Assembly (NCBI GenBank): GCA_963781585.1
Contig: CAWAGQ010000016.1
Coordinates: forward strand, 1-64,000
Reading direction: 5' to 3'
Source: an uncultured Gemmatimonadaceae bacterium
GTDB lineage: Bacteria; Gemmatimonadota; Gemmatimonadetes; Gemmatimonadales; Gemmatimonadaceae
Length of the DNA: 64,000 nt
Made by a program: the position numbers and the translations under genes. The notes under the pieces are model-generated. The model worked only from the letters and a program-made list of their open reading frames with translations. It did not search any database and was not told the origin of the DNA. Below are positions 1 to 64,000 of this stretch, piece after piece; the stretch's first letter is position 1, and each line of letters begins with the position of its first letter.

Positions 1-155
1 CCCGGTAGGCCGCCAGATGCGACGGCGGAGCCGATCAGGTCGCATCGCGGGCTGCCGTGTGGCCCAACGGCCGCCTCGCCGCGATCGCCAACCCGTGCTC
101 GGAATACTCGTGCTGGGAGGGCCGCGTGCACGACAGGATTGTGGGTGCGGATCGC

Positions 156-947
156 CTAGTGGACCGAGTCCCTCGGAACGGGCGGTCGGTGCGTTTGGTC
201 GTGCAGGCGACGGATAACGTAGTCCGCCCCGCCCCGCTCCCGCACCTGCGACGGAGTCGCCTCCAGATAACGGCGGCAGGTGTTGTGAAATGCGCTTCCC
301 GACGGAAAATCCAGAGCGATCGATACCGCATCGGCACTGCGCAGCGGATCCTCCAGCAGCTGTCCGGCAACGATCAGGCGCGCCCACGTGATCAGGCGGC
401 GCGGTGGCGGGAATCCGGCCTCGGTCAAGCGCCTGGCGAGTCCGGCGCGACCGAGGGAGAGCGCCCGCGCCAGAATCTCCGAGGAGAGTCGGTCATGCGC
501 ACGCGTCACCGCCAGGAGCAGGGCGTCGCGCACCAGCGGCGGCGTGTCGGAAAAGGCCGTTCGAATGACGCCGACCACGCTCCGCGCCTCCGCCTGTAGC
601 AGCAGTTCAGCGAAGCGATCGGGCTCGTCATCGTACTCGGCGACGACAATGGCATCGATTCCCACGCGTCCGGCATCGAAGATGTCACGGACGCGGGTTG
701 GCTCGGGGACGGAGATGTACGCCACCGTAATGAGGCGCGGATAGAGTCGACGGACCTGTCGGACGGACTCCAGCACCGACTCCCCTCCGGCGAGGTCGAA
801 CACGGCCATCGTCACGGGCTGGGTGTCGCACATCCGCCGCAGCTCGATCCAGTCCGCGCACGGCGTTATTTGATGGCGTCCGCGCACCGCCGCTTGCAAA
901 TGCCGCAGCCGGTCGGTTGCAGGCAGTAGTGTGACGATTATCCCCAT
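156..947 (-). CDS. AraC-family transcriptional regulator with N-terminal receiver-like domain
   Basis: C-terminal AraC double HTH (LARALSLGRAGLARRL...RSADAVSIALDFPSGSAFHNTCRRYLEATPSQVR); N-terminal alpha/beta region resembling a degenerate REC domain; ATG at 947 preferred over 965. Confidence 0.8.
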   Translation of the reverse strand: MGIIVTLLPATDRLRHLQAAVRGRHQITPCADWIELRRMCDTQPVTMAVFDLAGGESVLESVRQVRRLYPRLITVAYISVPEPTRVRDIFDAGRVGIDAIVVAEYDDEPDRFAELLLQAEARSVVGVIRTAFSDTPPLVRDALLLAVTRAHDRLSSEILARALSLGRAGLARRLTEAGFPPPRRLITWARLIVAGQLLEDPLRSADAVSIALDFPSGSAFHNTCRRYLEATPSQVRERGGADYVIRRLHDQTHRPPVPRDSVH

Positions 948-1020
948 ACCATTTGAATGGCGCACTTATTGCGCCTCCCTGACATGACGGCCATCACCGC
1001 TTCGCGTCACGCGCCGCAGC

Positions 1021-1045
1021 GGGATTCTCACAATGTGACGATCCC
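1021..1045. promoter_or_regulatory. Imperfect inverted repeat, candidate operator between the regulator and the pilin operon
   Basis: GGGAT-TC-TCACA-A-TGTGA-CG-ATCCC in the divergent intergenic region. Confidence 0.4.
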
Positions 1046-1186
1046 CGACGGCGGCGTAACGACGGACCCGCTCCGGACCCTTAGTGTGCACACACGGTCG
1101 ATCGTCTTTACGAGGAACAACCGATCGCCCTGCTCCGCACGAGGTTCTGCCGTACGGGAACTGACGCAGTTCACAGGGGCTCACCG

Positions 1187-1798
1187 ATGATGCTTTCCGC
1201 TGCCAGTCTTTGTCGCCATCACGGATCGCGAGCCGCACGGGCGCGAGGGACGACGTCCGGGCATACGCTGATCGAGATGCTGGTGGTCGTCGTTATGCTG
1301 TCGACCATTGCCGGGATTGCGCTCCCGCGGATCGACTTCGTGGCGATGCGCCTCGACGGCAATGTCCGCACCATGCGAGGCACGTTCCAGCAGGCATGGC
1401 GCCTCGCGATCCAGAAGCAGCACGACGTCCTGGTGAGCGTTGATTCCGCCGGACGGCGGATGCGCATTCTGGAGGACGTGAACAACAACGGCGTCGCCGA
1501 CCCTGCCGAGCGGCTCACGTCGCGACCGCTGCAGGACGGCGTGGCGTTCATGGTGCCACCCACGGGTATGTATGGGCCGGTTGCGAGCTGCGTCGCGGGT
1601 GGGGGCGTTCGTCTGGTCAACACGATGCCCACCGTCACGTTCCACCGGAACGGCGCGGCGAGCGGGGACGTGCAGCTGTACATCGGCGCGATGTCTCACG
1701 GGCAGCCGGGGTATCGCGCGGTCTCCATTCTCCAGGCAACCGGACGAGCCGACTGGTACCGATTCGTAAATGGATCTTGGAAGTCAGGAGGCATGTGA
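1187..1798 (+). CDS. FimT/GspH-like minor pilin
   Basis: Class III signal G|HTLIEMLVVVVMLSTIAGIALP with Glu5; C-terminal VTFHRNG and ATGR motifs typical of FimT/GspH. Confidence 0.85.
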   Translation: MMLSAASLCRHHGSRAARARGTTSGHTLIEMLVVVVMLSTIAGIALPRIDFVAMRLDGNVRTMRGTFQQAWRLAIQKQHDVLVSVDSAGRRMRILEDVNNNGVADPAERLTSRPLQDGVAFMVPPTGMYGPVASCVAGGGVRLVNTMPTVTFHRNGAASGDVQLYIGAMSHGQPGYRAVSILQATGRADWYRFVNGSWKSGGM

Positions 1799-2220
1799 TG
1801 AAACGGCGATACCGGACCGATCGGCGTGGAGCGCGGTCCCGCGTGGGAAGCAGCCTGGTGGAGGTGGTGCTGGCCCTCACCATCCTCGCCGGCGTGATCC
1901 TCTCTGCCGGACGCTACTTCACGACCATGGCACGCAGCGTGTCGGACGACCGCATCCGCGCGCAGGCGTTGTTTCTGGTTGGCGAGCGATTCGAGGAAGT
2001 GAAGACGTCGCCCGCCTACGACAAGATCGAGGCGCTGTACCTGGGCACGGAGACCAGCCTGCAGGGATATCCCGGCTTCTCGCGCAACACGGAGGTGCGG
2101 CACATCGGCGGTACGCCCGCCGATACGATGGACTACAAGGTGATCACCGTGACGGTGACGACACCGGCAGTACCCCGCAGTGTGGTGGTCACGCAGTCGA
2201 CGGTCATCGCGGACTACTGA
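1798..2220 (+). CDS. PilV-like minor pilin
   Basis: Basic leader then G|SSLVEVVLALTILAGVIL; ATG overlaps the upstream TGA (TGATG). Confidence 0.8.
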   Translation: MKRRYRTDRRGARSRVGSSLVEVVLALTILAGVILSAGRYFTTMARSVSDDRIRAQALFLVGERFEEVKTSPAYDKIEALYLGTETSLQGYPGFSRNTEVRHIGGTPADTMDYKVITVTVTTPAVPRSVVVTQSTVIADY

Positions 2221-2224
2221 ACCA

Positions 2225-3370
2225 ATGCGCCGCCGTCTTCGGTCGCGCCACCGCGCGGGATTTACCCTGGTGGAGCTGCTGGTCTCCCTGACGCTGACCA
2301 TAGTCACCATCGGCATTGCGCTGCCCTTCTTCCTCACGCAGAGCCGGGCGCTCACGGCAACAGCGGGCCGCATGGATGCGCAGCTGAACATCAACTTCGC
2401 GCTCGACGCCATCGACCGCGACCTCCGCGTGGCCGGGGTTGGCATCGTGTCGCGCCAGCCGCTGCTGGTACAGGCCAGCAGTGACGCCATCACATTCAAC
2501 GCGGACCTGACCAGCAAGAATGCCTCCAACTACAGTGCCGTCTACTACGACCCCGATGCTCTGATCAACACGGTTGGTCTCCTGTTTCCCACCAACAAGA
2601 TCACGCTCCCGAACTCCTCGTGGCTGTATCCCGACAGCGCGTACTGGCAGAACGCGGGTGTGCCAAGCGATGCGGAGACGATTTCGTACTGGGTGGAGCC
2701 CGATCCGCAGAACAGCGGCTTCTCACGCATGATGCGACGGGTGAACAACGCGATTCCGAGCATCGTTGCGCGCGGGATCAGCCCGGTGGCGGGCGACCCC
2801 TTCTTCCGGTACTTCGAGCTGTCGTCAACCGGGGCGCTCCAGGAAATCCCGCAGGTGTCGCTCCCGCTTCGCCACGTGCCCGGGTGGCACGGCGGTCCGG
2901 CGGATACCGCGAAGATGGCACTCGTCGACAGCGTGCGGCTGGTGCGGGTGAAGCTCACCGGCGTGTTCCACGACCCGCGCAAGCCCGACGTAACGCGGAC
3001 CGAGGAGCGCACGGTGCGGATCACCAATGCGGGACTGATCCTCGCCACGACCTGCGGCCTTCCTCCGATCGCGCCGGCCGGGTTGGTTGCGACTCCGACG
3101 GGAGCGCCCTCGGTCGTGCTGACGTGGGCGGCCGCGCTCGACGAGGCGGCGGGGGAGAAGGACGTCGAGCGGTACGCGATCTACAGGCGTGCCTTCGGGG
3201 CTCCGACCTTCGACCAGCCGATCGCGAGCGTGGCCGCCGGTCTCCCGAATTACTCGTTCACGGACACGGACGTTCTCCCCGCCCAGCAGTGGGTGTACGG
3301 CATCGCAGCGCAGGATTGCACGCCGGCCGCGTCGTCGATCGTCACGTCCGCACCCGTCGTCGTTCCCTGA
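2225..3370 (+). CDS. PilW-like minor pilin with C-terminal fibronectin type III-like domain
   Basis: G|FTLVELLVSLTL; ALDAIDRDLRVAG PilW-like helix; C-terminal PAGLVAT..VVLTW..YAIYR..YSFTD..YGIAA Fn3 pattern. Confidence 0.85.
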   Translation: MRRRLRSRHRAGFTLVELLVSLTLTIVTIGIALPFFLTQSRALTATAGRMDAQLNINFALDAIDRDLRVAGVGIVSRQPLLVQASSDAITFNADLTSKNASNYSAVYYDPDALINTVGLLFPTNKITLPNSSWLYPDSAYWQNAGVPSDAETISYWVEPDPQNSGFSRMMRRVNNAIPSIVARGISPVAGDPFFRYFELSSTGALQEIPQVSLPLRHVPGWHGGPADTAKMALVDSVRLVRVKLTGVFHDPRKPDVTRTEERTVRITNAGLILATTCGLPPIAPAGLVATPTGAPSVVLTWAAALDEAAGEKDVERYAIYRRAFGAPTFDQPIASVAAGLPNYSFTDTDVLPAQQWVYGIAAQDCTPAASSIVTSAPVVVP

Positions 3371-3398
3371 CCGGGTGCACAATCTCTTCGGAGTCCCC

Positions 3399-5339
3399 AT
3401 GCCTGCCAGAACGCACCAGGGCCGCCCGAGGCGTCAGCGCCGCGACCGTCGCGGTGTCGCTCTCATCCTCACCCTCATGCTGACGTTTGCCATGGGAGCG
3501 CTGGCCATGGCCGCCATCTACCTCGGGAGCGGCTCTCACCTTGTCGGACGGATGGGCGAGCGCGAGAAGGAGCTCCGCTATGCCGCCGACGCGGCGCTGC
3601 AGGTGGGCAAGAGCCTGCTGAACAACAATCCTGGTGCTCTCCCCGACTCGGACTACGTACAGGCCGTTGCCAACGGCACGCTGATCGCCGCCAACGGCTC
3701 GCCCCTCCCGGGCGTGACGTACAACCTGTACCTCGGGCCAACCGGATCGACGACTGGCCAATTCGGCCGCTTCGCCAGCGTGGTGGCCGAAGCGAAGGGC
3801 CCGCTGGGCGCGGCGTTCGTGCGCCGGCTCGAGCTCGATCAGGAGAGCTTCGCGCGCTACGCGTACTGGACGGACAAGGAGAAGACGGCCGGCGGCGGCA
3901 CGATCTACTTCGCGAATGGCGACGTCCTCTGGGGTCCGGTCTGGTCCAACGACGTGATCAGCATCTACAGCAGCGGCGCCTCATTCAACGACGACGTCGG
4001 TACGTCGCAGGTCGTGAGCGGCGCGCAATACGGCACGTTCAAGAAAGGCTACAAGGAACACGAGACACCGATCACGCTCCCGACGATCACCTCGCTTTCC
4101 AAGCTCCCGGGGTACGCGTCCGCCGGATCATTGAACTTCGCATCGCCCACCACGGGTGGTGCGTCCACGATTCTGCTGCGTCTCGAGTTCGTCGCGGTCG
4201 ATCTCAACATGGACGGCGATTCGACGGACGTGGACGAGGGCTTCGTCCGCGTCTATCAGGCCAACGCCGGGGAATCCGCATGGCTCCGCGGCGACTGGAC
4301 GGGGAACAAGGTGACCGCCGAAAACTGCGGCGACTTCCACCATGTGATGATCGGCGGCGTTCCGGTCTGGCAGTTCTTCCCGGCCGCCGCGCACGGCACG
4401 ACGGCGCCGTACGCCTGGGCACGCACGCTCTGGGTGAACAGCGGGGACTACACGGCAGCCACCGCCACGAATCACGCGAACCTCACGGTGGCGCAGATCA
4501 TGTCGCAACCTCTGGCTGCCGGGCAGCCGGCTCCCCGCTGCTACCCGGGTGGCGACCCCCATCTCGTGGCGATCGAGCGCAATGCGATGGGCGGTGCGGC
4601 GGTGGGGCGGAGGGGCGGCGCAGACAGCACGTTCACGCCGAACGGCGCGAACGGCGCCTGGCGACAGTGGCTCGGTCCCGTCGATCCCCGTCTCGCTGCC
4701 AGACGTCCGTGGGACGCCAACTATCTCTTCCCGCTCTACCGTGGGCAGAACGCCGGCTTCAAGGGCGTCATCTACGTCAACGGCTCGGCCGGCGTGAGCG
4801 GCGTACTCCGCGGACGCATCACGCTCTATACGAAGAACACGGCCGTCATCCTCGACGACCTGCGCTACGCCACCGACCCATCCAGCGGCATCTGCGACGA
4901 CATCCTCGGCGTGATCGGCGGCGATGACATCGTGGTGGCGGATAACGCGATAAACACTCCGCAGAACGCAGGCGGATACCGGAACTTCGACGACACGAAG
5001 GACCTGTACGTTCATGGCGTCATGATGGCACTGAACGAATCGTTCACCGTTGAGAACTACAACGGCGGTCCGAACAACGCGAACGACTGCGAGACGATCA
5101 ACGACGGGCGCGGTTGCCTGTACCTCACGGGGGGACTGATCCAGGAGCGACGCGGCGCCGTGGGACTCACGTCGGGCGAGGGGTTCATCAAGCGCTACAG
5201 CTACGACCGGTGCGCGGTACAAATCCCGCCGCCGTACTTCCCCACCACCGGCCGCTTCCTCGACAACCGGTATTCGGAAATCGACCCCGCGCGCTTCGAC
5301 GTGGCCCAGCTCTTCAAGACCCTGGCCCCGCATCTGTAG
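3399..5339 (+). CDS. Large PilX-like minor pilin
   Basis: RRG|VALILTLMLTF with no Glu5 (as in PilX/GspK); YAADAAL helix; long Gly/Asp/Asn-rich extracellular region ending KRYSYDR...PPPYFP. Confidence 0.8.
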   Translation: MPARTHQGRPRRQRRDRRGVALILTLMLTFAMGALAMAAIYLGSGSHLVGRMGEREKELRYAADAALQVGKSLLNNNPGALPDSDYVQAVANGTLIAANGSPLPGVTYNLYLGPTGSTTGQFGRFASVVAEAKGPLGAAFVRRLELDQESFARYAYWTDKEKTAGGGTIYFANGDVLWGPVWSNDVISIYSSGASFNDDVGTSQVVSGAQYGTFKKGYKEHETPITLPTITSLSKLPGYASAGSLNFASPTTGGASTILLRLEFVAVDLNMDGDSTDVDEGFVRVYQANAGESAWLRGDWTGNKVTAENCGDFHHVMIGGVPVWQFFPAAAHGTTAPYAWARTLWVNSGDYTAATATNHANLTVAQIMSQPLAAGQPAPRCYPGGDPHLVAIERNAMGGAAVGRRGGADSTFTPNGANGAWRQWLGPVDPRLAARRPWDANYLFPLYRGQNAGFKGVIYVNGSAGVSGVLRGRITLYTKNTAVILDDLRYATDPSSGICDDILGVIGGDDIVVADNAINTPQNAGGYRNFDDTKDLYVHGVMMALNESFTVENYNGGPNNANDCETINDGRGCLYLTGGLIQERRGAVGLTSGEGFIKRYSYDRCAVQIPPPYFPTTGRFLDNRYSEIDPARFDVAQLFKTLAPHL

Positions 5340-5353
5340 CCGCGCCAGGAAAG

Positions 5354-6211
5354 TCAGAAGTCGAGTTGCTGCAGATACAGGAAGTCCGCCCGCGCGCTCG
5401 CCATCGGGTTCGCGGGGCCCTCCTGTTCCACGTAGCACGGCTTGCGGTCGAGATCGGGGACCATCGCGAGCAGTCGTCTGAAGTCGAGCCTGCCGGTACC
5501 GAGTTCGGTGTCGCGGCTCGAATCCGCGACAACGTCCTTCAGGTGGAAGCTCCAGTAGCGGTCGCGATGCTGCTCCAGATACACGTACGGATCGCCGCCA
5601 CCCTGCGCCATGTTGCCCACGTCGAGCTGGAGGCGCACGAGCGACGCCGCGGTGCGATCGACGAAAAGGTCGTACGGCACGACGCCGTCGATCGGCTTCA
5701 TGTGATCAGGCTCGTTGTGGAATGCCAGCCAGACGTTGGCCCGGCGCGCCGCTTCGCCGGCCCGGTTGAAGCGGTCCGCCCAGGAACGCCAGGCATCCAG
5801 TGAGTGCTGGGTCTCGGCCGGCAGGCTGGGAACGATGAGGTACTGGTGTCCCAGCGTGTTCGCCGTCCGCAGCGAGGCATCCCAATCGCGCTCGATCGTT
5901 TCCGGCGCGATATGGGCCGATGGCGCGCGGAGTCCCTCGCGCTCGAGCGCTGCTTTCACCTGGCTGGTGGTACGGCCAAAGTTATCGAACGACCAGAGTA
6001 GTTCGACGTCGAGGTATCCCATCGCGCGGACCGCGGCCAGCGTGGCGTCGGGATCACGGCGCATGGCGTCGCGCACCGTGTAAAGCTCGAGACCGATCCG
6101 GGACAGTCGACGCGCGTGGGCGGAAGGCCGCGGCGGTTCTGCTCCCGGAGCGAAGCGGGCGGCGAGTACGGCGCCTGCCGCGTGCTGCAGGAAATCCCGG
6201 CGCGTGATCAC
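5354..6211 (-). CDS. Tat-exported sugar phosphate isomerase/epimerase (xylose isomerase-like TIM barrel)
   Basis: TRRDFL twin-arginine signal; GLELYTVR, FHNE, QLDVG, HLKD, ELGTG, VEQE motifs. Confidence 0.88.
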   Translation of the reverse strand: MITRRDFLQHAAGAVLAARFAPGAEPPRPSAHARRLSRIGLELYTVRDAMRRDPDATLAAVRAMGYLDVELLWSFDNFGRTTSQVKAALEREGLRAPSAHIAPETIERDWDASLRTANTLGHQYLIVPSLPAETQHSLDAWRSWADRFNRAGEAARRANVWLAFHNEPDHMKPIDGVVPYDLFVDRTAASLVRLQLDVGNMAQGGGDPYVYLEQHRDRYWSFHLKDVVADSSRDTELGTGRLDFRRLLAMVPDLDRKPCYVEQEGPANPMASARADFLYLQQLDF

Positions 6212-6237
6212 GGCACGGAGGCGGCTGCCGGGTTCGG

Positions 6238-6648
6238 CTAGTGGAACTTGGACTTCTCGTGGCCCCATGGCATCCGCGATTTCACCGCATTCAGCACGCT
6301 GGCCTGGTTGGGGTTCTTCGCAATGATGTCGTCGAGCAGCCGCCGCGCGGGATCGTCGCCGATGACGGTGGGCTCGGCGGAGAACCGTTTGCCGAATCCC
6401 ATGTGGCTCGGCGCGTCGATCAGCAGCTCGTTCTCGAGGACGATATCCGCCTGGTCGTCCATGACCCGCACGGCGACAAAGCGCTTGCCGGCCTTCTCCA
6501 TGTAGCCGATGCGCAACCCGTCCGCGTCATCGGGCCACTCGCCCAGCACCCGATCCGTGCCGTCGGATCCCTTGAAGGCGCGGGCGCCGGGCTTGAGCGT
6601 GGCAAAGTTGGTCTCGAAGCCGCCGTGGTACATCAGTGCGTGTGGCAT
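6238..6648 (-). CDS. Hypothetical protein (136 aa)
   Basis: Strong GC3 codon bias and globular composition from MPHALMYHGG; the upstream ORF extension overlaps the predicted 6S RNA. Confidence 0.75.
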   Translation of the reverse strand: MPHALMYHGGFETNFATLKPGARAFKGSDGTDRVLGEWPDDADGLRIGYMEKAGKRFVAVRVMDDQADIVLENELLIDAPSHMGFGKRFSAEPTVIGDDPARRLLDDIIAKNPNQASVLNAVKSRMPWGHEKSKFH

Positions 6649-6651
6649 GGT

Positions 6652-6828
6652 CGCGGACGAAAACGGAGGGGGTATGGTTGGGACCCAATCGAGGCCCGCA
6701 GGGGAGCCTAATCTGCTCCAGCGGCCGCGATGAAGCGAGGGCACGCCGGGTGCTGAACCTTCGCGTGGTCTGGAGTCCTTCCCTCCGCAGCCGCATACTC
6801 CCGGGCCTCCGCCGGCGGCGTCCGGCGC
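6652..6828 (+). ncRNA. ssrS: 6S RNA (probable)
   Basis: About 175-nt rod-like fold: CGGACG/CGTCCG, CGGAGG/CCTCCG, GGGGTATG/CATACTCC, GTTG-GGA/TCC-GCAGC; G-U pairs favour the + strand; 6S-like blocks GGGAGCC, GGGCAC, TGAACC and GCAGCCGCAT in the expected order; ends approximate. Confidence 0.75.
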
Positions 6829-6865
6829 GCCGGCCAATCGCCCTCCCGCTCCCGAGACGAGATCC

Positions 6866-8626
6866 GTGTCCGATCCCGCGCCGCAAAAGCCGCCGCACAT
6901 CCGCGAATTCACGCCGCGCTCCGTTGCGGTAGGGCTTTTCGTCGCCCTCCTGATCGGGGCCTCCTATCCGTACGTCGTTCTCAAGTTCGGATTTGGTCCG
7001 AACATCTCCGTCGTCTCGGCGTTCTTCGGCTTTCTGGCGCTCGGTTTGTTCTCGAGGAGCTACAACCGGTGGGAGAACAACATCGTGCAGACGGCCGGTA
7101 CCACCGCCGGCCAGATCGCGTTTCTCTGCTGGCTGCTCGCCGCGTTCGACATGCTGGCCGCCGAACCGGGGAGTGGATTCGACGTGCACCTCACGCGCAC
7201 GCAGACGTTCTTCTGGCTGTCGGCTGCCGGCCTGCTCGGGGTCTTTCTCGCGGTGCCGCTGCGGAAGCACTTCATCGAGGACGAGGACCTCCCGTTCCCC
7301 GACGGCATCGCGGCCGGCGAAACGCTCATCATGCTCGACTCGCACGGCCCGCAGGCGCGGCGGTCTGCCTACGCCATGGTCGGCGCGCTGGTGCTGTCGG
7401 GGTTGACCTTCTTCGCGACCCAGGTGCGCTGGGTGGTGGACTCGCTGCCGGTCGCGGTGAACGCCTTCTCGGCACGCATGGGCATCGGCTTCGGCATCTC
7501 GTTCCTCAACGTGGGGTCGGGGATCATCATCGGCATGCGCATCAGTGCCAGCATGCTGATCGGCGGGATCATCGGATGGATTCTGGCGCCGCCCTGGCTG
7601 CGGAGTCACGGCTACCTTGGCGCCAATGCCAGCCGCGTGGACGTGCTGTTGCTGACCATGTGGCCGGCGACGGGTATGCTCATCGCCGGCGGCATGTCGG
7701 CGCTGTTGCTGCGATGGCGCGTGGTGCTGAAGACGTTTCGCGGGCTCGCCGCGGGCGGCAGCAGCGGCGACCTGCCGCTGCGCTGGGTGTGGATCGGCGG
7801 CGGCATCGCAACGGCCTTCCTGATCGCGGTGCAGCGCCTGTTCTTTCGGACGCCGGTCTGGCACTCGCTAATCGCGATAGCGCTCTCGGTCCCGCTGGGG
7901 CTCGTGGCGCTCCGCGTGCTGGGCGAGACGAACTGGGGACCCATCAGCACGATGACGAATCTCATGCAGGCGGTCTTTGGCGCCATCGCGCCGGGCGACC
8001 TGCGTGCGAGCATGGTGTCGAGTGGCATCACCGGCGCGGTGGCGGCGGAGTCGGAGGGGCTGATGCAGGACTTCCGCGCCGGACAGATGATCAATTCTAC
8101 GCCGCGCATCCTGACCTACATGCAACTCCTCGCCGTGCCATTCGGTGCCCTGGCGCTGGCGCTGATGTATCCTCTGCTTCGCGACACCTACGGCATCATC
8201 GGTGAGCACGCGCAGTTGCTCAGCCCGACGTCGCAGCGCTGGGTGGGCTTCGCGAAGGTGGTGACGCAGGAGCTGTCCGGCGCAGCGCCGCTCACTGCCG
8301 AGGCCGCGGCGCGGCTGTCGTGGATGAAGCTGTCGTTCGTCGGCGGCGCGGTGGTGGGCGTGGTACTCACACTGCTCGAGATGCGGAAGTCGTGGCGCGT
8401 GCTGATCCCATCACCCACGGGGATGGGCATCGCGATGCTGATCCCGTTCAGCGCGGTCACGATGATTTTCGCTGGCGCGGCCGTCGACTCCGTATGGGCG
8501 AAGGCCTCGCCCGAGAACCACCGGCGCTATTCGATCCCGGTGGCGTCGGGACTCATCGCGGGCGAGGCGCTGGTCGCGGTGATCATTCCGTTGCTGGTCA
8601 CGGCGGGGCTGATGCGGCTGCCGTGA
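6866..8626 (+). CDS. OPT/YSL-family oligopeptide transporter
   Basis: EFTPRS, LKFG, ENNIVQT, LPFPDG, GETNWGP, LMQDFRAG and ASGLIAGE motifs; many TM helices. Confidence 0.93.
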   Translation: MSDPAPQKPPHIREFTPRSVAVGLFVALLIGASYPYVVLKFGFGPNISVVSAFFGFLALGLFSRSYNRWENNIVQTAGTTAGQIAFLCWLLAAFDMLAAEPGSGFDVHLTRTQTFFWLSAAGLLGVFLAVPLRKHFIEDEDLPFPDGIAAGETLIMLDSHGPQARRSAYAMVGALVLSGLTFFATQVRWVVDSLPVAVNAFSARMGIGFGISFLNVGSGIIIGMRISASMLIGGIIGWILAPPWLRSHGYLGANASRVDVLLLTMWPATGMLIAGGMSALLLRWRVVLKTFRGLAAGGSSGDLPLRWVWIGGGIATAFLIAVQRLFFRTPVWHSLIAIALSVPLGLVALRVLGETNWGPISTMTNLMQAVFGAIAPGDLRASMVSSGITGAVAAESEGLMQDFRAGQMINSTPRILTYMQLLAVPFGALALALMYPLLRDTYGIIGEHAQLLSPTSQRWVGFAKVVTQELSGAAPLTAEAAARLSWMKLSFVGGAVVGVVLTLLEMRKSWRVLIPSPTGMGIAMLIPFSAVTMIFAGAAVDSVWAKASPENHRRYSIPVASGLIAGEALVAVIIPLLVTAGLMRLP

Positions 8627-8632
8627 GTGCGA

Positions 8633-9427
8633 TTACTTCATTCGCGCCTTCATGTCATCACCCCAGATCGCCCTGGGGTCGTCGCCTACAAACAGGTACA
8701 CGTGCGCCATCCAGCCGAACAGGCGGGAGATGAAGCGCCCGCCCGCTGTGTCGCACGCGGAACGGGTGGTAATGCGCAGCCATCTGGCCACCGCCGCGCC
8801 ATCGACCTTCTGCCGTCCCGCGCGCACGTCGTCGGGCCAGGGGCCGCAGAAGTTCACGTGCTCGTGCCAGTGCGCCATGCCTGACGGGAGACGCGCGTCC
8901 AGTTCCTCCGGCGTGGCATCCGGAGGCGCCGTGTACATCGCGCCGACCAGGACCAGTTTCCCCTTCGCATCGCGGCGGTAGAGCAGCGACGTGGGATGCA
9001 TGGGGTCCATGACGTACCCGGCCGCGTAGGCGTGCTGGTAGTTGGTGTAATGATAGATCGGCTGTGGCTCCACGTTAGGCAGGAAGCGGACGTACCCATC
9101 GGCCTCCGCAAGCCGGACGTCCCGGTACTTCGCCAGAGCCTGCCTGGCCACGCGTACGAGCTCGGCGGCCCGGGCCGAATCGGCCCGCGTGGCGGCGCGA
9201 CGCGGCGCCATGTGCATGTGCGCGTTCTCGTCGCTCAGCAGTTCCCGGATGGCCGCCGCGAGCTCCGGACTGTGCTCGCTCCCGAGGGCGTCCAGCGCCC
9301 CGATACGTCCGCTCAGCCGGCTGGAATCGCGCCCCAGGGTGACCACCTGGGCGCGGACGACCGACGCCGAAACCGTCAGGGCTGCGGCAACAACGCCGAG
9401 AAGGCGGGAAATCGCGGGTCGGGGCAA
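8633..9427 (-). CDS. Secreted His/Met-rich hypothetical protein
   Basis: Signal peptide ending VRA|Q; HMHM, YHY, PTSLLY, HWHEHVNFC and WMAHVY motifs. Confidence 0.7.
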   Translation of the reverse strand: MPRPAISRLLGVVAAALTVSASVVRAQVVTLGRDSSRLSGRIGALDALGSEHSPELAAAIRELLSDENAHMHMAPRRAATRADSARAAELVRVARQALAKYRDVRLAEADGYVRFLPNVEPQPIYHYTNYQHAYAAGYVMDPMHPTSLLYRRDAKGKLVLVGAMYTAPPDATPEELDARLPSGMAHWHEHVNFCGPWPDDVRAGRQKVDGAAVARWLRITTRSACDTAGGRFISRLFGWMAHVYLFVGDDPRAIWGDDMKARMK

Positions 9428-9682
9428 TGGGATGGCGGTCGCGATGTGGTCGTCGGGGCGCTGGGACCTGAACGGACGTCGCCCTCGCCGGGACGGCGCC
9501 GTCGAGAGGCCGCGCCGGGTGCGCGCGACGACACTACCTACTCAGCGGTCCTGCCTCCGGTTCCGTACCAGTCGAGAGGGCGCTTCGCGCCGACAAGCCA
9601 CGCCCCTTGCGGCGAGCAACCGCGCGGCGAAACATAACGTGCCCCCATTCGGCGATGCCCCATCGCTCCGGAGGAATGATGT

Positions 9683-9717
9683 CTGAAAGGTCAGAGGCCA
9701 AAGGCCACACGCCACCG
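9683..9717. repeat. Degenerate 7-bp tandem repeat (GCCACAG-like, 5 units)
   Basis: CTGAAAG GTCAGAG GCCAAAG GCCACAC GCCACCG; reverse complement resembles (CTGTGGC)3 at 37637. Confidence 0.5.
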
Positions 9718-9720
9718 GCC

Positions 9721-12700
9721 ATGCGGAACAGACCGGGGACACGCACCTGGCGCGCCCGGCTCCTCTCGCGCTTGGCTGAATGCGCGCGGGCGCGGCTCGT
9801 CGTTGCGGCCTGTGTCCTCGGCGCCCTTGCGCAGACCGGCGTGGCGCAAGCTCCCGTGCCGGCGACCAGCTACTCCCATCTCCAGTGGCGCTACATCGGC
9901 CCGGTCGGCAACCGCGTCGCGTCGGTGGCCGGCGTCATCGGTGACCCGCAGGTCTACTACGCGGGCGCGGCGTCGGGCGGCATCTGGAAGACCACCGACG
10001 GCGGGACTCACTGGGAGCCCATCTTCGACGACCAGGACGTTTCGTCGATCGGCGCGCTCGCCGTCGCGACGTCCAATCCCGGCATCGTGTGGGCAGGAAC
10101 GGGAGAACCGTGGATCCGCAGCCACATCTCGATCGGCAACGGGGTCTACAAGTCCACCGACGCCGGTGATACATGGACACGAATGGGGCTCGAAGCGACC
10201 GGCCGCATCGGGCGCATCGTCATCCATCCGACCAATCCGGACATCGTCTTCATCGCCGCCCAGGGACACAGCTATGGACCGCAGGAAGAGCGCGGCGTGT
10301 ATCGCACGAAGGACGGTGGCCGCACCTGGGAGCGGGTACTGTTCGTCGATCAGAACACCGGGGCGATCGACGTCGTTATGCATCCCACCGATCCCAACAC
10401 CCTGTTCGCGGCGACCTGGCAACTCAAGATCCACACCTGGGGTCGCGAGAGCGGCGGTCCGGGGAGCGCCATCTGGGTCACCCACGATGGCGGCGACCAC
10501 TGGACCCGGCTCTCCGGCCATGGGCTCCCGACACACACGCTGGGCAAGATCGGATTGGCCATCGCCCATTCCGACCCGAACCGTGTGTATGCGCTCATCG
10601 AGACCGGCGACGGCGTTCCACTGCACGGACAACCGACGGACAACGGCGAGCTCTGGCGTTCGGATGACGGCGGCCAGAACTGGAAGGTCGTGAGCTACGA
10701 CCGCGATCTGGGGTGCCGCCAGCCGTACTACACGCGCGTCACGGTGTCCACCGACAACCCCGATGAAGCCTATTTCCTCTGCGCCACGTTCAGCCGGACG
10801 ATGGATGGCGGGGTGACCGCCGCCGCCGGCGCGCGCGGCGGAGGGCGCGGCGGCCGCGCCGGGGGCGGCGGTGGGGGTGGGCGCGGCAGGGGCGGCCGGG
10901 GCGCGACCGCGGGGCCGCCCATGACGGCGCCCGGTGGCGACAACCATGACATGTGGATCGACCCCACCAACGCGGCGCGCATGATCGTGGGCGACGACGC
11001 CGGCGTGCAGATCTCGACCACGCGCGCGCGCACCTGGCTCCACGTCCAGCTTCCGATCGCCCAGATCTATCACGTCACGGTGGACAATCGCATTCCGTAT
11101 TACGTCTACGGAAACAAGCAGGACGGGCCGTCGTACCGCGGTCCGAGCAACAGCCGCTCCGGCGGCGGTATTTCCCGGAGCGAGTGGTACAACGTGGACG
11201 GCGGAGAGAGCGGCTGGGCCACCCCCGATCCCGTCGACACGAACCTCGTCTGGTCCACGGCGTCCGGATCCGGGAGCCGGGGCGGCATCGTGGTCCGGTT
11301 CGACACGCGCACCCGCAGCTCGCAGAACGTGGAAGTCTGGCCGCTCAGCACTGGCGGCTATCCGGCGGCCGAGGTCCGGTACCGCTTCGTGTGGGACGCG
11401 CCGTTCACCATCTCCCCGCACGATCACAACCGGATCTACACCGGCAGCCAGTTCGTCCACATGAGCGCCGACGGCGGCCGGTCCTGGCAGACCATCAGTC
11501 CCGACCTCACCCGCAACGACAAGAGCAAGCAGCAGATCTCCGGCGGTCTCACGCCTGACGACATCGGTGTGGAATACGGCGACGTGGTGTACGCGATCGC
11601 CGAATCTCCCGTGAAGGCCGGCCTGATCTGGGTGGGCACCAACGATGGCCTGGTGCAGTTGACCCAGGACGCCGGGAAATCCTGGACCAATGTGAGCGCC
11701 AACATCCCCGGCATGCCCGCCTGGGGATCGGTGCGCCATGTGGAACCGTCGCACTATGACGCCGGCACCGCATACATCATCTGCGACGCGCACCAGGAGA
11801 ACAACCGCGATCCCTGGATCTACAAGACCAGCGACTATGGGAAGACCTGGAGACTGATCGTGAACGGCATCCCCAGGAGTCCGCTGAGTTACGCGCACAT
11901 CATTCGCGAGGATCCGGTGCGTCGTGGGCTGCTTTACGCCGGCACCGAAAACGCGCTCTACGTCTCGTGGGACGACGGCGACCACTGGCAGCCGCTCCAG
12001 ATGAATCTTCCGCACGCCCCGGTGTACGGCATGGTGATCCAGGAACACTTCAACGACCTGGTCATCGCCACCTACGGCCGCGGCTTCTGGATTCTGGACG
12101 ATCTGTCGCCGCTGCAGAAGATGACGCCCGAGATTGCGGCATCGAACGGGTACCTGTTTGCGCCGAGACCGGCCTACCGCTTCGGCGACTACAACGGCAA
12201 TGTCTCGGGCAGCGATGATCCGACGGCGGGACAGAATCCGCCATACGGCGCGGACATCAACTACTGGCTCAGGAGCGCTCCACAGTCGGCACCGACCATC
12301 ACCATCCTCGATGCGTCGGGCAAGACCATCCGGACCGAGCAGGGCCCTCGTCAGGCAGGACTCAACCGGACGTACTGGGACCTGCGCAACGAGTCCACCA
12401 GGGCGCCGCGTCTGCGCACCAAGCCGCTCTACGACGAGGCGTTCGAGCTGGACCGGGACGGCACGCGCAGTGCACCGGGATTCGGTTCGGTCTCGGTCCT
12501 CATGCCGCCGGGCCGCTACACCGTTCGGCTCACCGTCGATGGGCAGTCGTTCACGCAGCCGCTCGAGGTCCTCAAGGATCCGAATTCCCTCGTGTCCGAC
12601 CAGGACATCGCTGCCTCGACGCAGCTTCTGCTCACCATGCAGAACGACCTCAACGCGACGGCTGACATGGTGAATACGATCGAGAGCGTCCGCTCGCAGA

Positions 12701-13080
12701 TTGTCGGTCTGAGTGCCCAGCTCGCCGGCGACCGCGCCAACGCCGCCGTGCGCACGCGCGGCGACTCGCTGGAGCAGAAGTTCATGACCCTCGAACAGAA
12801 GCTGCAGGATCTCAGGCAGACCGGTCAGGGTCAGGACGCTGTCCGCTGGCCGGTGCGCCTCGGCGGCCAGCTCAGCTATCTGGCGAGCAACATCGGTTCG
12901 TCGGACTTCGCCCCGACGTCGCAACAGGGAGGGGTCCACCAGCTGCTTCAGACACAGGTGAAAGACAACCGTGCGGCGCTGGAGCAGCTCATGAACCGCG
13001 ACCTGGCAGCGTTCAACAGCCTGCTCAAGGCGCGAGGACTCAAGACGATCGACGCCGAGTTGCCCAAAGTGGTATTCTGA
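9721..13080 (+). CDS. Secreted VPS10/BNR-repeat beta-propeller glycosyl hydrolase-like protein
   Basis: WRYIGP..NR start; many Asp-box repeats (TTDGGTHW, STDAGDTW, SDDGGQNW, SADGGRSW); coiled-coil C-terminus; start uncertain (9676-9721). Confidence 0.88.
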   Translation: MRNRPGTRTWRARLLSRLAECARARLVVAACVLGALAQTGVAQAPVPATSYSHLQWRYIGPVGNRVASVAGVIGDPQVYYAGAASGGIWKTTDGGTHWEPIFDDQDVSSIGALAVATSNPGIVWAGTGEPWIRSHISIGNGVYKSTDAGDTWTRMGLEATGRIGRIVIHPTNPDIVFIAAQGHSYGPQEERGVYRTKDGGRTWERVLFVDQNTGAIDVVMHPTDPNTLFAATWQLKIHTWGRESGGPGSAIWVTHDGGDHWTRLSGHGLPTHTLGKIGLAIAHSDPNRVYALIETGDGVPLHGQPTDNGELWRSDDGGQNWKVVSYDRDLGCRQPYYTRVTVSTDNPDEAYFLCATFSRTMDGGVTAAAGARGGGRGGRAGGGGGGGRGRGGRGATAGPPMTAPGGDNHDMWIDPTNAARMIVGDDAGVQISTTRARTWLHVQLPIAQIYHVTVDNRIPYYVYGNKQDGPSYRGPSNSRSGGGISRSEWYNVDGGESGWATPDPVDTNLVWSTASGSGSRGGIVVRFDTRTRSSQNVEVWPLSTGGYPAAEVRYRFVWDAPFTISPHDHNRIYTGSQFVHMSADGGRSWQTISPDLTRNDKSKQQISGGLTPDDIGVEYGDVVYAIAESPVKAGLIWVGTNDGLVQLTQDAGKSWTNVSANIPGMPAWGSVRHVEPSHYDAGTAYIICDAHQENNRDPWIYKTSDYGKTWRLIVNGIPRSPLSYAHIIREDPVRRGLLYAGTENALYVSWDDGDHWQPLQMNLPHAPVYGMVIQEHFNDLVIATYGRGFWILDDLSPLQKMTPEIAASNGYLFAPRPAYRFGDYNGNVSGSDDPTAGQNPPYGADINYWLRSAPQSAPTITILDASGKTIRTEQGPRQAGLNRTYWDLRNESTRAPRLRTKPLYDEAFELDRDGTRSAPGFGSVSVLMPPGRYTVRLTVDGQSFTQPLEVLKDPNSLVSDQDIAASTQLLLTMQNDLNATADMVNTIESVRSQIVGLSAQLAGDRANAAVRTRGDSLEQKFMTLEQKLQDLRQTGQGQDAVRWPVRLGGQLSYLASNIGSSDFAPTSQQGGVHQLLQTQVKDNRAALEQLMNRDLAAFNSLLKARGLKTIDAELPKVVF

Positions 13081-13121
13081 GAACAGTCGTCCCCGGTTTC
13101 GATTCCCGGAGGGGTTTCCAC

Positions 13122-13754
13122 ATGTCTCGCTCGTTCGAATTGCTCACCGCACTGGTGATCGCCGCCGCGCCGGCGGCAACCTCCGCCCAGGGAGCTGCAT
13201 CACACGCCACCCTCGGCATCTACGGCGGCTATGTCCGCTCTTCGCTCAATGGTCCGGATGTACCGGGACCGCTTCACAAGAACGGCTTCGTCGGCGGCGT
13301 CTCGCTCCAGTGGAACGTGGCATCACGGTTTGCGTTCCAGCCCGAGGTACAGTTCATCCAGAAGGGGAACCGTGAGGTCGTGCAGTACAGCGGAGGCGAA
13401 TACGGGATGCGCATCCGCCTCAACTACGTCGAGGTGCCGCTGCTCGCGCGCGTGAGCGGCCCCCTGATGGGCGGGAAGATCACCCCATTCCTGATCGGTG
13501 GCCCCGAGCTGGCCTTCAGGGCCGGCTGCGGCGTCACCGTGTACGGCCTCCCGGGATCGTACGTGTGCGACGACCTGCCACAGGCCGAGTCGGTCGACTA
13601 TGGCCTGATCGGCGGCGGCGGCCTCGATGTGCTTCTTGCGGGGCGTCACTTCGCGATCTCGGCTCGCTACGATCAGGGTCTGAAGGACGTGTTCAAAGGG
13701 AACGATCCGAAGAACCGTGCGCTCAGTATCGTCCTGGGTGTACCGTTGAGATGA
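13122..13754 (+). CDS. Outer-membrane beta-barrel (porin family) protein
   Basis: Signal peptide; FQPEVQFIQKG, LNYVEVPLL and ARYDQGL motifs; GGAGGGG RBS. Confidence 0.85.
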   Translation: MSRSFELLTALVIAAAPAATSAQGAASHATLGIYGGYVRSSLNGPDVPGPLHKNGFVGGVSLQWNVASRFAFQPEVQFIQKGNREVVQYSGGEYGMRIRLNYVEVPLLARVSGPLMGGKITPFLIGGPELAFRAGCGVTVYGLPGSYVCDDLPQAESVDYGLIGGGGLDVLLAGRHFAISARYDQGLKDVFKGNDPKNRALSIVLGVPLR

Positions 13755-14326
13755 CCGGCGTGCGGCTCTGACATCGAGCTGCGTGGTGAGCGGTTGCGGA
13801 TCGGTGCCGGCGGGTTCGCGCGCGCCGGCTCGACCTCGGCGCGCGCGAACAGCGAACCGGGAAGTCGAGCCGTGGCGCCGATTTTCAGGGGCGGGACCGC
13901 GCAGATGGGACATGGCCCCATCCTTGGCGTACGTCCGTAGGTGACCGTGACTGGACCAAGCACGACAAGTGTGTGCTCCACCGTGTCGTTCACTGCGACG
14001 GTGAGCGTCAGCGTTCCCGCCACGATCACGCCGGCAAGCTGGGCAGGCATTGTCGGACCAACCGCGATCGGATATGCGCGGAGCAGGTACTCCCCCGGCA
14101 CGCTGAAGCGCCCGTTCTGATCCAGGGGCACCGGTGCAGGGAAATTCCCGTACGTGCATCCCATGTGCACGTGCGCGACGGCGTCGTTGACGATGACCGC
14201 GGCGTTGTCCCCTCCCCACGTTCCGGGTGAGAGTCGATTGGTGAATGGAGGAAGGACCGGGCCACTGGTACCGCACGCGCCTCCAAGGGTCAGCAGGGCC
14301 GCAGGGACCAGCCACCATGCTCGCAT
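13673..14326 (-). CDS. Hypothetical lipoprotein
   Basis: MRAWWLVPAALLTLGGA|C lipobox; GTWGG...HMGC...GPCPIC; low-complexity tail overlaps the porin 3' end. Confidence 0.6.
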   Translation of the reverse strand: MRAWWLVPAALLTLGGACGTSGPVLPPFTNRLSPGTWGGDNAAVIVNDAVAHVHMGCTYGNFPAPVPLDQNGRFSVPGEYLLRAYPIAVGPTMPAQLAGVIVAGTLTLTVAVNDTVEHTLVVLGPVTVTYGRTPRMGPCPICAVPPLKIGATARLPGSLFARAEVEPARANPPAPIRNRSPRSSMSEPHAGHLNGTPRTILSARFFGSFPLNTSFRP

Positions 14327-14543
14327 CCGGGCTCCCAATGGAGAATGCATGGCCGATCGCGTCCGCTGAGCCGCTCGAATGGCAGGGGCATGGTCAGCGC
14401 TCGACGCGCTTCGCGCGCGCGTCTGTGAATCACGCGAGGACACCGTGGCGACGACCATCGCTGAGGAAGACACCGGGCTGGCGCCATGCCCCTCACTCCG
14501 GCCGGCGGGGCAGCCCGATCGGCTGCCGCCTTTCAGTGCGTCG

Positions 14544-15245
14544 TCAGAGGTGTTGTAGCGGCGTTTCGCCCGGGTCCTCGCGCTTTTCCGCCTGTCGCTC
14601 CCACGACTTCTGCACCATCTCCTTGGACCCGAGTCCCACGGCCAGCGACAGGGCCAGCACGATGCCGCCGAAGAGAATGCCAAACGCGAGGGTGAGGACC
14701 TCGCCGCCGATGCTCAGGTGGTTGAGCGCCATGGTGGCGGCGAGCACCAGAACCAGCCATTTCACGCCGACGCTGAGCAGTTTGGCCGACCGGATCTGCA
14801 TGTTGACCGCACCGATCAGGACGCTGCGGCCGAGGAAGCGCGCCACCAGCCCTCCGATCAGCAGCAGCAGGATGGCCACGAAGACGTTAGGCAGGTACTC
14901 GAGCAGGCGGCCCACGATCATCGACATCTCGCTGGGCGCGATGGCGGCCAGTCCCACCAGCAGCCCCAGGAAGACGACCACCCAGAATACGACCTGACCG
15001 ACCAGCCGGGCCGGGCTCCGCGCCGGGGAGAAGTCGGCGAGCACGCCGAACCCGAGTCGCTCCAGGCGTTCGTCGAAGCGCACACCACGCAAGGCCCTGC
15101 TCAGTAGCGCCCGTACGACCCATCCCAACAGCGCTGCCACCAGCAACGCCACCAGCAGGGCCACCACCCCCGGCAGGACGCTCGCCACGCCGGTGAGCAT
15201 TCGACTCGCCGACTGGCGGAGCGCGTCATTGACCTGGCTCCACAT
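14544..15245 (-). CDS. Small mechanosensitive channel-like TM-helix protein (no MscS cytoplasmic cage)
   Basis: Repeated YLPN/LPG-x-helix units; AFGILFGGIVLALSLAVGLG motif; GGAGGAAGG RBS. Confidence 0.85.
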   Translation of the reverse strand: MWSQVNDALRQSASRMLTGVASVLPGVVALLVALLVAALLGWVVRALLSRALRGVRFDERLERLGFGVLADFSPARSPARLVGQVVFWVVVFLGLLVGLAAIAPSEMSMIVGRLLEYLPNVFVAILLLLIGGLVARFLGRSVLIGAVNMQIRSAKLLSVGVKWLVLVLAATMALNHLSIGGEVLTLAFGILFGGIVLALSLAVGLGSKEMVQKSWERQAEKREDPGETPLQHL

Positions 15246-15275
15246 ACCTTCCTCCTCGCCGCCCGATCGAACGGA

Positions 15276-16571
15276 TCAGGGGCTGAATCGGTCCGGCCAC
15301 CGCCAGCGCGAAATCAAGTAAGGTTTCTCCGCCTCGAACCGCAAGCAGAGTCGGTCCAGCCGCTCCTCGGACTCGGCGAACGTCGCCGTCTGCGTCTCGC
15401 TGACGAAAGACGCAACCCATCCCGAGAAGAGCGGCGCGAACGCGGCCAGCAGATGATCGCGGCTGAGACGCCGCTCGTGAAAGGCCGCCGAGAAGTCGTA
15501 CACGAGCCGGGCCCACAACTCGTCGGGGATGCGGAAGACGGAATCGTCGAGGCCGGCCAGCCGGTGCAGGTCGAGCAGCGTCCGCGGCGGCAGCACCAGC
15601 TGCCAGATCTCGCCGAGGTTCTTCTGCCCCAGGCGAAACGACTCGACCCCGTGCCTAACGTCAACGGTCACCGCCGACTCGTCGCCGGCGGCCACCCCGC
15701 CGAACATCCGCACCGGTTCCGATCCGCGTACTTTCTGCCAGACCGCCTGCCAGCGCTCCACGCCCTGATAGAGCGCGCTGAGTACCTTCGCGACCGCCTC
15801 GCTGGGGTCGGCGCCGGTATCCTTCCACCCCTGGCGCTTCACGCCCATCATCGCTTCACCGACCCGCGCGCCCTCGCAAATCGCCCGCGTGGCCAGCCAG
15901 ATGTCCACGCTCGACTTCACTTCATCGGTCTGCCAGGCGGGATCCGGCAGGCACTTGTCGATGAATCGCATCGCGCAGGCGAAGTCGCCGCCGATCGGAT
16001 AGCGCACCCGTTTTCCGTACAGCGCGCGCACCAGCGGATACGCCACGCCGTTGTTGATGGCGCCGCCAAAGCGCGGGCGAAGGTAGTACGGTGCCACCAG
16101 ATCGTAGTCCCGCTCCAGAATCGGGGACACGAGCCCGTGCAGCCAACCGGGCGCGAAGTGCGCGACATCCACGTCCACCACTGCGCACACCTTCGCGCCC
16201 ACGCGTCGCGCTTCGGTGAACACCGCGCGCACCGCATTGCCCTTGGCCGGTACCCCGCGGTAGGGACCGCCCAGCTTGTCGACGGCGTCGAGTGGATACG
16301 TGAGCGAGACCAGCGACACTCCGGGGGTCTGGAGTTCGGCCACCCGCTCCACGGTTCCGTCGCTGGACCCGCCATCCGCATGCACGATCGTACAGGTCGC
16401 GCTGCCGAGATACTCGGCACAGGCCGCCTGTACCGCCGCCACCGCCTCCCGGATGCTGTCCACGTTGTTATAAGTAGGCATGCCGACAACCACGTCAGCC
16501 GCTTTCACCTCCACGGCCGCCACCGCAGTGCCCTGCGGCTCGGAGGGCGTCGCCACGTTCGTCATCTCCAT
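15276..16571 (-). CDS. GT-A glycosyltransferase, glucosylglycerate/mannosylglycerate synthase-like (possibly degenerate)
   Basis: VVVGMPTYNN, ADGGSSDGT, KGNA, VDVD, YPLVRALYG, PIGGDF and DIW motifs. Confidence 0.8.
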   Translation of the reverse strand: MEMTNVATPSEPQGTAVAAVEVKAADVVVGMPTYNNVDSIREAVAAVQAACAEYLGSATCTIVHADGGSSDGTVERVAELQTPGVSLVSLTYPLDAVDKLGGPYRGVPAKGNAVRAVFTEARRVGAKVCAVVDVDVAHFAPGWLHGLVSPILERDYDLVAPYYLRPRFGGAINNGVAYPLVRALYGKRVRYPIGGDFACAMRFIDKCLPDPAWQTDEVKSSVDIWLATRAICEGARVGEAMMGVKRQGWKDTGADPSEAVAKVLSALYQGVERWQAVWQKVRGSEPVRMFGGVAAGDESAVTVDVRHGVESFRLGQKNLGEIWQLVLPPRTLLDLHRLAGLDDSVFRIPDELWARLVYDFSAAFHERRLSRDHLLAAFAPLFSGWVASFVSETQTATFAESEERLDRLCLRFEAEKPYLISRWRWPDRFSP

Positions 16572-16796
16572 TCGCTTGGGTACCGCAGACGGAGCATCGA
16601 CAGTGGGGTTTGGGCGGAAGATCCCGGTTGCAGCAGCCTCCTCGCCTCCGGAGACGGCCGAAGGACGCATGGCGACGTTCGCGTTCAGACATTATCGAAT
16701 CGCGCGCGCAGGTGCCACCAGCCCCGCGCGGCCACCATTCGCCGACCGACCGCAACCGGCAGCGGGATCGCGGTCTCGCGCCCTGCGAACGCTCTG

Positions 16797-18857
16797 ATGC
16801 GCGCGGCGTGGCATCCCACCCTCGGAGCGACCTGGAGCGGCGACCAGACCCGCTTCCGGGTCTGGGCGCCCGAGGCATCGCGGATGGAACTCGTGCTCGA
16901 GCCCCCTGACGGCGCGCACGCGCTCGACATGGATCGCGTCGATGGAGGCTACTTCGAGCTGGTCCACGAATCCGCCGTCCCGCGAAGCCTCTATCGGTTT
17001 CGCGTCGACGGACGCGGGCCGTTTCCCGATCCGGCCTCGCGATACCAGCCGCTGGGCGTACACGGACCGTCACAGGTCGTTGACCCCGGCGCCTATCGCT
17101 GGCATGACGCCGTGTGGAAGGGCGTGGGGCTGGCGGATCTGGTGCTGTACGAGCTGCACGTCGGCACCTTCACGCGGCAAGGTACCTTTCGCGCCGCAGC
17201 TGAGCGGCTGCCCCGATTGGTGGAGCTTGGCGTGACCGCGATCGAGCTGATGCCGGTCGCGGACTTTCCCGGCGATCGGAATTGGGGCTACGACGGGGTC
17301 GCGCTGTTCGCGCCCGCGCGTTGCTATGGCACGCCCGACGATCTCCGCGCGCTCATCGATACCGCGCACAGCGCGGGGCTCGCCGTGCACCTCGACGTCG
17401 TCTACAACCACTTCGGGCCCGACGGCGCCTACCAGGGCGCGTTCAGTCCATCATACTTCTCGCATCGCCATCGCAGCCCCTGGGGAGCCGGCATCAATTT
17501 CGACGGCCCGCGCTGCGAGGGCGTCAGGCACTACGTCGTGGAGAATGCGTTGCGATGGGTGCACGAGTATCACGTCGACGGCCTGCGCCTCGATGCAACC
17601 CACGCTATCGTCGACGAGGGTCCGCGCCACATCGTCGCTGAACTCGCAGCCGCCGTGCACGAATCAGAGCCCGCGCGCACTCGACGGGTGCTGGTCATCG
17701 CCGAAGACATGCGAAACCTGGCGCATCTCGTGAAGCCCGAGGCTGGGAGCGATGGTGAGCATCCCGGCACACCGGGATGGGGAGTGGATGCCGTCTGGTC
17801 GGACGACTTCCACCACCAGATGCGCGTCGCGCTGGCCGGCGATCGCGACGCCTGGTTCGGCGATTTCGACGGGACCACGGACGACATCGCGACCACCCTC
17901 TCCAACGGCTGGTTCTACTCCGGTCAGGTCGCCCCGCACTTCGCGCGCGCCCGCGGAACCGACTCGACCGGTGTGCCGATGTCGCGATTCGTCGTCTTCC
18001 TCCAGAACCACGATCAGGCCGGGAACCGCGCGATGGGCGACCGACTTCACCACGCCATCGACCCGGCGGCGTTCCGCGCCGCGTCGGTGCTGCTGCTTCT
18101 CGCCCCTGAAACGCCGCTCCTGTTCATGGGCCAGGAATGGGCGGCAAGTTCCCCCTTCCGATACTTCACCGACCATCACCCGGAACTGGGCCGCGCCGTG
18201 ACCGAGGGACGGCGGCGTGAGTTTCGACACTTCGCGGCCTTCTCCGATCCTGCGGCGAGCGCCTCGATCCCTGATCCGCAGGCGTGGGAGACGTTCGCCA
18301 CGAGCCGACTCGACTGGGAGGAGCGGTCCCACGAGCCTCACGCCGGCGTACTCCGCCTTCATCGGAGCCTGCTACGGCTGCGCCGGCTCGAGCCCGCCTG
18401 TCGCGCGGGGATGCTGGCCGGTGACCCGATGGCAGTGGCCGCGGGTCGCGACGTGATCGTCATGCGGCGTTCGACGCCGGGGGCGCGAGCGGTCGTCGCC
18501 ATTGTCTGTCTGCGTGGTGGTGTCACTGTTGACCTCGCGGACACCTGGACAGGACTTGTCGGCGAGGACCGGTTCTGGACGCCGCTCCTCACCACCGAGG
18601 ATCCGTCGTTCGCCACCGACGCGGCGCCGGTGGGCATCGATCAGCGGGCGAAACGAGTGGCATTCACCCGCCCCGGCGCGGTGGTCCTTGCGGGGCCGCG
18701 CGTGGACGCAGGGGCGTTTGGCGAGGAGTTGGACTTCACGCTGCACCACAGCATCTTGCGTTCGAGCGAGGCGGACCCACCGGATATCCCGGCCGCGCGT
18801 GTTCCGGTCGACTCCACGCCAGCCGGCCTGCCGCCGCCTTCCCCGTCATCCGACTGA
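16797..18857 (+). CDS. treZ: Malto-oligosyltrehalose trehalohydrolase
   Basis: FRVWAP, DPASR.QP.GVHGPS, YELHVGTF, NWGYDG, DVVYNHFGP, DGLRLDATHAI, QNHDQ.GNR and PLLFMGQEW motifs. Confidence 0.95.
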   Translation: MRAAWHPTLGATWSGDQTRFRVWAPEASRMELVLEPPDGAHALDMDRVDGGYFELVHESAVPRSLYRFRVDGRGPFPDPASRYQPLGVHGPSQVVDPGAYRWHDAVWKGVGLADLVLYELHVGTFTRQGTFRAAAERLPRLVELGVTAIELMPVADFPGDRNWGYDGVALFAPARCYGTPDDLRALIDTAHSAGLAVHLDVVYNHFGPDGAYQGAFSPSYFSHRHRSPWGAGINFDGPRCEGVRHYVVENALRWVHEYHVDGLRLDATHAIVDEGPRHIVAELAAAVHESEPARTRRVLVIAEDMRNLAHLVKPEAGSDGEHPGTPGWGVDAVWSDDFHHQMRVALAGDRDAWFGDFDGTTDDIATTLSNGWFYSGQVAPHFARARGTDSTGVPMSRFVVFLQNHDQAGNRAMGDRLHHAIDPAAFRAASVLLLLAPETPLLFMGQEWAASSPFRYFTDHHPELGRAVTEGRRREFRHFAAFSDPAASASIPDPQAWETFATSRLDWEERSHEPHAGVLRLHRSLLRLRRLEPACRAGMLAGDPMAVAAGRDVIVMRRSTPGARAVVAIVCLRGGVTVDLADTWTGLVGEDRFWTPLLTTEDPSFATDAAPVGIDQRAKRVAFTRPGAVVLAGPRVDAGAFGEELDFTLHHSILRSSEADPPDIPAARVPVDSTPAGLPPPSPSSD

Positions 18858-18884
18858 CGTGCCCTGTGCACGAGTACCTCATCC

Positions 18885-22235
<3,351 letters not shown>

Positions 22236-22394
22236 GGGCGTCCGGCGGGTGTGACGCCGGAGATCGCCGGGGATGGGCATCGCCAACAGCGCCGCGCTCT
22301 CCGACCGCGCGAAACCTTTCGCCACGCGACCCGGTTTGTCTGCCGCGCATCCGCGGTGCAGAATGTGCGACCAACCCCAGACGCCGAGTCTCCC

Positions 22395-23504
22395 ATGACC
22401 GCCGCTTCCCCCGACTGGCACGATCTTGGCGCCGACGACGACTTCCGTCGGAGCCCCGTCACCGCCGCACACATCGGCCGCCTCCGACTCGCCGTGACGT
22501 GCCGGGATGGCGAATTCGGCGTCATCTCCGGCGTGTGCAACCACAAGGGCGGCCCGTTAGGCGAGGGACGGTTGATCGGCGACTACGTGAACTGCCCGTG
22601 GCACAACTACAAGTACCATCGGACAACCGGTCTCGGCGAACCGGGCTACGAGGGGGACGCGGCGCCGGCCTACCAGGTGAAGGTCGAGAGCGGACGGTTG
22701 CTGGTGGACCTGGCGTCGGGCACCAAACGCACCCACCTCCACCACGATCCGCATCCGCTCTCCCGCCCGATCGAGCGCGCCCCCGGCCGCGTGCGCGTGG
22801 CCGGCATTTCGACCACCAACATGGACGTCGCCAATCCGCGGTACTCCACGTCCGACGCCCTGCTCGACGTTGCGCTCGACTACGCCGGCCGGGAACTGGA
22901 CGTCGAGACCCGCCTGGTCCGGCTCGCCACCCTCCAGTTCCGCCAGTGCGAGGGCTACTACTCCAAGAGCGCGCACGCCTGCACCTGGCCCTGCTCCATC
23001 ACGGAGATGGATCCCGCCGACCAGATGGCCGAGGTGTACGAGGCGGTCGTGCACTGGGCGGATGTCATTCTGGTCGCGACGCCCATCCGGTGGGGAAATG
23101 CGTCAGCGCTCTACTACAAGATGGTCGAGCGGATGAACTGCGTGCAGAATCAGGTCACGATCAACAATCGCGTCCTGGTGCGGAACAAGGTCGCGTCGTT
23201 CATCATCACCGGCGGTCAGGACAACGTGCAGATGGTCGCCGGCCAGATGCTCATGTTCTTCTCGGAAATCGGCTGCCACTTTCCGCAGTTTCCGTTCATC
23301 GCGCATTCGCGGGGGTGGAGCGCCGAGGACATGGAACACAACATCGACTTCGTGATGATGAGCGATGATCTGCGCGAAGGGGCGCGGATGCTGGTCGCCC
23401 GCGCGGTCGATATGGCGCACCTGCTGCTCGAGCACGAGAAGGCGCCCCATGTGGTGGCGCGCGGCGGACGGAAGGCGCACCAGTTGACGCTGACGGGTGG
23501 GTGA
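22395..23504 (+). CDS. Rieske [2Fe-2S] domain fused to NAD(P)H-dependent FMN reductase/iron-sulfur flavoprotein-like domain
   Basis: CNH...CPWH Rieske ligands; flavodoxin fold with ATPIRWG and a CEGYYSK..CTWPC Cys cluster. Confidence 0.85.
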   Translation: MTAASPDWHDLGADDDFRRSPVTAAHIGRLRLAVTCRDGEFGVISGVCNHKGGPLGEGRLIGDYVNCPWHNYKYHRTTGLGEPGYEGDAAPAYQVKVESGRLLVDLASGTKRTHLHHDPHPLSRPIERAPGRVRVAGISTTNMDVANPRYSTSDALLDVALDYAGRELDVETRLVRLATLQFRQCEGYYSKSAHACTWPCSITEMDPADQMAEVYEAVVHWADVILVATPIRWGNASALYYKMVERMNCVQNQVTINNRVLVRNKVASFIITGGQDNVQMVAGQMLMFFSEIGCHFPQFPFIAHSRGWSAEDMEHNIDFVMMSDDLREGARMLVARAVDMAHLLLEHEKAPHVVARGGRKAHQLTLTGG

Positions 23505-23510
23505 GGTGCG

Positions 23511-24380
23511 CTACACGGCCGTCAGCACTCTCCGGCACGACTCCATCGCCGCCTCCACGTAGGCCGTCACGGGCGCCCGCTGCCCGGCGTCCGGCGCCAA
23601 CGTCACGAGCTCGGTGAGCGTCAGGACACCGCCCACCCAGCCGGTGGTGTGCCAGTGCCCCAGTGGGAGCGGGCCCAGCGTGGCGGGGTCGGGATGCGGA
23701 TACGGCCCCACGTAGAAGTACGGCTCCTGATAGGAATCGTCGCCCGGCGACAGCCCCACGCCGATGGTCCGTCCCGAACCGTCGGAGGCCGGCGGCAAGG
23801 TGACCAGCGTGGCCAGGTCGAAATGGTGTGGCCAGCACCGCGTGGGCGACGCGCCCGGGGTGCGCGACTCGATCGCCGACGCCACCAGCCAGGCGTCGTG
23901 GTAGGCGCCTGCCAGGACTTCGAACGCGGCAGCGTCGCCGCGCTGCCAGGGAGCGCCGGTGGCCACCGCATGGGCCGGTATCTCGTAGTGCTTCTTCGTC
24001 GTTAGGCGCACGGGATCGAGCCCCTGACGCTTCAGCTCACTCGACAGCCACTGGAGCGCCTGCGGCAGCGCCTTCCCGTCCAGCGGGAACGAGGACCGCA
24101 CCACGTCGCCCGCCAGCGACAGGAGTGTGAGATCGTGCACCCGGAGCGCAAAACGGAGACCGACCGCATCGGCGATGACGTTGGTAGCCAGCGCCCGCCA
24201 CTGCGGAAGCCACTCCATGTTGGTGTGGCTGTCATCGGCCCTGGCCGGCAGGTACGAGATCGCCGCCGACACGTTGATCTGGGCGGCGTGGTGCAGCTGC
24301 AGCCGCGCGTCCGTCAGCCGCGCGGCAGCGATCACCGTCAGCGTGCGCCAGTCGTCGCCGCGCGTACGCAATTCCGACAT
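23511..24380 (-). CDS. Conserved hypothetical protein (DUF5996-like)
   Basis: DDSHTN, WPHHFDLA and GLSPGD..Y.EPYFYV.P motifs. Confidence 0.7.
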   Translation of the reverse strand: MSELRTRGDDWRTLTVIAAARLTDARLQLHHAAQINVSAAISYLPARADDSHTNMEWLPQWRALATNVIADAVGLRFALRVHDLTLLSLAGDVVRSSFPLDGKALPQALQWLSSELKRQGLDPVRLTTKKHYEIPAHAVATGAPWQRGDAAAFEVLAGAYHDAWLVASAIESRTPGASPTRCWPHHFDLATLVTLPPASDGSGRTIGVGLSPGDDSYQEPYFYVGPYPHPDPATLGPLPLGHWHTTGWVGGVLTLTELVTLAPDAGQRAPVTAYVEAAMESCRRVLTAV

Positions 24381-24626
24381 GCTCCTCCCGTGTGCGAGTG
24401 AGCCCGCGGCCGAACGAACCGTGCTCGACCCCGGCTGGTTCCCGCCAACTCCCGCCCCGGTTCGCTGCGTGGAACCTTGCTCTATCGTCCCGGGTTTCCT
24501 GCAGTGCGCGCTGGCGGAGCGTCGCCATTCCGGCTGGCGTATCGGCGCAGCGGCCACCATAGTTGCCGTCCGCTTCGCGCCCGTCCGCTCGCCTCTTCCA
24601 CGCCTCCCCTTCCGACTCAGTCCGGG

Positions 24627-25937
24627 ATGAGCATTTCTGCGCCCTCGACCACGCAGGCGCTCCTCGCGTTGCTCGACGAGGCGCGCCGGCGTACGCTCGA
24701 GCTCATCACGCCGCTCTCCGATGAGGATCTGCGCCTTCAGCACGATCCGTTGATGAGTCCGGTGCTGTGGGATCTGGGGCACATCGCGCACTTCGAGGAG
24801 CTGTGGCTCACGCAGAACCTCGACGGCGCGATCCGTTTTGCCGAGATGCCGGGGATGTACAATCCGTTCGAGCATCCGCGACGGGTGCGGGATCAGCTGG
24901 TCTACCCCACGCGCGACGAGTGCGTCGCCCTGATGGCCGGGATACGCGACCGCGTGCTCGCGAAGCTCGACCACGTGGATTTCGACTCCGATCACCCGCT
25001 GCTCCGCGATGGCTACGTGGTACGGATGGTGGCGCAGCACGAATACCAGCACGGCGAGACCATCCTGCAGACGCTCCAGCTCAAGCAGGGCGCGCCGTAC
25101 CGGCCGGCGGCGCGCCGCCCCGAGCCCGAGGCGCAGCTCCACGTCCCGTTAGGCGCCATGGTCCGCTTTCCCGGCGGGCCGGTGACCATCGGCACCGACG
25201 ATCGCAGCGCGGCGTATGACAACGAGCGGCCACGCCATGCGGTGGACGTGCCGCCATTCCTGATCGACGTCGCCCCGGTGCGGAACGCGGAATACCTGGC
25301 GTTCGTGAACGACCGGGGATATCGCCGCCGGGACCTGTGGACCGAGGCCGGATGGCAATGGCGTGTAGCCTCCGGCGCCGAGTCGCCGCAATACTGGTTC
25401 CGCCGCGACGACGGGTGGCAGACCCGGGTGCTGGATCGCACCGGTCCCGTGCCCCCCGATCATCCGGTATGTCACGTCTGCTATCACGAGGCCGAGGCGT
25501 ATGCCCGGTGGGCGGGCAAGCGCCTGCCCACGGAGCGGGAATGGGAGACCGCCGCCTCGTGGAGCCCCGACACCGGCATCGCACGCCGCTTCCCCTGGGG
25601 CGACGAGGACCCGGATCCGGAGCTCGCCGCGATCGACCAGCTCGGCTTCGGCACCGCCCCGGTGGGCGCGTTTCCGCGGAACGTCTCCCCGTTAGGCTGC
25701 TACGGCATGATCGGCGACGTGTGGGAATGGACCGCCACCGACTTCCACGGTTATCCGGGCTTCGCGGCCTTCCCGTATCCGGAGTATTCGGAGGTGTTCT
25801 TCGGCAGCGAGTACAAGGTGCTGCGAGGCGGATCGTGGGCCACCCGACCCGGCGCGATCCGCAACACGTTCCGCAACTGGGACTACCCCATCCGCCGCCA
25901 GATCTTCAGCGGGTTTCGCTGCGCGCGCGATGACTAG
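24627..25937 (+). CDS. egtB: Ergothioneine biosynthesis sulfoxide synthase (type I EgtB)
   Basis: DinB-like domain with WDLGH...QHEYQH iron ligands, RxxR (PRRVR), FGE-sulfatase domain (RLPTEREWE), PYPEYS and C-terminal RNWDYPIRRQIFSGFRC. Confidence 0.93.
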   Translation: MSISAPSTTQALLALLDEARRRTLELITPLSDEDLRLQHDPLMSPVLWDLGHIAHFEELWLTQNLDGAIRFAEMPGMYNPFEHPRRVRDQLVYPTRDECVALMAGIRDRVLAKLDHVDFDSDHPLLRDGYVVRMVAQHEYQHGETILQTLQLKQGAPYRPAARRPEPEAQLHVPLGAMVRFPGGPVTIGTDDRSAAYDNERPRHAVDVPPFLIDVAPVRNAEYLAFVNDRGYRRRDLWTEAGWQWRVASGAESPQYWFRRDDGWQTRVLDRTGPVPPDHPVCHVCYHEAEAYARWAGKRLPTEREWETAASWSPDTGIARRFPWGDEDPDPELAAIDQLGFGTAPVGAFPRNVSPLGCYGMIGDVWEWTATDFHGYPGFAAFPYPEYSEVFFGSEYKVLRGGSWATRPGAIRNTFRNWDYPIRRQIFSGFRCARDD

Positions 25938-26910
25938 TCTCAGCCTGCCGTCGCTCGCCGGCGAGAGCGAGCTTCTTCGCGACGTGCGGCGCGGCCTCAC
26001 CAGACCGCAGAAGGAGTTGCCACCCAAGTACTTCTATGACCACCGCGGGTCGATGCTCTTCGAGGCCATCACCCGGCTCCCCGAATACTACCTGACCCGC
26101 GTGGAACGCCGGCTGCTGCGGCAGTGGATGCCCGCGTTCATGCGCCGCCTGCGGCCGGCGGCGCTGGTGGAGCTGGGCGCCGGCAGCGGCGAGAAAACGC
26201 GCATCATCCTCCGCGCCATGCGCGACACCGGACGGGGATGCACGTACCTCCCGATCGACGTCAGCGCCGAATACCTCGACGCCAGCGCGGCGCGGCTGCG
26301 ATCGGAACTTCCCGGCCTCGACATCCGCCCGGTGATCGCCGATTTCACCGGCGACCTCGCGCATCTGCTGCCGCCGTTCCGGCGCGAGCCGCACGTGTTC
26401 GCCTTCCTCGGCAGCACCATCGGCAACTTCGATCGCGCCGCCGCCGTCAACGTCCTCGGCACCGTGCGCCGGGCGATGCATGCCGATGATCGGATGCTCC
26501 TCGGCGCCGATCTCCGGACCAAGCCGGTTGAACGGATCGAGCGCGCCTACAACGACGCGGTCGGGATCACCGCCGAGTTCAACCTCAACATGCTCCGCGT
26601 CCTGAACCGCGAACTCGGGGCCGACTTCGACGAGACGCGCTTTCGCCACAAAGCCTTCTGGTCGTGGTCCTGCCACCGCATCGAGATGCACCTCGAGGCG
26701 ACCGAGGCGCAGGTCGCCGCGATCCCGGGGCTGGGGAGCGTCCGCGTGCGGAAGGGCGAGACGATCCGCACCGAGATCTGCTGCAAATACGACCGTCCCG
26801 AACTCGATGGGATGCTGCGTGACGCCGGACTCGCCGCGGAATCGTGGTGGGTCGATCCGGTGGATCAGTACGCCCTCCTCGTCGCCGCCGCGCAAGGTGG
26901 TGAACCATGA
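25930..26910 (+). CDS. egtD: L-histidine N-alpha-methyltransferase
   Basis: KELPPKYFYD..GS.LFEAIT.LPEYYLTR, ELGAGSGEKT, FLGSTIGN and AYND..GITAEFN motifs. Confidence 0.96.
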   Translation: MTSLSLPSLAGESELLRDVRRGLTRPQKELPPKYFYDHRGSMLFEAITRLPEYYLTRVERRLLRQWMPAFMRRLRPAALVELGAGSGEKTRIILRAMRDTGRGCTYLPIDVSAEYLDASAARLRSELPGLDIRPVIADFTGDLAHLLPPFRREPHVFAFLGSTIGNFDRAAAVNVLGTVRRAMHADDRMLLGADLRTKPVERIERAYNDAVGITAEFNLNMLRVLNRELGADFDETRFRHKAFWSWSCHRIEMHLEATEAQVAAIPGLGSVRVRKGETIRTEICCKYDRPELDGMLRDAGLAAESWWVDPVDQYALLVAAAQGGEP

Positions 26911-28163
26911 TCGACGACGCCCTGCTGCGACCCTTCGTCGAGCAGCTCCGGCGTGAGGCGTTTGCCCTCGATGGCTGGCGCAGGGGCCCCGAACTGGTGG
27001 GCGCCGAGGTGGAATTCATTCCGGTGCATGACGAGTCGGGGCGAATTGCCGCGATCGACTCGCCAGACGAACCGTCCACGCTGCCGGTGCTGCGCACCCT
27101 GGCGCCGCGTTTCGGATGGAGCGAGCACCGATCGGCGAAGGCCGGGGTGCCCGAACTCCGGACACCGAATGGCGGACGTCTCACGTTCGAGCCGGGTGGC
27201 CAGCTGGAGTACGCCGCCGCGCCGCGTGCCTCGGTGAGCGCGCTCCTCGGCGATCTGCGTGACGTCGCGGCCGCACTCCGGGAATGGTGCGCGCGCTCCG
27301 GAATCACCCTGCTGAGTTGCGGCATCGATCCCCTGAACGACATCGGCGATGTCCCGATGCAGCTCCACGCCGGGCGGTACCGTCGCATGGACCGTCATTT
27401 CGCGTCCATCGGACCGGACGGCGCGCGCATGATGCGGCAGACCGCATCCATTCAGATTTCGCTCGACGCCGGAGCGCGGCCGCTGGAACGCTGGCGACTG
27501 CTCAACGCCCTGGCCCCATACCTCGTCGCCATGTTCGGCAACTCACCGGTCTACGCCGGGGAGTCGACCGGACATCAGAGCGAGCGCCGACGGGTGTGGG
27601 GCGCGCTCGACCCCGATCGCACCGGGTTGGCGTTCGACGAGGCAGCGCCGGTGACGGCCTACGCGCGGTTCGCGATGCGCGCCGGAGCGATCCTGCTCGG
27701 CGACGAGTCGGAGCCGAGCCGCCCGTTCGCCGATCACGTGCGACGCGCGGGAGCCGGGATCGCCGAGTGGCGCGCCCATCTCACCACGCTGTTTCCCGAA
27801 GTGCGCCCACGCGGCTACTTCGAGATCCGGTCGACCGATGCCCTCGACCCGGCGTGGTACGCGGCACCGCTCGTTCTGCTCGCCGGGCTTGCGCAGGATC
27901 CGGAGGCGGCAGGCACGGCCGCCGAGATCGCGGGCGCGCCCGATCCGGAGCTGCTGGAGCGCGCCGGGCGTTGGGGGCTGGGCGATCCGCACCTCGCCGG
28001 GGGCGCCGCCCGTCTCGCCAGGCTCGCGCTCACGGCGGGCGCGGCGTTAGGCGACGGGGTCATCCAGGTCGCCGACCTCGAGACGGCGCGCGCGTTCTTC
28101 GAACGCTACACCTGGCGGGGGCGGTCGCCGGCCGGCGATTTGCCCGCTCACGCGGTGGTGTGA
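26907..28163 (+). CDS. egtA: Glutamate--cysteine ligase (GCS2 family)
   Basis: VGAEVE, TFEPGGQLE, MMRQTASIQ, FGNSP and HLTTLFPEVRPRGYFEIR motifs; ATGA-coupled to egtD. Confidence 0.9.
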   Translation: MIDDALLRPFVEQLRREAFALDGWRRGPELVGAEVEFIPVHDESGRIAAIDSPDEPSTLPVLRTLAPRFGWSEHRSAKAGVPELRTPNGGRLTFEPGGQLEYAAAPRASVSALLGDLRDVAAALREWCARSGITLLSCGIDPLNDIGDVPMQLHAGRYRRMDRHFASIGPDGARMMRQTASIQISLDAGARPLERWRLLNALAPYLVAMFGNSPVYAGESTGHQSERRRVWGALDPDRTGLAFDEAAPVTAYARFAMRAGAILLGDESEPSRPFADHVRRAGAGIAEWRAHLTTLFPEVRPRGYFEIRSTDALDPAWYAAPLVLLAGLAQDPEAAGTAAEIAGAPDPELLERAGRWGLGDPHLAGGAARLARLALTAGAALGDGVIQVADLETARAFFERYTWRGRSPAGDLPAHAVV

Positions 28164-28912
28164 GCCAGCCGGATATCGTCCTCCGCGCCGACGCGGTGGG
28201 CAAGCGTTACGCGGGAATCACGGCACTCGACGGCGCGTCGGTGTCGGTCCGGCGCGGAGCGTGTTTGGCTCTGGTTGGCGAAAGTGGCTCCGGGAAGACC
28301 ACGCTGCTTCGCTGCTTCAACGGCATGGTCGTCCCCGATAACGGCGACGTGCTGGTCGACGGCGCACTGGTTCGACGGCTTGACGGTGTGATGCTCCGAC
28401 GGCGGGTGGGCTACGTGCCGCAGGACGGCGGCCTGATGCCCCACTGGCGCGTCCTGCGCAACGTGGCGCTGGTGCCCTGGCTGCGGGATGCCTCCGACCC
28501 GCGTGCCCAGGGGCGCGACGCGCTCCGCCTGGTGGGGCTCGATCCCGACCGCTTCGCGCGGCGGTGGCCGGGAGAGCTGTCCGGGGGGCAGCGCCAGCGC
28601 GTCGCACTCGCCCGGGCGCTCGCCGCCCGTCCGGATGTCGTGCTGCTCGACGAGCCGTTTGGCGCGCTCGACGCCATTACCCGAAGCGACCTCCAGCATG
28701 CGTTCCACGCCCTGCGCCGGGAGCTGGGACTCACGGCCATGCTCGTCACCCACGACCTCCGCGAAGCGCTGCTGCTGGCCGACGAGATCGCGGTGATGCG
28801 CGCCGGTCGCGTGGAGCAGATCGCCGGGCCGGACGAGCTTCTGGAGTACCCGGCCACGGCCTACGTGGCGCGACTGCTGCGGAGGGCTGACGTAGTGGCC
28901 CCGGGGAGATAG
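28160..28912 (+). CDS. ABC transporter ATP-binding subunit (OpuA/ProV/EgtU-type)
   Basis: GESGSGKT, LSGGQRQR, LLDEPFGALD, VTHD; GTG start overlaps the egtA stop; no CBS domains. Confidence 0.92.
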   Translation: MSQPDIVLRADAVGKRYAGITALDGASVSVRRGACLALVGESGSGKTTLLRCFNGMVVPDNGDVLVDGALVRRLDGVMLRRRVGYVPQDGGLMPHWRVLRNVALVPWLRDASDPRAQGRDALRLVGLDPDRFARRWPGELSGGQRQRVALARALAARPDVVLLDEPFGALDAITRSDLQHAFHALRRELGLTAMLVTHDLREALLLADEIAVMRAGRVEQIAGPDELLEYPATAYVARLLRRADVVAPGR

Positions 28913-28914
28913 CG

Positions 28915-30510
28915 ATGACCCGGTGCGCCAGGTTCCTCGCCCCGCCGCTGGCCGCCGGGCTGCTCGGATTCAGCGGTCTGCCCGTGGCGGCAGCGGGTCA
29001 GGGAGCGATCCTCCCCGGCTCCGAGAGCCGGTCGCCGATCATCGTATCGTCCAAACCATTCGGCGAATCGTATCTGCTGGCGGAAATGTTCGCGCAACTG
29101 CTCGAGGCACGTGGGTTCACCGTGGACCGGCGACCCGGACTGGGCGCCACCGAGATCGCGTTCGGCGCGCTCCGTTCCGGCGACATCGACGTCTATCCCG
29201 AGTACACCGGGACCGGACTGCTGGCGATTCTCGGTGAGAGCGCGGTGGGTGACGCCGAGACCGTGTATCAGCGCGTGTCCGCCGAATTCCGCCGCCGGTT
29301 CGGCGTGCGCTGGCTGCCGCCCCTGGGTTTCGAGAACACCTACGCGATCGCGGTCCGCCATGAGACCGCCGACTCGTTAGGCATCCGCACCCTGAGCGAT
29401 CTGGCGCGGGTGAGCGCGCGGCTCCGGGCCGGCTTCACCCCCGACTTCATCGGCCGGCCCGACGGCCTCCCCGGACTGGAACGGACGTACGGCATCCGGC
29501 TCGCCGGCGTGCGATCGCTCCTCCCCGCGGTCAAGTATCAGGCGCTGGCGGGAGGCGAGGTCGATGTCATCGACGGCTACTCGACCGACGGCTTCCTCGC
29601 CCGGTACGATCTGGTCGTTCTCACGGACGACCGTCACTTCTTCCCGCCGTACCAGGCGGCCGCGCTGGTCGGTCCGCGCCTGCAGGAGCGCGCCCCCGCC
29701 GCGCTCGCCGCACTCACGGAGCTCAGCGGACGGCTCGACCCCGCCCGCATGCGCGCCCTGAACGAGCGGGTCGAGATGGCCGGTGAGCCCATTCCCGCGG
29801 TTGCCCGGAGCGCCCTCGACGATCTGGGACTCACCTCGGCCCCGGCCGGAGCTTCGGGACCGGTCGCCCGCGGTGGGGCGCCGTCGCTCGTTCGCTACCT
29901 GCTGGATCGCCGCGGCGACATTGCCGCCATGACCGGACGCCACCTGTTGCTGGTGGGCATCTCGCTGCTCGCGGCGATCGCGCTGGCGGTGCCGGCCGGA
30001 CTGTTGCTCGTCCGCGTGCCCCGCGCCGCGGAAGGGGTGATCCGCGCAGCCGGGGTCATCCAGACCCTGCCGGGCATCGCCCTGCTCGCCTTCATGCTTC
30101 CCGTGCTCGGGATCGGGGTTGTGCCCGCACTGACCGCGCTCTTCCTCTACTCGGTCTATCCGATCCTGCGAAACACCTATACCGGCGTCCGGGACGCCGA
30201 CCGGTCGGCCGTCGGTGCCGCCACCGCGTTAGGCATGACGCGCGGACAGGTCTTGCGCTACGTGCGCTTTCCGCTGGCCGCGCCCGTGATCATGGCCGGG
30301 ATTCGGACGGCGGCGGTGATCAATGTCGGCACCGCGACGCTGGCGGCGTTCATCGGCGCCGGCGGCCTCGGGGACCCGATCGTCGCCGGCCTCGCCCTGT
30401 CGGACACCCGGATGATCCTGTCCGGCGCGATCCCTGCGGCCGCCCTCGCCCTCGTGATCGACGGCGTGCTGGCTCTGGGCGAGCGCGTCCTCGTCCCGGG
30501 GCACCAATGA
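28915..30510 (+). CDS. Fused quaternary-amine substrate-binding protein plus permease (OsmF/OpuBC/EgtU-type)
   Basis: Signal peptide; YPEYTGT, FENTYA, RPDG, DGYSTDG, FFPPY; C-terminal permease with AATALGM and AAFIGAGGLG. Confidence 0.92.
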   Translation: MTRCARFLAPPLAAGLLGFSGLPVAAAGQGAILPGSESRSPIIVSSKPFGESYLLAEMFAQLLEARGFTVDRRPGLGATEIAFGALRSGDIDVYPEYTGTGLLAILGESAVGDAETVYQRVSAEFRRRFGVRWLPPLGFENTYAIAVRHETADSLGIRTLSDLARVSARLRAGFTPDFIGRPDGLPGLERTYGIRLAGVRSLLPAVKYQALAGGEVDVIDGYSTDGFLARYDLVVLTDDRHFFPPYQAAALVGPRLQERAPAALAALTELSGRLDPARMRALNERVEMAGEPIPAVARSALDDLGLTSAPAGASGPVARGGAPSLVRYLLDRRGDIAAMTGRHLLLVGISLLAAIALAVPAGLLLVRVPRAAEGVIRAAGVIQTLPGIALLAFMLPVLGIGVVPALTALFLYSVYPILRNTYTGVRDADRSAVGAATALGMTRGQVLRYVRFPLAAPVIMAGIRTAAVINVGTATLAAFIGAGGLGDPIVAGLALSDTRMILSGAIPAAALALVIDGVLALGERVLVPGHQ

Positions 30511-30560
30511 GGAATCGCGGCGAGGCCAGGTCACCAGTCGCCCTGCCCCGGCGCCACCCC

Positions 30561-30566
30561 TAGAAT
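30561..30566 (+). promoter_or_regulatory. -10 element of a probable leaderless aspA transcript
   Basis: TAGAAT ends 6 nt upstream of the ATG at 30573; no SD sequence. Confidence 0.5.
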
Positions 30567-30572
30567 TCTGCC

Positions 30573-32426
30573 ATGACCACGGCCGCCATTCGCGAGCAGT
30601 TGCGCACCACGAGGTTCCTCGACGGGCTCACCGACACCGCGATCCACCAGCTGGCGCGCCTTGTTTCCCACGCCCGGTACGAGAGTGATCAACTCCTCTT
30701 CGAAGAGGGCGGCCCACGCCAGTTCGCTGCCATTCTGGTCTCCGGCGCCGTGGCGGTGGAGAAGCGCGTCAACGGACGCCCGGTGCGCCTGGTCACCCTC
30801 GGCGCCGGCGAAGCGGTGGGTGAGGGGCTGCTCCTCGACGCCTCGGCCCACGGCACCAGCGCGCGGACACTGCAGCCAACCGAGGCGTACGTGCTGACCG
30901 TGGAACGGGTGCAGGAAATCGTCAAGGACTTTCCGGTGCTCTACGCGGCGCTCGTGGGGCGCGCGGCACGCGCCATCTCCCGGCGGCTCGCCGCCACCGA
31001 TGCCACGATCGTTGGGCGCGGTCGAGCGCTGGGATTCGGCGGCGCGCGCACCCGCACTGAACACGACCTCATCGGCGACCGGGACGTTCCCGACGACGCG
31101 CTGTACGGCGTCCAGACGCTCCGCGCCCTCGAGAACTTTCCCATCACCGGCGTCGCGCTTCGCGAGTTTCCGGCGCTGATCGACGCGCTGGCCGCGGTGA
31201 AGGAGGCGGCCGCCCTCGCCAACGCGGAACTGGGACTGCTGGACGCTGAGCGCTGCGACGCCATCGTGCGTGCGGCCCGCGAGGTACGCGCCGGGCGCCA
31301 TCACGAACACTTCCTGGTGGACATGATCCAAGGGGGCGCCGGCACGTCCACCAACATGAACGGCAACGAGGTGATCGCCAATCGCGCGCTGGAGCTGTTG
31401 GGCGACCGGCGAGGCAACTACCAGCGCATCCACCCCAACAATCATGTCAATCTCAGCCAGTCCACCAACGACGTCTATCCAACCGCGGTGCGCATCGCGC
31501 TGCACGGAGAGATCGAGCGCCTTCGCGTGCCGATGCGCGAGCTCGCGGAGGCGTTCATACACAAGGGACGCGACTTTTCATCCTTCCTGAAGTTGGGGCG
31601 CACCCAGCTTCAGGATGCGGTGCCCATGACGCTGGGTCAGGAGTTCGCCGCGTTCGGACATACCATTCTCGAAGACGTCGAGCGCCTCGGCGAATCCCTC
31701 GCCCTCATTCGCGAGATCAACATGGGGGCCACGGCCATCGGAACGGGGATCACCGCTGCGCCGGGCTACACCGAACTCGTGCGCAAGAAGCTGTCGGAGA
31801 TCTGTGGCCTGGACCTGGTCACGTCGCCCGATCTGATCGAGGCGACGTCCGATACCGGCGTCTTTGTGCAATTGTCCGGGGTGCTCAAGCGGTGCGCGGT
31901 CAAGCTCTCGAAGATCTGCAATGACATTCGCCTGCTGAGCTCGGGACCGCGCGCCGGATTCGGTGAGATCAACCTTCCCGCTGTGCAACCCGGGTCGTCG
32001 ATCATGCCCGGGAAGGTCAACCCCGTCATTCCCGAAGTGGTGAACCAGGTCTGCTTCGACGTGATCGGCGGCGACGTCACGGTGACCCTCGCCGCCGAGG
32101 CAGGCCAGCTCCAGCTCAACGCGTTCGAGCCGGTGATCGCGTACCGCCTCCTTCGCAGTATCGATTCGTTGTGCAATGCGTGTGCTGTACTGCGGACCAG
32201 ATGCGTGGAGGGCATCACGCCCAATGCCGACCGGATGCGGCAGACGGTGGAACATTCGATCGGCATCGTGACCGCGCTTGTTCCCGAAATCGGGTACACC
32301 AGGGCCACGGAGATCGCGCGCGAGGCACTCGAGACCGGTCGAGGCGTGTTCGAGATCGTCCTGAAGAAGAAGATCCTGACCCGTGAGCGGCTGGACGAAC
32401 TCCTGAATCCGTCGTCGATGGTGTAG
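30573..32426 (+). CDS. aspA: Aspartate ammonia-lyase with N-terminal cyclic-nucleotide-binding (CAP_ED) domain
   Basis: N-terminal LFEEG..ILVSGAVAV..LGAGEAVGE; then DLIG, YGVQT.RA.ENF, QGGAGTSTNMN, QSTND, GRTQLQDA and GSSIMPGKVNP. Confidence 0.93.
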   Translation: MTTAAIREQLRTTRFLDGLTDTAIHQLARLVSHARYESDQLLFEEGGPRQFAAILVSGAVAVEKRVNGRPVRLVTLGAGEAVGEGLLLDASAHGTSARTLQPTEAYVLTVERVQEIVKDFPVLYAALVGRAARAISRRLAATDATIVGRGRALGFGGARTRTEHDLIGDRDVPDDALYGVQTLRALENFPITGVALREFPALIDALAAVKEAAALANAELGLLDAERCDAIVRAAREVRAGRHHEHFLVDMIQGGAGTSTNMNGNEVIANRALELLGDRRGNYQRIHPNNHVNLSQSTNDVYPTAVRIALHGEIERLRVPMRELAEAFIHKGRDFSSFLKLGRTQLQDAVPMTLGQEFAAFGHTILEDVERLGESLALIREINMGATAIGTGITAAPGYTELVRKKLSEICGLDLVTSPDLIEATSDTGVFVQLSGVLKRCAVKLSKICNDIRLLSSGPRAGFGEINLPAVQPGSSIMPGKVNPVIPEVVNQVCFDVIGGDVTVTLAAEAGQLQLNAFEPVIAYRLLRSIDSLCNACAVLRTRCVEGITPNADRMRQTVEHSIGIVTALVPEIGYTRATEIAREALETGRGVFEIVLKKKILTRERLDELLNPSSMV

Positions 32427-32569
32427 AGGGAGAAGCTCATCGCTATTGCTCACGGATCGCGGCCATGACGAACAGCTCATGACCAGCGGTCCCGAGCCAC
32501 GGCCCGCAGGTTGGCCATGACCTGTCAGCGCCGACCCATGAACTCGATTCCGATCTCGCAAGCGCACAC

Positions 32570-32926
32570 ATGCCTCCCCATCTCGACGGCGCCGGACAAG
32601 CCAAGCTCCACACCCTCGATGACGCGCTCAATCAGCTGCAGCGGGTGAACACGATCGTGGAGCGGATGGCAGTGGCGGCGCGTGCCCAGGAGAACACCGG
32701 TATGCATCGCCAGCAGATCCACCGTGCGGTGAGTCCGATGGTGACGTTGCTCAAGCCACAGTTCGGCGTGCTCAGCGATCAGCTCGCGCACCTGAATCTG
32801 GTGGCCTCTCGCGGTGGAACCGATAACGCGAAGGTACGCGGCCTGCGCGAGGCCGTGGCGCAGATCCGGGCCCAGATCGAGGTCACCATGGCCAAGGTGC
32901 GGGAACAGCACACCACAACGGAGTGA
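32570..32926 (+). CDS. Hypothetical alpha-helical protein (118 aa)
   Basis: Good codon bias; amphipathic helices. Confidence 0.7.
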   Translation: MPPHLDGAGQAKLHTLDDALNQLQRVNTIVERMAVAARAQENTGMHRQQIHRAVSPMVTLLKPQFGVLSDQLAHLNLVASRGGTDNAKVRGLREAVAQIRAQIEVTMAKVREQHTTTE

Positions 32927-33037
32927 GGGGCCGGCCGCAAGGCGGCGTTGCCACGACTCCGGTCCGATCGGTCGCCGTGACGGCCAGAGCGCGGCTAAGT
33001 TCTTGCGCTGTCGACGAAAACTGTTTGCGTGCGAAGC

Positions 33038-33066
33038 TTGATTAGGCCCTGCAGCACGGGTAGTTT
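33038..33066 (+). promoter_or_regulatory. Putative sigma70 promoter of the caa3 operon
   Basis: TTGATT-N17-TAGTTT. Confidence 0.55.
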
Positions 33067-33132
33067 TTCCGCCGTCTCTCGCCCCGCCACGACGGGCGTC
33101 CCTGTTCCGACGACATCCACCCGAACACCCGC

Positions 33133-34410
33133 ATGACACGGAATTCCCGCCCGCGTCAGGTTGTGGTTGCCGCTTGCTGCCTCGTCGTGCTGGCTATACT
33201 GGCCGCCTGCTCGGGCGCATACCCCAATTCCACGTTCAGCCACCACACGGATTTCGCCCGCGCGCTGACCGATCTGTGGTGGCGGTCGCTGATGTTCTGG
33301 GGAACGCTCGTGTTCGTGATCGTCGAGGGGATCCTCATCGTGGCGATCGTGCGGTTTCGACGGCGGCCAGGGTCGCCCGAACCCGAACACGTGCACGGCA
33401 ATACCGTGCTCGAGCTCACTTGGACCCTCGCGCCGGCCCTGATTCTGGCGCTGATCGCCGTACCGACCATCCGCACCATCTTCAAGACGCAGGCGCCCGC
33501 CCCAGCGGGCTCGCTCGAGGTGCAGGTGACCGGGCACCAGTGGTGGTGGGAGTTCAGCTATCCTGAGCTTGGCGTGACCACGGCGAACGAGCTGTATCTC
33601 CCGACCGGCCGCAGCGTGGATTTCACTCTGCGGACCAACGATGTCATCCACTCATTCTGGATCCCCCAACTCGGTGGAAAGCGCGACGCGGTCAGCAACC
33701 GGACGAACCACATGTGGTTCACCACGGACTCCACCGGCATCGCGGCATACAATGGCAGCTGCAACGAATACTGCGGCGCGTCGCACGCAAACATGCGCTT
33801 CCGCGTGTTCACCGTGTCGCCCGAGGACTTCGAACGATGGGTAGCGCATCAAAAAGCGCCGGCGGCGTTCGGCGCCGCGACAACCCAGCCCGTGGCAGCG
33901 ACACCGGGATCCGTTCCCGGTGCCGGCGGGAATGTGGCTGGTGCGCCCTCGCCGCAGGTCGCCGCCGCCAGTGAACCGTATGCCTTTCCGCGCGATCAGG
34001 TCCCCGACTTCGTCATGCCCAGGACGCCGATCCCCGCGGGTCTCACCTTCCCCGACACCCTGCTCGCCGCGGGGGACCCGCAGCGGGGCATGCAGCTCTA
34101 CAGCCGGAGTATCTGCATCGGCTGCCACCGCATTCGCGGCAATCCGATGTCGGTGGGTGTTATCGGACCCGACCTCACGCATGTGGCGTCACGGCTGACC
34201 ATCGCCGCCGGTATCTACCCCAATGACGCGAAGCACTTGGCCCTCTGGATCAAGAATGCCCGGCGCATGAAGCCGCTGTCGGCGCTGAGCATGCCCACCC
34301 TCGGCGTGGGCGAGACAGATCCGATCACCAGGATGCGGATCACCCGCCAAACCGGCCTCACCGACCAGCAGATCGCCGACGTGGTAGCGTATCTGCGGTC
34401 GCTCAAGTAG
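33133..34410 (+). CDS. coxB: Cytochrome c oxidase subunit II with fused cytochrome c (caa3 type)
   Basis: Lipobox LAA|C; GHQWWWEFSY; DVIHSFW; CuA motif CNEYCGASHANM; heme c motif CIGCH. Confidence 0.95.
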   Translation: MTRNSRPRQVVVAACCLVVLAILAACSGAYPNSTFSHHTDFARALTDLWWRSLMFWGTLVFVIVEGILIVAIVRFRRRPGSPEPEHVHGNTVLELTWTLAPALILALIAVPTIRTIFKTQAPAPAGSLEVQVTGHQWWWEFSYPELGVTTANELYLPTGRSVDFTLRTNDVIHSFWIPQLGGKRDAVSNRTNHMWFTTDSTGIAAYNGSCNEYCGASHANMRFRVFTVSPEDFERWVAHQKAPAAFGAATTQPVAATPGSVPGAGGNVAGAPSPQVAAASEPYAFPRDQVPDFVMPRTPIPAGLTFPDTLLAAGDPQRGMQLYSRSICIGCHRIRGNPMSVGVIGPDLTHVASRLTIAAGIYPNDAKHLALWIKNARRMKPLSALSMPTLGVGETDPITRMRITRQTGLTDQQIADVVAYLRSLK

Positions 34411-34501
34411 GCAGGGCCGAGATGATCGCGTGCCACCCGGGTTTCGTCAGGCGTCCTGAATCTCCGCTTCCTCATTCACCGCTTCGGGTTCCCAGTCTCT
34501 G

Positions 34502-36463
34502 ATGGCCACCATCGCTGCAGCCCCGACGTACGCCGGCGCGGAGCGCACCGGACGATCCGCGTTCATGGTGTGGCTCACGACCGTCGATCACAAGAAGATC
34601 GGTACCCTGTACCTGCACACCGCGCTGGCGTTCTTCGTGCTCGGCGGCATCGAAGCCGTCATCATGCGCTACCAGCTGATGCGGCCCAACATGCAGGCGG
34701 TGTCGGCGGAGACGTTCAATCAGCTGTTCACGATGCACGGCACGACGATGGTGTTTCTCGTCATCATGCCGCTGTCGGCTGCCTTCTTCAACTTCCTCAT
34801 TCCCCTGCAGATCGGGGCGCGTGACGTCGCCTTCCCGCGGCTGAATGCCTTCAGCTACTGGGTGTACCTTCTGGGCGGACTGTTCATCTCGATCCCGATC
34901 CTGTTCAACGCGGCGCCGGACGGCGGCTGGTTCGCGTACGCTCCGCTCACCACCAAGACGTACTCGGTGGGTCAGAACATGAACTTCTGGGTGCTGGGCA
35001 TCCAGATTCTCGGCATCTCTTCGCTGGCCGCCGCGTTCAACTTCGTCACTACCATCATCAATCTGCGTGCGCCAGGCATGAATCTGATGCGCATGCCGAT
35101 GTTCACCTGGATGTCGTTCGTGGTGCAATGGCTGATCATCCTCGCCTTTCCGGTGATCACCATCGCGTTGTTCTTCCTCCAGTTCGATCGCTTCTTCGGA
35201 ACGAATTTCTACACGGTCACGGCGGGCGCCGACCCGCTGCTCTGGCAGCACCTGTTCTGGATCTTCGGGCATCCGGAGGTCTACATCCTCGTGCTGCCCG
35301 CGTTCGGCCTGGTCTCCGAGGTCCTGCCGACGCACTCGCGCAAGCCGCTCTTCGGCTATCCGGTGATGGCGTATTCCGGGATTCTCATCGGCTTCCTGGG
35401 GTTCGGCGTGTGGGCGCACCACATGTTCGCGGTCGGGATGGGACCGATTCCGGATGCGGTCTTCGCCCTGACCACCATGCTGATCGCGATTCCCACCGGC
35501 GTGAAGATCTTCAACTGGATCTTCACCATGTGGGGCGGATCCATCCGCTTCACCACCTCGATGAAGTTCGCCATCGCGCTGATCGCGATGTTCACCATCG
35601 GCGGCATCTCGGGGATATCGCACGCCTCACCGCCGTCGGACCTCCAGCAAACCGACACGTACTACATCGTCGCCCATTTCCACTATGTGCTCTACGGCGG
35701 CGCCATCATGGGGATCTTCGCCGGCATTTACCACTACTTCCCGAAGATGTACGGTCGGTTGATGAGCGAGAAGCTCGGCAGCTGGCACTTCTGGCTCAAC
35801 TTCATCGCGTTCAATCTCACGTTCTTCCCGATGCACTTCTCGGGCATGCTGGGCATGCCACGCCGCATCTACACGTACGACGCCGGCCAGGGATGGGAAG
35901 TGTTCAACCTGCTTTCGTCGCTCGGCGCATTCCTCTTCGTGCCGTCGTTCCTGGTCTTCTTCTGGAATTTCTTCCGCTCCAAACGCCACGGTGAAGTCTG
36001 CGGCGCCAACCCCTGGGATGCGGCCACGCTCGAGTGGTCGATTCCCTCGCCACCGCCGGAGTACAACTTCGCCCAGATTCCGATGGTGAAATCGCGCTAT
36101 CCGCTCTGGGACCTCACCCATCCGGAACGGATGGTGGAGATTCCCCACTCGGAGACAGGATGGGACGAGGCCCGCCATCGCACCGGTGAGCATGTCACCA
36201 GAGGCGGCGCGCACGAAGCCGACGTGGCGCCCATGCACATCGAAGCGGAGCCGAAATCCGCGGCGGAACTCGGCATTCCGATGCCCACCCCGACCATCCG
36301 ACCCCTGTTCGTCGCCGTCGGCATTCTCGTGCTGCTCTCGGGCCTGCCGTTCCTGTACGCGCAGAAGAAGCCGATCGCCTTCACGTGCATCGCGGTGGGC
36401 GCGCTCGTTCTCGTCACCTCACTCTACGACTGGTTGACCACACCGCTGGAGGACGAACACTGA
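34502..36463 (+). CDS. ctaD: Cytochrome c oxidase subunit I (A1 type)
   Basis: TVDHKKIG, TMHG, GHPEVY, WAHH, HFHYV and GMPRR motifs. Confidence 0.97.
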   Translation: MATIAAAPTYAGAERTGRSAFMVWLTTVDHKKIGTLYLHTALAFFVLGGIEAVIMRYQLMRPNMQAVSAETFNQLFTMHGTTMVFLVIMPLSAAFFNFLIPLQIGARDVAFPRLNAFSYWVYLLGGLFISIPILFNAAPDGGWFAYAPLTTKTYSVGQNMNFWVLGIQILGISSLAAAFNFVTTIINLRAPGMNLMRMPMFTWMSFVVQWLIILAFPVITIALFFLQFDRFFGTNFYTVTAGADPLLWQHLFWIFGHPEVYILVLPAFGLVSEVLPTHSRKPLFGYPVMAYSGILIGFLGFGVWAHHMFAVGMGPIPDAVFALTTMLIAIPTGVKIFNWIFTMWGGSIRFTTSMKFAIALIAMFTIGGISGISHASPPSDLQQTDTYYIVAHFHYVLYGGAIMGIFAGIYHYFPKMYGRLMSEKLGSWHFWLNFIAFNLTFFPMHFSGMLGMPRRIYTYDAGQGWEVFNLLSSLGAFLFVPSFLVFFWNFFRSKRHGEVCGANPWDAATLEWSIPSPPPEYNFAQIPMVKSRYPLWDLTHPERMVEIPHSETGWDEARHRTGEHVTRGGAHEADVAPMHIEAEPKSAAELGIPMPTPTIRPLFVAVGILVLLSGLPFLYAQKKPIAFTCIAVGALVLVTSLYDWLTTPLEDEH

Positions 36464-36557
36464 GGCCACCGGGGCCGCGGGAGACGGCAGTCCTCCGGAG
36501 CCCCCACCCTGCGCCGCCCAATTCCTCGCCGACACACGCTTCTGGAGACCAACCCTC

Positions 36558-37244
36558 TTGGCTACAGCCGCCGTTCCTGACGCCCACGCGCACCAGCATC
36601 ACTACACCTCCACAGGCCTCGACAGCCGGAAGGTCGCCATTTGGACCTTCATCGGGTCGGAGTGCATGCTGTTCGCTTCGCTCATCTCGACCTACCTGAT
36701 CTACAAGGGACGGAGCGTGATCGGGCCGTTCCCGCACCAGGCGTGGACCGACCCGCAGACCGGCCAGGCGTACAAGGCAATCCTGAACATTCCCGTGACG
36801 TCGATCTCCACCTTCGTGCTTCTCATGTCGTCCCTGGCGATGGTACTCGCCCTGGCCGCCGTCGAGAATCGCAACAAGCCACTGCCACCGAATGCAGGCT
36901 GGTGGCACCGGAAGGTGCTCACGTCCTCGCGCTTCTGGCTGCTCATGACGTGCCTGCTGGGCGCCACCTTCCTTGGCTTCCAGTCCTACGAGTTCACGTC
37001 GTTCGTGCACGAAGGTCTCTCGATCCGGCGCAACCTGTTCGGATCGTCATTCTTCACGCTGACCGGGTTCCACGGCGCACACGTGACCGCGGGCGTGATC
37101 TGGCTCGGCACCCTCCTTGCGATCGATATGAAGCGCGGCCTCCAGCCCAAGGACTCGCTCCTGGTCGACATCGCCGCGCTGTACTGGCACTTCGTCGACG
37201 TGGTCTGGATCGCGATCTTCACGCTCGTCTACCTCATTCGCTAA
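36558..37244 (+). CDS. ctaE: Cytochrome c oxidase subunit III
   Basis: FIGSEC, FFTLTGFHGAHV and YWHFVDVVW motifs; TTG start. Confidence 0.93.
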   Translation: MATAAVPDAHAHQHHYTSTGLDSRKVAIWTFIGSECMLFASLISTYLIYKGRSVIGPFPHQAWTDPQTGQAYKAILNIPVTSISTFVLLMSSLAMVLALAAVENRNKPLPPNAGWWHRKVLTSSRFWLLMTCLLGATFLGFQSYEFTSFVHEGLSIRRNLFGSSFFTLTGFHGAHVTAGVIWLGTLLAIDMKRGLQPKDSLLVDIAALYWHFVDVVWIAIFTLVYLIR

Positions 37245-37255
37245 TCGGAGCCGGC

Positions 37256-37588
37256 ATGGCACACGACCACGCTGAAGCAATCAGCCCCGATCACGTTCAC
37301 GAGCATCCCACCTGGCACCAGTACAAGTGGGTGGCGTTCATCCTCACGGTCATCACGATGCTCGAGGTGTGGGCGTACTACATGCCCATTCTCGTGGCCT
37401 CGAAATTCTTCGTGCCTCTTCTGCTCGTCATGTCGGCTACAAAGTTCGCGATCGTGGTGATGTTCTACATGCACCTCAAGTACGACCACAAGCTGTTCCG
37501 GGCGCTGTTCACGGGCCCCCTCACCATCGCGATGGTAACGTTGATCGGGCTGATGTTCCTGTTCGCCAAGTTCGCGTCGGGCGCGTAG
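37256..37588 (+). CDS. Cytochrome c oxidase subunit IV
   Basis: Three TM helices; KFAIVVMFYMHLKYD motif; GGAG RBS. Confidence 0.9.
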   Translation: MAHDHAEAISPDHVHEHPTWHQYKWVAFILTVITMLEVWAYYMPILVASKFFVPLLLVMSATKFAIVVMFYMHLKYDHKLFRALFTGPLTIAMVTLIGLMFLFAKFASGA

Positions 37589-37590
37589 GA

Positions 37591-37657
37591 ATCAGCGGAC
37601 AGGGGTCAGCTATCAGCGACACGCGATCGCCTTTTTCTGTGGCCTGTGGCCTGTGGC
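37591..37657. repeat. Two adjacent 7-bp tandem repeat tracts between convergent genes
   Basis: ATCAGCG GACAGGG GTCAGCT ATCAGCG (37591-37618) and (CTGTGGC)3 (37637-37657). Confidence 0.7.
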
Positions 37658-37664
37658 CTGCTTC

Positions 37665-38168
37665 TTACCCGGACCCCAGCCTTCCGTCCTTGAGGGCCGC
37701 ATCCAGCCGGGGGATGACCTCCGGATGCTCGTGCACCAGATACCGCCCCATCAGGAACGCCGCGACGATATTCGCCGCGCCGATCTGATACCAGGCGATG
37801 CTTCCCAGCAACGAGCGCTGCAGCAGGACGATGAACCAGTAGAATCCCAGCTCGAACGCAACGAAAAGGATGAGGAAGCCGGCAAGAATCGACGGCTCGC
37901 GGTCCGACGCCCGGATCAGCGCCGCGGCGATGATACCGAAAACGAAGAACGCCGCGTAGTGGAAAGCCGTGTACAGCATCACATGCTCCAGCGGCCCCTC
38001 TCCACGGTTCGGACCCAAAACGTTCATCAGGGACTCTCCCAGCACCGAGGGAGTGTAGAGCGGGCGCCCACCCACGAGGTCAACGAAGAAAAACCAGACG
38101 GCTACCGACGTAGCACCCACCACCCCCGCAACGACCCCCTCCCGCAGCACTCTGTTTTTCTCGGTCAT
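37665..38168 (-). CDS. Hypothetical membrane protein
   Basis: REGVVAG...WFF..D...GRPLYTP..LG; about five TM helices; GGAGG RBS. Confidence 0.8.
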   Translation of the reverse strand: MTEKNRVLREGVVAGVVGATSVAVWFFFVDLVGGRPLYTPSVLGESLMNVLGPNRGEGPLEHVMLYTAFHYAAFFVFGIIAAALIRASDREPSILAGFLILFVAFELGFYWFIVLLQRSLLGSIAWYQIGAANIVAAFLMGRYLVHEHPEVIPRLDAALKDGRLGSG

Positions 38169-38444
38169 GGCGACCTCCCGGATCGTACAGGAAGGGTGGA
38201 CCTGTCTGCACCGGCACGCAAGCCGCGAGGTACAAGCCAATGTGACGACGCTGGCGAACACAGCCGACGCGGCCCTCTTCGCCCGGTGACCAGGTGAGTG
38301 TCCGTACAGGAATCCCGAGACGCGAGCGTTGTGATTCCCGTCGCATGGCACCGTTGCTGGGTCGCCGCACTTTCGTCCTCGTACAGGCAGGCATACCTTC
38401 CGAAGAACGATGTGGAACTCCGCTTCTCTGGTGCACATGGGCAA

Positions 38445-40085
38445 ATGCTGGTAAGCGCCGACACGGCGCGTGAGATCCGTGGGCGATGGAAGGGTCGTCG
38501 GACTCGCTCAGCCATCATCGTGCGAAGTTGGGCCGCTGCGGTGTTTTCGATGGCCGCACTTCTCACGATCGGTGCGAAGCGATCCTTTGCGCAGCCCGGC
38601 GACCCCGATGAGCGCGCCCGCGAGGTCCCCGGAGGGACCTCCACGAGAGCGGTCGCCGCGACTACCGTCAGTGGGCGACTCCGCTTCACCGCCCCGAACG
38701 GCGGAGATTCCCTGGCTGATGACCTCGCGGCATTCCTCCACGCGAAGGTGCGCAGCGGAGACTGGGGTGCGATGGTGGTCTCGCTGACACGCGGTGATAC
38801 GCTGTTCGCGTACGGCGCCGGGAAGAGCCTGCTCCCCGCCTCGACCATGAAGCTCTTCACCAGCGCGCTCGCGCTCGAGCGCCTGGGACCCTCGTACCAC
38901 TTCTCCACCGACATCTATCGGACGGGAAGTCTCGGTGCGGATGGTACGCTCCACGGCGATCTCGTCATTCGAGGTGGCGGAGATCCCGCTCTCTCCAGCC
39001 GCTTCATTCCCGGCGACCCCAATGCACCGATGCGCGCACTCGCCAGGCAGGTGTTGGCTGCCGGCATTCATCGGCTTGACGGGGACGTGATCGGCGACCC
39101 CGGAGCCTTCGAGACGAAGGACGTCCCGGACGGTTGGCTCACGCGCTATCTGCAGGCCAGCTATGCCTCGCGCGTCTCGGCGCTCTCCCTCAACCAAAAC
39201 CTGCTCCACGTCGTGATCGCGCCGGGGAAGGATGGCGGGCCTGGCGTCGTGACGCTCCAGCCGCGAACCACCGCCTACGCCGTGTTGAACAGCACGTACA
39301 CGGTGGCGGGGAGCAGAAGCGCGAAGCTCACCGTGGGTCGCACCAGCACCGGCGCCATCGCGGTCCGTGGGTCCATCGGTGCCCACGCCGAGCCCCATGT
39401 CTACGTGGTGGTGGTCGACGACCCGGCCAACTTCGTCACCGGCGCCTTCGCGTCGGCCCTGACTGACGTAGGCATCGACGTCGCCGGCAGGATTCGCGTG
39501 GGCCCGACCCCGGCTGACGCCGTGCGACTCACGTCGCTCGAGTCACCCCCGCTGGCCGAACTCACTGACGTCATGAACCGCGAAAGCATCAACCACTTCG
39601 CCGAACTCATCTTCCGGAACGTCGCCCGTCAGGGTGACCCGGAGGGTGTGGGATCGGCTGTCATGGGCAACGCGTTGCTGCGTGACTTTCTGCTGCTTCG
39701 CGTCGGCGCGAGCCCGGATGATGTTTTTGCCGCCGATGGCAGCGGCCTGTCCACGCTGGACCGGGTCACCGCGCGCTCCGAGGTGCAGCTGTTGTCCTAC
39801 GCGCACCATTCGTCGTGGTCCCGGGAATTCCACGAGTCGCTGCCGGTAGCAGGCGCAAGGGCGAAGGACGAGACCCTCCGGCTCCGGATGCGCTCTACGC
39901 CGGCGCAGGGGAATCTGCACGCGAAGACCGGAACCACCAACGACGTCGTCGCCCTGAGCGGATACGTGTCGGCGAAGGATGGGGAGATGCTCGCGTTCTC
40001 GTTCCTGTACAACGGGAAGGATCGCGCCAACGCACGCGCGACCATTGATGCGATGGGCGCGACGTTGGCCAGCTTCTCCAGATAG
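38445..40085 (+). CDS. dacB: D-alanyl-D-alanine carboxypeptidase/endopeptidase (PBP4)
   Basis: PASTMK (SxxK), GGGDP, SIN (SxN), DGSGLS and AKTG motifs; start uncertain. Confidence 0.93.
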   Translation: MLVSADTAREIRGRWKGRRTRSAIIVRSWAAAVFSMAALLTIGAKRSFAQPGDPDERAREVPGGTSTRAVAATTVSGRLRFTAPNGGDSLADDLAAFLHAKVRSGDWGAMVVSLTRGDTLFAYGAGKSLLPASTMKLFTSALALERLGPSYHFSTDIYRTGSLGADGTLHGDLVIRGGGDPALSSRFIPGDPNAPMRALARQVLAAGIHRLDGDVIGDPGAFETKDVPDGWLTRYLQASYASRVSALSLNQNLLHVVIAPGKDGGPGVVTLQPRTTAYAVLNSTYTVAGSRSAKLTVGRTSTGAIAVRGSIGAHAEPHVYVVVVDDPANFVTGAFASALTDVGIDVAGRIRVGPTPADAVRLTSLESPPLAELTDVMNRESINHFAELIFRNVARQGDPEGVGSAVMGNALLRDFLLLRVGASPDDVFAADGSGLSTLDRVTARSEVQLLSYAHHSSWSREFHESLPVAGARAKDETLRLRMRSTPAQGNLHAKTGTTNDVVALSGYVSAKDGEMLAFSFLYNGKDRANARATIDAMGATLASFSR

Positions 40086-40172
40086 TCCGCACGCAGCCGG
40101 CTCGAAGACCGCCAGGTCCGCTTCCGCACTTCGGTAGGGCCGCTTCGGCGGGTCGTGCACACGCGCGAACGC

Positions 40173-41330
40173 TCAGCGCCGCGTGTCTCCCTCCCCCGGC
40201 TCGATTCTCACCCCGCGCGTCGCGAGTTCTCGCACGTACGCCTCCGCTGGCACCACTTCATCGGGGGTGTGCACTCCGGGCCGAGCAATGACTCCACTGC
40301 CCAGCATCCACCCCGTGATCGCCAGCGAGAATCCGGTCGTGCGCATCATCGCGCTGATGCCGTGCCCGGCATCGTGATGGTCCACCAGGTGCCGGGCGAA
40401 CAGGGCCGGCTTCCCGCCCCTGGTCCCGGTCACCGTCACACGCACGGCCACGAGATCGGGCGCGTCGCTGGTCAGTCGCGGGGTCATGACGGCAACCGCG
40501 ACCTGCCGCGGCGCGACGCGCTGCCCGTCGACGACTACCGGTTCCTGCTCGAAGAAGCCGAGGTCGCGAATCGCGCGCATGATCGACGCATGCCCCGGGT
40601 AGCGAAGGGTCTTGTACTCCATGGTAGGTACACGCCCCTCGTACCGGAATGCCATCGTGGACAGGCCGCCCGCCGTGTGAAACGCCTCCAGCGCGCCGAG
40701 CGGTTTGTCAAACTGCACGGTTTCTACCTCGCTCAGTGCGGCGATCTGCGTCCGCTTGCCGTCTCGCAGGATCCAGGACTGTGTGGTGTAGTAGTCCAGC
40801 ACTCCCTCGAGGGAGTACACGATCTGATAGCCAAGGGGTGGTTCGGGATGCAGTGGGAGCCCGCCAACGTAGATGCGCACGGCGTCCACGCGATCCATTC
40901 CGGCGATGCCCTGCTGCGCGAGAATGTTGACCATGCCCGGCGCGAGGCCGCAGTCCGGGATCACACTCACGCCCCGTGACTGCGCGTGCGCGGCGAGTTC
41001 CTTCTGCTCGAAGACGATCCCGGTGTTGCCGCCGAGATCGCAGAACGGGACGCCGGCGTCGATCGCCAGCCGCGTCATCTCGAGATTGAAGTAGTACGGG
41101 AGGGCACACGTGACCGCGTCGCTGTCGCGCATGAGCGCGCGCACCGCGTCGTGGTCCCGTACATCCAACGGTGTGGGAAGGAGCCGCGTTCCGCTGAACG
41201 GCTTCAGAAACGCCGGCAGATGGTGCAGCCCCAGACCGGCCAGCCGGACCTCGGAGACGTCGTCTCGCTGAAGAAGGTCGTAGGCGCAGGCGCTGCCCTG
41301 CAGGCCCGCGCCGAGAACCAGCATGCGCAT
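40173..41330 (-). CDS. Saccharopine dehydrogenase / lysine 6-dehydrogenase family protein
   Basis: LGAGLQG, ALPY, DLGG, DCGLAPG, YVGGLP and YKTLRYPGH motifs. Confidence 0.9.
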   Translation of the reverse strand: MRMLVLGAGLQGSACAYDLLQRDDVSEVRLAGLGLHHLPAFLKPFSGTRLLPTPLDVRDHDAVRALMRDSDAVTCALPYYFNLEMTRLAIDAGVPFCDLGGNTGIVFEQKELAAHAQSRGVSVIPDCGLAPGMVNILAQQGIAGMDRVDAVRIYVGGLPLHPEPPLGYQIVYSLEGVLDYYTTQSWILRDGKRTQIAALSEVETVQFDKPLGALEAFHTAGGLSTMAFRYEGRVPTMEYKTLRYPGHASIMRAIRDLGFFEQEPVVVDGQRVAPRQVAVAVMTPRLTSDAPDLVAVRVTVTGTRGGKPALFARHLVDHHDAGHGISAMMRTTGFSLAITGWMLGSGVIARPGVHTPDEVVPAEAYVRELATRGVRIEPGEGDTRR

Positions 41331-41441
41331 GGTGGTGTCTTGCTCCGTGCTGAAGGCGGAAGGGCGCAGAAATCTAAGGACGGCCGCGCGCGCCTGTCAT
41401 GCGGGGTGGCGCCGCTTCACGCCGCCGTTTCACTATTCCGC

Positions 41442-41951
41442 ATGGCGAACGGGAACGACGACGCGTGGCGCTCCCATCTTGTCGTGTCCGACGACGAGAT
41501 CGGCGCGCTCCTGACCCGCACGCACCGCATCGCTGTCCTGGGCATCAAGCCCGAGACCCGCGCCGAGCGTCCCGCGTTCTTCGTTCCCGAATACGTCCAG
41601 CGCGCCGGTTTCGAAATCGTCCCCGTGCCGGTCTACTATCCCGAGGCGATGCAGATTCTTGGCCGATCGGTCTATCGCCGCCTCGTGGACGTGCCCGGGC
41701 CGATCGATCTCGTGAACGTGTTTCGCCGACCGCAGGACATCCCGGCGCACCTGGATGACATTCTTGGCGCCGCCCCGCGCGCAGTGTGGCTCCAGTCCGG
41801 CATTCGCAATGACGCCGTGGCGGTGCACCTCGCCCGCGCCGGCATCGACGTGGTTCAGGACCGATGCCTCATGGTCGAGCTCTCGCGGCGAGGCATCGTT
41901 GCCCGCTCGCGGCTGTCCGCCGATTGCCGAGAGCTCCCCGCTGATCGCTGA
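41442..41951 (+). CDS. CoA-binding protein (YccU-like)
   Basis: IAVLG, IDLVNVFRR, WLQSGI and VVQDRC motifs. Confidence 0.9.
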   Translation: MANGNDDAWRSHLVVSDDEIGALLTRTHRIAVLGIKPETRAERPAFFVPEYVQRAGFEIVPVPVYYPEAMQILGRSVYRRLVDVPGPIDLVNVFRRPQDIPAHLDDILGAAPRAVWLQSGIRNDAVAVHLARAGIDVVQDRCLMVELSRRGIVARSRLSADCRELPADR

Positions 41952-41997
41952 AAGCTGCCCGCCGATCCCTGATAGCAGCCCGCTGATAGCTGACAGC
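41914..41997. repeat. Twelve degenerate 7-bp units (consensus near TGATAGC) with a 21-bp higher-order period
   Basis: TGTCCGC CGATTGC CGAGAGC TCCCCGC TGATCGC TGAAAGC TGCCCGC CGATCCC TGATAGC AGCCCGC TGATAGC TGACAGC. Confidence 0.8.
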
Positions 41998-42000
41998 CGT

Positions 42001-43131
42001 TCACTTCCACACCCGATAGATCTGCCCGGCCGCATCGTCCGAAACCAGAACCGAGCCATCCTTGTAGACCATCACGTCCACCGGCCGTCCCCACCGCACG
42101 CCGTTCTCGTCCTGCCACCCGACGATGAAGTCCTCGTATCCCACCGGTCTTCCGTTCTGCACGCGAATGCGCACGACCTTGGCGCCCGTCGGCACGTTGC
42201 GATTCCAGGACCCGTGAAACGCCACCAGGGCGTCTCCACGATACTCCGCCGGCAATCGTGTGGCCCGATCCAGGAACGTGATACCTAACGGCGCTGAATG
42301 TGCCTGCATCTTCAGCGCCGGCGCCACCGTGCGCGCACATTTGGCGGAGTCGTTGTATTCGGGATTGGGAACCCGGTCACCGTAGCAGTAGGGCCAACCG
42401 TAGCTGGCGCCGTCCCGGAGAATGTTGATCTCCTCGGGCGGCAGATTCTGGTGGTCGGGCGGCAGGTCGTCCCGCTCGTTCTGCGCCGCCCAGATCGCCC
42501 CGGTGGTGGGGTTTACCGCCAACCCGACCGCGTTGCGCAGGCCGCTGGCGAATATCCGGCCGCCCGAGCCGTTCGCGTCGTATCGCATCACCGTCGCCCG
42601 GTCCGGCGCGCGCTCGTCGCACACGTTGCACGTGGATCCGATCGACACGTACATCGCGCTGTCGTGGCCGAAGATGACGGTACGCGACCAGTGATTCCCT
42701 CCCGCCGAGTAGGTGTTCAGCCGCTCCGGCATTCCCCTGGCCACACCACTCGCGTCGAGCTGCACGCGGAATACGCCGTCGCCAGCAGCGATGTAGAGCC
42801 ACCCCCCGTGAAACGCCAACCCGTGCGGGCGGTTCATGCCGCTCACCGCCACCGTCTGTGACTCGGCGGTCCCGTCTCCATCCGCGTCCAGCAGCCTGAT
42901 CACCTGCCCCTCGCGCGGCTGGCTTGCGTAAACGGCGCCGTCGGGGCCGAGAGCCATCAATCGCACGCCCGGGACCTTCGCGAACAATTCAACCTGGAAT
43001 CCCTCGGGCACTTTCAGCCTGCCATCGAACGCCGCCTGGGGAAGGTTCACCGGCGTCGGGCCGTAGTCCGACTGGGCCGCAGCGGCAGCCGACGTTGACA
43101 GCAGGCCAAGCAGGACGGCAAAGAAGCGCAT
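42001..43131 (-). CDS. PQQ-dependent sugar dehydrogenase (sorbosone dehydrogenase family)
   Basis: Signal peptide; YVSIGSTCNVC, GLRNAVG, NERD, YGWPYC, HSAPLG, HGSWN and GRPVDV motifs. Confidence 0.9.
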   Translation of the reverse strand: MRFFAVLLGLLSTSAAAAAQSDYGPTPVNLPQAAFDGRLKVPEGFQVELFAKVPGVRLMALGPDGAVYASQPREGQVIRLLDADGDGTAESQTVAVSGMNRPHGLAFHGGWLYIAAGDGVFRVQLDASGVARGMPERLNTYSAGGNHWSRTVIFGHDSAMYVSIGSTCNVCDERAPDRATVMRYDANGSGGRIFASGLRNAVGLAVNPTTGAIWAAQNERDDLPPDHQNLPPEEINILRDGASYGWPYCYGDRVPNPEYNDSAKCARTVAPALKMQAHSAPLGITFLDRATRLPAEYRGDALVAFHGSWNRNVPTGAKVVRIRVQNGRPVGYEDFIVGWQDENGVRWGRPVDVMVYKDGSVLVSDDAAGQIYRVWK

Positions 43132-43317
43132 GATCGAGCTCCAGGTGCAGTTCGTCGGATGGGGGGTCTGGAAGTCGCGCCCGTGTGCGGCGCCAGGCGA
43201 AGTCGGATCGTAATGGGTGGCCGTTCGCCCGCCAATGTCAGGGCACCGGTACAAACTGTACCAGTGCCAATGTCAGGGTCCGCGCCGGGTCACGCGCCCG
43301 GGGCCGCCGGCGCTGGT

Positions 43318-44790
43318 CTACGCGCGCACGCGATTCCGCCCCTCGGCCTTGGCACGGTACAGTGCCTGGTCGGACGCCGCGAACAGATCGTCCACCGATT
43401 CCACACCGAATCCGGGGAACGACGCGACGCCGATGCTGGTGGTGAGGCGCAGCGGCTCGGCTCGCGCCTCGAGAAAGGCGTGCGACTCGATCAACTCGCG
43501 CAGGCGTTCGGCGAACGAGGATGCGCCCGCCGGACCGGTCTCTGGCAACAGCACGACAAACTCCTCTCCGCCATAGCGCGCCACCACGTCCACGGCGCGG
43601 ATCCCGCGCTGCAGCACGGCCGCCACTTCGCTGAGCACGGCGTCCCCGGCCAGATGCCCGTACGTGTCGTTGATCGACTTGAAGTGGTCGAGGTCGATGA
43701 GCAGCACAGACAGCATGGAATCGTATCGACGAACACGCTCCATCTCCGCCGCCAACCGATCCGTCAGAGCGCGGCGGTTGAGCACCTTGGTGAGTGGATC
43801 GGTCTGCGCGAGCAACTCGAGGCGACGATTGTCCGCCATCGTCAATTCCATCAGCTTCGCGCGCTCGACCGCGGTGACCGCTGCGTGGATCACCGTTTGC
43901 GCGAACTCAACATCGGCTTGCGTGAGCGGGGGTTCATCGATGCTCCGGCGCAGGAAGAAGATCCCCGCCTGCTGCGCCTCCAGAGCGAACGGGATCGCAA
44001 TCACGGACCGCGTCGTGACCCGGGTTCCGGTGCTCTCCCACGTCCGGCGCGCTTCCTCGTAGAGCGGGTGCGTCTTCACATCTTCCACCAGCACCGGCCG
44101 ACCCGACTCGAGCGCGGCGCGCAGTTCCGGGTATCGGCTCAGCTGGAGCACGAAGTCGTTACCGATCCCCGTCTCGTACGCCGTGGCAACCACCCGCGGT
44201 GTCTCGCCCTCCCGCGCCAGAATCACGCTGCAGTGCGTGAGCTCCAGCGCTCGCGCCACGCGCCGGGCCAGCAGATGGTAGATCTCGTCGGATGACAGAT
44301 CATCCGTCACATCGTGGAGAATGTCGACCAGCTCCCGTCCATGGTCAGCCTCCTCCCGGACCCGATGGAGCGCCTCCTGCGTCTCGCGCAGAGACTCGTT
44401 CGCGGAGCGCAGGATTGCCCGCATGCGCAGCTGAGCCTGAATGCGGGCCAGGAGTTCGCGCACCCGGAACGGTTTCCGCACATAGTCGGCGGCCCCCAAC
44501 CCGAGCGTGCGCACCGCTCCCTCCTCGGGCGGGAGGGACGAGATCATCAACACCGGAATGTCCCGCCACCGTTCTTCCGCCTTGATGCCTTCGAGGATCT
44601 CGTTCCCATCGGTGTCGGGGAACATCACGTCCAGCAGGACGATGTCCGGCGTCCGCTCGGCCATCAACGGAATGACCTGACGTCCCTCGTGGGTCGCCGT
44701 GACGTCGTATCCGTGCTCCCGGAGCACCCACGTCATGGTCTGGACGAGGGCGGCATCGTCGTCGGCGATGAGGATATGCGCGCTACGCAT
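43318..44790 (-). CDS. Diguanylate cyclase response regulator (REC-GAF-GGDEF)
   Basis: IADDD...LLDV...KPF receiver; GAF domain; TDPLT, DLDHFK.IND.YGH..GD, RxxD I-site (RAVD) and RYGGEEF. Confidence 0.93.
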   Translation of the reverse strand: MRSAHILIADDDAALVQTMTWVLREHGYDVTATHEGRQVIPLMAERTPDIVLLDVMFPDTDGNEILEGIKAEERWRDIPVLMISSLPPEEGAVRTLGLGAADYVRKPFRVRELLARIQAQLRMRAILRSANESLRETQEALHRVREEADHGRELVDILHDVTDDLSSDEIYHLLARRVARALELTHCSVILAREGETPRVVATAYETGIGNDFVLQLSRYPELRAALESGRPVLVEDVKTHPLYEEARRTWESTGTRVTTRSVIAIPFALEAQQAGIFFLRRSIDEPPLTQADVEFAQTVIHAAVTAVERAKLMELTMADNRRLELLAQTDPLTKVLNRRALTDRLAAEMERVRRYDSMLSVLLIDLDHFKSINDTYGHLAGDAVLSEVAAVLQRGIRAVDVVARYGGEEFVVLLPETGPAGASSFAERLRELIESHAFLEARAEPLRLTTSIGVASFPGFGVESVDDLFAASDQALYRAKAEGRNRVRA

Positions 44791-45790
44791 GCAGCAACTC
44801 GACGAGTCCTGTCCACTCGACGTTTCCGCCACTGAGAATCGCCACCGTCTCGCCGGTCGGATGAATCGCGCCGGCCAGCAGGGCCGCCACCGTGATCGCG
44901 CCGCTCGGTTCGGCCACCAGCTTCGACCGATCCAGCAGGAAACGCATCGCGTCGATGATGGCGTCGTCGCTCACCGTGACCACATCGTCGAGAAACGCGC
45001 CGTGATGCGCGAATGGGATGGTCCCGATTCTGATGGACAACAGCCCGTCGGCAATGCTCGATGTCCGGTCGAGGGTCACCGGCCCCGCCGCCTTGCGAGC
45101 GGCGCTGAGTTTCGCTGCGCCGACCGGTTCCACTCCGATCACGCGCGCCGTTGGACGAAGGCGCTTGACCGCTGTCGCCACGCCCGCACTGAGGCCGCCA
45201 CCGCCTACCTGAACGACCACCGTGTCGACGTTCGGGGCATCCTCGACGATCTCCAGGCCCACGGTTCCCTGCCCGGCGATGATGGTTGGGTCATCGAACG
45301 GCGGCACGAGGGTCAATCCTTCCTCCGACACCAACTCCAGTGCCCGATCCATCCGGTCCCGGGTGGTGGTCCCGGCCAGGACCACACGCGCGCCGAGTCG
45401 CTCGGCGCCGGCGCGCTTGGCCGCCGTCACCGTCGTGGGCATCACGGCCGTCGCCGGCACACCAAAGATCCTGGCGGCGAGCGCCACGGCCTGCGCGTGA
45501 TTCCCCGAACTCGGCGCGATGACCCCGCGGGCCCGCGCCTCGGCTGACAACCGCGAGAGAAACGTGAACGCACCGCGAAACTTGAACGCGCCGCCGCGCT
45601 GCAGCATCTCCGGCTTGAGCAGGACCGTCGTCCCGACTTGGTCGGACAACGGATCCGAGCGCAGCAGCGGGGTGCGCACCGCCACTCCCTTCAGCCCTGC
45701 TGCGGCAGCCCGAATCGCCTCCAGCGACACCAGTGGCGTCGCGGAAACTGCTGTACCGGGCTGCACGACTGGCGGCGATTCGAGGGTCAT
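44783..45790 (-). CDS. Threonine/serine dehydratase (no regulatory domain)
   Basis: LKPEMLQRGGAFKFRG PLP lysine, SSGNHAQ, GQGT, GGGGL and EPSGA motifs. Confidence 0.9.
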   Translation of the reverse strand: MTLESPPVVQPGTAVSATPLVSLEAIRAAAAGLKGVAVRTPLLRSDPLSDQVGTTVLLKPEMLQRGGAFKFRGAFTFLSRLSAEARARGVIAPSSGNHAQAVALAARIFGVPATAVMPTTVTAAKRAGAERLGARVVLAGTTTRDRMDRALELVSEEGLTLVPPFDDPTIIAGQGTVGLEIVEDAPNVDTVVVQVGGGGLSAGVATAVKRLRPTARVIGVEPVGAAKLSAARKAAGPVTLDRTSSIADGLLSIRIGTIPFAHHGAFLDDVVTVSDDAIIDAMRFLLDRSKLVAEPSGAITVAALLAGAIHPTGETVAILSGGNVEWTGLVELLHA

Positions 45791-46220
45791 GTGGTAGCGA
45801 ACGCAGGTGAGCAGGACACCGTGATGTACGGCTGAATCGGCAGCCACCGGAGGGAAACGACGCGCGCCGTACCACCAGAAACCAGAGGACAAGGCGCTCC
45901 GCCTGGGCGCCCCTCCGGCTGAAATCTAGCCCGGGCGGAACTCCGCAGACTACCCATGAGAGCGCCTGGGGAACCGCGCGACAGCGCCAGCTGGTTCGCT
46001 CCGCCACACACGTCACGGGTCTGCCGTGACAGATCTCTCCAGGACGGATAACGCGTTGCTGGTATGGGCCTTATCTCACACCGGGCGCCACCCGGCTTCG
46101 TTCCGCCGGGACGCCAGAGAAAGCGCGCAGATCGCCCACGGTCGAACGCAGGACCACCGGTCTCCAGACGACCCGGCGTGCCCCCTCAACCCGATTGCGA
46201 GCTGTCGTCTCGCCTCGACC

Positions 46221-48746
46221 CTACGATTCCTCCTCCAGCGCCAGCTCCGGCGCATCGGGTGAATCCGTGCCCTCATCGTCTGCTCCCACGCCCTTGTCGT
46301 CTTCGGGCACCACACGGGCCACGGCCATCACCATGTCGGACGGATCGAGGTTCACCAGGCGTACACCCTGCGTGTTGCGACCCGCCACGCGCACCTGCGA
46401 CACCGGCGACCTGATGATCATCCCCATTCTCGTGATGATCATGATTTCGTCTTCCGGGAGGACTTCCATCAGGCCGACCACATCGCCGGTCTTGTCCGTG
46501 CGATTCACGGTGAGGATGCCCTTCCCGCCGCGCCGCTGCACGCGGTACTCGTCGATGTGCGTGCACTTGCCCAGTCCCTTTTCCGTCACGCAGAGCAGTG
46601 TCGCTTCGCGGACGATCACCACCATCCCGACCACGTGATCCCCCTTTCCCAGCTCGATCCCCTTCACGCCGGTGGTATCCCGTCCCATTTCGCGTGCGTC
46701 GCTTTCGTGGAAGCGGATGCTCAATCCATGCCGGGTCGCCAGCACGATGTCGTTCGTTCCATGCGTCACCGCCACTTCGATCAGTTCGTCGCCCTCCTCG
46801 ATCTTGATCGCCTTGATACCGGTCGACCGCGGATTCGAGTATTCCGAGAGTCGCGTCTTCTTCACGGTGCCGTTGCGGGTGCAGAACAGGAGGAACTCGT
46901 CCTCCTTGAACTGCCGCACGAAGACCATGGCGTGGATCTTCGTGTCGGCCGAGACGTTGAGGAGGTTGACGATCGGCTTCCCCTTGGTGGCGCGGCCGGC
47001 CTGCGGAATTTCGTAGACCTTGAGCCAGTAACACCGCCCGTCGTCCGTGAACACGAGGATGTAGTCGTGGGTGGATCCGATGTAGAGTCGCTCGATGAAG
47101 TCCTCTTCGCGCAACTCGGCACCGGTGAGGCCCTTGCCGCCTCGGCGCTGGCGGCGATACGTGGTGATCGAGGTCCGCTTGATGTACCCGGAATGCGAGA
47201 CGGTCACGACCATGTCTTCTTCCGCGATCAGGTCTTCGACCGTGAACTCGTCCTGGTCGCTGGTGATCTCGGTCCGTCGCTCATCGCCGTACTTGGCGGC
47301 TATGGCGCCAAGTTCCTCCTTCACCAGCGCCATGCGTTTCGGCTTCGATTCGAGCAGCGCGCGCAGCTTCTTGATGGAGGTCCGCAGTTCCTTCAGCTCC
47401 TCTTCGAGCTTGTCGATTTCGAGCGCGGTCAGGCGCGCCAGACGCATGTTGAGAATCGCCTCGGCCTGCTTTTCACTGAGCTTGAATCGCTTCTGCAGCT
47501 GCAGACTGGCCTTGGGCGCGTCCTCCGCCTTGCGGATGACCTTGATCACCTCGTCGATGTTGTCGACGGCGATCTTGAGTCCCTCGAGGATGTGCTCGCG
47601 TTCCAGCGCCTTGTCGAGATCGAACTGCGTGCGCCGGACGATCACCTCGTGGCGGTGGGCGATGTAGTGCTCGAGGCATTCCTTGATCCCCATGACCTTC
47701 GGCACGAGCTGCCGCGTGTTCGGGTCGGGCACCAGCGCCAGCATGATCACCCCGAACGTCGTCTGCATCGCGGTGTGCTTGTACAGCTGATTCAGCACCA
47801 CCCGCGGAATCGCATCGCGTTTGAGTTCCACCACGATGCGCGTCGAGTCGCTCGATTCGTGTCGGAGGTCGCTGATGCCCTCGAGCTTCTTGTCCTTCAC
47901 CAGCTCGGCGATGTGCTTCACCAGTTCATCGCGATTCACCTGGTACGGGACCTCGGTGATCACGATCTGCGATCGACCCGACGACTCCTTCTCCTCGATG
48001 ACTGCGCGCGCGCGCATGACGATTCGGCCGCGACCGGTCTCCTGATAGTCCTTGATGCCCTGCCGGCCGAAGATGAACGCGCCGGTCGGAAAATCAGGGC
48101 CCTTCACGAACTTGCGCAGGTCGGCCGCCGTCAGCTCCGGGGCGTCGATGAGCGCGATCGTGGCGGCGATGATCTCCTGAAGGTTGTGCGGGGGAATGTT
48201 GGTGGCCATTCCCACTGCGATGCCTGACGACCCGTTCACCAGCAGATTGGGCAGCGCCGCCGGGAGCACCCGCGGCTCCGAAAGCCGGTCGTCGAAGTTC
48301 GGCGCGAAGTCGACCGTGTTGCGGTCGATGTCGGCCAGCATTTCGATCGCGACCGGCGTCAGGCGCGCCTCAGTGTATCGGTAGGCGGCCGCCGCATCGC
48401 CGTCCTGCGTGCCGAAGTTGCCCTGCCCATCCACCAGCGGGTACCGCAGCGAGAACTCCTGTACCATCCGCACCAGCGCGTCGTAGACCGCGCTGTCCCC
48501 GTGCGGGTGATACTTGCCCAGCACGTCACCCACCACCGTCGCCGACTTCTTGTGGGGACGTCCCGGTACCAGACCGAGCTCGTTCATCGCGTACAGGATT
48601 CGCCGGTGTACCGGCTTCAATCCGTCGCGCACGTCGGGAAGCGCACGCGAGACGATCACGCTCATCGAGTAGTTGATGAACGACTCTTTGATCTCCTCGT
48701 CGATGAGCCGCGGGAGGATCCGCTCGCGCTGATTGGGAGCTGTCAT
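46221..48746 (-). CDS. gyrA: DNA gyrase subunit A
   Basis: [28 protein letters not shown] catalytic Tyr, GyrA-box QRRGGKG, beta-pinwheel repeats and acidic tail. Confidence 0.98.
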
Positions 48747-48791
48747 GAGGCTGCTCGTGGGGAGTGATTTGTCGCCCCGGCGCGACCGCGA

Positions 48792-48820
48792 AAAATACCC
48801 GAAGCACACACGAAAATCAA
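48792..48820 (-). promoter_or_regulatory. Putative sigma70 promoter of gyrA
   Basis: Minus strand TTGATT-N17-TATTTT, same architecture as the caa3 promoter. Confidence 0.55.
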
Positions 48821-49122
48821 TGTGTTACTGGCCTCCTAAGTCATTTACTTCCAGACTTTTATCGACTCATGGACGCCGCCGGCCCCGATCGCGGCCCGGC
48901 GCCAAAGCCGTGGCCTGACTTCGGCGTCTGTTCGGGTGCCTACCGGACCACCCTCTTCCACCCTCGCGCCACCCATTCCGCCCTCGCTCGTTAGGCCCGG
49001 ATGGCGTGCAATTCCCCTCCACCCCGCGCCAGACCGCCGGCCTCGGCGCTCGCGTCGCAGCACCTGGGTCTTTCGTCAGTGCGCGGATGCGATACTTTCG
49101 GACAGCCCTTCCAGGAGATCGA

Positions 49123-50307
49123 ATGCCAGTCAGCCGGCGGTCGTTCCTCAGAGCGCTGGGCGCGGGAAGCGCGGGCGCCTTCGTCCCCTTCGTCACCGCG
49201 CGCGGGAGCGAGGCGCGCGCCGGCCTGGGCCTGTTCGACGCGTTCCACGACCCGGGGATTCTCTCCGCCAGCGAGGCCGCGAACGTCATCCGGCTCAGCA
49301 GCAACGAGAATCCGAATGGCCCCTCACCGGTCGCGATCGAGGCGCTGAAGGCCGCGCTCACCGAGGCAAACCGATACCCCGACGATCCGCAGGACATGCT
49401 TCGAGAAGCGATCGCCAACGTGCACGGGGTATCTCCCGCGCACGTCATCCTCGGTTGCGGCTCCGGGGAATTGCTCAAGATCATCACCCAGGCGTACACG
49501 TCCCGGGAACGGGCACTCGTCACCGCCGCACCCACGTTCGAGAACCCGACCAAGGATGCGAAGCTCATCGGCGCGCCTGTTCGCGAGGTGAAGGTCGACG
49601 ACCGGCTCCGGCTTGACCTCGAGGGAATGGTGAGCGAATGCGCCGGCGCCGGGCTCGTCTTCTTCTGCAATCCCAACAACCCCACCGGAACGGTCTACGG
49701 CGACGCCGATGCGCGCGCCTTCATCACCCGCGTGCACGCCAGGTCCCCCGCAACCACGATTCTCGTGGATGAAGCGTACTTCGAGTACGTCGACGATCCC
49801 GCGTATCGCACCATGATCCCGGTCGCGCTGCAGGATCCGCGCGTCATCGTCTCGCGCACGTTCTCCAAGGTCTATGGAATGGCGGGACTCCGCGTCGGGT
49901 ACGCCGTGGCGCACGTCGACACCATTGCCAGACTCGAACCGATGCGGCTCGGCAGCGGCGTGAATGTGCTCGCGGCCGCGGCGGCGCTGGCATCGCTTCC
50001 GCTCACCGATCACGTCGCCCGTGAGCAGTCGCTCAACCGGGACGCGCGCGACTATACCGTGCGGTCCATCAACGAAATGGGCTATTCCTGCGCGCCGACC
50101 AACACGAACTTCGTGATTTTCGACATCAAGCGCGATTCGAAGGCGTTTCAGGCGCAGTGCCTCGAACGGGGCGTGGCCATCGGGCGGCAGTTTCCGCCTC
50201 TGCTGACGCACGCCCGTATCTCGATCGGCACCATGGACGAGATGCAGCGCGCGCTTCCGGTCCTGCGCGACGTGTTGCGCGCCTCGCGCGCGGACAGACG
50301 CGGATGA
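49123..50307 (+). CDS. Tat-signal PLP-dependent aminotransferase (HisC-like, class I/II)
   Basis: SRRSFL twin-arginine signal; LSSNENP, NRYPD, CNPNNPTG, DEAY and RTFSKVYGMAGLRVG motifs; AGGAG RBS. Confidence 0.9.
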   Translation: MPVSRRSFLRALGAGSAGAFVPFVTARGSEARAGLGLFDAFHDPGILSASEAANVIRLSSNENPNGPSPVAIEALKAALTEANRYPDDPQDMLREAIANVHGVSPAHVILGCGSGELLKIITQAYTSRERALVTAAPTFENPTKDAKLIGAPVREVKVDDRLRLDLEGMVSECAGAGLVFFCNPNNPTGTVYGDADARAFITRVHARSPATTILVDEAYFEYVDDPAYRTMIPVALQDPRVIVSRTFSKVYGMAGLRVGYAVAHVDTIARLEPMRLGSGVNVLAAAAALASLPLTDHVAREQSLNRDARDYTVRSINEMGYSCAPTNTNFVIFDIKRDSKAFQAQCLERGVAIGRQFPPLLTHARISIGTMDEMQRALPVLRDVLRASRADRRG

Positions 50308-51884
50308 CCGCGCGAGCGGGCGACCCGGCAGCGGTTCTCGCGGGCCCGCCCGCCGGCGCCGCCACCGTCGCACCCTCCCCCCACACGACGCGCGAGATCG
50401 CGCACTTCATCGGCGGCAGCGCCACCGGTGGGTCGAACGATCGCGCCGGTCCGGTCTTCGACCCGTCCACCGGCAACGTCACCGCACACGTGCGCTTCGC
50501 CTCAGCCGGCGACGTGGCCGCCGCGGTCGACAGTGCCCGGCACGCGTATGAGGAGTGGAGCGCGCTGTCTCCGCTGAAACGGGCGCAGGTGATGTTTCGC
50601 TTCCGGGAGCTCATCCAACAGGATGCCGATCACCTTGCGCACCTCATCTCCTCGGAACACGGCAAGGTACTCTCCGACGCGCGCGGTGAGCTTCAGCGCG
50701 GCGTCGAGGTCGTGGAGTTTGCCTGCGGCATTCCACACCTCCTCAAGGGCGAATTCTCCGCCGGCGTGTCCCGCGGCGTGGACATGTACTCGCTGCGCCA
50801 GCCGCTGGGAGTGGTGGCGGGTATCACGCCATTCAACTTTCCGGCGATGGTTCCGCTCTGGATGCTCGCGCCGGCCATCGCTTGCGGAAACACCTGCCTC
50901 CTCAAGCCCTCGGAAAAGGACCCCAGCTGTCCGGTGCGCCTCGCCGAGCTCCTTGTGGAGGCTGGAGCGCCGCCGGGCGTGCTCAACGTCGTGCATGGAG
51001 ACCGCGAAGCGGTAAACGCGCTGATCGAACATCCCGCCGTGGTGGCGGTGAGCTTCGTCGGATCCACGCCGATTGCCCGACACGTGTACGCCACGGCGGC
51101 GGCGCATGGCAAACGGGTCCAGGCGATGGGAGGTGCCAAGAATCATCTGGTGGTTTTGCCCGATGCCGACCTCGAACAGGCGGCCGATGCACTGATCGGC
51201 GCCGCCTTCGGCTCCGCCGGCGAGCGTTGCATGGCGGTCTCGGTGGCGGTGCCCGTGGGCGACGCCACGGCCGACGCGCTACGCCGATTGCTCGTGGACC
51301 GACTGGAGAACCTGGTGGTGGGCCCCTCTTCCGACCCGCGAGTCGACATGGGGCCCCTGGTCACCGCCGAGCACCGGGCACGGGTCGCGGAGTCCGTTGC
51401 CTCGGGCGCGCGCGAGGGTGCCGAGCTGGTCGTGGACGGACGGTCTGTCCGCGTGAGCGGTCACGAAAATGGCTTCTTTCTCGGCCCCTGTCTGTTCGAT
51501 CACGTCACCCGCCGGATGGGCATCTACGCCGAGGAGATCTTCGGGCCCGTGCTGTCGATCGTACGCGCTGGCGACTTCGATGACGCCATCGGGCTGGCCA
51601 GCGATCATCGCTATGGCAACGGCGTCTCCGTGTTCACCCGCAGCGGCGCGGCAGCGCGTGATTTCGTCGATCGCGTCGAGGCCGGCATGGTGGGTGTCAA
51701 CGTTCCCATTCCGGTGCCGCTGGCCTTCTACTCGTTCGGCGGATGGAAGGAGTCGATGTTCGGCGATCACAACCAGCACGGCATGGACGGCGTCCGATTC
51801 TTCACGAAGGTCAAGACCGTCACCTCGCGCTGGCCGGCGGCGGCGCCCGGTGGATCGGACTTCTCGATGCCGACGCTGCGTTAG
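50304..51884 (+). CDS. mmsA: CoA-acylating methylmalonate/malonate-semialdehyde dehydrogenase
   Basis: ITPFNFPAMVP, KPSEKDP, FVGST, GGAKNH, GSAGERCMA, EIFGP and GVNVPIPVP motifs. Confidence 0.95.
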   Translation: MTARAGDPAAVLAGPPAGAATVAPSPHTTREIAHFIGGSATGGSNDRAGPVFDPSTGNVTAHVRFASAGDVAAAVDSARHAYEEWSALSPLKRAQVMFRFRELIQQDADHLAHLISSEHGKVLSDARGELQRGVEVVEFACGIPHLLKGEFSAGVSRGVDMYSLRQPLGVVAGITPFNFPAMVPLWMLAPAIACGNTCLLKPSEKDPSCPVRLAELLVEAGAPPGVLNVVHGDREAVNALIEHPAVVAVSFVGSTPIARHVYATAAAHGKRVQAMGGAKNHLVVLPDADLEQAADALIGAAFGSAGERCMAVSVAVPVGDATADALRRLLVDRLENLVVGPSSDPRVDMGPLVTAEHRARVAESVASGAREGAELVVDGRSVRVSGHENGFFLGPCLFDHVTRRMGIYAEEIFGPVLSIVRAGDFDDAIGLASDHRYGNGVSVFTRSGAAARDFVDRVEAGMVGVNVPIPVPLAFYSFGGWKESMFGDHNQHGMDGVRFFTKVKTVTSRWPAAAPGGSDFSMPTLR

Positions 51885-51957
51885 GCGGTCCTCAACACCT
51901 CCGGAATCCGCTCATCGCACGGTCGCGCGAACCACGCCGCCCCAGGGGTGGCGACCG

Positions 51958-53304
51958 CTACTCGACGCGACCGAGGCTGGTCCGCACGATGTCCATGAGC
52001 TGGTCGATCTGGGGACGGTCGATGATCAGCGGAGGGGAGAGCGCGATGATGTCTCCCGTGACGCGGATCAGCGCCCCTCGATTGAAGCAGTCGATGTGAC
52101 AGTCGAGCGCCCGCGCCCCGGGCTTCCCGGGACGTGATTCGAGCTCGATGCCCGCCACCATGCCGACGTTCCGGATGTCCACGACGTGTGGCGCGCCGTG
52201 CAGGGAATGCACGGCTTCCTCCCAGTACGGCGCCAGCGAGGCCGCGCGGGCGAACAGGTCCTCTTCACGGTACAGCGCGAGGGTGGCCAGCCCGGCGGCG
52301 CACGCCAGGGGATGACCCGTATACGTGTACCCGTGAAAGAACTCGATCCCCGATTCCACCGCATTCACCACCGTGTCGTAGATCTCGCCGCGGACGAACA
52401 CGGCTCCGAGCGGCACGGCGCCGTTGGTGATCCCCTTGGCCGCCGTCATCAGGTCGGGACGGACGCCGAAGTACTGGGCACCGAATGCCGCGCCCAGACG
52501 CCCGAATCCCGTGATCACCTCATCGAAGATCAGCAGGATGCCGTGGCGGTCGCAGATCTCGCGCAACCGCTCCAGATAGCCGAGCGGCGGCACCAGGACT
52601 CCGGTGGATCCTGCCACCGGCTCGACGATCACGGCGGCGATCGTCTGCGCGCCGCGCTGCTCCACGATCTCCTCCAGCGCATCCGCCAGCACCGCGCCCT
52701 GGGCCGGCTGGCCTTTGGCGAACCGATTCCCGGCGATCCCATGGGTGTGCGGCAGGTGGTCCACCAGCGGAAGCAGCTGCGCCGCGAACGCCTTCTGGTT
52801 CGTCGCGATCCCGCCGACCGAGATCCCGCCGAATCCCACGCCATGGTATCCCCGCTGACGGCCGACGAATCGCACGCGATCGGGCTCGCCCCGCGCCTGC
52901 CAGTACGCGAGGGCGATCTTGAGCGCCGAGTCCACAGCCTCCGATCCCGAATTGGCGAAAAAGACATGGTCGATACCGGGTGGAAGCATCTCGACCAGCT
53001 CGTGTGCCAGCTGGAAGCTGAGCGGATGGCCGAGCTGAAAGCTCGGCGCGAAGTCGAGCGTTGCCGCCGACTGCCGGATCGCTTCCACCACGCGATCGGG
53101 CGAGTGCCCCGCATTCACGCACCACAGCCCCGCCGTGCCGTCGAGGATCGCGCGTCCATCGGCCGACTGGTAGTACATGCCCCTCGCGGAAGCGAGAAGA
53201 CGGGGCGCACGCTTGAACGCCCGATTCGCGGTGAACGGCATCCAGAGCTCTTCCAGCGAGAGCGCCGCGGTGGCGCGTTCCTGGGAGGCAAGAGTGGTCG
53301 GCAC
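51958..53304 (-). CDS. Omega-amino acid (beta-alanine):pyruvate aminotransferase, class III
   Basis: WMPFTANR, DGTAGLWC, NSGSEAVD, YHG, DEVITGFGR, AKGITNG and HGYTY motifs. Confidence 0.93.
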   Translation of the reverse strand: MPTTLASQERATAALSLEELWMPFTANRAFKRAPRLLASARGMYYQSADGRAILDGTAGLWCVNAGHSPDRVVEAIRQSAATLDFAPSFQLGHPLSFQLAHELVEMLPPGIDHVFFANSGSEAVDSALKIALAYWQARGEPDRVRFVGRQRGYHGVGFGGISVGGIATNQKAFAAQLLPLVDHLPHTHGIAGNRFAKGQPAQGAVLADALEEIVEQRGAQTIAAVIVEPVAGSTGVLVPPLGYLERLREICDRHGILLIFDEVITGFGRLGAAFGAQYFGVRPDLMTAAKGITNGAVPLGAVFVRGEIYDTVVNAVESGIEFFHGYTYTGHPLACAAGLATLALYREEDLFARAASLAPYWEEAVHSLHGAPHVVDIRNVGMVAGIELESRPGKPGARALDCHIDCFNRGALIRVTGDIIALSPPLIIDRPQIDQLMDIVRTSLGRVE

Positions 53305-53407
53305 GGGACGGATCTCCGGCGAACGCGTTGACGAATGGACGAACGGCCTGATCAAACGCGATTATGGCGCCCGACGCCGCTGGGCGCCAGCGCCTAACGA
53401 CTCCTGG

Positions 53408-54205
53408 TCAGGGCGGTGGCGCCCCGACCGCCTGGGGCGCCCCCCGATCCCGCAACCCGATGCGTTCCCGCACTCCGCGGTCGTCCCCGCTCTCGAGCCG
53501 CGTCTCCTCCTCGTGCTCCCGCTCGGCGACCCCGCGTTCGATGGCTTCCCGTTCCGCCCGGTACCGCTGGTACCACTCGCGGGTCACCTGACCGGCCAGC
53601 TCACGGTTCCCCAGACCGAACGCCAACGCCAGGCCAAACGCCACCGCCCCGAACAGGATGGCGAAGGCCGTGGTCACGATATCGGTGGCGATCCCCAGCT
53701 CCTGCAGCGCCATGAAAATCGACAGCATCACCACCCCCCACCGCCCAACTCGCGCCAGCGTGGGTGCGCCCTGCACCGCTCCGGCCGACGCCATGATCAG
53801 CCCACCCACGAATCGCCCCAGCACGATTCCCACGATCATGATCACCACCGCCGACATCAGGCTCGGCAGGTACCCCACCAGCTCGCCGAAAACCCCCGCC
53901 AGCGACTCCATACCCAGCGTGTTCGCAGCCACAATGATCACCGCGAACATCACGATCCAGAACAGGGTTTTCCCGATGACGCGCGTCGCGTTGAAGTGCG
54001 CCCCACCGCGTTCCACCGCCTCCATCACCCCGCCGCGCTCCAGCAGGTCGTTCAGTCGGAGGCGGTGCAGCACCCGTTCGGCGCCTTTCTCCATCAGCTT
54101 GGCCAGCAGGTATCCGGCGAACAGGATGATGAGCGCGCCCAGCAGCGCCGGAATGACGTCGGCGAGCTGGGCGAAACTTCCCTGCAGGCGCTCGAGGAAG
54201 GACAC
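53408..54205 (-). CDS. Small mechanosensitive channel-like TM-helix protein (paralog of 14544-15245)
   Basis: YLPSL repeat; AFAILFGAVAFGLALAFGLG motif. Confidence 0.88.
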   Translation of the reverse strand: MSFLERLQGSFAQLADVIPALLGALIILFAGYLLAKLMEKGAERVLHRLRLNDLLERGGVMEAVERGGAHFNATRVIGKTLFWIVMFAVIIVAANTLGMESLAGVFGELVGYLPSLMSAVVIMIVGIVLGRFVGGLIMASAGAVQGAPTLARVGRWGVVMLSIFMALQELGIATDIVTTAFAILFGAVAFGLALAFGLGNRELAGQVTREWYQRYRAEREAIERGVAEREHEEETRLESGDDRGVRERIGLRDRGAPQAVGAPPP

Positions 54206-54254
54206 GGTCGGGCCTCGGTGGGGGTTCGGACAACCTGAAATCTATGAGGTCCGT

Positions 54255-54479
54255 TCAGTTTCGCGTGCCGCGCTTGCGGTCGAACAGCACACTGCGTCGG
54301 CACCGGGGGCAGATGAGCCACTCGCGCCGCCTGGCGTAGCCCAGTCCGAACGACCCCCCTCCGACGGCGCGCGTCGACAGCCGAACGTCGCACCGTGGAC
54401 ACCGGGTCCGTTCGCCCCGGCCGGCCGCTTCGCGGATGGCACGCTCCTCCTCGGCCGTGTACGCCACCGCATCCGTCAC
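54255..54479 (-). CDS. Small zinc-ribbon protein (74 aa)
   Basis: Two CPRC motifs; GTGA-coupled to the thioesterase. Confidence 0.75.
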   Translation of the reverse strand: MTDAVAYTAEEERAIREAAGRGERTRCPRCDVRLSTRAVGGGSFGLGYARRREWLICPRCRRSVLFDRKRGTRN

Positions 54480-54865
54480 GCCCGAGCGCTCTCCAGCAGC
54501 CCGCGCACGTCGTCCGGAATGGCCCGCGCCTGGCGAGCCGCGTAGTCGTAGTAGACCTGCACCGTCTTCCCTTCGGCGACCAGCCGTCCGTCACGGGTGT
54601 CGCGGACGATGAACTTCCACACCCAGGCCTTGGTCCGGATCTCGTCGGTGATGATGTCGATCTCCAGCGGGTCACCGATCCGCGCCGGGCTGGCGAATCG
54701 AACGCTCGCTTCGGCCACCACGAATGGCGGATCGGGATCGCGTTTCCAGACTCCCGTCCACAGCAGGTGCTTGGCCGCCTCGAAGTAGGTCAGGTAGACG
54801 GCGTTGTTCACGTGCCCCTTGCTGTCGTAATCCGAGTATCGGGTGGTGACCGGAAACCGCATCAC
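54476..54865 (-). CDS. Acyl-CoA thioesterase (4HBT/YbgC hot-dog fold)
   Basis: RYSDYD..GHVNNAVYLTYFE motif. Confidence 0.92.
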   Translation of the reverse strand: MMRFPVTTRYSDYDSKGHVNNAVYLTYFEAAKHLLWTGVWKRDPDPPFVVAEASVRFASPARIGDPLEIDIITDEIRTKAWVWKFIVRDTRDGRLVAEGKTVQVYYDYAARQARAIPDDVRGLLESARA

Positions 54866-54902
54866 GGGATCCTCACGATTGCGCTGTCGGAATGGTTGTC
54901 CA

Positions 54903-55943
54903 TCAGGAGATCCTCACCACCACCTTGCCGAACTGATTCCCCGACTCCAGGCGACCGAGCGCATCACGCCCCCGATCGAGGGAGTATACGGAATCGACGA
55001 CCGGCGCCAGGCGCCCGGCCAGGAATTCCCTCGTGATCGCGTCGAATTCAGCGTTCGTCCCCATTGTCGACCCCATGATCGTCCATTGATTCCAGAACAC
55101 CCGGCGCACGTCCATCGTGACTACCGGCCCCGAGGTCGCCCCGCAGGTCACCAGGCGCCCCCGCCGCCCCAGTGCACCTAACGACTGACTCCAGGTGGCC
55201 TCGCCCACGTTGTCGATGACCACGTCCACCCCGCGCTTGCCCGTGCGTGCACGAATTGCCTTGCCGAGATCCACGTCCGGTCCGTGGCGAAGTGTCTCGT
55301 CCGCCCCGATCGCCCTCGCCCGCGAGAGCTTCTCCTCGCTGTGCGACGTGACCCAGACGTGCGCGCCCATCGCCTTGCAGATCCGGAGCGCGGCCAGCGC
55401 CACGCCACCGCCGATGCCCCAGATCAGCACCGTATCGCCGGCGCGAACGCGGGCGCGCGTCACGCACATCCGCCACGCCGTGAGGGTCGCCAGCGGAAAC
55501 GCGGCCGCCGCCTCCATCGGGCTGTCCGGTGGAATGACGCGAACGTTTCCTTCCGGCACCACCACGTAGTCAGCGAGCGTGCCCGGCAGATGTTCGCCGA
55601 GGATGCGGAATTTCAGGCACAGGGGAGCCTCATCCGCCAGGCAGTACTCGCACCGGCCGCAGCCGATGCCGGGATTGATGATCACCGCGTCGCCCGGTCG
55701 CACCCGCTGCACCTCGCTCCCCACCACGTCGATCACGCCAGCACCGTCGCTGCCCAGCGTCCAGGGCGCCGAGAGCACGACGCCCGGCACACCGTGCAGC
55801 GTCCACAGATCCACGTGGTTGAGCGCCGCGGCTCGCAGGCGCACGCGAACCTCGTTCGGCTGCGTAATGGCTGGTGTCGGCAGGTCGTCACGCAGGCGAA
55901 CCTGCTCCAGACCGCCGTGCCCGTCGATGGTGAGCGCTCGCAC
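54903..55943 (-). CDS. Zinc-binding alcohol dehydrogenase/quinone reductase (MDR family)
   Basis: AALNHVD, LGSDGAG, structural Zn CGRCEYC..C, GIGGGV and FGKVV motifs. Confidence 0.92.
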   Translation of the reverse strand: MRALTIDGHGGLEQVRLRDDLPTPAITQPNEVRVRLRAAALNHVDLWTLHGVPGVVLSAPWTLGSDGAGVIDVVGSEVQRVRPGDAVIINPGIGCGRCEYCLADEAPLCLKFRILGEHLPGTLADYVVVPEGNVRVIPPDSPMEAAAAFPLATLTAWRMCVTRARVRAGDTVLIWGIGGGVALAALRICKAMGAHVWVTSHSEEKLSRARAIGADETLRHGPDVDLGKAIRARTGKRGVDVVIDNVGEATWSQSLGALGRRGRLVTCGATSGPVVTMDVRRVFWNQWTIMGSTMGTNAEFDAITREFLAGRLAPVVDSVYSLDRGRDALGRLESGNQFGKVVVRIS

Positions 55944-56027
55944 CCGGTTCTTCTGCCGTTATATTGACCGTCGCCGGCGGCGCCACCGCCCGTGCGCGCG
56001 ACCGCTCACGCCCCCGCAACGCCCCGC

Positions 56028-57365
56028 ATGATCTCGATCAAAGTGCCCCCGCTCGGCGAGTCGATCGTCGAGGCAACGGTCTCCCGCTGGCTGAAGGAAG
56101 AGGGGGACGCTGTGGCGCCCGGGGAGACGCTGGTCGAACTCGACACCGATAAGGTAACCGTCGAGGTCCCGGCCGCAAAAGCCGGTGTGCTCGTCAGGCG
56201 CTTGCATCAGGAAGGCGACGTGGTCAAGGTCGAGGATCTCCTCGCTGAGGTCGATGACGCGGCGGCACCGGCGTCGATCGCCAGCCGCAGCAGCTCCGAC
56301 GCCGCGGCACCCCCTGCCGTGACTGGAGAATCGCCGGGCCACGGTGACAGGGCCGGCGAGCCGCCCGCCGCCCGCCGCCAACCGGAAGCCGTTGCGGCAG
56401 TGAATGCCGCCGTGCGTGCCTCGCCGGGCGCGCGCCGCGCGGCCGCGGCCGCGGCGGTCGATCTCGCCGCGGTACCGGGGACCGGACGTGGCGGCGTGGT
56501 CAGCAAGCCGGATCTCGTCGACTACCTCCGGGCCGCGAAGTCCGCGGAGCCGGCGCCCGCAGGCGCACCACCCTCCCGGGGAGCACCGGACGTCGAGGTC
56601 GTGCGCCCGGAGCCGCCGAGGGCATTCCCGTCCATCATCGGGGTCCCGTACGCCGCCGGGGAGGGGGGCGATCGTGAGACACGCGAGCGAATGTCCACCC
56701 GCCGCAAGCGGATCGCCGAGCACCTCCTGGAAGCGCAGCACGCCACCGCCCACCTCACGACGTTCAACGAGATCGACATGTCAGCGGTGGAATTGCTGCG
56801 CAAGCGGGTCCGGGAGCGCATCGAGCAGGAGCACGGCGTACGGCTCACGTTCATGCCGTTCTTCGTGCGCGCCGCCTGCCTGGCGCTGCGCCAGTACCCG
56901 ATGCTGAACGCGCTGGTGGATGGCGATGAGATCGTGTACCGGCACTACGTCAACATGGGGATCGCGGTCGCGGCCGATGGCGGCCTGGTCGTACCGAACG
57001 TAAAGGACGCCGACCGGAAGGGACTGCTGCAGATCGGTCAGGAGATCGCCGATCTGGCGGCCCGGGCTCGCGACGCCAAGCTCACCATGGACGACCTCAC
57101 TGCGGGGACGTTCACCATCACCAACGGCGGCGTCTTCGGCTCGCTGGTTTCGACGCCGATCCTCAACTACCCGCAGGTCGCCATCCTCGGCCTCCACAAG
57201 ATCCAGGATCGACCGGTCGCAATCGCGGGCAAGGTCGAGATCCGGCCCATGATGTACGTCGCGCTGTCGTACGACCACCGGATCATCGACGGCCAGTACG
57301 CAGTGCTCTTTCTCGTTAGGGTGAAGGAGCTCCTCGAGGACCCGGCCCTGATGGTCGTCGACTGA
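56028..57365 (+). CDS. sucB: Dihydrolipoamide succinyltransferase (E2)
   Basis: Lipoyl domain LGESIVEA...TDKV; E3-binding [30 protein letters not shown] and SYDHRIIDG motifs. Confidence 0.93.
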
Positions 57366-57700
57366 GCGCAGTGTCACGCTGTGGCCCCGGTGGACTCGCG
57401 TCGGTCGCGTCGCCCCGGGATTTCCAGCGCCCGCGGGATTCCCGCGCGACGCTCCCGCCCCCCAGCCAGTCCATTGGCGGCTGACACGCGCGGCGGATTA
57501 ACGCGGCCGCACGCCGTGCGTCCAATCCGCTGCCCAATGGCGTGACCGAAACGTGACGACCGGTCACGCCGAGGACGAGTAAACCCTTTCCTCGCGTCAG
57601 GCATCCAAAGGTCGTGAAGGTGGGTGAGTCCGGCTGCTGGATGATGCGCTCGCTGACACTTTCCGGAAGTGCCGCCGTAGGGCGGTCATCGGAGCCTCAC

Positions 57701-58138
57701 ATGTCTGCCAAGTTCGCCTTTACGCCCATCCCCCCTGCTCGCAACGAGACGGCCCGGCACCCGGCCGCGGTCGACGCGCTCTCCGGAACCTGGCGGGGCC
57801 GGTTCATCGATGACCAGAACGCGACCGAAACGTTCACCCTGCTTCGCGACAGATCGGTCGATGCGGCGGTCGCGGGACGCTTTCTCTTCTTCGCCACGCC
57901 TCGCATCGCCCCAACGGGGGTGAAGCTGCTTGAAGCCAATGACCGAGCCTTCGTCGCGCTCATCGGTCCGTATTTCGATCCGAAGGAGAATGCCGACGTG
58001 GTCACGGTGCTCGAGGGCCTGCGTCAGGACGCAACGATCGAGGGCACGTTCTACACGCGTCTGCACAGCTGGCGCGAGACCATCCGCACAGGACGCTTCG
58101 TAGCCACGCGAGCCGATACGGCGCACCGCGCGGCATAA
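57701..58138 (+). CDS. Hypothetical protein, beta-rich (LSGTWRG)
   Basis: GGAG RBS and good codon bias; small barrel-like strand pattern. Confidence 0.7.
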   Translation: MSAKFAFTPIPPARNETARHPAAVDALSGTWRGRFIDDQNATETFTLLRDRSVDAAVAGRFLFFATPRIAPTGVKLLEANDRAFVALIGPYFDPKENADVVTVLEGLRQDATIEGTFYTRLHSWRETIRTGRFVATRADTAHRAA

Positions 58139-58150
58139 CACCAGGAGGGG

Positions 58151-58170
58151 CACCGCGTTCCTACGCGGTG
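58151..58170 (+). terminator. Hairpin downstream of the hypothetical gene (no U-tract)
   Basis: CACCGCGT-TCCT-ACGCGGTG. Confidence 0.35.
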
Positions 58171-58250
58171 GGGGAGCGGGTGTGGTCGCCAAGCGCGATC
58201 ACACCCGCTAGTTTTTCCGGCCCGGTCGGTTCCCTCTTCCCCGCTCTGCA

Positions 58251-59660
58251 TTGCCTCCCGATTCTCTGCCGGCTGATGTCGTCATTCTCGGCGGCGGGCC
58301 CGGCGGATACGTAGCCGCCATCCGGGCAGCCCAGCTCGGCTTGCAGACGGTCTGCGTGGAGATGGACCGTACCCTCGGCGGCACCTGCGTCAATGTCGGC
58401 TGCATTCCATCCAAGGCTCTGCTCCAGTCATCGGAGCACTACGAGTTCGCAGTGCTCCACGCGCTCGAGCACGGCATCGATTACGAGGCCGCCCGCCTGA
58501 ATCTGGGACAGATGCAGAAGCGCAAGGATCAGGTGGTGGCGCAGAACACCCGGGGCATCGAGTATCTGTTCCGGAAGAACCGGATCACCTGGGCGAACGG
58601 CCAGGGAACGCTTCACCCCGGCAACATGGTCGAGGTTCACGGTGTGGACGGCACGACCACCCGCTATCAGGCGCGACACGTGATTCTCGCCACCGGGTCG
58701 GTTCCGGTCGAGCTCCCGTTCCTGCCCGTCGACGAAGAGCATGTGGTGTCGAACATCGGCGCGCTCCGGTTTGCGGCGGTGCCGAGGCACCTTGTCGTCA
58801 TCGGAGCCGGCGCGGTCGGCCTCGAACTTGGCTCGGTCTGGCGCCGGCTGGGCGCGAAGGTCACGGTGGTCGAGTTCATGCCGACGATCCTGCCGGGCAA
58901 CGATGATGAGATCGTGCGTGAAGCGCAGCGCGTGTTTCACCGGCAGGGTCTCGAGATCCACGGCGCCGCGCGGGTGACCGGCGCCGAGTTCGATGCCGAG
59001 CGGATCGTCGTGCATGTCGAAGAGGAGGGCGCGGCCCGTACGTTCGACGCCGATCGCGTGCTCGTTGCGGTGGGCCGGCGGCCGGCCCTCACCGGCGTCG
59101 ATGCGGTTTCCCTCGGGCTCGCCCTCGGGCCGGGTGGGGAGATCGTCGTCGACGACCGCATGCGCACCAACCTGCCTAACGTTTTCGCTATCGGTGACGT
59201 GGTCGGGGGCAGGCTCCTGGCCCACAAGGCGGAGGAGGAGGGCGTGGTGGCCGCGGAAGTCATTGCCGGCCTGCCCTCGCGCATGCACTACCACTCCATT
59301 CCCAATATCGTCTACACCTGGCCCGAGATCGCGACCGTCGGCCTCACCGACCGCGAAGCGCGTGACGCCGGGCGCAAGGTTCGGGTTGGTCGCTTTCCGT
59401 TCTCCGCCAATAGCCGCGCCCGCACCATGGGAGAGTCGAGCGGATTCGTGAAACTCATCGCCGATGCGGACACCGACGAGCTCCTGGGGTGCCACATGAT
59501 CGGCCCCAACGTGTCGGAGCTGATCGCCGAGATCGTGCTGGCGTTCGAGTATCGCGGCGCGGCGGAAGATGTCGGCCTCACCGTGCACGCGCATCCCACC
59601 CTGTCGGAGGCAACCAGGGAGGCCGCGCTGGCCGTGCTGGGGAGAGCCGTGCACATCTGA
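58251..59660 (+). CDS. lpdA: Dihydrolipoamide dehydrogenase (E3)
   Basis: GGGPGGY, GGTCVNVGCIPSK, GAGAVGLE and HAHPTLSE motifs. Confidence 0.97.
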   Translation: MPPDSLPADVVILGGGPGGYVAAIRAAQLGLQTVCVEMDRTLGGTCVNVGCIPSKALLQSSEHYEFAVLHALEHGIDYEAARLNLGQMQKRKDQVVAQNTRGIEYLFRKNRITWANGQGTLHPGNMVEVHGVDGTTTRYQARHVILATGSVPVELPFLPVDEEHVVSNIGALRFAAVPRHLVVIGAGAVGLELGSVWRRLGAKVTVVEFMPTILPGNDDEIVREAQRVFHRQGLEIHGAARVTGAEFDAERIVVHVEEEGAARTFDADRVLVAVGRRPALTGVDAVSLGLALGPGGEIVVDDRMRTNLPNVFAIGDVVGGRLLAHKAEEEGVVAAEVIAGLPSRMHYHSIPNIVYTWPEIATVGLTDREARDAGRKVRVGRFPFSANSRARTMGESSGFVKLIADADTDELLGCHMIGPNVSELIAEIVLAFEYRGAAEDVGLTVHAHPTLSEATREAALAVLGRAVHI

Positions 59661-59733
59661 CCGCCGTTGCCGCGCCCCGCGCGGTGATCTGCTCCGCCCG
59701 CCTCGTTTCGGCTCTACCCGTCCTCCACCAACC

Positions 59734-60489
59734 GTGACCGCACCCTTCGCCTCCGTTCTCTTCGACTGCGATTCCACCCTCTCCACCATCGAGGGCATCG
59801 AGGAGCTGGCGGTCACGCATCGCGACGAGGTCAGCGCCCTCACACACGCGGTCATGGACGGGCGCGTTCCGCTCCAGGATGCCTACGGACGGCGGCTCGC
59901 GCTGATCCGTCCCACCCGCGCCGATCTCGATCGCCTCGCGCGCCAATACGTGGAATCCCTCGTCGACGACGCGCGCGCCGTGGTGGCCGGTCTGCAGGCA
60001 CTGGGCGTCTCCGTGCGGATCATCTCGGGAGGGCTCCGGCCGGCTGTCCTCGCGGTCGCCCACGCGTTAGGTGTGGCGCCGCGCGACGTCGCCGCGGTCG
60101 ATATCCGGTTCGATGACGCCGGCGCGTATGCCGGGTTCGACACGACGTCCCCCCTTGCGCGCGCCGGGGGAAAGCGCGACCTCATTGTGGCGTGGCAGGG
60201 ATTGGAGCGGCCGGCCATGCTGGTCGGGGACGGGGCGACGGACCTCGAAGCGCGCGACGCGGTCGACTGCTTCGTGGCCTACGCCGGAGTGGCCGCCCGA
60301 CCGGCCGTGGTCGCCGGCGCGGATGTCGTGGTCCGTTCCCGGTCCCTGGCACCGGTCTTCGCGCTTGCCCTCGGCGAGCAGAGACCTAACGATCCTCACT
60401 TCAACGATCTCTACGATCGGGGCGTACGGCTCCTGCACGGCGCCGTCTCCGCTCCGGCCCGTCCGTCACCTTCTCGATCGCCTTCATGA
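59734..60489 (+). CDS. serB: Phosphoserine phosphatase (HAD IB)
   Basis: FDCDSTL, ISGG, GK and VGDGATD motifs; operon with serA. Confidence 0.85.
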   Translation: MTAPFASVLFDCDSTLSTIEGIEELAVTHRDEVSALTHAVMDGRVPLQDAYGRRLALIRPTRADLDRLARQYVESLVDDARAVVAGLQALGVSVRIISGGLRPAVLAVAHALGVAPRDVAAVDIRFDDAGAYAGFDTTSPLARAGGKRDLIVAWQGLERPAMLVGDGATDLEARDAVDCFVAYAGVAARPAVVAGADVVVRSRSLAPVFALALGEQRPNDPHFNDLYDRGVRLLHGAVSAPARPSPSRSPS

Positions 60490-61616
60490 CCACCACCGTC
60501 GGTACGCGATCCCGCAGCGACGCCGTCGCCGGGACGTTCGGTCGCTTCTTCCTCCCGGGCCCCACCGAGGTTCGCCCGGAAATCCTCGCGGCAATGACCC
60601 GGCAGATGATCGGCCACCGTGGCGCCGACATCGAGTCCCTGCTGGAGCGCATCGCGCCCCGGCTGCAGCAGGTGTTCCGCACGGCACAACCGGTGTTTAC
60701 CGCAACCTCGTCGGCCACCGGGCTGATGGAAGCCGGCGTACGCAACGCCGTGCGCTCGCGCCTCCTGTGTCTGGTGAACGGCGCCTTCAGCGCGCGCTTC
60801 TACAAGGCGGCCGTCAACTCCGGCGTCGCCGTGGACAAGCTCGAGGTCGAGCCGGGCCGCATGCACACGCCCGACCTGCTCACCGACGCGCTGCGTCGCG
60901 GCACATACGACGCGGTGACGGTCGTGCATTCCGAAACCTCCACCGGGGTCCTCAACCCGATTCGGGAGCTCACCGACGCTGCCCACGCTGCCGGCGACGT
61001 CGCCGTCATCATCGACACCGTGTCGAGCATGGCCGCGGCCCCGGTCGAAGTGGATGCGTGGGACCTCGACTACGTGCTCACCGGATCGCAGAAGGCACTC
61101 GCCCTTCCCCCCGGACTGGCGTTCTGCACCGCCAACGAGCGCGTGTTCGAGCGCGCGCGCGCCAGCGGCAACCGCGGCCTGTACTTCGACCTCCTCGAGT
61201 TCCACGACTACTGGAAGAAGAACCAGACCCCGAACACGCCGGCCGTGTCCCTGCTCTACGCCCTCGACGCCCAGCTCGATCATATCCTGGCGGAAGGTGT
61301 GGAGGCGCGATGGGCGAGGCACGCCGAGATGGCGCGGCGCACGTGGTCGTGGGTGGACGGGCAGCGCGCAGCCGGGCGCGACATCCATGTGCTGGCGCCC
61401 GAGGGATACCGCTCTCCCGCGGTCACCTGTGTCTCGGCGCCGCCCGGTAAGACCGGATCGCAGATCGCCGCCGCCATGAAGGCCCGCGGTTACGTGATCT
61501 CCACCGGCTACGGCCCGATGAAGGATGCGATGGTGCGGGTGGGCCACATGGGCGACCACACCGTCGACGAACTCAACGCCCTGCTCGACACGTTAGGCGG
61601 AGTGCTGGCGGCATGA
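60486..61616 (+). CDS. Class V (alanine-glyoxylate-type) aminotransferase, probable phosphoserine aminotransferase role
   Basis: LPGPTE, HSETSTG, DTVSS, GSQKALALPPG and RVGHMG motifs; lies between serB and serA. Confidence 0.88.
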   Translation: MTTTVGTRSRSDAVAGTFGRFFLPGPTEVRPEILAAMTRQMIGHRGADIESLLERIAPRLQQVFRTAQPVFTATSSATGLMEAGVRNAVRSRLLCLVNGAFSARFYKAAVNSGVAVDKLEVEPGRMHTPDLLTDALRRGTYDAVTVVHSETSTGVLNPIRELTDAAHAAGDVAVIIDTVSSMAAAPVEVDAWDLDYVLTGSQKALALPPGLAFCTANERVFERARASGNRGLYFDLLEFHDYWKKNQTPNTPAVSLLYALDAQLDHILAEGVEARWARHAEMARRTWSWVDGQRAAGRDIHVLAPEGYRSPAVTCVSAPPGKTGSQIAAAMKARGYVISTGYGPMKDAMVRVGHMGDHTVDELNALLDTLGGVLAA

Positions 61617-63208
61617 GCGGCACCTATTCGGTGCTGGTCGCCGACGCGATCGCCGTCGACGGCCTGGCTCCGCTGCGCGACGATCCCCGCTTCGAGCTGG
61701 TCGTCCGGCCAGGCCTCAAAGGCGAGGAGCTCGCCGATGCCATCGCCGGGGCCGACGCGGTGCTGGTGCGGAGCGCCACCCGCATCACGCGCGAATCACT
61801 GGCCCGCGCGAACCGGCTCAAGGCCATTGGTCGGGCCGGCGTCGGCGTCGATACCATCGACGTCGACGCGGCCACCGAGCGCGGCATCCCCGTGCTCACG
61901 GCGCCCGCCGGCAATACGACCTCGGCCGCCGAGCTCACCTTCGCCCTCCTGCTGGCCCTCGCCCGACGAGTGGCCGCCGCCGACCGGTCAATGAAATCGG
62001 GCGAGTGGGACAAGAAGTCCTTCACCGGGATCGAACTGTACGGCAAGACGCTGGGTTTGATCGGCGCCGGTCGGATCGGCGGCGAAGTGGCGCGTCGCGC
62101 CCGCGCCTTCGGCATGCGGGTGGTGGCGTATGATCCGTTTCTCAACGCTGAACGCGCTCGCGTGCTCGACGTGGAAGTAGGATCGCTCAACGAGGTCTTC
62201 GAGCGGTCGGATGTGGTATCCGTACACGTCCCGCTCACGGAGGTGACCAGAAACCTCGTCGGCCCCGCTGAGATCGCGAAGATGAAGACCGGCGCCCTGC
62301 TCCTCAACGTGGCTCGCGGTGGTGTGATCGACGAAGACGCCCTCGTGGACGCCCTGCGGTCGCGCAAGCTGGGCGGCGCCGCGCTCGACGTGTTCGCGAC
62401 CGAGCCGCTCCCACCCGACCATCCGCTCCGCACCCTTCCCAACGTCGTACTCACGCCCCACCTGGGCGCCTCCACCGCCGAGGCGCAGCATAACGTGGCG
62501 ATCGAGATCTCCGAAGCGGTACGCGCCGCCCTCGTGGATGGCGACCTGTCCCGCGCCGTGAACGCACCGGCGGTGGGTGGCGAGGAGATGCGCCGGCTTC
62601 GGCCGGTCCTCGCGCTGGCGGAGCGACTCGGGGTGCTCGGCGCGGCCCTGGCCGGCGGGCCGCTTACCCGCATCGCCGTACACTACGCGGGCGCGTCGTC
62701 ATCCGGGCTCCACCTGATCGCTGCGTCGGCGGTGGCGGGTGCCCTCTCGCGCGTCTCCGGCGGTGCCGTGAATCTCGTGAACGCCCGGAGGCTCGCGCAG
62801 TCACGTGGCATTCGTGTCGAGGAGGCGCATGAACCGGCGATCGCGCCGTACGCCGAATCCGTGGATCTGGAGGTGGCCAGCGATGCCGGACACGCCCGCA
62901 TCACCGGTGCCGTGCTGGGGGAATCACACGAGCGCATCGTGCGCGTCGACGAATTTCATGTCGACATCGCACCGCGCGGCACGATCCTTGTGCTCCGGAA
63001 CCGCGACGTCCCGGGTGTCATTGGCCAGGTCGGCACCGCGCTCGGACACGCCGGGATCAACATCGCGGAGTACCACCAGGCGCGTCAGGGAGCCGGCGGT
63101 GATGCGCTCGCCCTCGTGAGCGTCGATGGTGCGGTGGCCGATGAGCAACTCACCGCCCTCCGGTCGCTCCCGGACGTGCGCCACGTGCAGCAGATAGAGC
63201 TGCGTTGA
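61613..63208 (+). CDS. serA: D-3-phosphoglycerate dehydrogenase
   Basis: VRSAT, RAGVGVD, GAGRIG, NVARGG and TPHLGAST motifs; C-terminal ACT (DVPGVIG). Confidence 0.96.
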   Translation: MSGTYSVLVADAIAVDGLAPLRDDPRFELVVRPGLKGEELADAIAGADAVLVRSATRITRESLARANRLKAIGRAGVGVDTIDVDAATERGIPVLTAPAGNTTSAAELTFALLLALARRVAAADRSMKSGEWDKKSFTGIELYGKTLGLIGAGRIGGEVARRARAFGMRVVAYDPFLNAERARVLDVEVGSLNEVFERSDVVSVHVPLTEVTRNLVGPAEIAKMKTGALLLNVARGGVIDEDALVDALRSRKLGGAALDVFATEPLPPDHPLRTLPNVVLTPHLGASTAEAQHNVAIEISEAVRAALVDGDLSRAVNAPAVGGEEMRRLRPVLALAERLGVLGAALAGGPLTRIAVHYAGASSSGLHLIAASAVAGALSRVSGGAVNLVNARRLAQSRGIRVEEAHEPAIAPYAESVDLEVASDAGHARITGAVLGESHERIVRVDEFHVDIAPRGTILVLRNRDVPGVIGQVGTALGHAGINIAEYHQARQGAGGDALALVSVDGAVADEQLTALRSLPDVRHVQQIELR

Positions 63209-63288
63209 CCCGCGGCCCTGCCGACAGCCCGTGGCGCAGGGCCGGGGCGGGCCGCATTGTGATTGAACAATCGTGCTTGCGGTCCCGC

Positions 63289-64000
63289 CTAACGAGTGCC
63301 GGCCGGAGCGTGCCGGAGTCGTGCCTCCACGAACAGCTGCCGACCCGTGAACGCCGGCCAGTCGGCACCGACCTGGCGGTTCAGCAGGTTCGTCATCCCC
63401 GCGACGAGGTCCACGCCGAGGGGCATGTCGCGCTCCACTCGGGCGTCGAGGCGAAGGAACCCGCCCCGCTCCCGGGAAATCGTCCCATCGGGGTCACGCG
63501 TCACCGCCGTGCGCCCGGTGTAGACCGCGTTCAGACCGCCCTGCACGCCAAGCGCCGCCGGACCCGACAGGCCGAGGCGCGCGGTGACGCCGGGCCGCCC
63601 CAGCAGCGGCGTGCCCGTTGACGCGTCCCTCGTGCGCAGGAGCTCCGAGGTGGCGTCGATACGCCAGGTGCCGGCCAGGATCCCGCCTTCCAGATCGACT
63701 CCCCGCGTGGAGCCGCGCGCGATGTTGTCGTAGGTGTAGGTGAAGCTCGCGTCAGGCGCGCCCGTCTCGATGAAGTCGCGGTAGCCGTTCCAGAAGGCCG
63801 TCGCCCGTCCGTAGAGCCGGGCCGCGGTCCACTCCGCACCGAACGAGGTCGTCAACGAGCGTTCGGGCCGGAGCGCCGGATTGCCGATCACCGAATATCC
63901 CACCGCATCATTCACGAAATGCAGGTAGAGTTCCTTGAAATCGGGGGCGCGGAATCCGCGCCCGACCGACGCCCGCAACGCGAGCGCGCTGGCAGGGCGA
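63289..64000 (-). CDS. TonB-dependent receptor, C-terminal part (runs off the window)
   Basis: RGFRAP.FKELY, GNPALRPE, NI...TRGVD, NLLN and GRQLF motifs. Confidence 0.9.
   Translation of the reverse strand, partial: RPASALALRASVGRGFRAPDFKELYLHFVNDAVGYSVIGNPALRPERSLTTSFGAEWTAARLYGRATAFWNGYRDFIETGAPDASFTYTYDNIARGSTRGVDLEGGILAGTWRIDATSELLRTRDASTGTPLLGRPGVTARLGLSGPAALGVQGGLNAVYTGRTAVTRDPDGTISRERGGFLRLDARVERDMPLGVDLVAGMTNLLNRQVGADWPAFTGRQLFVEARLRHAPAGTR

Follow-up and report, generated by a model that had tools for sequence, protein, structure and literature searches.

An over-represented eight-letter DNA word in a soil Gemmatimonadaceae genome resembles the self tags of DNA uptake

The window, a 64,000-nt stretch of DNA from a Gemmatimonadaceae bin of a soil bacterium, is interspersed with an eight-letter word, CGTTAGGC, which contains CGTTAGG and in its full form, D-CGTTAGGC-R, has a 10-bp footprint. 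A preliminary description of the window had listed 21 copies of CGTTAGG, and every coordinate and strand that it gave was correct, as was its reading of the eighth base (16 C, 4 T and 1 G). The copies are given below, for some sites with their fate in the related genomes G001, G024 and G009.

9073..9080, plus: CGTTAGGC; minus-strand gene 8633-9427 reads CTG-CCT-AAC-GTG (Pro-Asn)
14885..14892, plus: CGTTAGGC; CCT-AAC (Pro-Asn), minus-strand gene 14544-15245, mechanosensitive-channel family
15653..15660, minus: CGTTAGGC; GTT-AGG (Val-Arg), minus-strand gene 15276-16571, glycosyltransferase 2
22555..22562, plus: CGTTAGGC; CCG-TTA-GGC (Pro-Leu-Gly), gene 22395-23504, Rieske/FMN reductase; kept in G001, G024 and G009
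24000..24007, plus: CGTTAGGC; outside any gene in our calls, or Leu-Thr as xGC-CTA-ACG should the minus-strand ORF 23511-25142 be genuine; also present in G001 and G024
25147..25154, plus: CGTTAGGC; CCG-TTA-GGC, gene 24627-25937; kept in G001, absent from G024 and G009
25690..25697, plus: CGTTAGGC; CCG-TTA-GGC, gene 24627-25937; kept in G001, CGATCGGC in G024, CACTCGGC in G009
28045..28052, plus: CGTTAGGC; GCG-TTA-GGC, gene 26907-28163, GCS2 family; the sole site of 7 not kept in G001
29375..29382, plus: CGTTAGGC; TCG-TTA-GGC, gene 28915-30510, OpuAC/permease; kept in G001 and G024
30227..30234, plus: CGTTAGGC; GCG-TTA-GGC, gene 28915-30510; kept in G001 and G024, CGCTTGGC in G009
42283..42290, minus: variant CGTTAGGT; CCG-TTA-GGT, minus-strand gene 42001-43254
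48989..48996, plus: CGTTAGGC; non-coding, spacer between gyrA (46221-48809, minus) and an aminotransferase gene (49006-50307, plus)
51879..51886, plus: CGTTAGGC; CGT-TAG, whose TAG terminates the aldehyde dehydrogenase gene (end at 51884)
53392..53399, minus: CGTTAGGC; non-coding, spacer between genes 51958-53355 and 53408-54205
55176..55183, minus: variant CGTTAGGT; TCG-TTA-GGT, minus-strand gene 54903-55943, zinc alcohol dehydrogenase
57314..57321, plus: variant CGTTAGGG; GTT-AGG (Val-Arg), gene 55992-57365, 2-oxoacid dehydrogenase E2
59174..59181, minus: CGTTAGGC; CCT-AAC (Pro-Asn) on plus-strand gene 58251-59660, dihydrolipoyl dehydrogenase type
60065..60072, plus: variant CGTTAGGT; GCG-TTA-GGT, gene 59734-60489
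60384..60391, minus: variant CGTTAGGT; CCT-AAC (Pro-Asn) on plus-strand gene 59734-60489
61591..61598, plus: CGTTAGGC; ACG-TTA-GGC, gene 60486-61616
63287..63294, minus: CGTTAGGC; CGT-TAG, whose TAG terminates the TonB-dependent receptor gene on the minus strand (start at 63289, window coordinates)

The codon contexts agree with the preliminary description for ten x-Leu(TTA)-Gly, four Pro-Asn, two Val-Arg and two intergenic copies, and for the two Arg-stop copies, which supply the TAG stops of the aldehyde dehydrogenase and TonB-dependent receptor genes; its Leu(CTA)-Thr copy at 24000 stands only if the minus-strand ORF 23511-25142, which has no Pfam match, is a real gene. Dinucleotide shuffles of the window contained on average 2.85 copies of CGTTAGG (sd 1.84, maximum 10), with none of 100 shuffles reaching 21. 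The tetramer TTAG occurs 29 times on both strands, compared with 67.8 expected, and 21 of these 29 lie inside the word, so that the earlier estimate of about eight others was exact; the G+C content of approximately 68% assumed there is close to the 0.63-0.70 of the window.

Genome-wide, CGTTAGGC occurs 1442 times, or about once per 4 kb, against expectations of 217 from base composition and of 89, 44 and 51 from Markov models of order 1, 2 and 3, an excess of approximately 28- to 30-fold that makes it the most over-represented 8-mer of the whole genome among words with at least 100 copies. This enrichment survives both the Markov and the codon-aware controls that had been proposed as a check: 15.7% (762/4867) of [ASTP]-L-G tripeptides are written with the word, as are 24% (274/1140) of P-N-[VADEG] tripeptides, where it lies on the antisense strand. 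The word runs against the host's usual codon habits, with 56% (762/1360) of all TTA codons in our gene calls residing inside it. The sense strand carries 793 of the 1132 coding copies, and sense-frame tripeptides are about four times as many as antisense ones.

The central proposal of the preliminary description was that something acts on the DNA and not on the protein. It is supported: the word is enriched in either orientation, it occurs in four reading frames as well as in non-coding DNA, and its synonymous positions are conserved. Once gene strand was controlled, the suggested comparison with replication revealed no polarity, with sense and antisense copies standing at 331:143 in leading-strand genes and 217:90 in lagging-strand genes, and the two orientations at 111:108 in non-coding DNA (the comparison word GGGNAGGG gave 470:213 in the same test). 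Enriched in both orientations and without replication polarity, the word acts at the level of double-stranded DNA. Its flank preference, not C before and a purine after, is the same in non-coding copies as in all copies, and C is disfavoured at position -1 of the dispersed copies (11%). Copies are denser in non-coding than in coding DNA (0.36 vs 0.23 per kb), and denser in 3' (convergent) than in divergent spacers (0.55 vs 0.19 per kb).

Conservation of the sites in orthologs, likewise suggested as a check, was evident in 343 kb aligned between our genome and its congener G001 (87.9% identity), in which 61 copies were shared, 17 occurred only in our genome and 9 only in G001, while any 8-mer was kept in 40.4% of cases. 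At conserved tripeptides, word-coded sites were identical in 43 of 50 cases, compared with 73 of 222 for those coded otherwise (Fisher p = 4e-12), and synonymous positions within the word were kept 2.6 times better than those of the same peptides coded otherwise.

The copies also avoid one another within approximately 1 kb. Relative to random choice among permissible sites (500 draws), there was 1 gap below 100 bp where 20.5±4.4 were expected, 32 below 500 bp (98.7±8.4 expected) and 105 below 1000 bp (184±11 expected), and the depletion extended to gaps below 1 kb between different genes (33 vs 52.9±6.5). Around each occupied site, third-codon-position G+C (GC3) was elevated by 1.88±0.14 points above the gene mean at a distance of 10-50 codons (n=742), compared with 0.08±0.07 at unoccupied sites (n=3931; difference p ~1e-26). 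This halo reaches a few hundred bases around each copy and fades by 100-200 codons, and it would fit GC-biased conversion around the word.

Among 41 genomes including our own, 12 were rich and 29 poor in the word, in a patchy distribution confined to one order. The identical 8-mer recurs without dialects in three families; it is off in most genera and switches on and off even within a genus (66 copies in G298 vs about 4000 in G245 and G302), with a ten-fold range of density, up to approximately 1.4 per kb in relatives and highest in G009. Such on/off states and density range are as expected for a dispensable specificity. In the word-poor G003 we found no alternative word. The cultured Gemmatirosa kalamazoonensis carries the word, and both of its megaplasmids do so at a chromosome-like density of 0.7 per kb.

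In these respects the word resembles in its behaviour the 'self tags' with which certain bacteria take up and recombine DNA. The DUS of Neisseriaceae and the USS of Pasteurellaceae are short and non-palindromic, occur in hundreds to thousands of copies equally on both strands and within genes where the peptide allows, are denser in 3' spacers, are spaced more evenly than chance and are conserved among relatives, and our word shares each of these traits, in a genome that encodes uptake machinery (PilMNOPQ plus pilins, ComEC, ComEA and DprA). By this analogy we consider a DNA-uptake/recombination tag the best explanation, with a probability of roughly 40%, in which both the process and a dedicated reader are putative. 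The process that keeps the word would act on stretches of about 1 kb and not on single sites, namely sequence-biased uptake and subsequent homologous recombination. A reader at the cell surface or in the periplasm, together with the type IV pilus, ComEA, ComEC and DprA, would favour fragments that bear the word; these would replace the cell's own alleles more often, such that the word would spread by molecular drive, possibly aided by selection. It would settle where the protein tolerates it, mainly at x-Leu-Gly, Pro-Asn, stop codons and 3' spacers, and a second copy within about 1 kb would bring no gain and would not be kept.

Several observations speak against the uptake reading. Word-poor relatives are equally equipped with uptake genes (ComEC in 40/41 genomes, PilM in 41/41), neither of the two pilus-linked candidates that we tested tracks the word, and no receptor was found. 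The surroundings of the word have diverged from G001 no less than those of control sites. Unlike DUS, which come in dialects and favour core maintenance genes, the word has no dialects and yet is off in most genera, and it is absent from an origin-proximal 60 kb that holds the core genes dnaA, dnaN, arg and murB; unlike both DUS and USS, it forms almost no terminator-like inverted pairs (only one). Transformation is not known from the phylum, and our search found no paper linking Gemmatimonad* to 'uptake sequence'; nor did the literature searched yield any description of the word, in agreement with the preliminary description, whose analogies to DUS/USS and to cyanobacterial HIP1 fit its anatomy.

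HIP1 (GCGATCGC) is likewise an 8-mer, over-represented 15- to 300-fold (our word, approximately 28-fold); both words are conserved inside ORFs and across them and lack a logic at the peptide or RNA level, and PMC5861425 describes the function of HIP1 as unknown. The function proposed for HIP1 raises the possibility that our word is bound by a protein of the nucleoid or of chromosome organisation and is kept at regular intervals by selection, a reading that its HIP1-like abundance, conservation and lack of peptide or RNA logic, the short-range spacing-out of copies and the chromosome-like density of the Gemmatirosa megaplasmids would fit. We consider it unlikely, since a structural nucleoid site is not expected to be switched off within a genus or to vary ten-fold in density, and neither the word-free origin-proximal region nor the local GC3 halo is what it predicts. 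The word also differs from HIP1 in that it is not a palindrome, in that no cognate methylase tracks it, and in its short-range repulsion and GC3 halo, whereas for HIP1 a periodicity of 10-90 kb is reported (PMC5861425).

A point missed by the preliminary description is that GTTAGGC conforms to GTTRRRY, the integron core site, and its complement GCCTAAC to the inverse core RYYYAAC, as these are defined in PMC3053210; by our own arithmetic, only 256 of the 65536 8-mers contain such a core 7-mer on either strand. The word closes the attC sites of the order's own integrons. In the word-poor G027, 24 co-oriented copies of CGTTAGGC within 20 kb each close an element of about 100 nt of the form R''(GCCTAAC)-L''-loop-L'-R'(GTTAGGC), the elements lying 500-650 bp apart with small ORFs in between, and the bottom strand of the element is predicted to fold at -33.7 kcal/mol (z = -4.6). 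Another array of G027 (C80) adjoins a partial intI, the same R''..R' pairs adjoin intI in the word-rich G309, and 26 of the 41 genomes, including our own (C7:185885-186829), have an integron integrase that passes the curated score cut-off. The identity with the integron core is left unexplained by the uptake reading alone, and it distinguishes the word from DUS and USS.

The word could accordingly be a half-site recognised by an IntI/Xer-family tyrosine recombinase, with thousands of solitary core sites serving for binding or landing, as in the insertion of cassettes into genomes at attG sites (PMC12614218), or bound by a domesticated relative. Its 10-bp footprint matches the arm site of a recombinase in size. 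We nonetheless hold this to be a doubtful explanation. In our genome only 8 R''..R' pairs were found, accounting for 16 of 1591 copies of the 7-mer; therefore 99% or more of the copies stand alone, unable to form an attC fold, and they sit in frame within conserved genes, where cassette landing pads would be harmful. Position -1 is mostly C in attC copies, yet disfavoured in the dispersed ones. Integrase presence does not track richness (over the cut-off in 8/12 rich and 18/29 poor genomes), with three intI copies in the poor G298, one each in its rich congeners G245 and G302 and only a fragmented intI in the richest relative. Nor does integrase phylogeny follow it: on a tree of 28 IntI sequences the rich label changes 9 times, compared with 9.5 after shuffling, and 246 of 500 shuffles were as low. 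No mechanism is known to us that would let a recombinase spread its target sites through point substitutions.

The further analogies offered in the preliminary description, to Chi/KOPS and to a methylase target, were not supported, and neither was a reading at the level of RNA. A Chi-like signal, halting an end-processing nuclease on the cell's own DNA and initiating RecA loading, would also be a non-palindromic 8-mer over-represented in resident DNA, and its per-fragment logic would also give spacing. It is very improbable here, given the lack of replication polarity, the finding of RecC in just 1 of 41 genomes and not in our own, and an excess far above that of Chi in E. coli; PD-(D/E)XK matches in our genome comprise only a Cas4-Cas1 fusion and one weak 576-aa frame, with no AddAB-sized pair.

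Neutral replenishment by a biased repair process, whether linked to a methylase or not, along the very-short-patch lines once suggested for HIP1, or selection as a methylase target, would be consistent with the enrichment of the neighbouring words CGTTAGGT (183 vs 24 under the order 2 model) and TGTTAGGC (79 vs 15), and with CGTTAGGT being the commonest alternative between congeners (10/26 differing sites). However, the differing orthologous sites vary by several bases and not by one fixed transition, and independent repair at each site would not give the observed spacing. Among the methylase families surveyed (C5, N6_Mtase and N6_N4_Mtase), none tracks the word: C5 enzymes occur in 5 of 41 genomes (2/12 rich, 3/29 poor), the only one in our genome being a Dcm-Vsr fusion beside an EcoRII nuclease, as in an EcoRII-type system; N6_Mtase has no match in our genome (4/12 rich vs 14/29 poor), and N6_N4_Mtase none in ours or in G001 (3/12 rich vs 13/29 poor). 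We thus give this explanation very little credence.

A function in RNA or translation, such as TTA-dependent pausing or an RNA-binding site, would fit the sense excess and the share of TTA codons within the word and is hardly credible, given that antisense copies are enriched too, that non-coding copies are the denser ones, that the sense excess does not differ between the replication strands and simply mirrors the supply of sense-frame tripeptides, and that tRNA-Leu(UAA) and tRNA-Leu(UAG) are both present.

All 21 copies of CGTTAGG that the preliminary description had counted in the window were recovered at their positions, compared with 2.85±1.84 in dinucleotide shuffles, none of 100 of which reached 21. 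Its impression that most TTAG lies within this motif was borne out as well (21 of the 29 TTAG in the window, where 67.8 would be expected), and its eighth bases and codon contexts were correct, with the caveat that the copy at 24000 is coding only if an ORF without a family match is a real gene. The window is C16:1-64000 of a 5.72-Mb bin of 17 contigs (G000), assigned to Gemmatimonadaceae by the GyrA flanks of public records, which holds 1706 copies of CGTTAGG and 1442 of the 8-mer CGTTAGGC (hereafter, the word), 724 of them forward and 718 reverse; the first 9 kb of the window carry none. At this scale the enrichment suspected from the window persisted: the 1442 copies compare with 217 expected from composition and with 89, 44 and 51 under Markov models of orders 1, 2 and 3, and the word is the most over-represented 8-mer in G000 among those with at least 100 copies.

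Sequence around the G000 copies is informative only at position -1, where C is disfavoured, and at +8, where a purine is favoured, with the same preference in the 212 non-coding copies. The word is therefore D-CGTTAGGC-R and no part of a longer repeat, in contrast to REP or MITE dispersed repeats, which have conserved flanks outside their core. Among its 24 one-off neighbours in G000, CGTTAGGT, TGTTAGGC and CGTTATGC exceed the order-2 expectation approximately 5-8-fold, CGTCAGGC exceeds it 2.7-fold (1519 vs 557), CGTTAGGG (2.0-fold), CGTTAGGA, GGTTAGGC and AGTTAGGC lie at or over it, and the other sixteen fall under it. With 180 copies against 38 expected and a weak flank, C-t-CGTTATGC-g, CGTTATGC may be a weaker variant of the word or a separate word. 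The heptamer CCAAAGG forms tandem arrays at many G000 loci (the 14-mer CCAAAGGCCAAAGG occurs 115 times), and these arrays are the source of the next most over-represented 9- and 10-mers.

Using our own uncurated, codon-score gene calls (4438 genes, 85% coding), we assigned the G000 copies to their coding contexts as follows.

Contexts of the word in G000, with the share of permissible sites occupied
xCG-TTA-GGC: 762 copies, 15.7% of [ASTP]-L-G sites
G-CCT-AAC-G (antisense): 274 copies, 24% of P-N-[VADEG] sites
CTA-ACG: 65 copies, 2.6% of sites
GTT-AGG: 31 copies, 0.9% of sites
Non-coding: 212 copies
Overlapping gene ends: 98 copies

By these calls, 762 of the 1360 TTA codons in the genome fall within the word, as do 69 of 1337 TAG and 43 of 339 TAA stop codons. 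Copies are uniformly spread along gene length; coding sequence has 0.23 of them per kb and non-coding sequence 0.36, a density that by type of spacer is 0.55 per kb (convergent), 0.37 (tandem) or 0.19 (divergent). The low use of the CTA frame (2.6% vs 15.7%) is not due to a missing tRNA, both Leu tRNAs being present, and is explained in part only by the flank preference. Dipeptide usage is undistorted in G000, where Leu-Gly and Pro-Asn occur at 0.98 and 1.03 of expectation, and hints of distortion came only from small samples of richer genomes.

A first look at polarity in G000 gave 564 copies vs 452 with the G-rich strand. When gene strand was controlled for and replication direction taken from smoothed skew, a check suggested along with the original observation, word copies were 331 sense and 143 antisense in leading-strand genes and 217 and 90 in lagging-strand genes; non-coding copies divided 111 vs 108, and the positive control GGGNAGGG gave 470 vs 213 in the same test. 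The word thus has no replication polarity in G000 after control for gene strand. An all-plus run of copies in contig C1 of a relative (G043), seen among the matches listed, is most likely an artefact of a listing that gives forward matches first; in G000 itself no polarity is seen.

Conservation of individual sites in relatives, also proposed as a test of the preliminary description, was evident in the 21-31 kb section of the window, where a congener (G001, 84% identity) keeps 6 of 7 sites, G024 keeps 4 of the 6 that can be aligned and G009 keeps 1 of 4, with several bases different at the unshared sites. Across a 343 kb alignment of G000 and G001 (87.9% identity), 61 sites were common to both genomes, 17 were found in G000 only and 9 in G001 only, a significant excess (binomial p = 2e-11) over the baseline of 40.4% of positions at which any 8-mer is intact. 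Where the encoded tripeptide is itself conserved between the two genomes, all eight bases agreed at 36 of the 42 Leu-Gly sites coded by the word vs 62 of 189 otherwise coded ones, and at 7 of 8 vs 11 of 33 Pro-Asn sites (pooled, 43/50 vs 73/222; Fisher p = 4e-12). As in the cyanobacterial word HIP1, conservation therefore goes beyond neutral expectation.

Copies in G000 are also spaced apart. Relative to a random choice among permissible sites, we found 1 gap below 100 bp where 20.5±4.4 were expected, 32 below 500 bp (98.7±8.4 expected) and 105 below 1 kb (184±11 expected), with depletion of short gaps both within genes (28 vs 86 below 500 bp) and between them (33 vs 52.9±6.5 below 1 kb). These data show the word to be a double-strand, non-polar, conserved and spaced tag.

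The neighbourhood of the word is itself distinctive, in that GC3 is raised by 1.88±0.14 points at 10-50 codons from occupied sites vs 0.08±0.07 points from unoccupied ones, a rise that is gone by 100-200 codons. Gene by gene, word density is 0.05 per kb in the octile of lowest GC3 (<0.77) and climbs to 0.40 per kb in that of highest GC3 (>0.88). The halo is what frequent gene conversion might leave behind; sequence close to the word is no less diverged from G001. Origin-proximal core genes (C8:295000-357000 and the homologous part of C5) have a GC3 of ~0.70 vs a typical 0.84 and are almost without the word. The notion that word-free deserts are mobile DNA proved only partly true for the five largest or lowest-G+C stretches inspected: among their contents are a CRISPR-Cas I-B locus and giant genes of DUF6603 type, and also the dnaA-dnaN origin block, neighbouring arg, his and murB genes, and ordinary genes. 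One 20-kb word-free stretch holds a tRNA called by ARAGORN with anticodon TTA (C14:156433-156507, minus strand), which would read the stop codon TAA.

G000 contains two collinear origin-type regions (C8:290000-360000 and C5:283000-355000; 82-85% identical in nucleotide sequence), and both have a dnaA (proteins 94% identical) and a GC-skew sign change. The bin, with a contamination of 7.2%, thus probably combines two related genomes, both of them word-rich.

To describe the distribution of the word, we called a genome rich when its count exceeded that of the reversed control word. By this measure 12 of 41 relatives are rich, with a maximum of 6360 copies (G009), and most of the others carry 6-40 copies vs 100-400 of the control. 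In a 301-genome survey of the phylum, the word exceeded the control in 11 of 71 members of its own family, in 3 of 125 members of a second family (all of genus g79), in 0 of 3 sampled from a third family, of which three further genomes in the 41-relative set are rich, and in 0 of 102 genomes outside the order. These tallies include unpublished genomes (G008 among the 41; G008, G090, G129 and G208 in the survey), all of them word-poor, on which no claim rests. Contrasts occur even within one genus, g51, in which two rich genomes, G245 (3896 copies) and G302 (4141), stand beside the poor G298 (66); recent loss in G298 was rejected, as its ratio of words with at most one mismatch to the control (0.45) shows no excess over two comparison genomes (0.47 in G003, 0.34 in G011). 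Density forms a continuum, with 7-mer counts of 8747, 994 and 542 in G045, G043 and G044, and on a GyrA tree rich genomes group together (4 changes vs 9.3 with shuffled labels) without being monophyletic. The word is gained or lost rapidly at the level of genera. In the cultured Gemmatirosa kalamazoonensis KBS708 it is present on both megaplasmids, with 778 copies in 1.106 Mb of NZ_CP007129.1 (control 20) and 701 in 1.04 Mb of NZ_CP007130.1 (control 19).

A dialect, GTTAGCG, was considered because it accounts for 9 of 13 TTAG at one gyrA-flanking locus (L081), but genome-wide it occurs 423 times vs 2424 for its control, and it is enriched in none of the 41 relatives. In the genome concerned (G041) it lies mostly in short tandem arrays, with dozens of loci of 3-5 units of 14-15 bp (e.g., C1:144161-144210 and C1:232566-232616). 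No alternative word above ~5-fold was found in 400 kb of the poor genome G003, and small loci of poor genomes yielded a CRISPR-like array alone; at L025:5168-5800, GGGGGAACTGCAAGG is part of a repeat present eight times at intervals of 53-159 bp, a CRISPR-like or tandem array.

The closest likeness of the word is to the DNA uptake sequences of Neisseriaceae and Pasteurellaceae (DUS/USS), which likewise number in the hundreds to thousands, far more than composition and codon use predict (here, the word fills 15.7% and 24% of the tripeptide sites that permit it), in both orientations independent of replication direction, and spaced more evenly than chance. By analogy, a putative biased DNA uptake and recombination would account for most features of the word, a tentative reading to which we give a probability of about 0.4. 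G000 encodes PilMNOPQ, several pilins, ComEC with a metallo-beta-lactamase domain, ComEA and DprA; ComEC is present in 40 of 41 relatives and PilM in all 41, such that this machinery, equally frequent in word-poor genomes, does not discriminate. Two pilus-linked candidates for a reader of the word were examined and neither follows it: the 716-aa pilus-associated protein of the window (6/12 rich vs 17/29 poor) and a 157-aa pilin near an integrase gene (matched over its full length in 2 rich genomes and in 8 that are poor or intermediate). The former gene follows extra minor-pilin-like type IV pilus genes with prepilin motifs (203 and 396 aa; window 1187-5339). Neisseria-type inverted-pair terminators were not evident in G000, with 1 convergent pair among 8 pairs less than 100 bp apart. 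A literature search returned nothing relevant on the word or on uptake sequences in Gemmatimonadota; PMC7305173 states only that soil bacteria commonly have recombination and competence genes.

The word also coincides with a known recombination site, GTTRRRY and RYYYAAC being described as integron core and inverse core sites (PMC3053210). In the poor genome G027, co-oriented and regularly spaced copies close elements of ~100 nt that are built as R''(GCCTAAC)-L''-loop-L'-R'(GTTAGGC), with small ORFs between them and a bottom strand that folds at -33.7 kcal/mol (z = -4.6); one 20-kb locus (G027:C95:1-20000) contains 24 attC sites of homogeneous sequence. Chromosomal integron cassette arrays of word-poor relatives were also seen at G027:C43, G027:C80, where a partial intI adjoins, and G025:C3, and true attC sites with the word are present in G027 and G309. 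In attC the core has an RYYYAAC partner 50-140 nt away with which it folds as a hairpin; in G000 the core matches, but there are only 8 R''..R' pairs among 1591 7-mer copies. From the arrays and the core match, the word is the order's integron core site. Richness is not decided by the integrase (IntI), which scored above the curated cut-off in 26 of 41 relatives, with up to three copies per genome, in 8/12 rich vs 18/29 poor genomes, and in 5 of 5 further genomes, rich and poor; nor do rich genomes cluster on the IntI tree, and we discarded IntI as the driver. IntI is unusually frequent in this order, and its tree does not follow genus and family boundaries, suggestive of frequent transfer. 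A 303-aa tyrosine-recombinase frame with relatives in G001, G014 and G027, probably an insertion element, occurs in G000 three times with identical scores (C7:172407-173237, C7:183006-183836 and C13:309021-309851).

That the word should equal an integron core site was unexpected and, if no chance, bears on the interplay of integrons, transformation and host genomes. Conceivably, though we consider it improbable, a single signal underlies both the genome-wide tag and the recombination site, a subset of Gemmatimonadales having evolved an uptake or recombination preference for CGTTAGGC. Cassette DNA, with two copies per ~600 bp, would then be preferentially fished from the environment, and through molecular drive this preference would also have inscribed the core site, thousands-fold, in the cells' own genes. 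If true, this would tie natural transformation mechanistically to cassette capture and account for an identical, dialect-free word arising in separate lineages.

Other explanations compete with the uptake reading. It is unlikely that the word is a recombinase half-site, and we hold a nucleoid-protein site to be similarly doubtful. A Chi-like signal is very unlikely: Chi and KOPS have an orientation bias with replication that the word lacks, a RecBCD reader was rejected, RecC having been found in 1 of the 41 relatives and having no match in G000, and no AddAB-sized PD-(D/E)XK protein was found in G000, where the matches were a Cas4-Cas1 fusion and one weak frame. There is equally little in favour of a methylase-linked word, as none of the three families searched (PF00145, PF02384 and PF01555) correlates with it, C5 methylases occur in 5 of 41 relatives, and N6_Mtase and N6_N4_Mtase gave no match in G000 at E <= 1e-10; here the word differs from HIP1, a palindrome with co-occurring cognate methyltransferases, in that CGTTAGGC differs from its own reverse complement and none of these families co-occurs with it. 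The C5 cytosine methylase that G000 does encode is a fusion with a Vsr mismatch endonuclease (Dcm-Vsr; C7:477213-479892, L147:11213-13892), adjoining an EcoRII-type restriction enzyme. An action at the RNA level is barely credible. What is left of the probability we give to no particular reading.

Nothing shows more clearly than hyper-abundant words how DNA uptake, recombination or chromosome organisation mould whole genomes, and to our knowledge such words are known from few groups only, the Neisseriaceae, Pasteurellaceae and cyanobacteria. The Gemmatimonadota, an abundant and little-studied soil phylum, now carry one as well, and three features make it directly testable: on/off contrasts between close relatives, within one genus too, allow a phyletic search for the reader; a cultured carrier exists in G. 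kalamazoonensis KBS708, at ~0.7 copies per kb on both megaplasmids; and the ~1 kb interference among copies, together with a halo of a few hundred bases, suggests a connection with recombination tracts.

Three further loci of the window are of separate interest.

18885-22235: alpha-amylase-family catalytic domain, presumably of trehalose-synthase type, fused to a maltokinase N-terminal cap domain
25930-28163: histidine-specific methyltransferase and GCS2-type ligase genes, near the amylase-maltokinase fusion, which we take to be an ergothioneine-type pair
30573-32426: fumarase-class lyase, unusually fused to an N-terminal cyclic-nucleotide-binding domain
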